DNA from: Clostridia bacterium
GTDB taxonomy: Bacteria; Bacillota; Clostridia; Christensenellales; CAG-314
NCBI GenBank assembly: GCA_017505015.1
Contig: JAFVQA010000165.1
Span: forward strand, 1-32,110
DNA: 32,110 nucleotides
Reading direction: 5' to 3'
Every line of letters begins with the position of its first letter. Positions within the stretch are counted from its first letter, which is position 1. Under the pieces are notes generated by a model. It was not told where the DNA came from and did not search any database. It saw nothing but the letters and a program-made list of their open reading frames with translations. Both the position numbers and the translations under genes were made by a program. Of the stretch, positions 1 through 32,110 are shown piece by piece.

Positions 1-274
1 ATTTGTCATAGCTGATGCCCAAAACCTTCCACAAATCTTTAATATTGTCAACAAGACCGTCAACAAACGCTTTTGGAGTTGTGTTGTGTTCGGCAGCACG
101 TTTTTCTATTTTAACACCGTGTTCGTCAGTGCCAGTCAAAAAGAAAACATCAAAGCCATCCATACGTTTAAAGCGAGCAATAGCGTCACAAATAACTGTT
201 GTATAGCAGTGGCCCAAATGCCAGTTGCCGCTTGGATAATAAATCGGTGTGGTGATGTAATACTTTTCTTTCAT
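1..274 (-). CDS. metG: Methionyl-tRNA synthetase, N-terminal part (runs off the window edge)
   Basis: Hand translation from the ATG at 274: MKEKYYITTPIYYPSGNWHLGHCYTTVICDAIARFKRMDGFDVFFLTGTDEHG. Has the HIGH-type HLGH and TGTDEHG motifs; GAGG RBS upstream. Not in the ORF track. Confidence 0.96.
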   Translation of the reverse strand, partial: MKEKYYITTPIYYPSGNWHLGHCYTTVICDAIARFKRMDGFDVFFLTGTDEHGVKIEKRAAEHNTTPKAFVDGLVDNIKDLWKVLGISYDK

Positions 275-375
275 ACGTTACCTCTATAAATATATATTTT
301 AAACTACATTATGTTTTAGTATAACACTTTACAAAAATATTGTCTATTAAACAAGTTTTTTAAATATATATTATT

Positions 376-933
376 ATGCAATATATATGGCTTTTTTTGG
401 TAACGACAAGCATTTCGCTTTTGCTTTTTTCAAACCCCAATGCAATTTTAACGGCAATGACAACTGCAACGCAAAATGCAGTTTCGCTTTGCATATCACT
501 CGTGGGCATATATGCCCTTTGGCTTGGCGTGATAAACCTTGCAAAAAACTGCGGAATTTTGCAGACTCTTTGCAAAAAAATAAACCCGCTTGCAAAAAAA
601 CTTTTTGGTGCACACAACGACGAAATTTCTGCCGATTTGTCACTAAACCTTTCGGCAAACCTGCTTGGCATTGGCAACGCGTCAACACCACCTGCAATAA
701 GGGCAATAAAAAATATGGACAAGGGCAACGGAAAACTTACAAAAGGCATGGCAATGCTGTTTGTAATTAACGCATGTGGTCTGCAAATTGTGCCCACCAC
801 CGTGATTGGCATTCGTTCAAACCTGGGCAGTGCAAACCCAACGGATATTTTGTTGCCTTGTTTAATAACTTCGCTTGCAACAACTGCGGTTGGCATTTTG
901 CTTGTAAATTTGCTTTTTGGTCATAACAAATGA
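376..933 (+). CDS. spmA: Spore maturation protein A (nucleoside recognition Gate domain membrane protein)
   Basis: ANLLGIGNASTP and GIRSNLGSANP motifs; overlaps the next gene by ATGA. Confidence 0.9.
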   Translation: MQYIWLFLVTTSISLLLFSNPNAILTAMTTATQNAVSLCISLVGIYALWLGVINLAKNCGILQTLCKKINPLAKKLFGAHNDEISADLSLNLSANLLGIGNASTPPAIRAIKNMDKGNGKLTKGMAMLFVINACGLQIVPTTVIGIRSNLGSANPTDILLPCLITSLATTAVGILLVNLLFGHNK

Positions 934-1433
934 GTTTTTTTGTTCCCTTGTTGTTGCTGTGCCTTTTTTCTTTTTGTTTTGTAAAAAAAGTTGATGCCTA
1001 CGGCAGTTTTGCCGAGGGTGCAAAACAGGCACTGCCACTTGTAAAAAGTCTGTTGCCATTTCTTGCCTGCATGCTTGTCGCAGTAGAACTTGCAAAAGCA
1101 AGCGGATTATATAATTTGCTTGACCTTTTGTTTTCGCCTTTTTTGCAAATGGTGGGTATACCTGCCGAGTTAAGCCAGCTTGTAATATTAAAACCGTTCA
1201 GTGGCAGTGGGTCTTTGGCAATGCTCAACGATCTGCTTTTGACACACGGATCAGACAGTTATATAGGCAGGTGTGCCTGCGTTGTTTATGGCACAAGCGA
1301 AACTGTGTTTTATATTGCCACCATTTATTTTAGTGGAACAAGTGTGAAAAAGCTTGGCGTTGCTTTGTGGATAGGTTTGTTTTGCAGTTTTTTGTCTTGC
1401 GCCGTGGGTTGTTTGCTGTGCAGAGTGTTATAA
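930..1433 (+). CDS. spmB: Spore maturation protein B
   Basis: KVDAYGSFAEGAK, LKPFSGSGS and GTSETVFY motifs; coupled to spmA. Confidence 0.92.
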   Translation: MSFFVPLLLLCLFSFCFVKKVDAYGSFAEGAKQALPLVKSLLPFLACMLVAVELAKASGLYNLLDLLFSPFLQMVGIPAELSQLVILKPFSGSGSLAMLNDLLLTHGSDSYIGRCACVVYGTSETVFYIATIYFSGTSVKKLGVALWIGLFCSFLSCAVGCLLCRVL

Positions 1434-1443
1434 GAAACTTAAC

Positions 1444-1510
1444 AGTGAAATTCGTGCCGTAGCACGAGTGAAGTTATCTTCGATAGTGAAGTTCACTTCG
1501 TGAGTGAATT
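1444..1510. repeat. Array of AGTGAA(G/A)TT motifs, each followed by a mini-hairpin
   Basis: AGTGAA at 1444, 1467, 1485 and 1503, separated by CGTGC-cgta-GCACG, TATC-ttc-GATA and TCAC-ttc-GTGA. Confidence 0.75.
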
Positions 1511-1589
1511 TGAAATTTGCAACAATTTTAATAATTACAAATTAGTCATATACCCAGCCATACTCTTTTGGCATTTTGTAAATGCCCTA

Positions 1590-1618
1590 TTTACAAAACG
1601 TGGTTTTGATTGTATAAT
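1590..1618 (+). promoter_or_regulatory. Sigma-A-type promoter
   Basis: TTTACA-17 bp-TATAAT upstream of the 1650 ORF, with a GAGGT RBS downstream. Confidence 0.7.
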
Positions 1619-1649
1619 TTAACCACAATAATTTTTGAGGTAAAAAGGT

Positions 1650-1961
1650 ATGTTACTTGCAATTTCACCAGAAAAAGTTCCACTTTTAATTGGCATTATC
1701 GCCGTGCTGATAATTCACTATCCACTTGCAATGATAGCCGTAATGAGGCTTTTAAAATATAAACACAAAGTTTTGCCATTGTGGTTGTGGCACATTATAG
1801 TGCAAATTGTGTTTATAATTGGGCCAATAACGTGCATTTTGGTTCACCCAAAAACAAGCGAAATAAAGGTATATAAAACATATGCCCCACCGGCAGACGA
1901 CCCAAACGGCACACCTGTTGAAACAGACGTGACTTTTGCCACAAAAGACGACAAAAAATAA
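1650..1961 (+). CDS. Small membrane protein (PLDc N-terminal-like hairpin)
   Basis: Two hydrophobic segments (WLWHIIVQIVFIIGPI) and a charged tail; RBS, promoter and terminator are all present. Confidence 0.7.
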   Translation: MLLAISPEKVPLLIGIIAVLIIHYPLAMIAVMRLLKYKHKVLPLWLWHIIVQIVFIIGPITCILVHPKTSEIKVYKTYAPPADDPNGTPVETDVTFATKDDKK

Positions 1962-1982
1962 AATTTAAAACAACAAAATAAC

Positions 1983-2017
1983 AAAAAAAAGACGGAGTAA
2001 AAACTCCGTCTTTTTTT
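1983..2017. terminator. Bidirectional intrinsic terminator
   Basis: A8-GACGGAGT-aaaa-ACTCCGTC-T7 between convergent genes. Confidence 0.9.
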
Positions 2018-2032
2018 ACTTAACTGTTTTTG

Positions 2033-4585
2033 TCAAGAAGTATAATGAATACTGAACCAAATAACGTTTGACTCAACACTATAGCGTTGGTTTAAATGAC
2101 TTGTTATCTTTTTGTTTTGTTCGTCCCAAACGTCCTCGATATCTTCTGTTGATTCGCAAGATACGTCAGCAGCATCCTGTGGAACAATAACCTGAATTTC
2201 CGGAACAAACTGATGATATTGAACAAGCAAAATCGCACTTTCATCAAACAAAGTGTTTCCTATTTTTATTTGTCCACCGATTGCAGAAATATTGATAGTG
2301 TCAAAATTGTAGACATTTGTAAGCTCAATAAGCGAATAATATCTTAACTCGTTAAAATGCTCCAATATCCTTGCTTTATGAGATCTGTTTTCGTCACCTT
2401 TTGCCAAATATTCGTTCCAGTCTGTCTGGCTCACGTTTGCATTGGCAGGAATATATTTGCCAGACTCAAAGTCAAGTCGGAAAGATTTTTCTGCCACAAG
2501 AGACAAGCTTTCTTTATAAACCTCTTGCTCGTCGGTTTGAACAAAAACAAAATCGGCATAGTCAACGTTGCCATCTGTGCCAACCTTTATTTCACACATG
2601 CCACCTTCGTTTTTTGGAGTTTCATTCCAGTCGATGTAGCAAAAATAAATGCGATATAAATATTCATATGCACGGGTATTTGGCTCAATCAATCCACAAT
2701 CAATCCAGTCATAATCTATATCAAATCTGATTGAATATCTTTTTGAGTTATTACCTGTAATTATCTGACTGTTTTGGTAGTCATAGTGATAGTCGTCATA
2801 AATTGTATAGTTATAAATATATCCGCTGTTACTATCAACGTCATTTTCTCCAATGGTTTTTCTGAAATTGTTTATCAGACCATATACCATGCCTGCATAT
2901 TTATTTTGTGCATTTGCTTTGCCTGCAAAAATATCCTGTGACACAGTTTCGTCTGCAGGCACAAGGTCAAACACTTGTTCTTCAATCTGCAAATATGCCT
3001 TTGAAAGATCGCCTATTCTCACTTCCTTTTCTACTATAGGATAAACGAAGCAAACATCTATTAAATAATCACCTGTGCTTTCTGGTTTGATGTCTGTTCG
3101 CCGTTGCGTTTTTACGCCGTCACTCCACCCAGTGAATATATAACCATCATCAGGGATGGCTATTATTTCTTGCATTTGTTCTGTTGCAGCAGGAAAATAT
3201 ACTTCTGAGCCTTGGTCAAACAAATAGCTTTTGCCATTTTGGTTTACCATAAGACGACAGTTACTTCTTACTCTTACGGAAAGTGCCCACAACTTGCCTG
3301 CCAACCAATCCCACACGTTAACTTCTGTTACTTCTTCATCAGAAGTTTGCCATGCAGTCCATTTTTCGCTCATATCTGCTATATAGTCTTTAACGTCTTT
3401 CTGATTTGCCCAGATATTCAAATAATAAATCTTGTGCTCAACAAAATCAAACAGAAGTGTAAATTCTGCCCACAACGTTTGCATTTTGTCTGGTGACATT
3501 GCCACGACAAGTTGAGAAAGGTTCATTTTGTTGTCCAAACGAACTTCTATCACACCGCAATAATCTGCATATATATTTTCGATTATTTCAAAATAAATAT
3601 AATAACTGTTTTTATCTTGCTGATATTCTATTTTGCATTTCAATTCTGAACCAGTTATATCAGCAGGGTCTGCTGTTTGATAAGTTTTGCCTTCCTGCAC
3701 AAGGTTGTCTGTTAAAAGCACTCTTACTATTTCTGAAAACTCAAGTATCTCACTTATACCTGCATTGTCATAGTCTTGGCCAATAAAAATATCTTTCGTT
3801 TCTTTTTCGCCTGCCCATTTCATTTCAAAATTTTCGTTGAGCATTTGCAAAGCGGCATTTATAAGCACTTGTTGGTGGTCAATTTCTTGTGGTTGACTTT
3901 CGTCCATCATCAGGTTGCCATTTACAAGGTCTGTTATCCATTGTTGTTCTGTGCCGGTGTAGTTATAATATTGCTTATAGATTTCATAGGCAGATTTGCC
4001 GCTGTTTCCTTTAACGTTGCCAAGAGGATAAGTTTTGCCACCATATGTAACAGACAAGTTTCCGTCGTTATCCAACTCAACGGCTTCAAGACTTACACCG
4101 TCTTTACCGTTTTTACCGTTTTTGCCATCTCTGCCATCTTCACCGTCTTTGCCGTCTTTACCATCTTTGGCTTGAAGGTTGGTTGCTTTGCCAAGGTTTA
4201 TTTTGTTTCCATTGGTAAAGTTCAAAACAAGTTCGCCATTTGTGTTTATTGTTGCACCAGAAATGCTAACGCCGTCTTTACCATCGACACCGTCTTTACC
4301 ATCTTTGCCGTCAACACCATCTTTACCATCTGCACCACTTGTGCCGTTTGTAACGGTAAAGGTGCTTGTGGTTCCGTCTGACATAGTGATTTTGTAGGTA
4401 TCTACGTTGCCTTCTGTGCCGTCTTTAACTATTGACACAATGCTGACACCAGTTGCACCTGTGTCGCCTTTGTCGCCTTTGTCACCCTTTTCGCCTGGTT
4501 CGCCACAGGCTACAAAAAGCAATGACAAACTTAAACATAATATTGCTATCAACAATATTTTTGTGTATTTGAAAAATCTGTTCAT
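2033..4585 (-). CDS. Large lipoprotein with collagen-like G-X-Y repeats and an InlB-B-repeat-like segment
   Basis: 850 aa. Lipobox FVAC; three GKD/GDK triplet tracts; GKSAYEIY..GTEQQWITDL motif; PDDGYIFTGWSDG; acidic C-terminal region I do not recognise. Confidence 0.85.
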   Translation of the reverse strand: MNRFFKYTKILLIAILCLSLSLLFVACGEPGEKGDKGDKGDTGATGVSIVSIVKDGTEGNVDTYKITMSDGTTSTFTVTNGTSGADGKDGVDGKDGKDGVDGKDGVSISGATINTNGELVLNFTNGNKINLGKATNLQAKDGKDGKDGEDGRDGKNGKNGKDGVSLEAVELDNDGNLSVTYGGKTYPLGNVKGNSGKSAYEIYKQYYNYTGTEQQWITDLVNGNLMMDESQPQEIDHQQVLINAALQMLNENFEMKWAGEKETKDIFIGQDYDNAGISEILEFSEIVRVLLTDNLVQEGKTYQTADPADITGSELKCKIEYQQDKNSYYIYFEIIENIYADYCGVIEVRLDNKMNLSQLVVAMSPDKMQTLWAEFTLLFDFVEHKIYYLNIWANQKDVKDYIADMSEKWTAWQTSDEEVTEVNVWDWLAGKLWALSVRVRSNCRLMVNQNGKSYLFDQGSEVYFPAATEQMQEIIAIPDDGYIFTGWSDGVKTQRRTDIKPESTGDYLIDVCFVYPIVEKEVRIGDLSKAYLQIEEQVFDLVPADETVSQDIFAGKANAQNKYAGMVYGLINNFRKTIGENDVDSNSGYIYNYTIYDDYHYDYQNSQIITGNNSKRYSIRFDIDYDWIDCGLIEPNTRAYEYLYRIYFCYIDWNETPKNEGGMCEIKVGTDGNVDYADFVFVQTDEQEVYKESLSLVAEKSFRLDFESGKYIPANANVSQTDWNEYLAKGDENRSHKARILEHFNELRYYSLIELTNVYNFDTINISAIGGQIKIGNTLFDESAILLVQYHQFVPEIQVIVPQDAADVSCESTEDIEDVWDEQNKKITSHLNQRYSVESNVIWFSIHYTS

Positions 4586-4602
4586 AACACACCTCTTAAA
4601 TT

Positions 4603-4647
4603 TATCCCCAAGGGGCTATTTTTGATTATTATATCGCCAAGGGGCTA
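4603..4647. promoter_or_regulatory. Two pseudo-palindromic 16-bp operator-like boxes
   Basis: TATCCCCAAGGGGCTA (4603-4618) and TATCGCCAAGGGGCTA (4632-4647), one mismatch. Confidence 0.75.
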
Positions 4648-4656
4648 AAATGTCAA
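4628..4656 (-). promoter_or_regulatory. Consensus sigma-A promoter of the collagen-like lipoprotein gene
   Basis: Minus strand TTGACA (4656-4651)-17 bp-TATAAT (4633-4628). Confidence 0.85.
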
Positions 4657-4682
4657 TATCCACTTTAAAAGGAGATTTTGAC

Positions 4683-4895
4683 ATGCAGGTTTTGATTGCA
4701 GAAAGATTGCGCGCTTTGATGAGAGAAGAAAACTTGACACAAGTTGAACTTGCAAAACGAATTGGAATAAAGCAAAACACCATAAGTGCCTGGCTGAGAG
4801 AAAAAAAAGAACCCTGCATAACAAGCCTTTGGTTGTTGGCAGATTATTTTGAAACCGACATAGATTATCTGGTTGGCAGAAAAGACACACCATAA
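4683..4895 (+). CDS. XRE-family helix-turn-helix regulator (70 aa)
   Basis: LTQVELAKRIGIKQNTISAW..KEP..LADYFETDIDYLVG; an AGGAG RBS favours the ATG at 4683. Confidence 0.92.
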   Translation: MQVLIAERLRALMREENLTQVELAKRIGIKQNTISAWLREKKEPCITSLWLLADYFETDIDYLVGRKDTP

Positions 4896-4900
4896 AAAAC

Positions 4901-4926
4901 AAGGAGCAAAAATGCTCCTTTTTTTT
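4901..4926 (+). terminator. Intrinsic terminator
   Basis: AAGGAGCA-aaaa-TGCTCCTT followed by a T tract. Confidence 0.8.
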
Positions 4927-4984
4927 GTTGTTTCGTTTGACTTTTAAACAGCGTGGGTGTATAACTTTTTGGGGAAAATTTGAC

Positions 4985-6106
4985 ATGGAAAATATTGCAA
5001 AAAAACCAAACTTTGTTTTGGCATTTATAAAAAAGAACATTGTGTTTTCTATCGCAACTTTTGCGGCAATTTTGTCATGCTTTTTTGTGTTGCCAGATGC
5101 ACAATATATTGACTATTTTGATTTTAAAACGCTGGTGAGCCTGTTTGTTATGCTGGCAGTAATTTCTGCACTCAGGCACATAAGCTTTTTTCGCATTTTG
5201 GCAAACAAAATAATAAAGTTGTTTAAAACAACCCGTTCGGCAATAACTGCACTGGTGTTTATCACCTATTTTGCATCTATGCTCATTGCCAACGACATGG
5301 CACTCATCACCTTTTTGCCACTTGGTTATTTTGTGCTTGCCACCACCAAGAAAGAAAAATATATGGCATTCACCTTTATCATGCAGACCATTGCGGCAAA
5401 CCTTGGTGGCATGATAACCCCTTTTGGCAACCCACAAAACCTTTATATTTACAACACCTTTAACATTGCAACGGCAGAGTTTTTTGCAATTATGTGGAAG
5501 CCAACTGTGATTTCTATCATTTTGATTATAATTTGTTGTTTGTTCATCAAAAGCGAACCTTTGGAATGTGGCAAAACTGCAAACAAAAAACTCAACGTAA
5601 AAAGAGCACTGATATATTTTGCATTTTTTGCCTATGCAATAATAATTGTTTTTCGTGTTGTGCCATACTGGACAGGGTTGCTCATTATTCCAATATTATA
5701 TTTTTTGGACAAACAGGCAGTTTTTGACGTTGACTATATTTTGTTGCTCACTTTCTGCATGTTTTTTATCTTTTCGGGCAACCTTGCACGCATTCCTGCC
5801 GTAAACCAATTTTTTGCAAACCTTCTTGGCAAAAACACGTTGCTCACAGGCGTGCTTTCGTGCCAGGTGATAAGCAACGTGCCAAGTGCAATTTTGCTTT
5901 CTGGCTTTACTGCCGACTATGCAAACCTGCTTGTTGCCGTTAACATTGGTGGTTGTGGCTCGCTTATTTCGTCACTTGCCAGCCTGATAACGTTCAAACA
6001 CTTTACGCTTTATCAGCCGGGCAACACAAAAAAATATCTCGTTTTGGCACACGCACTCAACTTTGGCTTTTTGGCAGTGCTTGTTGCCACAAGTTTTTTG
6101 TTATAA
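4985..6106 (+). CDS. ArsB/NhaD/citrate-transporter (ion transporter superfamily) permease
   Basis: Polytopic; motifs ANDMALITFLP, AANLGGMITPFGNPQN and SNVP. ATG at 4985 preferred. Confidence 0.88.
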   Translation: MENIAKKPNFVLAFIKKNIVFSIATFAAILSCFFVLPDAQYIDYFDFKTLVSLFVMLAVISALRHISFFRILANKIIKLFKTTRSAITALVFITYFASMLIANDMALITFLPLGYFVLATTKKEKYMAFTFIMQTIAANLGGMITPFGNPQNLYIYNTFNIATAEFFAIMWKPTVISIILIIICCLFIKSEPLECGKTANKKLNVKRALIYFAFFAYAIIIVFRVVPYWTGLLIIPILYFLDKQAVFDVDYILLLTFCMFFIFSGNLARIPAVNQFFANLLGKNTLLTGVLSCQVISNVPSAILLSGFTADYANLLVAVNIGGCGSLISSLASLITFKHFTLYQPGNTKKYLVLAHALNFGFLAVLVATSFLL

Positions 6107-6121
6107 GCTAAAAATCACAAC

Positions 6122-6149
6122 AAAAAAACGGAGTTTTCAACTCCGTTTT
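6122..6149. terminator. Bidirectional terminator
   Basis: AAAACGGAGTT-ttc-AACTCCGTTTT between convergent genes. Confidence 0.8.
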
Positions 6150-6184
6150 CATTTTTTTGTTTAAAATCTGCGTGAAAAAATTTG

Positions 6185-6706
6185 TCAGTCTAAAAACTGT
6201 TTTTTGGTTTTTGTCAGTGCTTTGCAAAGTGGTTTGTAGCAAAGCAAAAACAACGCAAAGTTTGACACTACGTGAGTGGCAAAAAAAGGAATTCCACGGG
6301 CATACATAATGCCAAACCTATACCAAAAGTTGTCAAACGCACCCATAAACAAGCCTACGTCAACAAGGCTGGTCAGCACGCCAAAAAACAAGGTGAGCAA
6401 AACTGCTGTGAACACATTTATCCACAGGTTTTTTTGCTTGTGGTTGACAATAGCAAAAACAAGTGCAACCAACGGCCAATATATAAAATAAGAAACAACC
6501 CACGTGTTTATGCCATAAATAAGCACGTCAAGCACAACAAACACAGCCGTTGCCGGCAAAACGTATGCAAAGCCAAACACGGTGGCATAAAGTGCTATCA
6601 AAATTGTGACGGGCTCTATGTTTGGCAACACACTCATAACCATTTTGCCACCGAACAACGTTGCCGCCATAACGGCTATTGTGGCAATGCCTTTTGCAGT
6701 TTTCAT
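6185..6706 (-). CDS. ECF transporter S component, cobalamin type (CbrT-like)
   Basis: 173 aa, about six TM helices; LPNIEPVT and GIPF..HVVSN motifs; lies downstream of a B12 riboswitch. Confidence 0.8.
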   Translation of the reverse strand: MKTAKGIATIAVMAATLFGGKMVMSVLPNIEPVTILIALYATVFGFAYVLPATAVFVVLDVLIYGINTWVVSYFIYWPLVALVFAIVNHKQKNLWINVFTAVLLTLFFGVLTSLVDVGLFMGAFDNFWYRFGIMYARGIPFFATHVVSNFALFLLCYKPLCKALTKTKKQFLD

Positions 6707-6707
6707 A

Positions 6708-7184
6708 TCAATAACTCAAAACTTTAAAATAAACCACAATGTCATCAACAAGTTTAACACTGCCAATGCCAAGACCGCTGTAATACAAAGTATCTTCGCC
6801 CACGGTCACGTCATCTGCCGCCCATTCAGACACGTCTTTGTCTGCTTTTTTATTGTGGAAAAAGCCAATATATTCGTTACCTTGTGGGTTGAGCTGACCT
6901 ATGCTTGTGAGAAATGCACTATAACCATATTGACCACTGCCATTTGCACTTGCACTGAATTCGAGCTGTTGTGTTTCGCAAAGATAACCAAGCAAATCGA
7001 GCACTGTGTTTTGCGAAGTCATTTTTGCTTGTTCAAGGTCAACGACGTATGTTTTGTCAGTTGTTCCGGCGATAATCACCTTTGCCTGTCCGTCAAGCGC
7101 ATAGCTGTCACCACAGCCTGCAAAAGCAAACACAGACACAACCACAAGCAAAAGTGCCAATAGTTTTTTGTTAAAAGTTTTCAT
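6708..7184 (-). CDS. Lipoprotein, DUF4430/transcobalamin-C-like (probable corrinoid binding)
   Basis: Lipobox FAGC; TVLDLL..YSAFLTSIG..YSGLGIGSVKLVD pattern; GGAGG RBS before the ATG at 7184. Confidence 0.72.
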   Translation of the reverse strand: MKTFNKKLLALLLVVVSVFAFAGCGDSYALDGQAKVIIAGTTDKTYVVDLEQAKMTSQNTVLDLLGYLCETQQLEFSASANGSGQYGYSAFLTSIGQLNPQGNEYIGFFHNKKADKDVSEWAADDVTVGEDTLYYSGLGIGSVKLVDDIVVYFKVLSY

Positions 7185-7267
7185 AAATTTTCCTCCAGAA
7201 AATGGAGAGGTTGTCGGGTACAAAACAAAAGATTGCAATAACAAAAGCAAAATGTGGCAATATTTTT

Positions 7268-7398
7268 AAAGGCTTCCCCTTTTTTAAGGGGAAGCTCCTG
7301 CGATAGCAGGTGATGAGGTTTGATAATACAAACAAAGCTAACCTCATCCGTCAAGCATACGCTTGCCACCTTCTCCTTAAACAAAAGGAGAAGGCTTT
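7268..7398. repeat. REP/REPIN-like composite palindromic element
   Basis: GCTTCCCCTT/AAGGGGAAGC, CCTGC/GCAGG, GATGAGGTT/AACCTCATC, CAAGC/GCTTG and CCTTCTCCTT/AAGGAGAAGG stems, arranged as two inverted related halves. Confidence 0.8.
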
Positions 7399-7416
7399 TT
7401 ATATTTATTGACAAAT

Positions 7417-7441
7417 AAAAAAACTGCCCGAAAGAGCAGTT
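7417..7441 (-). terminator. Leader terminator (riboswitch expression platform)
   Basis: Minus strand AACTGCTC-tttc-GGGCAGTT plus T tract, between the aptamer and the first CDS. Confidence 0.78.
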
Positions 7442-7523
7442 GCAAAAAAGCAAAACGTCACGCATCGTTTTGCAAAAATAAGCACCGTCTTCCCTCCGAA
7501 GATAGTATCTTGTGCAATTTGTT

Positions 7524-7693
7524 AAAGAAAAGGTCTCCTGACTTTAAGGCTTTGCCTTGTTTTTTCCTTCTCGCCAAATGGCAATGGAACAAAAAACTCG
7601 TAGCCTTTTACAGTAGCGGGGGCTGTTGCAGATTTTCACTGCATTCCCTGGGCACAAATTTGTGCCACGCACTCAAAGGTGCGTCTTTCTTTT
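7524..7693 (-). ncRNA. Cobalamin riboswitch
   Basis: Minus strand AGGGAATGCAGTGAAAATCTGCAACAGCCCCCGCTACTGTAA..CCATTG..GAGAAGG..AAGTCAGGAGACCT (B12 box). Boundaries are approximate. Confidence 0.93.
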
Positions 7694-7712
7694 TGCACTT
7701 TTGTTTTAACTT

Positions 7713-7741
7713 ATTTTAGCACCACTCCTGCTTTTTTGCAA
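7713..7741 (-). promoter_or_regulatory. Promoter of the B12 operon
   Basis: TTGCAA-17 bp-TAAAAT with an extended TGn, just upstream of the aptamer. Confidence 0.7.
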
Positions 7742-7759
7742 CAGGTATGGCTACAAACA

Positions 7760-7791
7760 AAAAAAGAGTGTCTTTCGACACTCTTTAATTT
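7760..7791 (-). terminator. Terminator; copy 1 of a 32-bp direct repeat
   Basis: AAAAAAGAGTGTCTTTCGACACTCTTTAATTT, identical to 10661-10692. Confidence 0.88.
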
Positions 7792-7795
7792 TTGC

Positions 7796-8971
7796 TTATT
7801 CTATCACAACAGAAAACTCTTGTGTTGTTTCTTTTGCCGTTTTGTCAATGGCAATGCTGAATTTATATCCTGCTTCCAAAACATCATGCAAATTGAAAAT
7901 AAGTTGTTGGATAATCTGATTTGTGTGTTCTGCAATTTTTGCGCCTTTTTTAAACGTGCCACCCATAAATTTGACGGTGCTTGTAGGAATGATTTCTACA
8001 CTGTTGTTAAACGTGCCACCATATACGTTTACCACGCCACTCATCTCTGTTTCGCAAAAACTTCCACCATATACAGACACCGTGCCGTGGAAAGAAACAA
8101 TCGCACCGGTTGAAGCATGATGTTCGTCATACAAGTCTGTAAAAACACCGCCTTTTATAACAGCTGTGCCTTCAAGCACGTCAAAAGGCGAACTTCCTGC
8201 AAACACAAGGTTGCCCTTTTTGTCTTCTGTCTCGGCATAACCACCAATGATATGCACGCTTTCCATTATTTTTCCGCCATAAAAATATGCTTTGGCATTG
8301 TTTCCCTGACTGTAAACCGAACCAATTTGGCCATTTTCTATCACAACTTTGCCATAGTTTTCTATGCCAGGTGTAAAATAAATTGTGCCATAGTTTGGGT
8401 TGATTTTGCTTTCGCCAACAATGCCATTTTTTATTATCGCTGTGCCTGTGTTTTTTATGGCATAACCGTTTGGCTCTTGCTGGGTTGTATAAATTGTGCC
8501 ATCGTCAACAACCAGATTTCCACTGTTTGCAATGCCATAATATCCTGCAATCGTGCCACCGTCAACTTGTGTTTCACCCAAATTTGTTATACCGTTTGTG
8601 TTGCCACTTGCCTTTATTATTGCACCATTGACAACAAGTTTTCCTTCTGTTTTAAAAAGACAGTCAAAATCGCCACTACCATTAACGTTGCCGTTTTTAA
8701 CAGTAAGGGTTGCACCACTTTTTATAACAATCGGTTTTTGCAAAGTAAGCATCCTTGCACCAAGATCAAGCGTGAGGTCTTGATTTACAAAAATCTCGTC
8801 GTCACACGTCATATCTTTTTCTAAAAGAACAACGTCGCCTTTTTCTGCATTGGCTATCATTTTTGAAAAACTTTCGTTTGAACAACCACAAAGCAATGGA
8901 AAGCAAAAACAAATGACCATAACAAACAAAAGTATGGCAATTTTTTTTGTTTTTTTGTTAAAAATCTTCAT
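7796..8971 (-). CDS. Lipoprotein with right-handed beta-helix-like repeats
   Basis: Lipobox LCGC; GDVVLLEKD..LTLDLG cap; recurring N.G.L.I..G.I / GG.F repeats. Confidence 0.8.
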   Translation of the reverse strand: MKIFNKKTKKIAILLFVMVICFCFPLLCGCSNESFSKMIANAEKGDVVLLEKDMTCDDEIFVNQDLTLDLGARMLTLQKPIVIKSGATLTVKNGNVNGSGDFDCLFKTEGKLVVNGAIIKASGNTNGITNLGETQVDGGTIAGYYGIANSGNLVVDDGTIYTTQQEPNGYAIKNTGTAIIKNGIVGESKINPNYGTIYFTPGIENYGKVVIENGQIGSVYSQGNNAKAYFYGGKIMESVHIIGGYAETEDKKGNLVFAGSSPFDVLEGTAVIKGGVFTDLYDEHHASTGAIVSFHGTVSVYGGSFCETEMSGVVNVYGGTFNNSVEIIPTSTVKFMGGTFKKGAKIAEHTNQIIQQLIFNLHDVLEAGYKFSIAIDKTAKETTQEFSVVIE

Positions 8972-8983
8972 ATCATCTCTCCT

Positions 8984-10555
8984 TTATTGCCATACAATGC
9001 TGAAATTTGCCTCTGTATAATTGAGTAACGTATTGATATCCTGTTCTGACTCAAACCTGCATCCATCTGCAAGCAAATCTGACAAAACAGTTGCATAGGT
9101 CGGGTCAAAATACATTCTTTCTATCATTGCACCACCTTTAAAAATGCCCCCTGACAAAGTTGTTTTACCATTGCTATACACAATGATTGCCCACTTGCCC
9201 TCGATCGTGCCACCTGATACTTCCAAATCTGCACCACTTGAACATATGCCATAAAAATCGCCTTCACCTTTGATTGTTCCACCACTTACAACAACTTTAC
9301 CTTTTGTGCAAAGTATTGAACCTTGTATGCTACCACCACTAATTACAATTTCAGTATTACTGCTGTTGCTGTAACTTCTAATCGCCAACTCCTGATCCTG
9401 ATAGTGTGAAATAACCCCACCCTTTACAAACAGTTTTGAGTCGGTTTTGTTTTCGATACCTGCCACAAAACCACTTTCAATTTCAACAACACCTTGCAAA
9501 AAGTTTCCAATATCATCTGTCATAGAGTTGTTAACAATAGCCCATGCGTCAGCTGTAATTTCACTTTGTTTTACAACAAGTTTGCCTCCTGCAAAATTTG
9601 TTACACCATATGTGTTGCCTGTGACTGTGCAGTTTTCCAAAATTAGTTTTTCCGACTGATTGCTAATTGCAGATTCGGCATTTTCCCAAGAGGTTATCGT
9701 GCAGTTTTTAAAGTGCGATTCTCCACCCAAAACAGTCACACCATGCAAAATCAAACCTTCGACATCAATTGCACCCAGGGCCGAAATATCATTTACCGTT
9801 GAATCTATATTTGCATTTTTAATTGTTGTTTTTGAGCCTTTTGAAGTATACAAACCTTCAGCATTACTCGTTATTTGTATTGGTTGAGACTGACTGCCCT
9901 CAATTTTGAGCAAAGCTCCATAGTTTCGCAATGGATCACTTATATTTGTGCTACCAAACGAGCCACCAGTAATGACACCTTCGCCATAGTTTGAGCAAGA
10001 ATCAACGTAACCGCCTGAAATCAACAAATTTCCATAAACCGTAATTCGGTTCACATTGCCACTTGTCATTTCAAAATCACCTTGTGTTTCTATTGTTTGA
10101 TTTACAGAAGATATTCTGCCACCATCTATTTTCACTTTGCTGCCTAATGTGCCAAAAAGACAATTTTCGCCAAAGACAATTTCTGCACCTTTGCCAACAA
10201 CAAGATTGCCCTTAACAACAAATTCTTTGGTTGGTTTTACAGTGCCGTTTGTTAAAGTGAGTGTTGCACCTTCGCCAATCTCAAAATCTTCTATTGATTT
10301 CAACACCTTTCCACCAAGATCAATTGCAATAGATTTGTTTACAAACACTTCTCGGTTGCAAGAGAGATTTTCGGTCATATACACTGTGTCACCCGTTTCG
10401 GCATTTTGCAGAGCATCATACAAATCGGCATATTCGCCAGGTATTTTGTTTGCTTTGCAATTGTTTATCAAAATAACTGTCAAAATGCCACCCATAACAA
10501 GCAGTGCCACCACCAGAGATATAATTATTATCAGATTTTTTTTGCTTTTTATCAT
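8984..10555 (-). CDS. N-terminally anchored beta-helix repeat protein, paralogue of 7796-8971
   Basis: N-terminal TM helix; shares the NAE.GD.V..IDLG start and the GG.FK.GA.I..DLL..G..F..FSIV end; AAGGTGA RBS before the ATG at 10555. Confidence 0.8.
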   Translation of the reverse strand: MIKSKKNLIIIISLVVALLVMGGILTVILINNCKANKIPGEYADLYDALQNAETGDTVYMTENLSCNREVFVNKSIAIDLGGKVLKSIEDFEIGEGATLTLTNGTVKPTKEFVVKGNLVVGKGAEIVFGENCLFGTLGSKVKIDGGRISSVNQTIETQGDFEMTSGNVNRITVYGNLLISGGYVDSCSNYGEGVITGGSFGSTNISDPLRNYGALLKIEGSQSQPIQITSNAEGLYTSKGSKTTIKNANIDSTVNDISALGAIDVEGLILHGVTVLGGESHFKNCTITSWENAESAISNQSEKLILENCTVTGNTYGVTNFAGGKLVVKQSEITADAWAIVNNSMTDDIGNFLQGVVEIESGFVAGIENKTDSKLFVKGGVISHYQDQELAIRSYSNSSNTEIVISGGSIQGSILCTKGKVVVSGGTIKGEGDFYGICSSGADLEVSGGTIEGKWAIIVYSNGKTTLSGGIFKGGAMIERMYFDPTYATVLSDLLADGCRFESEQDINTLLNYTEANFSIVWQ

Positions 10556-10600
10556 ATTTGTCACCTTTCAAAAAAGTGCATTTTTCAACTTTATAATTTT

Positions 10601-10629
10601 ATTATACACAATATGATATGTCTTTTCAA
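10601..10629 (-). promoter_or_regulatory. Promoter of the beta-helix cassette
   Basis: TTGAAA-17 bp-TATAAT on the minus strand. Confidence 0.72.
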
Positions 10630-10660
10630 TACCCTCCCACACACACAAAGTTTTGTCAAC

Positions 10661-10692
10661 AAAAAAGAGTGTCTTTCGACACTCTTTAATTT
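10661..10692 (-). terminator. Terminator of the NSS transporter gene; copy 2 of the 32-bp direct repeat
   Basis: Same sequence as 7760-7791, 6 bp after the stop codon. Confidence 0.88.
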
Positions 10693-10698
10693 GTTATG

Positions 10699-12102
10699 TT
10701 AAAATGCAAAAATGTTTGGCCAGAAGAAAGTAACAATGCTAATCACGATAAAGATTGACAAAAGCACTGGCAAAACGTATTTCATATAAGTTTTCATCCA
10801 AGGTTTTACTTTAAAACCTTTGCCTGTGTTTGCTTCGTTAACAAAATTGTCCCAGCCCCAGCCTTTTTTGCTTGTGCAGAACAAAACGAACACCAATGAG
10901 CCGATTGGCAACAACAAAGTAGAAACGATAAAGTCTTCAAGATCCATAATGTTTGTGCCAGGTTTTACAAAGACAAAAGGTTCAAAGCCAGACCACAAGT
11001 TAAAGCCAAGCACGCAAGGGATTGACAACACAAACAAACCTATGCCTGCAACTATGCAAATCTTTTTTCTGCTCCAGTTTGTAAGGTCTTGAATACATGC
11101 CAAAATGTTTTCAAACACGGCAAAAATCGTAGAAAGTGCCGCGAAAGAAAGGAACAAAAAGAACAAACTTCCCCACAACTGACCAAGTGGCATATGGTTG
11201 AACACGTTTGGCAAAGTTTCGAAAATAAGTGCAGGGCCTGAGTTTACGTTGCCGTTGTTGTAAGTAAAGCATGCAGGGAAAATAATGAGGCCTGCAACCA
11301 AAGCAACACACGTATCAAGAATTGCAACGTTTACAGATTCGCCAAGCAAAGACCTGTCTTTGCCAAGATAACTGCCGAAAATAGCCATTGAGCCAATGCC
11401 AAGTGACAAAGTAAAGAATGCCTGACTCATTGCGGCTGTAATTACCTGAAAAATATTTACGCCATTGGCAGCCATATTATCAAAGTTTGGTATGAGATAA
11501 AATTTGAGGCCTTCTGCCGCACCGTCAAGGAAAAATCCGTTAAAGGCAAGCACCACCATAATTGCAAGCAAAGCAAGCATCATTACTTTTGTTACTTTTT
11601 CCAAACCGTTTTTAACGCCGAAAGAAAGCACCAAAAAGCCAACCACAACAACGATTGCAACAAACAAAGTCATCATACCAGGGTCGCTCACCATGTTGCC
11701 AAACTCACCACTTACACCGGCACTGTCAAGGCCGTTAAAGTCGCCTTTTATCATTTTTACAAAATATTGCAAAAGCCAGCCTGTAACAACTGTGTAAAAC
11801 ATCATGAGCACAACGTTGCCCACAAGTGCTGCCCAACCGTGCAACTTCCACTTGCTGTTTTTTGGAGCAAGTGCGTCATAAAGTTTAACAGGGCTTTTTT
11901 GACTTGCACGTCCAAGCGAAAACTCCATTGTCATTACAGGAATGCCCATAGCGACAAGAAAGAACAAATAAATAAGAACGAATATACCACCACCGTATTG
12001 GCCAACCATCCAAGGGAACTTCCACACGTTGCCAACACCAATGGCGCAGCCGGCACTAAGCAAAATAAAGCCAAGGCGACTGCCAAGTTTTTCTCTTTCC
12101 AT
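10699..12102 (-). CDS. Sodium-dependent transporter, NSS (SLC6/LeuT) family
   Basis: SAGCAIGVGNVWKFP..YGGG.F and QAFFTLSLGIG motifs. Confidence 0.95.
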   Translation of the reverse strand: MEREKLGSRLGFILLSAGCAIGVGNVWKFPWMVGQYGGGIFVLIYLFFLVAMGIPVMTMEFSLGRASQKSPVKLYDALAPKNSKWKLHGWAALVGNVVLMMFYTVVTGWLLQYFVKMIKGDFNGLDSAGVSGEFGNMVSDPGMMTLFVAIVVVVGFLVLSFGVKNGLEKVTKVMMLALLAIMVVLAFNGFFLDGAAEGLKFYLIPNFDNMAANGVNIFQVITAAMSQAFFTLSLGIGSMAIFGSYLGKDRSLLGESVNVAILDTCVALVAGLIIFPACFTYNNGNVNSGPALIFETLPNVFNHMPLGQLWGSLFFLFLSFAALSTIFAVFENILACIQDLTNWSRKKICIVAGIGLFVLSIPCVLGFNLWSGFEPFVFVKPGTNIMDLEDFIVSTLLLPIGSLVFVLFCTSKKGWGWDNFVNEANTGKGFKVKPWMKTYMKYVLPVLLSIFIVISIVTFFWPNIFAF

Positions 12103-12227
12103 AATATTTCTCCAAAAACCTGCAAAGCAGGGTTAATTTAAACTATACCCCAAAATTTTAACACTAATTTAAACCAATCGCAACAAAACAAACTTAAAAA
12201 ATACCTTTTAGCGATTGGTTTTTTGTT

Positions 12228-12731
12228 TTAAATCACTTTGCATTGACAACTTGCCATTACGTCAAGTGCATGTGCATGTTTTTGTGGAGTAAGTCCAGCG
12301 CACAAACTTCCGTGCACCACCACTTGCATATCCGGATAAAGTGCCTTTAAAATAAGTGCATTGCTGACAACACAAATATCTGTGCAAGTGCCGACTATTT
12401 CTGCAACGTCATAGCCGTCAAGTTGCCAGTCTTTGTATCCAAAAGTTGGCTTGTCTATCACTATTCCACCCCTTTTGTCAATTTCAGTTTTTATTTTGTC
12501 AACAATTTGCCAACCGTCACTGCCAGCAATACAATGTTCTACTGGCAAAAGTTTTCCTTCTGTCGTGTTGAGATAATCTGCCCCATGAGTATCTCTCGTG
12601 GCAATAACGTCGCCATCAAAATTTGCCACCATTTGCGCAACAGATTCTACAATGGCAAGTGCATCTTTGTTTGCAAGTGCACCTGTTACAAAATCATTTT
12701 GCATATCAATTACAATCAAAACTTTTTTCAT
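12228..12731 (-). CDS. Cysteine hydrolase, nicotinamidase/isochorismatase family
   Basis: IDMQNDF, DTH, HC, K and GTCTDICV catalytic motifs. Confidence 0.92.
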   Translation of the reverse strand: MKKVLIVIDMQNDFVTGALANKDALAIVESVAQMVANFDGDVIATRDTHGADYLNTTEGKLLPVEHCIAGSDGWQIVDKIKTEIDKRGGIVIDKPTFGYKDWQLDGYDVAEIVGTCTDICVVSNALILKALYPDMQVVVHGSLCAGLTPQKHAHALDVMASCQCKVI

Positions 12732-12789
12732 ATCATCACCTATATCGTTTTTTATATATTATCACTGTTTTCGTGTGTTTTCAATACAA

Positions 12790-12815
12790 AAAAGCACGGC
12801 TTTTGCCGTGCTTTT
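12790..12815 (-). terminator. Intrinsic terminator
   Basis: AAAAGCACGGC-tttt-GCCGTGCTTTT. Confidence 0.85.
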
Positions 12816-12843
12816 GTTTTATGTACAAAAAGTTAAAAATCAA

Positions 12844-13368
12844 TTACAAAAGATATTCATAAAGGTCAAATTTTGTCCAGCCTGTGTCTTCATAAAACAT
12901 GTCGATTGTTTGAACTTCTTTAAAGCCCATTTTTTCATAAAGCCTTTTTGCCGGAACACTGCCACTCAAAACGTCAAGACGCAATGCTTTTTGACCTGTT
13001 TCTTTGGCATATTCAATGGCTCTTGCCAACATTTTTTTGGCATGTCCTCTGCCGGTAAAATATGGGTGAACGCCAAAAATGTGAACAACCATAATTTCGT
13101 GCTGAGGAAACTCTCTTTGCCAGTCAACGTCAACGTAACCTGGGTTTGCTTTGTTGTCAAGCATCATTGCAGTAGCAATGCGACCATTGTCAAGACCAAT
13201 AAACAAGTTTTGGTCAAGCACGGCTTTTGTAATATATGCGTCGCTTGGATAAATGTTCTTTTTCCAGCACGGATTATATTTCGAGCCTTCCATAGCATCA
13301 ATAACATTATGATAATAATTGATAATTCTTTCGATTTCTTCTGTTTTTACTTTTCTGATTTCTAACAT
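12844..13368 (-). CDS. GNAT N-acetyltransferase
   Basis: VHPYFTGRGHAK acetyl-CoA motif and AKRLYEKMGF. Confidence 0.92.
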   Translation of the reverse strand: MLEIRKVKTEEIERIINYYHNVIDAMEGSKYNPCWKKNIYPSDAYITKAVLDQNLFIGLDNGRIATAMMLDNKANPGYVDVDWQREFPQHEIMVVHIFGVHPYFTGRGHAKKMLARAIEYAKETGQKALRLDVLSGSVPAKRLYEKMGFKEVQTIDMFYEDTGWTKFDLYEYLL

Positions 13369-13461
13369 AACTTATTATTTATCTGTTTTATCGTTTTGTT
13401 CTGTTTTTGCTTTACACAATACAATTTTTTGGAAATTCTTTATTTTTATAATAACCTTATC

Positions 13462-13615
13462 TTATACGTTAAAGCGGAACAACACAACGTCGCCGTCTTT
13501 CATTACGTATTCTTTACCTTCACTGCGAACTTTGCCATCTGCTTTTGCGTTGTTGTAATTTCCACATTCAAGCAAAACTTCATATGGCACTACTTCTGCA
13601 CGGATAAAGCCCTTT
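13462..13615 (-). pseudogene. Duplicated 3' end of ychF (last 50 codons plus stop)
   Basis: 154 bp matching 13658-13811 with 12 substitutions and only one amino-acid change (T/N). Confidence 0.93.
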
Positions 13616-13657
13616 GACGCGATTGACCTTCGGTAGCAATCGCTATAGCCAGGGCTT

Positions 13658-14755
13658 TTATACGTTAAATCTAAACAAGACAACGTCGCCGTCTTTCATT
13701 ACGTATTCTTTGCCTTCACTGCGAACTTTGCCATCTGCTTTTGCATTTGTATAGTTGCCACACTCAAGCAAAACTTCATATGGCACTACTTCTGCACGGA
13801 TAAAGCCCTTTTCAAAATCGCTGTGAATTTTGCCTGCTGCCTGTGGTGCTTTTGTGCCTTTTGCTATTGTCCATGCACGAGTTTCTGGCTCACCCGCTGT
13901 AAGATATGAAATAAGACCAAGCAAACTGTAGCATTTTTTTACAAGGCGGTTAAGGCCAGACTCTTCAATGCCAAATTCTTCATAAAAAACGGCACGGTCT
14001 TCGTCGTCCATCATAGACAAATCTTCTTCTACCTTGGCACAGATAACAAGCACTTCTGCATTTTCTTTGGCTGCTTGTTCTTTAAGTTGGTTTACAAGTG
14101 GCAAATCCTGTTCTGGTGTAGCAAGGTCGCTTTCTGCAATGTTTGCCGCATAGATAACAGGTTTGTCTGTAATGAGAAACAAACCGTCTACGTATGCTTT
14201 TTCTTCTTCGTCAAGCTCAACAGAACGAACAGGCATGCCCTTTTCTAGAGCATCGAGCAAACGTTGCAAAATTTCTGCCTCTATTTTATATTTTTTGTCA
14301 CCTGTTTTTTGCATATTTTTTGCTTTGTCAAGATATTTAGAAACACTTTCAAGGTCAGCAAGAATAAGCTCAAGGTTAATAATTTCCATATCGCGAACAG
14401 GGTCTACAGATTGTTCTACGTGAGTAATATTGCTGTCTTCAAAGCAACGAACAACGTGAACGATAGCGTCAACCTCGCGAATATGGCTCAAAAACTTGTT
14501 GCCAAGACCTTCGCCTTTAGAAGCACCCTTTACAAGACCCGCAATGTCAACAAACTTTAGAAAAGTGTGTGTAATTTTTTTGCTGTTGTAAAGTGCAGCA
14601 AGTTTGTCAAGGCGTTCGTCCGGAACGTCAACGATGCCAACGTTTGGTTCTATTGTGCAAAAAGGATAGTTTGCACTTTCTGCACCAGCATGAGTAATTG
14701 CATTAAAAAGTGTGCTTTTGCCAACGTTTGGCAATCCTACTACGCCAAGTTTCAT
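13658..14755 (-). CDS. ychF: Ribosome-binding ATPase YchF
   Basis: [40 protein letters not shown] and a TGS C-terminus; GGAG RBS before the ATG at 14755. Confidence 0.98.
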
Positions 14756-14898
14756 ATATATCTCTCCAAAAAAACATTTTATTTTGTTTTTGCTAATATA
14801 ATTTAGTGGTTTTGTTTTTGCAAAAAAGGCAAAAATTACCACATATACATTTATTATAACAAAAAAAATTGATTTTGACTATTATGATAAGGTGATAT

Positions 14899-15654
14899 AT
14901 GACAGTTTTTTGTGCTTTTGTCCTAGGAATTGTGCAGGGTTTTACCGAATTTTTGCCAATTTCAAGCAGTGGCCACCTTATACTCACGCAAAAATTGTTT
15001 GGGTTGCAACCAGACCTTTTCCTTAACGTGGCAATGCATTTTGGCACTTTGGTTGCCGTTGTTGTTTTTTATAAAAAGCAGTTGTGGCAAATGTTAAAGC
15101 ACCCTTTTTGCAAAAAAGCAAAACTGGTTTATATTGCAACTTTACCAACGGTTGCAATAGGTTTTTTGGCAAAACTGTTTTTGCCATCTGCCCTTGACGG
15201 AGTTTTGTTGCCACTTGGTTTTGCCTTGACGTTTGTATTGCTGTTGACAAGTCAGTTTGCAAAAAAACAAAAACACAATTTGCTCACAACAAAATATGCA
15301 ACAGGGTTTTTGTGTGGCGTTGTGCAAGGCATTGCCGTTTTGCCAGGTCTTTCGCGAAGTGGTTCAACCATTTGCTTTTTAAAATTTTGCAAAACAAAAA
15401 ACAAAGATGCAACCGAACTTTCGTTTTTAATGAGCATACCCGTTATTTTAGGCAGCATGGTTTTGCTTGGGTTTGACGTTGTGCAAACGCAAACCGCAGT
15501 TGATATATTTCCTGTTTTTGTGGGCATGGCAACAAGTTTTGTTTTTGGCTATTTGTCACTTGGCATATTAAACAAAATTGCCCAAAGCGGAAATTTTGCA
15601 AACTTTGCCCCTTACGTTATTTTTCCATTTTTGCTGTCATGCATAATTTTATAA
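14899..15654 (+). CDS. uppP: Undecaprenyl-diphosphate phosphatase
   Basis: QGFTEFLPISSSGH and PGLSRSG motifs. Confidence 0.96.
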   Translation: MTVFCAFVLGIVQGFTEFLPISSSGHLILTQKLFGLQPDLFLNVAMHFGTLVAVVVFYKKQLWQMLKHPFCKKAKLVYIATLPTVAIGFLAKLFLPSALDGVLLPLGFALTFVLLLTSQFAKKQKHNLLTTKYATGFLCGVVQGIAVLPGLSRSGSTICFLKFCKTKNKDATELSFLMSIPVILGSMVLLGFDVVQTQTAVDIFPVFVGMATSFVFGYLSLGILNKIAQSGNFANFAPYVIFPFLLSCIIL

Positions 15655-15655
15655 C

Positions 15656-15687
15656 AAAAAAAGAGAAAGGATTTATCCTCTCTCTTT
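15656..15687. terminator. Bidirectional terminator
   Basis: AAAGAGA(A)AGGA-ttta-TCCT(C)TCTCTTT between convergent stop codons. Confidence 0.65.
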
Positions 15688-16897
15688 ATTTTTTGTTTTT
15701 TCGTTTTATTCGTGCAATAAGCCTTTTGTCATCATCATCTTCGCTGGTGCGGAACAATCCACGTCTGCGATAGCTTTTGTCTTTAACAGTGTTGTTCACA
15801 AGCACACCAAGACCTATTAACGTTGGCAGATAGAACGTGAGTATACGCCACAGCAACATGCCCCAAAACCTAAAACCACCGTCAAGCACTGCCACGATGA
15901 GATAAAAGAAACCTTCCATCGCGCCAGAACCACCCGGAGTAGGCACAAACGCACTTGCCGCATTTGTATATGCCATAAGCGCAATTACGTAAAACCAAGG
16001 CAAACTTTCACCACTGGCAAGCACAATAAAATACAAAGTAGAAAAATTTAACAACAAGCAGGCCAACGCCATAAAAAAGCCACCGATGAGCGTTTTTTTG
16101 TGGCAACCAATGAGTTTAAGGCTTTTGCTATAGTCATTAACGTAGTTGTCGAATTTATATTTTAATTTATCTGGATTTTTTACTATTTTTATTTTGTGCA
16201 ACAGGCTTATTACACAACGCAAAATTTTTTGTGCCGTTTTTGGAATGAAAGCAAACACCATTATAGAAAGTGGCATTGCAATCATGCAAAACGAACCAAC
16301 GTAAATTGCAACTTTGAGCCATGGGTTGTCAACAATTGCGCCAAACACACAAAAACAAACCACAACAAGCACAAAAAATGCAAGTTGTTGCATAAAAAAA
16401 CAAACTACAGGCAAACTTGTTGCAATGCCTGCAGGCACCTTGTGTTTGTGCAGATAATATATCTGATAAGGCTGACCACCTACTGCCGAAGGGGTGATAT
16501 TGTCAAAATATCTGCCCAGAATCATACTTTTGCTGGTGAGTTTTATACGCCATTGACCTGTTGCCCCACGCAAAAGCACTGCCTGACGAAAACCGTCTAA
16601 AAACAGCATGAGCAACACACAACCAAGAGCAGCCGCAATATAATGCCAGTTTTGCCCCCAGGTAGAAAGCACGAGCGACAAAGGATATTCTTTGTTATTG
16701 TTAAACTCGCTCACAGCAATAACGACAAGCACCACAACTGTAAGAAGCAAGAAAAAATAACCAAATCTGTTGGCTTTGCTTTTTCTGTCTTCAAGTTGTT
16801 TTGCCGTGCTGTCTGCCTTGTGGAGCTTAAACTCCTGCTCGGCAATTTCCATCTTTTTGTCAAAAGACGGTTGTTCGGTCAATTTTTTATCTTCCAT
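15686..16897 (-). CDS. Flippase-like domain protein (lysylphosphatidylglycerol synthase TM/UPF0104 family)
   Basis: NITPSAVGGQPYQ, PTPGGSGAMEG and WRILTFY motifs. ATG at 16897 preferred (apparently leaderless). Confidence 0.9.
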   Translation of the reverse strand: MEDKKLTEQPSFDKKMEIAEQEFKLHKADSTAKQLEDRKSKANRFGYFFLLLTVVVLVVIAVSEFNNNKEYPLSLVLSTWGQNWHYIAAALGCVLLMLFLDGFRQAVLLRGATGQWRIKLTSKSMILGRYFDNITPSAVGGQPYQIYYLHKHKVPAGIATSLPVVCFFMQQLAFFVLVVVCFCVFGAIVDNPWLKVAIYVGSFCMIAMPLSIMVFAFIPKTAQKILRCVISLLHKIKIVKNPDKLKYKFDNYVNDYSKSLKLIGCHKKTLIGGFFMALACLLLNFSTLYFIVLASGESLPWFYVIALMAYTNAASAFVPTPGGSGAMEGFFYLIVAVLDGGFRFWGMLLWRILTFYLPTLIGLGVLVNNTVKDKSYRRRGLFRTSEDDDDKRLIARIKRKNKK

Positions 16898-17228
16898 TTT
16901 TTTATTATAGTTTATTTGTTGGCAAAAGTCCACCCCTTTTAAAAATACCATACAAAATAAATTGTTTTTGTCAATCAAACACCCCTGCGTATTTTTATTT
17001 GCGGTGTGGGCAAACTTGTTTTATGACAAAATGCAACAAATGCAAAGCAAAACTGCAACAAAATTTTTGCATATGCAACGAATGTGGCAAAATTTTGTGC
17101 CAAAACTGTTCAAAACAAAACAACCACCTGTGCCCCGACTGTTTTAACAACACACATTTTGCATCATGACCATGTTGCACAAAGCTGTTTTGTATGTTAA
17201 AATAGCTTTGTATATAAAACGAGGTCAT

Positions 17229-18614
17229 ATGGAATATATAAAACTTGATGCTAAAGGCAAAAAACAATATTACCTTGAAATGCAAAGCGTTATAGACGAG
17301 TTCAACTCAAACGGCAAAAAAACGGTGGTGATTGTAAACGACAATTACTACCCAATTGTCGATGGTGTTTTGACAGTTATTGACAACTATGCAAAAAACC
17401 TTAAAGACAAAATAAACGTGCTTGTTTGTGCCCCTACTCACAGGTGGAAAATACCGTTGAACGATACTGCCGTTTTGTTTTGCAACTCAACCTATTTTCA
17501 CCCTTTGCGCTATGACTACAGCCATGCTAAAGGCGACAAAAAGTTTCGCCGTTTGCTTGACAGTTTGCGCATTGACCTTATGCATATTCACAGCCCATAT
17601 TTTACGGGCAGGTTTATGATAGAATATGCAAATGAAAGGCATATACCGGTTGTTTCAACATTCCACACGCAATATCATCAGGATTTAAAGCGAATACTCA
17701 AACTTGACAGTCTTAAAAACGCCGCACTCGATGCCATTATGAAAGTTTTTCATTTGTCAGACGTGGTGCTCACCATGAACACGGCAACAAAAGACACCCT
17801 TTTGTCATACGGCTTTAACGGTCAGGTGAAAATTTTGCCAAATGGAACGGATATGTCATACGACGGTGACCTTGGCGAACTTAAAAAACTTTGCAACCAA
17901 ACGTATAACGTAAAAGAAGACGAAACAGTTTTTCTTTTTGTTGGCAGACTTATAAAACCAAAAAATATATATCTTATTCTTGATGCGATATATCACCTTG
18001 CCAAAACTCAAAACAACTTTAAAATGATTTACGTTGGCGATGGTGACGAAAAAAGCAAACTTAAAGAAAAAATAAAGGCATACAACCTGCAAAACAAAGT
18101 AATGATGACAGGAAAAGTTCTTGACCAAACTTTGTTAAAGTCACTTTATTGCAGGGCAGATTTATTTTTGTTCCCGAGCATATACGACAGCGACGGCGTT
18201 GTTAAATATGAAGCTGCCGCTTTTGAAACGCCAAGCCTTTTGCTGGAAGGAAGCAATGCTGCATGCGGTGTGACAGACAACCTAAACGGTTTTTTGTGTG
18301 ACGACAACCCAAAAAACATGGCAAACAAAATAGCCCAACTCATGCAGGACAAACCTCTTTTGCAACAGGTTGGTGCTTGTGCAAAACAAACACTTTATAA
18401 AAAGTGGAATGAAATTGCAGACATGGCGTTTGATATTTATATGGACGTTATAACAAAAAACGAACAAATGCCAATAACAAAAGGAAAAGAAAGCATGCGT
18501 GGTGCGCTTAAACATCACCGCAAACGTGTTAAAAAAGGCAGAAAAAACACCAAATTTGTAAAAAAAGCAAGAGAAAAAATTGCAAAAAAACAACAGAAAG
18601 AATCAAAAAAATAA
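17229..18614 (+). CDS. GT4 glycosyltransferase (diacylglycerol glucosyltransferase-like) with a basic C-terminal tail
   Basis: DNYYPIVDGV, HIHSP, FHTQY, FVGRLIKPKN and FPSIYDSDGVVKYEAAA motifs. Confidence 0.9.
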   Translation: MEYIKLDAKGKKQYYLEMQSVIDEFNSNGKKTVVIVNDNYYPIVDGVLTVIDNYAKNLKDKINVLVCAPTHRWKIPLNDTAVLFCNSTYFHPLRYDYSHAKGDKKFRRLLDSLRIDLMHIHSPYFTGRFMIEYANERHIPVVSTFHTQYHQDLKRILKLDSLKNAALDAIMKVFHLSDVVLTMNTATKDTLLSYGFNGQVKILPNGTDMSYDGDLGELKKLCNQTYNVKEDETVFLFVGRLIKPKNIYLILDAIYHLAKTQNNFKMIYVGDGDEKSKLKEKIKAYNLQNKVMMTGKVLDQTLLKSLYCRADLFLFPSIYDSDGVVKYEAAAFETPSLLLEGSNAACGVTDNLNGFLCDDNPKNMANKIAQLMQDKPLLQQVGACAKQTLYKKWNEIADMAFDIYMDVITKNEQMPITKGKESMRGALKHHRKRVKKGRKNTKFVKKAREKIAKKQQKESKK

Positions 18615-18618
18615 AACA

Positions 18619-18648
18619 AAAAAGCATGGTCGTTTGACTATGCTTTTT
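18619..18648. terminator. Bidirectional terminator
   Basis: AAAAAGCATGGTC-gttt-GACTATGCTTTTT. Confidence 0.82.
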
Positions 18649-18653
18649 GCTTT

Positions 18654-20252
18654 TTAGTTTTTGTCAGTTAAAACCTTTTTTCGTTTTTTAAAAACAAGGT
18701 ATTTAAGGTTGTTTCGCCACAGGTTGCCCCAGCTTATAAATATTGCCACACCACCTATAACGTAACATGCAAAGGTAATGATATAGTCGATTTCCCACAG
18801 GCAATAGCCCCACTTTCCGTCAGCAACAACTGCAGACGAAACAAAGGTTGTTCCCACAGAAACAAGCATTAAGCCAAGCATAACGATAACGGCGTTTGCC
18901 CACACAGGCACCTGCAAAATCTGCTCTGTTTTGCCAAGCTCTTCGCGTTCTTGCTTGAGTGCCTCGAGCACACCAAGCACCAAAAAGTTTTGATATATCA
19001 TATAAAAATCCATATCAATAACACTATACATAAACAACTGATAGCAAGTCAAAACTGCAAAAAAACGGAACGTCGAACCGTGGCTGAACAAAACGATATA
19101 TTTACGATAATAGTGATAGCCAAACACAAGCAAACCAAACAAGCCCATGCCTGACATGACGTGCACCAAAATAGCATGTGGTTGATACATAACGTTTTTA
19201 ACAGGGTCAAAAAAGCCAACGCCAAAAAGTTTGTTTGTATTGAACTGTTCGATAAAATAACCCCACAAATAACGACGATCACCGTTTTCAAGACCTTTGT
19301 CAAACATAACGGCAAACAGGTCGGTCACCAGTTTTTGGTTTGTATAAACAAACAACCCAATAACTGCCAGAATAGCCACAACCGTGAGAGTCATTGTTTT
19401 TTTTCGTTTTGTTTTAACCAAAAAATAAACCGCAGCAAAAGGAATTGCAATGAGCAACGCTAAAATGTTACCTCGGCTCATTGTTAGCAAAACCATAATG
19501 GCAAAAAATGCCGCCAGAATCATATACAATGGGTTTTCTTTTTCAAGGCAAACGTACAATGCCATCATAACGGCAAAGCACAGCACAGTCGCTGCATTGT
19601 TTGTAACACCCCAGCCAAGGTCTGTTCGTTTGTGTGCAATAAACCACACAGGGTCGCTTGACTGACAAATTACAACAATCATTTCAAACGCAACAACCAA
19701 ACCAATGGCAATGATAACGTTTGAAATAAGTTTTTTAAACTCTGGCACGTCGCCACTTGACAAAATCACGTAAATAACAAACAACACGGCATAAAGCACA
19801 ACCACTATTGCGTTGTTTTCCAAACTGAACTGGTCTGACAACAAACCGCCAAGTGCAAGTGCAACAAGGCAAAAAGCAAAACTGTTGGAAAGGTTTAAAA
19901 ACTTTTTGTTTTGTCGTGGAAATTTTATTTTGTGATAAACCACACAAAAAATAGCATATGCAAACAAAGCCATTACTGCAACTGCCAAAGTAACTGCCTC
20001 GGCAGGAACACGGCCGGTAGAAATTGACTCAGGAATTTGTTTGAGTGACAAACAATAAGTGGCAAGGCTTGTGATAACTACAAACGGTGTAGCATTTCGT
20101 TGCAAAAGCAAAGTTGTGCATGCAAAACCAACCAGCATAAAAAAGCCGGCAATTTCCCACCCGATAAGCCATATTAACGCAACAGCCAATGCAACTGCAT
20201 ATACAAAAGAAAGGCTGTTTATAAAGTTTTGCGCTTTTTTGATAAACGTCAT
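18654..20252 (-). CDS. O-antigen ligase/Wzy_C family membrane protein
   Basis: Polytopic; LTMSRG, RRYLW, FGVG and PH..GMGLFG motifs; GAGGTG RBS. Confidence 0.82.
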   Translation of the reverse strand: MTFIKKAQNFINSLSFVYAVALAVALIWLIGWEIAGFFMLVGFACTTLLLQRNATPFVVITSLATYCLSLKQIPESISTGRVPAEAVTLAVAVMALFAYAIFCVVYHKIKFPRQNKKFLNLSNSFAFCLVALALGGLLSDQFSLENNAIVVVLYAVLFVIYVILSSGDVPEFKKLISNVIIAIGLVVAFEMIVVICQSSDPVWFIAHKRTDLGWGVTNNAATVLCFAVMMALYVCLEKENPLYMILAAFFAIMVLLTMSRGNILALLIAIPFAAVYFLVKTKRKKTMTLTVVAILAVIGLFVYTNQKLVTDLFAVMFDKGLENGDRRYLWGYFIEQFNTNKLFGVGFFDPVKNVMYQPHAILVHVMSGMGLFGLLVFGYHYYRKYIVLFSHGSTFRFFAVLTCYQLFMYSVIDMDFYMIYQNFLVLGVLEALKQEREELGKTEQILQVPVWANAVIVMLGLMLVSVGTTFVSSAVVADGKWGYCLWEIDYIITFACYVIGGVAIFISWGNLWRNNLKYLVFKKRKKVLTDKN

Positions 20253-20486
20253 CACACACCTCGACAAACATTATACACTATTTTGTCACCTTTTGTCGAT
20301 ACCCTTATTATATTTAGCACAATCAATATAGTTTTAACGTGCATATGTATTGATAAAAGTGCATTTTTGTCGATTTTTTTGACAAAAAGTTAACTTAATT
20401 TTACTTTGCCTTTTTTGTTTGCGTTTTATTTTTTTTTACCATATAATTTTGTTATCTATATATTATCCACAAGGAGGACACTAACT

Positions 20487-21245
20487 ATGAAAATGAAAGA
20501 TAAAGTAGTTATCGTAACAGGTGGCAGCCAAGGCATTGGTCTTGGCATTGCTCGTGCCTTTGCTGCAGAAGGTGCAAGCCTTGCAATCACTGGTCGCAAT
20601 CTTGACAAACTTGAAAAAGCCGCTGAACAAATAAAAGCAGATTATAACGTGCCTGTATTTTGTGTTTCTGCCGACGGCAGTAAAGAAGCTGACGTTAAAA
20701 ACGCAGTAAAACAAATTGCAGAACACTATGGTCGCATTGACAGCATTGTTAACAATGCACAAACTTCTAAATCAGGCCTTACTCTTGTAGAACACACTAC
20801 CGAAGATTTTGACCTTGCTATTTACACAGGTCTTTATGCATCTTTCTGGTATATGCGCGAAGCTTTCCCTTATCTTAAAGAAAGCAAGGGCACAGTTATC
20901 AACTTTGCATCTGGTGCCGGTTTGCACGGCAGACCTGGCCAATCATCTTATGGTGCTGCAAAAGAAGGCATTCGTGGTTTGAGCAGAACTGCTGCAACAG
21001 AATGGGGCGAATTTGGCATTCGTGTAAACGTTGTTTGCCCACTTGCAATGACACCTGGTCTTGCACAATGGAAAGAAGCCTTCCCAGAAATGTATGCAAA
21101 ACAACTTTCTGCAATTCCACTTCGTCGTTTTGGCGATGCACAAGATGATATCGGCAAAGTTTGCGTTTTCCTTGCAAGTGACGATTCTTCTTACATCACT
21201 GGTCAAACAATCGAACTTCAAGGTGGCTCTGCTTTGCGCCCATAA
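20487..21245 (+). CDS. SDR oxidoreductase, bile-acid 12alpha-hydroxysteroid dehydrogenase-like
   Basis: TGGSQGIG, NNAQ and YGAAK motifs; AAGGAGG RBS. The subfamily call rests on remembered similarity. Confidence 0.85.
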   Translation: MKMKDKVVIVTGGSQGIGLGIARAFAAEGASLAITGRNLDKLEKAAEQIKADYNVPVFCVSADGSKEADVKNAVKQIAEHYGRIDSIVNNAQTSKSGLTLVEHTTEDFDLAIYTGLYASFWYMREAFPYLKESKGTVINFASGAGLHGRPGQSSYGAAKEGIRGLSRTAATEWGEFGIRVNVVCPLAMTPGLAQWKEAFPEMYAKQLSAIPLRRFGDAQDDIGKVCVFLASDDSSYITGQTIELQGGSALRP

Positions 21246-21318
21246 GGCACTTGAAAAGTACACGGAAATTGGCTCTGTATAAAGTTTAGTTTTTATGCAA
21301 AACTTTTATGGTGCTGAC
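21246..21318 (+). repeat. Stop-adjacent two-hairpin element, copy A
   Basis: GGCACTT-gaa-AAGTAC..TTGGCTC..AAAGTT..AACTTTTATGGTGCTGAC. Confidence 0.7.
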
Positions 21319-21339
21319 TTGTTGTAGAAGTAATACAAA

Positions 21340-21383
21340 CAAAAACAAAAAGCACAGGAATTTTCCTGTGCTTTTTGTTTTTG
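21340..21383. terminator. Bidirectional terminator (21-bp inverted repeat)
   Basis: CAAAAACAAAAAGCACAGGAA-tt-TTCCTGTGCTTTTTGTTTTTG. Confidence 0.9.
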
Positions 21384-21420
21384 TCTATATCAATTAAATG
21401 TTGAACTGTCTACAAACAGA

Positions 21421-22863
21421 CTACTTGTTCAAAAGGTCGATAGAAAAATCAAGTCGGCGAAGTGATTCTTCTTTGCCCAAAAGGTCTGCAAGTTCTGTTG
21501 CTCCACCCGGTGTGCTTGCCTTGCCAGAAAGTGCCACACGAACAGGCCACAAAACAATGCCGTTTTTAACGCCAAGTTCACCAACCAGACCAATGAGTGT
21601 GTCGTGAATTGAAGTTTCGTTCCATTCGTTCATTGCAACGAATTTTTCTTTAACTTTTGGCAACACGTCTTTTGCAACATCTGGGTTTGTTTTGAGCTTT
21701 TTGTGAGTATAAAGTTCGTTGTCAAATGCCTCAAACTCTTCCAGGAAATTAACAAGATCAGGAATGTCGCCCAAAGTGTCAATGCGTGACTGAATGAGTT
21801 TGCAAAGTTTAACGTAGTCATATTTGCCTGCAACTTTAGATTTGTCAAGAAATGGTGTTGCCATTGAAACAAACTTGTCAAAGTCGAGTTCTTTAATATA
21901 TCTGCCGTTGAGCCAACGAAGTTTTTGTTCGTCAAAGATAGATTGTGATTTTGAAATGCCCTCTACGCCAAACATTTGTTTGAGTTCGTCCATAGAAAGT
22001 TTTTCCTCATTGCCTTTTGGTGACCAGCCCAAAAGTGCAATATAGTTTACGATGGCTTCTGTCAAAAAGCCTTTTTCCAAAAGGTCTGCAAAACTTGCGT
22101 CGCCGTTTCGTTTAGAAAGTTTGTGCTGAGCATCTTTCATGATTGGTGGCAAGTGCATATACATTGGTTGTTCCCAGCCGAAAGCCTTGTACAAAAGGTT
22201 GTATTTTGGTGTTGATGACAAATATTCGATACCACGCATAACAACAGTAATGTTCATAAGGTGGTCGTCAATAACGTTGGCAAAGTTATAAGTTGGCATG
22301 CCGTCTGACTTGATAAGAATGTTGTCTTCCAACTCGCTGTTGTCAATTTCGATATCGCCAAAAACCATGTCGTGATATTTTGTTTTGCCTTCTGTCGGCA
22401 TATTCTGACGGATAACAAAAGGTTCGCCCGCGTCAAGTTTTGCTTGAATTTCTTCTTTAGAAAGGTGCAAGCAATGTTTGTCGTATTTGCGAGCACCGTT
22501 TACGTCTGGCAAATTTTCAAGCCTTTCTTTAGAACAGAAGCAATAATATGCTTCGCCTTTTTCTACAAGTTCCAAAGCATATTTCATATATTCGTTTTTG
22601 CGTTGGCTTTGAACGTATGGACCATATTCGCCACCCACGATTGGGCCTTCGTCATAATCCATGCCAACAGTTTTGAGAGTGTCAAGAATGATGTCAACTG
22701 CACCCTCAACGTATCTTTCCATATCTGTATCTTCAATTCGCAAAATAAATTTGCCGTCGTTTTTGCGTGCAAACAAATAGGCATAAAGCGCTGTGCGCAA
22801 ATTGCCAATGTGCATATAGCCTGTTGGGCTTGGTGCAAAACGAGTGCGAACTTCTTTTATCAT
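21421..22863 (-). CDS. gltX: Glutamyl-tRNA synthetase
   Basis: RFAPSPTGYMHIG, RIEDTD and KLSKR motifs; GGAGGG RBS before the ATG at 22863. Confidence 0.98.
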   Translation of the reverse strand: MIKEVRTRFAPSPTGYMHIGNLRTALYAYLFARKNDGKFILRIEDTDMERYVEGAVDIILDTLKTVGMDYDEGPIVGGEYGPYVQSQRKNEYMKYALELVEKGEAYYCFCSKERLENLPDVNGARKYDKHCLHLSKEEIQAKLDAGEPFVIRQNMPTEGKTKYHDMVFGDIEIDNSELEDNILIKSDGMPTYNFANVIDDHLMNITVVMRGIEYLSSTPKYNLLYKAFGWEQPMYMHLPPIMKDAQHKLSKRNGDASFADLLEKGFLTEAIVNYIALLGWSPKGNEEKLSMDELKQMFGVEGISKSQSIFDEQKLRWLNGRYIKELDFDKFVSMATPFLDKSKVAGKYDYVKLCKLIQSRIDTLGDIPDLVNFLEEFEAFDNELYTHKKLKTNPDVAKDVLPKVKEKFVAMNEWNETSIHDTLIGLVGELGVKNGIVLWPVRVALSGKASTPGGATELADLLGKEESLRRLDFSIDLLNK

Positions 22864-22887
22864 AAATCCCTCCATAAGGTTTTTCTT

Positions 22888-23673
22888 TTATTCTTCAAGC
22901 ACGAGCTCTTGTTTGCCCATGCAACTGTTTCCAAACGTTTTTTGATATTCTTCATTATATTTTAGCAACAAATCCTGTTTGTGAAAACTAAAATATTCGT
23001 CTTTGCCAATAATTATATGTTCTAAAAGAGTTACGTCAATGCTCTTTAATGTGTTAAACAGCATTTTTGTAAAAGCAAGGTCATCGGCAGAAGGTCTTGC
23101 CAGACCACTTGGGTGCGAATGTGCCAAAACAACGCCAACCCCTTTTGACGCATAACAAAAACCCACGATTTCACGTGCAAGCACGTTTATTCTGTTGACT
23201 GACCCGTGCCACGTTTTTACGTTTGTTATTTCATAACTGTTGTCAAGGCAAATTGCAACAAGTTCTTCTCTGTCAGACTCTTCAAGCAAGGTGTTGGCAT
23301 AGTCAAACACCTCGTTAAAACTCATGAGCCTTTTTTTGCTTTTGAGCATTTCCATTTTATATCTGCGAAAAACCGTGAGATAATTTTTAATTATTGTTGC
23401 CGTGTTTTCGCCAACGCCCTTTACAGTAACAAGCTCGCTCACGTCTGCATTTATTATGCCGGTGAGTGAACCAAACTTTTTGAGCAAAGCGTGCGCAATG
23501 CCGTTTGTGTCGCACCTTTTGTTTGCCTGATATAACATCATTTCTACAATTTCGTGCGTTTGATAACTGTCAAGGTCGCCGTTTATTGCCCTTTCACGAA
23601 GACGTTTTCGGTGACCAACGTGCAAATTTTGCTCATTGACGTTTTTGTTTTTGTCGTTGTTTTGCAAATCCAT
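22888..23673 (-). CDS. radC: RadC family JAB-domain protein
   Basis: GHRKRLRER, HhH VKGVGE, and the JAB motif AHSHPSG..PS..D..EHIII. Confidence 0.92.
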   Translation of the reverse strand: MDLQNNDKNKNVNEQNLHVGHRKRLRERAINGDLDSYQTHEIVEMMLYQANKRCDTNGIAHALLKKFGSLTGIINADVSELVTVKGVGENTATIIKNYLTVFRRYKMEMLKSKKRLMSFNEVFDYANTLLEESDREELVAICLDNSYEITNVKTWHGSVNRINVLAREIVGFCYASKGVGVVLAHSHPSGLARPSADDLAFTKMLFNTLKSIDVTLLEHIIIGKDEYFSFHKQDLLLKYNEEYQKTFGNSCMGKQELVLEE

Positions 23674-23741
23674 AGATATATTTTAACACAAAAACAAATT
23701 GAGTCTATATAAATGTAGCACTTTTGTCAAAAATTGTGTAT

Positions 23742-23975
23742 AATATTTGAGTGGTTGTAATCAACCACTCAAATATTTCACGAGTAAAACGTATGTTAAC
23801 ATAACATAGCAAGTGCTAATATGTAACTCTACATAAATTCGAGTATGCATGCCACGAGTAAAATGTATGTTAACATAACATAGCAAGTGCTAATATGTAA
23901 CTCTACATAAATTCGAGTATAATATTACAAAAGTGGTTAGTCATAACCCTGCAAATATTTCACGAGTAAAACGTA
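23742..23975. repeat. Composite array of palindromes and 68-bp direct repeats
   Basis: 16-bp perfect IR at 23742-23777; R1 23779-23846; GCATGC; R2 23853-23920 (one mismatch); degenerate IR 23921-23959; truncated R3 23961-23975. Confidence 0.92.
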
Positions 23976-24248
23976 ATTTTTGCAAAATACAAACAACCGC
24001 ACTTTCATATCTTCACAATTTTTGCCACGCTTTTACAAAGTGTGTGTTGAACGTGCAAAAAAGATTTGACATGAAATAGCAAAGATTTTTTGCTCATTAA
24101 AAAACAAAAAATATAACAAACAAAACGTTATAACCCAACAAAACAAACTAGCAAGCCATACTATTGGGCACTTTTTAAGTGCCTGGTTGCGCCACTTGAC
24201 ATCAAGTGGCATAAATAAAAAAATAAAAGCTGTCAACGAGGTGACAAA

Positions 24249-25520
24249 ATGTCAATAACACAACAGACTTTTGACCAAATGATAGCAACGTTGCAAAAAA
24301 CGTTGCAAATAAACACAATCAAATCTGAAGCGAAACAAGGCATGCCGTTTGGCGAAGGCAATGCAATATGCCTTAAATACGTGCTTGACCTTTGCAAAGA
24401 AATGGGTTTTGAAACGCAAAATTTCGACAACTATGCAGGCCATGCCGACTATGGCGATGGCGACGAAGTTTTTGGCGTGCTTGGTCACCTTGACGTTGTT
24501 CCGGTAAACCCAACAGGCTGGGTTGCAGACCCATTTGGTGGCGAAATTAAAGACGGCGTTTTGTATGGCCGTGGCGTGCTTGACAACAAAGGTCCAATGA
24601 TTGCATGCCTTTATGCAATAAAACAACTTAAAGACGAAGGTTTTAAACCAAGCAAAAAAATAAGAATAATTTTTGGTTGCGACGAAGAGTCTGGCTGGAA
24701 ATGCATGGATTATTATGCAAGCAAAATAAAAATGCCTGACGAAGGTTTTAGCCCAGACGGTGATTTTCCTGTAATAAACGTAGAAAAAGGTCTTGTGCAT
24801 TTTGAAATAAACGCAGGCAAACTGCCAGAAGGCGTTGTTGTTTATGGCGGTGCAAGACCAAACATTGTGCTTGACGAATGTCACGCAGTTTTGCCAGACG
24901 GACAGGAAATTGTTGAATATGGCAAAGCAAGTCACGGCAGTCTGCCAGAATGTGGCATTAACGCAGGGTGGAAAATGTTTGCAAAACTTAACGAACTTTA
25001 TCCACAAAACAAGGCAATAACTTTTGCAAACACAAAAGTTTGCGGTGACTGCAACGGTGGCAACATTGGCATTGGCTGGAGCGATGACGTGAGTGGCAAA
25101 CTCACACTCAACCTTGGTTTTGTAAAAACTGTTGACGGCTGTCTTGTGCTTGGCCTTGACGTGAGATATCCTGTGACGTTTGATTTGCAACAGGTTATTG
25201 ACCAAATAAAATCACAAATGCCACAAGACGCAACTTTGCAGGTTTTTGGTGCACATGCCCCTCTTCACGTGCCTGCAGAAAGCAACCTTGTGCAAACTTT
25301 GCTTAAAGTTTTTAGCGAACAGACAGGAACGAAAGACCCGCAACCAATAGCGGTTGGCGGTGCAACTTATGCAAGGCGTTTGCCTGTTGGCGTTGCGTTT
25401 GGCCCTGTGTTTGACAGCGACGAAAAACTTATTCACGAAACAAACGAAAGAGCAAGTCTTGACCACTTGCGCAAAATGATGAACATATATTACGAAGCAA
25501 TAAAAGCTTTGACAAAATAA
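24249..25520 (+). CDS. M20 family dipeptidase (PepV/Sapep-like)
   Basis: GHLDVVP, GRGVLDNKGP, DEESG, GATYAR and IHETNE motifs. Confidence 0.9.
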   Translation: MSITQQTFDQMIATLQKTLQINTIKSEAKQGMPFGEGNAICLKYVLDLCKEMGFETQNFDNYAGHADYGDGDEVFGVLGHLDVVPVNPTGWVADPFGGEIKDGVLYGRGVLDNKGPMIACLYAIKQLKDEGFKPSKKIRIIFGCDEESGWKCMDYYASKIKMPDEGFSPDGDFPVINVEKGLVHFEINAGKLPEGVVVYGGARPNIVLDECHAVLPDGQEIVEYGKASHGSLPECGINAGWKMFAKLNELYPQNKAITFANTKVCGDCNGGNIGIGWSDDVSGKLTLNLGFVKTVDGCLVLGLDVRYPVTFDLQQVIDQIKSQMPQDATLQVFGAHAPLHVPAESNLVQTLLKVFSEQTGTKDPQPIAVGGATYARRLPVGVAFGPVFDSDEKLIHETNERASLDHLRKMMNIYYEAIKALTK

Positions 25521-25553
25521 TTTGCTAAATAATTTATTTTACGGAAGTTAACT

Positions 25554-27245
25554 ATGGACATAAAAAAGATTTTGAGTGAACAAATAAACATAGAAGGTGT
25601 AAGTCAAGAAGAAATTTACAACCTCATAACAGGCACAGCAAACGCAAGTCTTGGCGATTTTTCGTTGCCATGCTTTAGGTTTGCAAAAGCATTGCGCAAA
25701 TCACCTGTGCAAATTGCAAACGAACTTAAAGATGCGTTTGGTGGTTGCTCAGTTGTGTCAGAAGTGCAGGCTGTAAACGGATATCTCAACTTTTTTGTAG
25801 ACAACAAGGTTATGTCTGCAACAGTGCTTGACGAAGCAAGGGCAGAAAATTTTGGCAAAAGCGACCTTGGCAACGGCAAAACAATCTGCATTGACTATTC
25901 GTCTATCAACATTGCAAAACCTTTTCACATTGGCCACCTTGGCACAACTGCAATTGGTGGCAGTTTGTATAAACTTTACAAAAACCTTGGCTACAACGTG
26001 GTTGGCATAAACCACCTTGGCGACTGGGGCACACAGTTTGGCAAACTTATCGTTGCATATGACCTTTGGGGCGACAAAGAAAAGATAGAACAAGGTGGCG
26101 TAGAAGCCTTGCAGGAAATTTACGTTAAATTTCACCAGGAAGAAGTTGACCACCCAGAACTTACAGACCAGGCACGTGCATGGTTTGCAAAAATCGAACA
26201 GGGCGACCAACGTGCTTTGGAAATGTTCCACTGGTTTAAAGACATCACCCTTAAAGAAGTTAACAAAATTTACAAACGCCTTAACGTAACTTTCGACAGT
26301 TACAACGGCGAAAGTTTTTATAACGACAAAATGCAACCTGTTTTGGACGAACTCGAAGCAAAAGGTCTTGTAAAAGAGTCAGACGGTGCAAAAATCGTTG
26401 ACCTTGACGAATTTGGCATGGCACCTTGCCTTTTGGTAAAAGCAGACGGTGCAACACTTTATGCAACACGTGACCTTGCAGCGGCATTCTATCGCAAAAA
26501 TACCTATGATTTTTACAAATCACTTTACGTAGTTGCTTATCAGCAAAATTTGCACTTTAAACAATTTTTCAAAGTATTGGAACTCATGGGTCACGAATGG
26601 GCAAAAGACTGCGTTCACGTTGCATATGGCATGGTTTCTTTGGCAGAAGGCAGCATGTCTACACGCAAAGGCAACGTTGTTTGGCTTTCAAAGGTGCTTG
26701 ATGCAGCTGTTGCAAAAGCAAAATCTATCATTGAAGAAAAAAACCCAGACCTCGAAAACAAAGACGAAGTTGCAGAAAAAATTGGTGTTGGTGCAGTTAT
26801 GTTTTCTGCTTTGCAAAACGGCAGAATAAAAGACATCACCTTCTCTCTCGACAAAGTGCTCAACTTTGAAGGTGAAACCTGCCCATATTTGCAATATACT
26901 TATGCACGCACAAACAGCGTTTTGACAAAAGCAGGCAACGCAATAAACTCAAAAGCAGTGCCTGACTATGCTTCACTTGACAATGCCGAAAGCAAAGAAC
27001 TCATTAAACTCATCAACAGATATCCAGACATCATCAAAGATGCTGCCGAAAAATACGAACCATCTATTTTGTCAAAATATCTCATTGACCTTGCACAGGC
27101 ATATAACAAATTCTATTTTGAACACCGCATCTTGAACGAAGAAACAAGCATTCAACTCCCACGTTTGTATGCAACCGATGCAACAAACAAAATCATTAAA
27201 AACGGCTTGTCTTTGCTTGGCATTGACGTTCCAGCCAAAATGTAA
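25554..27245 (+). CDS. argS: Arginyl-tRNA synthetase
   Basis: SSINIAKPFHIGH, NHLGDWGTQFG, MSTRKG and YLQYTYAR motifs. Confidence 0.98.
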   Translation: MDIKKILSEQINIEGVSQEEIYNLITGTANASLGDFSLPCFRFAKALRKSPVQIANELKDAFGGCSVVSEVQAVNGYLNFFVDNKVMSATVLDEARAENFGKSDLGNGKTICIDYSSINIAKPFHIGHLGTTAIGGSLYKLYKNLGYNVVGINHLGDWGTQFGKLIVAYDLWGDKEKIEQGGVEALQEIYVKFHQEEVDHPELTDQARAWFAKIEQGDQRALEMFHWFKDITLKEVNKIYKRLNVTFDSYNGESFYNDKMQPVLDELEAKGLVKESDGAKIVDLDEFGMAPCLLVKADGATLYATRDLAAAFYRKNTYDFYKSLYVVAYQQNLHFKQFFKVLELMGHEWAKDCVHVAYGMVSLAEGSMSTRKGNVVWLSKVLDAAVAKAKSIIEEKNPDLENKDEVAEKIGVGAVMFSALQNGRIKDITFSLDKVLNFEGETCPYLQYTYARTNSVLTKAGNAINSKAVPDYASLDNAESKELIKLINRYPDIIKDAAEKYEPSILSKYLIDLAQAYNKFYFEHRILNEETSIQLPRLYATDATNKIIKNGLSLLGIDVPAKM

Positions 27246-27322
27246 GCGAACTTCAAAAGTTCGCACGAACGAGTTGGCTCGGTAAAAGTAAAGTTATAAT
27301 AAAAAGTTTTTATCGTGCTGAC
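27246..27322 (+). repeat. Stop-adjacent two-hairpin element, copy B
   Basis: GCGAACTT-caa-AAGTTCGC..GTTGGCTCGGTAAAAG..TTTTTATCGTGCTGAC. Confidence 0.72.
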
Positions 27323-27348
27323 AAATTGCAAAACTAAATTTATAAAAT

Positions 27349-27378
27349 AAAAGACGGATTGAAAAATCCGTCTTTTTT
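27349..27378 (+). terminator. Intrinsic terminator
   Basis: AAAGACGGATT-gaaa-AATCCGTCTTTTTT. Confidence 0.88.
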
Positions 27379-27460
27379 AGTTAATTTTATTTTAAAGGCT
27401 TTTATGGTTATACTTTTTGCAAAAACACAAACACGTGTGTGTTTTCAAAACAAAAAAAAT

Positions 27461-27533
27461 AAGCACCATAAAAGCTTTGTTCTTTCACGGTGCTTAATAG
27501 TTAGTCTGCTTTTGCACACTTTGTAAGTGTGTG
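27461..27533 (-). repeat. Stop-adjacent two-hairpin element, copy D (second stem resembles a terminator)
   Basis: Minus strand CACACTT-aca-AAGTGTG..AGCAGACT..AAGCACCGTGAAAG..CTTTTATGGTGCTT plus T tract. Confidence 0.68.
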
Positions 27534-27977
27534 TTATGCGTTTTTGATTGCATTTGTTACTGCGTTGTGTTCGAGTGGGTTGATTGAGAAAACAAGGCAG
27601 TTGCCTTTTGCAAGACCAGCATCTTCCAATGATTTGTGGAATTCTTCTGCAGAACCTTCATCTTGAATGTCTTTAATAAGACCACGGAAAGCTTCGCTGT
27701 CAGTATAGAATTCTTTCATGTCTTCTGTTGCTTCAAATTCCAAAACGATTACTACGTTTGTGTTCAAACCGTCTACCTTTTTAAAGCAAGCTGCTTCTAC
27801 TGGAACGTCTGTTTCGCTTGTATATGAATCTGCGGCAGAAGTTGATTCGATTTTTTCATAACCAATGCCTTCCAATGCTTTTTCTACTTTGCCAAAAGAA
27901 GAACCACATGCTGTCAAAACAAAAGTCATTGCAAGCACAGCAACCAAAAGAGCTGTAAGTTTAAAAAACTTTTTCAT
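27534..27977 (-). CDS. Lipoprotein of unknown function
   Basis: MKKFF..lipobox LTAC; GGAGG RBS before the ATG at 27977. Confidence 0.82.
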   Translation of the reverse strand: MKKFFKLTALLVAVLAMTFVLTACGSSFGKVEKALEGIGYEKIESTSAADSYTSETDVPVEAACFKKVDGLNTNVVIVLEFEATEDMKEFYTDSEAFRGLIKDIQDEGSAEEFHKSLEDAGLAKGNCLVFSINPLEHNAVTNAIKNA

Positions 27978-28240
27978 TACTTTTACCTCCATATAAATTT
28001 TTGTATATCAAGTATATCATTTTATATATGCATTTTGTCAATAACAAAACCCAAAATAAAAAACAACAGTTTTGGCGATTTGTATGCAAAATATACTTTT
28101 TTAATTTTTTGTATAACTATCTTTTTGTTGCTAAAAATAGTTTTTGTGTTTTTATACAAAACAGCCCCTTTTTGCATAATATGTTTTTGAGCACAGTTTT
28201 GCATTTTGCAAAAAAACACACTGTGTGTTAATATATCACT

Positions 28241-28849
28241 ATGAAATACGGCATATCACAACGTCAGCTTGACAAAATGACTTTTTGTTTTGAGGGCAAA
28301 ACTTTTTATGGTGTGTTGCAACACTGGTATCCACTTTTTTGGCAAAGGTTGTCAGGCTGTGGACCATGTTGTGCAACAAACATGCTTGCCTGCATTGACG
28401 ATAACACAAAACTTGTCACAAAGCAAGATTGTCTTGAAACAATGCAAAAGGTGTGGAAGTTTGTAACACCAGGCATAAGGGGACTCAACAAGGTAGAAAA
28501 ATTTGCAAAAGGCAGCAACGGCTTTTTTGCAAAATACAACCTGCCTTATACCTGCCAGTGGATCAAATGTCAGCCACAAAACAAAAGCGATTTTGACAAT
28601 ATGATATCTTTTTTAAAAAATTCGTTTGCAAATGATCAACCCGTTGCCTTTTTGAATTTGTGCAACGGCGAAATAAACGAGCTTGAAAGGTGGCACTGGG
28701 TAACAATTGTGTCGATAGACGAAAAAGACGGCGAATATATTGCCAAAATTTTTGACAGCGACCTTGTTTTTGAAATGAGCCTTGACAAATGGCACCGCAC
28801 AGCCACCGACGTTGCAAGTTTTGCTTGTTATAATCACTTAAATCACTAA
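28241..28849 (+). CDS. Hypothetical protein, peptidase C39-like (papain fold)
   Basis: SGCGP...HWVTI...IFD suggests a Cys-His-Asp triad; no signal peptide. Confidence 0.62.
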   Translation: MKYGISQRQLDKMTFCFEGKTFYGVLQHWYPLFWQRLSGCGPCCATNMLACIDDNTKLVTKQDCLETMQKVWKFVTPGIRGLNKVEKFAKGSNGFFAKYNLPYTCQWIKCQPQNKSDFDNMISFLKNSFANDQPVAFLNLCNGEINELERWHWVTIVSIDEKDGEYIAKIFDSDLVFEMSLDKWHRTATDVASFACYNHLNH

Positions 28850-28868
28850 TAAACATTGTTGACAAAAC

Positions 28869-28901
28869 AAAAAAGACACGAGAAAACCTCGTGTCTTTTT
28901 T
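28869..28901. terminator. Bidirectional terminator
   Basis: A6-GACACGAG-aaaac-CTCGTGTC-T6. Confidence 0.88.
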
Positions 28902-28926
28902 ATCTTGTTTAAAACAATAATCCTTG

Positions 28927-29391
28927 TTATTTAGAACGTGTAAAAGTCATTTTAACAACTGTTTTTGTCATTTTGTCAGGGCTTTCTTCTGTTTGTTGAA
29001 AAACAAGTTTGCCTGTGTTGTTGTTTTCGAGCTCAAGTGTTTCGTCGCCAAAATTTATTGTGATGTTGCCGTCTTTTTCGCTCCAAGTTATATCTTTGTC
29101 AAGATTGTTTTCTACAGGAACAAAACCTGTGTCTTCTGGCAAAGAAAAAACAACGTGACCTTTGCCGTCTTCTTTAACTTCAACAACAAACTTTGCACCG
29201 GCATTTACAAGGTCAACCTTTGTTTCCATAACCACTTTTTCTTGACTTTCGTCTGCATAAACGTATGCCTCAATTGTCATTTCTGTTGCTGTCCATTTGC
29301 CTTCGAGAATAACAATTTTGCAACCGGCAAATGCAAAAGTTATTGCAAGCACCAACGTGAGTGCCAAAATTGACTTAACAAATTTTTTCAT
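28927..29391 (-). CDS. Lipoprotein, lipocalin-like beta-barrel
   Basis: Lipobox FAGC followed by LEGKW; beta-rich; FTR C-terminus. Confidence 0.75.
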   Translation of the reverse strand: MKKFVKSILALTLVLAITFAFAGCKIVILEGKWTATEMTIEAYVYADESQEKVVMETKVDLVNAGAKFVVEVKEDGKGHVVFSLPEDTGFVPVENNLDKDITWSEKDGNITINFGDETLELENNNTGKLVFQQTEESPDKMTKTVVKMTFTRSK

Positions 29392-29579
29392 AAACCAAAA
29401 CCTCGTTTTGTTTTTTTATTTACTTTTTTATTATATCAGTTATAAGACAAAAGTCAATAGTCACTTTTATATAACAAAAACCAAAACCCCTATTGTATTG
29501 TTGCTTTTTTTGATATATAATATATATGTAAATATTTTGTGTTTTACATAAACACATTGCTATTATGGAGGTATTTATT

Positions 29580-29954
29580 ATGAAATTTTACGTATGTAAA
29601 CATTGTGGAAACATCATCACTTATCTCAACAATGCAGGCGTGCCTGTTGTTTGCTGTGGCGAAAAAATGAGCGAACTTGTTCCTGGCACTACAGATGCAG
29701 CCGTTGAAAAACACGTGCCTGCAGTAAGCGTTGACGGCAACGTTGTTACTGTTAAAGTTGGCGAAGTTGAACACCCAATGATTGACGTTCACTATATTCA
29801 ATGGATTGTTTTGCAAACTAACCAGGGCAACCTCATCAAAAACTTGCAACCAAACCAACCACCTGTTGCAACTTTTGTTTTGGCAGACGGCGAACAAGCC
29901 ATTGCAGCATATGAATATTGCAACCTTCACGGTTTGTGGAAGAAAGATATCTGA
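29580..29954 (+). CDS. dfx: Desulfoferrodoxin (2Fe superoxide reductase)
   Basis: CKHC..CC centre I; EKHVP, HPM..HYI and CNLH centre II; GGAGG RBS before the ATG at 29580. Confidence 0.95.
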   Translation: MKFYVCKHCGNIITYLNNAGVPVVCCGEKMSELVPGTTDAAVEKHVPAVSVDGNVVTVKVGEVEHPMIDVHYIQWIVLQTNQGNLIKNLQPNQPPVATFVLADGEQAIAAYEYCNLHGLWKKDI

Positions 29955-29962
29955 TTGCTTGT

Positions 29963-30027
29963 CACGAGTAAAGACTGTGTAAACAAAGCATAAAAAGAGC
30001 CTTTGTGTTAATTGCACTACTTCGAGT
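29963..30027 (+). repeat. Diverged solo copy of the 68-bp repeat unit
   Basis: Starts with CACGAGTAAA and ends with TTCGAGT, as R1/R2 do; similar length; internal hairpin. Confidence 0.72.
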
Positions 30028-30030
30028 CAA

Positions 30031-30089
30031 AAGCAATTGCAGCTTATGAATATTGCAACTTGCACGGTTTGTGGAAGAAAGAAATCTAA
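30031..30089 (+). pseudogene. Duplicated 3' end of dfx
   Basis: 59 bp matching 29896-29954 with 6 substitutions; AIAAYEYCNLHGLWKKEI* versus ...KKDI*. Confidence 0.92.
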
Positions 30090-30109
30090 CACCATTTGAC
30101 AACTAAAAC

Positions 30110-30138
30110 AAAAAGACGGGTTTTTTCCCGTCTTTTTT
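30110..30138. terminator. Bidirectional terminator
   Basis: A5-GACGGG-tttttt-CCCGTC-T6. Confidence 0.88.
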
Positions 30139-30170
30139 ATTTTTTATGATGCAATGCTTTTTTATGAATT

Positions 30171-30254
30171 GCAAGAGCCTAGCACCATAAAAGTTTTATA
30201 AAACAACTTTACTGTATACAAAGTCTGCTGTTGGGCACTTTATAAGTGCCTGTG
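30171..30254 (-). repeat. Stop-adjacent two-hairpin element, copy C
   Basis: Minus strand GGCACTT-ata-AAGTGCC..AGCAGACT..AAAGTT..AACTTTTATGGTGCT. Confidence 0.72.
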
Positions 30255-31817
30255 TCAAAACATTGGGGCAAAAATTCGTGCAATTGCAACGACCATTCTT
30301 TTTAACAAACCCATTTTATAATCTGCTTTTGTTTTTTGCTGACTTTGTTCAAGCACGTTTTGAATGTCTGCTTTAACGTCTTTTATGCAATCGCAATCAT
30401 AAAGCCAAACGCCGTTTTCAAAATGGTGCACCAAACTGCGATAGTCAAGGTTTATTGTACCGATCATGGCAACCTTGTCATCGACGAGATATGTTTTTGC
30501 GTGAATAAAGCCAGGGGTATATTCAAAAATTTTAACGCCACACTCCATAAGTCGCAAGGCATAACTTTTTGAAAGTTCAAACACAAGTTTTTTATCTGGC
30601 ACGTGTGGAATAACAATGTTTACGTCAACGCCACGCAATGCAGCATTTTCTAAACACTGGCACAAGTCGTTGTCGATAATGAGATATGGCGTTGTGATAT
30701 ATACCGATTTTGTAGCACCTGCCACCATGCTTTGAATAACGTTTTTGCCAACACGATATTTATACACAGGATATGGTCCGTCACCAAAAGGAATAACGTA
30801 GCCTTGTTGCGAAGCATTGTCTGTAATATACCACTGCTGACTGTCAAGACAAAGTTTTTTTGCATTTATGCCCCAGTCTTGCAAAAACAAGTTTGTAAGT
30901 CCGTTTACACTCTCGCCCTCAAGCCTTATTCCAACGTCTTTCCAATGGCCAAACCTTTGTTTTTGGTTTATATATTCGTCTGCAACGTTTACACCACCTG
31001 TATAGCCTACTTTGCCGTCTATAACCAGAATTTTGCGGTGGCTACGGTTGTTGAATTCGCCGTCTACGTTGCCCCTTAGTTTAGAAAACAAAGTTGCCTG
31101 TATGCCAAAAGATTCGAGAGTTTTTACGTAGTCGCCAGGCAAAGTTGACATGCAACCAATATCGTCATAAATAACTTTTATTTCAACGCCATCGCTGGCT
31201 TTTTGTCTGAGCAAATGCAAAATAGAATCCCAAAAAATGCCCTGTTCTACAATAAAATACTCAAGCAACACAAATTTTTGTGCTTTTGCAATATCTTCGA
31301 GCATGGCTTTGTGCATATCTTCGCCAAGTGCAAAATAGGTTGACTTTTTGTTTTTATAAACAACCGAGTCTGACAATCTGCACACAAGTTTTGCCTGGTT
31401 GTGAGCAACCGGGTCTTGCTCGGCAAGTTGATCAAAAACAGCATTGTCTTGCTTTATTGCAAAATCTGTTTTTATTTTTTGCATACGTTTTACAAATTTT
31501 TTGCTGAGTTTGCGCTGATAAAAAACAAAATAAAGCATAAAACCAACTATTGGCAAAACGATTGTAACAAGCAACCATGGTGACTTATATTCGGGGTTAT
31601 CATTTGAAGACACGATTTTTATAACACAGGCAATCTCTGTTATCCACAACGCAACATAAAAATATGGCACGTATATCGTGAGGGCAACCACAATGCCAAC
31701 CATTGCAACAAGTTCAAACACAGTAACAACCATTGCAATGATATATCTCACCGGGATATAATTTATTTCTCTTTCGACAACTTCTCTTCCTGTGTTGATG
31801 GTATATTTTCTTTTCAT
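30255..31817 (-). CDS. cls: Cardiolipin synthase
   Basis: Two HKD motifs (HRKILVID, HAKTYLVD) and N-terminal TM helices. ATG at 31817 follows GGAG; an alternative start is 31829. Confidence 0.95.
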   Translation of the reverse strand: MKRKYTINTGREVVEREINYIPVRYIIAMVVTVFELVAMVGIVVALTIYVPYFYVALWITEIACVIKIVSSNDNPEYKSPWLLVTIVLPIVGFMLYFVFYQRKLSKKFVKRMQKIKTDFAIKQDNAVFDQLAEQDPVAHNQAKLVCRLSDSVVYKNKKSTYFALGEDMHKAMLEDIAKAQKFVLLEYFIVEQGIFWDSILHLLRQKASDGVEIKVIYDDIGCMSTLPGDYVKTLESFGIQATLFSKLRGNVDGEFNNRSHRKILVIDGKVGYTGGVNVADEYINQKQRFGHWKDVGIRLEGESVNGLTNLFLQDWGINAKKLCLDSQQWYITDNASQQGYVIPFGDGPYPVYKYRVGKNVIQSMVAGATKSVYITTPYLIIDNDLCQCLENAALRGVDVNIVIPHVPDKKLVFELSKSYALRLMECGVKIFEYTPGFIHAKTYLVDDKVAMIGTINLDYRSLVHHFENGVWLYDCDCIKDVKADIQNVLEQSQQKTKADYKMGLLKRMVVAIARIFAPMF

Positions 31818-31919
31818 AAGTTTCTCCACAAACGCCCAAACGCCAGAGCAAAAAATTGCCCTGACGCATAAGGTGTGTATGTAACTGCTACCAAGAGGTA
31901 TGATAGAGTTTTTCGTGTG

Positions 31920-32110
31920 TTATTGTTCTTGTGTTTTTTTAGCTTCTTTTTCTGCTTGTTTTGCAAGTTTTTTTGCTTGTTTTTCTGCAATGATTTGTTC
32001 TCTTTCTGCTTTTGCAGCGGCAGTGCGTGCTTCTGCATCGGCTTTGCGCATGTTTGCATAGGCAATTTCATCACATTGTTGTTCACGCATTTTTGCTGTG
32101 CGTTGTGCAG
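31920..32110 (-). CDS. C-terminus of an unknown Ala/Lys/Glu-rich coiled-coil protein (partial)
   Basis: Open frame from the window edge: AQRTAKMREQQCDEIAYANMRKADAEAR...EAKKTQEQ*, with host-like codons. Confidence 0.7.
   Translation of the reverse strand, partial: AQRTAKMREQQCDEIAYANMRKADAEARTAAAKAEREQIIAEKQAKKLAKQAEKEAKKTQEQ

Follow-up and report, generated by a model that had tools for sequence, protein, structure and literature searches.

Candidate miniature integrative cassettes behind duplicated gene ends at ychF and dfx in a Clostridia genome

How does a gene come to carry its own 3' end twice, with a short insert between the copies? This question is raised by two genes, ychF and dfx (desulfoferrodoxin), in the window, by which we mean the whole 32,110-nt stretch of Clostridia bacterium DNA analysed here (Table 1). 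The 3' end of ychF is present in two copies of 154 nt that are 92% identical at a spacing of 196, and that of dfx in two copies of 77 nt (29896-29972 and 30031-30107) that are 82% identical at a spacing of 135, which confirms the duplications described in a first-pass annotation of this DNA. At both loci the upstream copy is in frame and closes the gene, and the downstream copy retains an open frame and a stop. The ychF ORF (13658-14842, minus strand) was assigned by Pfam (PF06071 at 3.3e-37, with MMR_HSR1), and its 366-aa frame was recovered in 599 of 600 pattern-matched stretches of a genome collection, from which 80 loci were retained. The start of dfx is likely the ATG at 29581, which is preceded by GGAGG. 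Two full-length matches to the ychF end were found in a single one of 82 family genomes, the one studied here (G000). Contigs of two public runs from different studies (X1 and X3) bridge the dfx structure (29795-30135) with 0 differences, and none of the contigs listed from public runs bridges that of ychF. One of the two runs bridging dfx may be the source sample.

Table 1. Features of the duplicated gene ends and of a third module site in the window
Feature	Coordinates	Strand	Description
ychF, current reading frame	13658..14758	-	366 aa, terminates in upstream copy; Pfam YchF-GTPase_C + MMR_HSR1
ychF, upstream in-frame copy	13658..13811	-	last 154 nt including TAA stop; more divergent copy
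ychF insert	13616..13657	-	42 nt: AAGCCCT + GGCTA + hairpin TAGCGATTG..CAATCGC + GTC
ychF, displaced downstream copy	13462..13615	-	open frame and stop retained; nearer copy to all relatives
Third site, tandem F1 modules	23750..23975	+	modules 23777-23846 and 23851-23920
dfx (desulfoferrodoxin) ORF	29565..29954	+	Pfam PF01880 at 4.1e-21 + PF06397
dfx, upstream in-frame gene-end copy	29896..29954	+	including TGA stop; first 45 nt same as in same-genus genome G004
dfx insert	29955..30030	+	TTGCTT + one F1 module (CACGAGTAAA..TGTAAACA..TTCGAGT) + A
dfx, displaced downstream copy	30031..30089	+	own TAA stop, then native terminator

The first-pass annotation had regarded both inserts as structured. 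This is borne out at ychF, where the DNA fold of the insert (-13.8 kcal/mol, z = -3.74) was equalled by 1 of 200 shuffles, but not for the 76-nt dfx insert (z = -0.66; 48 of 200 shuffles equally good). The junctions read as described, with TCGCGTCAA abutting AGGGC at ychF and TCGAGTCAA abutting AAGCA at dfx. Their placement just after a GAA codon is approximate: the ychF boundary falls inside the A run closing such a codon, and that of dfx lies one base beyond one. Complementarity around the stop is likewise present at both loci. The 8-nt match at ychF (AAAGCCCT/AGGGCTTT) has p ~0.02-0.03 against 20,000 random genome positions, while the 7-nt match at dfx (ATTGCTT/AAGCAAT), perfect with the downstream copy only, has p ~0.10 against random genome positions. 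Among 15 junctions tested ychF alone stood above background, which speaks against a choice of target by base pairing. Nor is a shared GTCAA supported as the mark of a single system, since each insert comes from a repeat family of its own and the genome as a whole shows no enrichment of the motif: TCGNGTCAAA occurs 3 times in the window, where 0.25 are expected and none of 100 shuffles gave as many as 3, and 12 times genome-wide against 9.4 +/- 3.0 in shuffles. By inspection of contexts, 4 of these 12 occurrences lie at such junctions.

The dfx insert contains a module of family F1 (nhmmer match 29961-30029, E = 3.3e-15), which has 12 full copies in the genome by nhmmer and a right end that reads TTCGAGT followed by variable bases; neither a consensus structure nor a linked recombinase was found for this family. 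The ychF insert is an F2b module, that is, the inner hairpin of family F2, and matches full F2 modules in three related genomes (G001, G002 and G004). F2b is present in 5 copies ending in CGTCAA, with arms identical to those of full F2 modules and terminal inverted repeats GCGATTG/CAATCGC. The 22-nt F2 core was found at more than 119 loci among the matches listed in related Clostridia MAGs, and in 11 of 41 relatives, with 0 matches for a reversed control pattern. It often lies at tRNA T-loops next to a duplicated tRNA 3' end: 37 of 127 cores adjoin a tRNA gene, and the flank is repeated at 32 of the 127, in 29 cases 125-391 nt downstream. In the tRNA cases the join is always at one position, in the T-loop. 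The core also contains a GCGAAGC-type mini-hairpin with covariation (G-C 94, A-T 31, G-T 2, A-C 0; n = 127). The ychF module lacks the GTAAGGAGCG..GACGG arm that contacts the junction in the tRNA cases, and its orientation relative to the target is the reverse of theirs, which counts against the reading that we favour below. Elsewhere, as in unit A of loci L083 and L087, a module is simply inserted and no long duplication accompanies it. Rfam matched only a cobalamin riboswitch and Gut-1 in the window, and only tRNAs at eight F2 loci.

The layout is not confined to the two genes. Within the window, an intergenic hairpin region is present twice, as diverged 44-nt copies (23750-23793 and 23932-23975), with the tandem F1 modules of the third site between them. 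A look-alike F1 array is present in a related MAG (L086), apparently after the same upstream sequence, with the flank judged by eye. A self-BLAST of the genome, a MAG of 185 contigs (95.9% complete, 4.4% contamination), listed 76 local direct-repeat pairs, of which 26 were inspected. This genome-wide scan, a check proposed in the first-pass annotation, showed that the layout recurs at seven protein genes (ychF, dfx, icd, mscL, uvrB, rsfS and one unnamed gene, identified by Pfam), at the 3' end of the SRP RNA gene (identified by Rfam) and at several tRNA genes. Of the 21 tRNA genes, three are followed by a second copy of their own 3' end, and two more by an F2 module and an orphan fragment. Overall, at least 13 sites with this layout were found in the 1.36-Mb genome. 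The flanking direct repeats measure 21-154 nt across sites; near-identical pairs occur at rsfS (35 nt, 100%) and on contig C10 (85 nt, 96%). Units also form tandem arrays, at L142 (3 units), L186 (2), contig C199 of G004 (2) and 23.7 kb in the window (2), and an accretion-type array is present at the tRNA-Val of contig C45. As in an attL/attR arrangement, direct repeats of the target 3' end flank the inserts and the upstream copy completes the gene. No integrase or recombinase lies between the repeats, where the inserts occupy only 42 and 76 nt, and a Pfam scan of 20 window ORFs detected no recombinase family.

The same-genus genome G004 has a single gene end at all four loci tested (ychF, dfx, icd and uvrB), and G001 has a single end at uvrB. 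Compared with these empty alleles, another check that had been proposed, the units at the four loci are insertions relative to G004. Between the functional and displaced copies of the seven genes, 29 differing codons are synonymous and 12 non-synonymous, and no stops or frameshifts were found; at five of the seven gene ends the copies diverge by 8-17% (5-14 differences over 57-153 nt), mainly at synonymous sites. Because of this excess of synonymous codons and the lack of stops, the sequences show that one copy per pair was imported rather than decayed in place. The proposal that small units without a recombinase gene place a second gene end into the gene is supported. The divergent copy is the upstream one at ychF (86% identity to G004, against 92% for the displaced copy) and the downstream one at dfx; this inconsistent direction of import counts against our preferred reading. 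Neither an excised circle nor an empty-allele joint was seen in contigs of public runs, and no donor allele was seen.

A candidate enzyme is found on another contig of the same genome. C22 encodes a large serine recombinase (LSR; 17688-19325) with Resolvase, Recombinase and Zn_ribbon_recom domains (Pfam), and about 20 nt past its stop a reverse-complement F2 module begins. Adjoining this module is an orphan fragment that agrees at 18 of 18 nt with the tRNA-Ser(cga) 3' end of contig C93. LSRs at L132 and L177/L233 (60-61% identical) show the same geometry of module and orphan tRNA, giving three genomes in all. Of the ORF families neighbouring the 127 F2 modules, only the LSR recurs with a constant orientation. 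In these three genomes the full F2 module forms the LSR-proximal end, and the ychF insert corresponds to the inner hairpin only. No LSR homologue at E <= 1e-20 was found in G001 or G002, though each has 5 F2 cores. The genes upstream of the C22 LSR belong to leu/ilv biosynthesis; this, the enzyme-free modules of G001 and G002 and the want of a recombinase linked to F1 all count against our preferred reading. Serine-recombinase elements have very short flanking repeats (~2-bp crossover) and mostly disrupt genes, according to the review PMC5704250. The repeats here are 21-154 nt and not very short; the element itself must bring the long repeat with it, an atypical trait for LSR elements. One LSR acting on many different targets would also be unusual. 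The cassette enzyme is probably the LSR, with the status of a candidate at the ychF and dfx loci.

On balance, we lean towards reading both loci as insertions of miniature recombinase-less integrative cassettes that resemble CIMEs, which the review PMC5704250 describes as ICE or IME derivatives that retain attL and attR and are devoid of integration and transfer genes. Each cassette would combine the last ~57-153 coding bases and the stop of the target gene, taken from another lineage, with a short repeat-family module, F2b at ychF and F1 at dfx. After insertion the gene would end in one copy, and the other would lie silent directly downstream. The layout would then correspond to the attL and attR of 3'-end-restoring elements whose body has shrunk to the att-proximal module, and 135-196 bp is what a shrunken CIME might look like. 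Entry would occur where the duplicated segment has its left edge, by site-specific recombination with a C22-type LSR acting in trans, unless the cassettes derive from such elements by deletion; the cassettes may still be able to move. A bolder version, which we consider rather unlikely, is that the modules serve a single recombinase, most likely the C22-type LSR, as portable attachment arms, with the target set by the carried gene-end copy and not by the protein.

Much of this pattern could also arise if each gene end had once received a full-size prophage, ICE or IME that was then mostly deleted, leaving attL and attR close together around dead remnants. We regard such independent scars as possible but unlikely. 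Full-size relatives with an LSR, an F2 module and an orphan tRNA end do exist, modules persist in G001 and G002 without an LSR homologue, and partial tRNAs left as remnants, like CIMEs, are among the outcomes described in PMC5704250 and bioRxiv 10.1101/2020.12.28.424599. Random deletions should be ragged, however, whereas the remnants keep to a compact, uniform format in which the module ends do not change between targets or genomes. The density of sites in so small a genome argues in the same direction, as do the tandem arrays of minis (L142, L186, G004:C199 and the window), although unequal crossing-over could also explain the arrays. MITE-like hairpin modules that duplicate tens to ~150 bp of target, the copies being at first identical and one later overwritten by homologous recombination with a divergent strain, would account for the terminal inverted repeats of F2b, the simple insertions at L083 and L087 and the near-identical copies at rsfS and C10. 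This is quite improbable: we know of no transposition chemistry that yields target duplications ranging over 35-154 nt, the divergence at five of seven gene ends would demand a separate inter-species replacement at nearly every site, and the families searched, namely Y1, IS110 (0 matches), TnpB (0 matches) and RT (RVT_1, 0 matches), gave nothing.

Transformation without a dedicated enzyme, in which a foreign allele with a module behind its stop is joined homologously at one end and illegitimately, at an in-gene microhomology, at the other, agrees with the foreign origin of one copy and with the short palindromic microhomologies at junctions (8 nt at ychF, 7 nt at dfx, and C10 and C47 by eye). 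It is very unlikely, given that complementarity does not exceed background at 13 of 15 junctions, that more than 10 conserved 3' ends each received a complete replacement end with stop, unlike rare illegitimate joins, and that the tRNA joins fall at one fixed position. The model of the first-pass annotation, non-autonomous IS200/IS605-like (HUH Y1) units with a TCAA right end and a base-pairing guide behind the stop, draws on GTCAA at both junctions, the CGTCAA ends of the five F2b copies and the stem and 8-nt match at ychF (z = -3.74; p ~0.02), and the covarying F2-core mini-hairpin would suit a single-strand substrate. It is largely refuted and now extremely improbable: no Y1 transposase was found in the 95.9% complete genome (PF01797, 0 matches) or among recurrent neighbours of the 127 modules, the junction motif lacks genome-wide enrichment, complementarity is at p ~0.10 at dfx and absent from 13 other junctions, and F1 ends in TTCGAGT plus variable bases. 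An assembly artefact, in which a metagenome assembler joined the alleles of two strains in tandem, is suggested by the fragmentation and contamination of the MAG, by the resemblance of the copies to two alleles and by the want of a listed contig bridging ychF. We find it hardly credible, as contigs from two runs of separate studies (one possibly the source sample) span dfx without a difference, the inserts belong to repeat families found in many independently assembled MAGs, and the same layout occurs at tRNA genes in dozens of other assemblies.

The principle behind the preferred reading is known already: integrative elements replace 3' ends, and integrase-less att-flanked remnants occur as CIMEs. 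The earlier term 'undescribed system' is thus too broad for the principle and fair for the miniature format and the module families, of which literature searches returned no description. If mobile, the cassettes would be among the smallest integrative elements known, gene-free and made of a replacement gene end and a short module. Many essential genes in this streamlined gut genome of 1.36 Mb harbour them. If mobile, they would show that site-specific integration is open to parasitism by cassettes of ~150 bp; housekeeping genes, tRNAs and SRP RNA would have their ends swapped across species in this way, and serine recombinases would be able to use long target-matching arms. Were the portable-arm version true, the 3' end of any conserved gene, tRNA or SRP RNA could become the target of a 130-200-bp cassette that carries a copy of it, and the movement of such cassettes between species, swapping gene 3' ends, would constitute a natural homology-programmed site-specific integration system. 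If the sites are scars only, they still form an unusually dense record of past integrations and call for caution when the 3' ends of genes are annotated. For Christensenellales-type MAGs, the F2 core offers a clean marker of such sites, and it points to a recombinase family worth testing for target flexibility.

Among known systems, integron cassettes similarly place a hairpin recombination module behind their cargo, and at ychF the stem base likewise pairs sequence behind the cargo with the first bases of the next unit. Integron attC sites have a GTTRRRY core at the cassette boundary, in contrast to the junctions here (GTCAA abutting AGGG and GAGTCAA abutting AAGC); no cassette array beside an integrase was found, and the cargo consists of part of a gene and is homologous to its target. 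IS200/IS605 elements insert 3' of a fixed 4-5-nt site and, to our knowledge, make no target duplication. Their palindrome-associated derivatives are also small, hairpin-bearing and non-autonomous with a TCAA-like right end, but here the bases left of the inserts vary between sites, long duplications flank them, no Y1 gene was found and the junction motif does not hold generally. SCCmec and ccr-less pseudo-SCC elements lie at the 3' end of rlmH (orfX) and are moved by the large serine recombinases CcrAB. They share with our units an insertion at a housekeeping gene 3' end that leaves the gene intact, recombinase-less relatives and tandem composites at the same site; their site is a single fixed one, flanked by short direct repeats and lacking a long replacement end, whereas here there are many targets, and the replacement ends are 57-154 nt long and diverged.

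A close parallel is with CIMEs. Known CIMEs are kilobases long, unlike the units here, which measure 135-196 bp, consist of only a replacement gene end and a 42-76-bp module, and are numerous in a small genome. In both, a duplicated target-gene end flanks a unit without a recombinase inside, and the target gene stays intact. Tandem accretion arrays, described for CIMEs in PMC5704250, have counterparts at C45 tRNA-Val, L142, L186 and G004:C199. Tycheposons are 3'-end-targeting integrative elements that leave partial tRNA repeats, as described in bioRxiv 10.1101/2020.12.28.424599. Elements of this type share with our units the partial tRNA copies as flanks and between successive insertions, and the occurrence of remnants, and a minority use a large serine recombinase. 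They carry an integrase and cargo genes, in contrast to most units here, which are gene-free and also occupy protein-gene ends and the SRP RNA gene.

The duplicated-end architecture is real and recurrent. The window belongs to a 1.36-Mb MAG of 185 contigs (38.7% GC, completeness 95.9%, contamination 4.4%), the nearest named relatives of which are Clostridia MAGs labelled Christensenellaceae or Ca. Limihabitans, with a YchF that is only 74% identical. Pfam confirmed the two genes singled out in the first-pass annotation as encoding YchF and desulfoferrodoxin (dfx). The end of ychF is duplicated over 154 nt (92% identical, spacing 196) and that of dfx over 77 nt (82% identical, spacing 135), and the junction strings and short complementarities at both genes were as originally described. 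The proposal that the inserts are structured held for ychF, where the insert with its flanks gave a fold z-score of -3.74 against shuffles, but not for dfx (z = -0.66). Two tandem modules form a third site within the same span, and no recombinase is encoded by the 20 ORFs scanned in the window. Repeat families D1 and D5, with a period of 9 nt, are due to a collagen-like ORF, which is listed below with two Rfam matches in the window.

Coordinates of the features in the window and on other contigs
Feature	Location	Position (strand)	Remarks
Unit A repeat	window	~24150-24200 (-), 27500-27530 (-), 30180-30260 (-), 21245-21315 (-)	also on many other contigs
Two tandem modules	window	23777-23920	flanked by two diverged 44-nt intergenic hairpin copies
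Collagen-like ORF	window	2033-4585 (-)	850 aa; triplet repeats; Pfam Collagen
Gut-1 RNA match	window	1443-1515 (+)	Rfam 50.4 bits, barely above cut-off
Cobalamin riboswitch match	window	7514-7703 (-)	Rfam 89.5 bits
Two identical 48-nt copies	G000:C152	2422-2574	adjoin the tRNA-Ile mini-cassette
Second partial ychF-end copy	G080:C73	6114-6167	54 nt, 87%; other contig than the ychF gene of that genome
Region with LSR and F2 module (L269)	G000:C22	1-19421	LSR and module directly 3' of leu/ilv biosynthesis cluster
Second LSR	G000:C168	5588-7375	531 aa; ends ~120 nt from the tRNA-Glu(ctc) 3' end, opposite strand

Duplication of gene ends is a genome-wide phenomenon. When the genome was compared with itself by BLAST, 76 local direct-repeat pairs were listed, 26 of which were inspected. 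The order of gene end, short insert and second end was also present at icd, mscL, uvrB, rsfS and an unnamed gene (Pfam), and likewise where the SRP RNA gene has its 3' end (Rfam). Among the 21 tRNA genes found, the 3' ends of Val-tac (two extra copies), Leu-cag and Ile-gat are copied downstream; behind Arg-ccg and Leu-gag there is a module followed by an orphan fragment. The 48-nt copies on contig C152 resemble by eye the anticodon arm of the tRNA-Ile beside them, with ~21 extra loop bases. At the read level, Logan contigs of public runs were searched. Contigs from runs in two studies span the entire dfx structure with 0 differences, and one of these two runs may be the source sample. No contig among those listed bridged the ychF structure, probably owing to the long identical words common to its two copies; around this gene there are many partial contigs, which stem from other organisms or alleles.

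Empty alleles, with which a comparison had been suggested, do exist: G004, a genome of the same genus, carries just one end at each of the four loci examined (ychF, dfx, icd and uvrB), as does the related genome G001 at uvrB, and among 82 family genomes two full-length ychF-end matches were found only in the genome under study. Between the functional copies and the displaced ones (which lie 3' of the insert), 29 synonymous and 12 non-synonymous codons differ over seven gene ends, and the displaced copies contain 0 stops and 0 frameshifts. Random decay would be expected to give mostly non-synonymous changes; the two copies therefore diverged while each still served as a gene end in its own lineage, and one copy of each pair was imported. 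The divergence between copies, from ~8% for ychF to ~17% for icd, is species-level, so that a subsequent overwriting of almost all sites is improbable.

The upstream copy of ychF, in frame and with the stop, is the more distant one from every relative, its identity being 86% versus 92% for the displaced copy in G004, 80% versus 86% in G093, and 76% versus 80% in G001. At dfx it is the downstream copy that departs from G004, at 4 sites, the upstream copy being identical over 45 nt. Because the polarity of import is thus opposite at the two genes, we make no general claim as to which copy is native. None of the 82 family genomes was closer to the divergent ychF copy than the window's own second copy, and the two matches to the ychF right junction in a metagenome scan were both chance hits in unrelated DNA. 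The partial ychF-end copy in G080, from another genus of the same family, may represent an independent case.

The inserts belong to two module families rather than sharing one motif. The family of the dfx insert, F1, has the consensus CACGAGTAAA..TGTWAAC..AAGTG..TGTWAAC..TTCGAGT (~68 nt) and 12 full copies in the genome, with direct-repeat matches from flank to flank at 7 of 11 loci. Its usual place is between two diverged copies of the roughly 90-nt unit A, ACTTAAAAAGTGYGCAA.AGTAGGCTCTGTAT...TTGCAGAGGCAC, the 5' motif of which occurs 45 times in the genome, usually directly behind genes and often paired around an F1 module; within the window, unit A matched no Rfam family. Beyond this genome, only three MAG assemblies of the genome collection matched the F1 pattern, one match being a coding false positive. 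RNAalifold returned no consensus structure for 19 copies, and F1 was accordingly dropped as a candidate structured RNA or hairpin.

The ychF insert, F2b, reads GGCTA-TAGCGATTG..CAATCGC-GTCAA and has five copies in the genome, with only one other MAG carrying it in the collection. The arms of F2b recur unchanged in the inner hairpin of a larger family, F2, the core of which (GTAA-GGAGCGNAGCGACGGAATAGCG..GCGTC) occurs at more than 119 loci in related MAGs, a lower bound, and in 11 of 41 relatives, all of the same family; a reversed control pattern gave 0 matches. This core contains a mini-hairpin of the GCGAAGC type with covariation (G-C 94, A-T 31, G-T 2 and A-C 0; n = 127), a count that overstates the support because related sequences are not independent. 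Of these 127 cores, 112 are preceded by GTAA, 37 adjoin a tRNA gene and 32 have their flank repeated downstream, at a distance of 125-391 nt in 29 cases and of 673, 2115 and 2649 nt in the remaining three. Tandem arrays of three (L142) and two units (L186) occur, and no Rfam family matched the inserts or F2. Modules also lie inside one another (L084, L085, L083, L087, MAG record JAFTHO01, and G000:C126): F1 is nested within F2 between GGAAT and the hairpin, and two separate copies of unit A contain a full F2 (50 nt) at an identical position, without long duplication.

The first-pass annotation had likened both inserts to HUH/IS200-type units with a shared GTCAA junction that may choose their target by base pairing. 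The shared GTCAA junction motif (TCGNGTCAAA) is enriched in the window (3 versus 0.25 expected), but not genome-wide (12 versus 9.4 ± 3). Among 15 junctions compared with 20,000 random positions, only ychF showed pairing between insert and second copy at p < 0.05, and base pairing was therefore rejected as a general rule. Y1 HUH, RT and IS110, all put forward there, and TnpB had 0 matches each in this genome. Its three tyrosine recombinases (contigs C32, C67 and C85) had no homologues adjoining any of the 127 F2 modules, and no module was seen beside them. A diversity-generating retroelement was rejected by eye, the copy differences not being adenine-specific.

For F2, the evidence points to large serine recombinases (LSRs). 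The genome contains four serine-recombinase matches, three of them in long frames (535-613 aa). On contig C22, a reverse-complement F2 module starts ~20 nt past the stop of an LSR with Resolvase, Recombinase and Zn_ribbon_recom domains, and the GGAGCG arm of this module adjoins an orphan fragment that matches the 3' end of tRNA-Ser(cga) on contig C93 at 18 of 18 nt. The same order holds for 60-61% identical LSRs in L132 and L177/L233, and was not kept at the more distant LSR loci inspected. Within 3.5 kb of the 127 cores, LSRs were the only ORF family to recur in fixed position and strand (3 loci). This order ties full F2 to LSR elements entering tRNA T-loops. In the ychF insert, the arm in contact with the junction in these tRNA cases is missing, and the orientation is the opposite one; for F1 no enzyme link was found, and G001 and G002 have five F2 cores each without an LSR homologue. 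In a review (PMC5704250), elements of serine recombinases are described as having very short flanking repeats.

The left end of the C22 element was sought and not found, the genes upstream being those of leu/ilv biosynthesis (leuA-like, aconitase-type, isopropylmalate dehydrogenase, and ilvB-, ilvC- and ilvD-like). These could be the cargo carried by a large island in a small genome, or the recombinase may be on its own. The arrangement of the second LSR beside tRNA-Glu(ctc) is conserved in G004 (contig C76), and has no F2 module.

Taken together, the architecture is most readily explained by miniature, recombinase-less integrative cassettes carrying a foreign gene end. No description of such cassettes turned up in the literature searched, including excerpts of PMC5704250 and bioRxiv 10.1101/2020.12.28.424599; supplements may list small att-flanked remnants. 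The principle is already known from integrative elements that restore a 3' end, from CIMEs (integrase-less att-flanked elements) and from partial tRNA repeats, and it is the format of the cassettes that is unusually small and structured.
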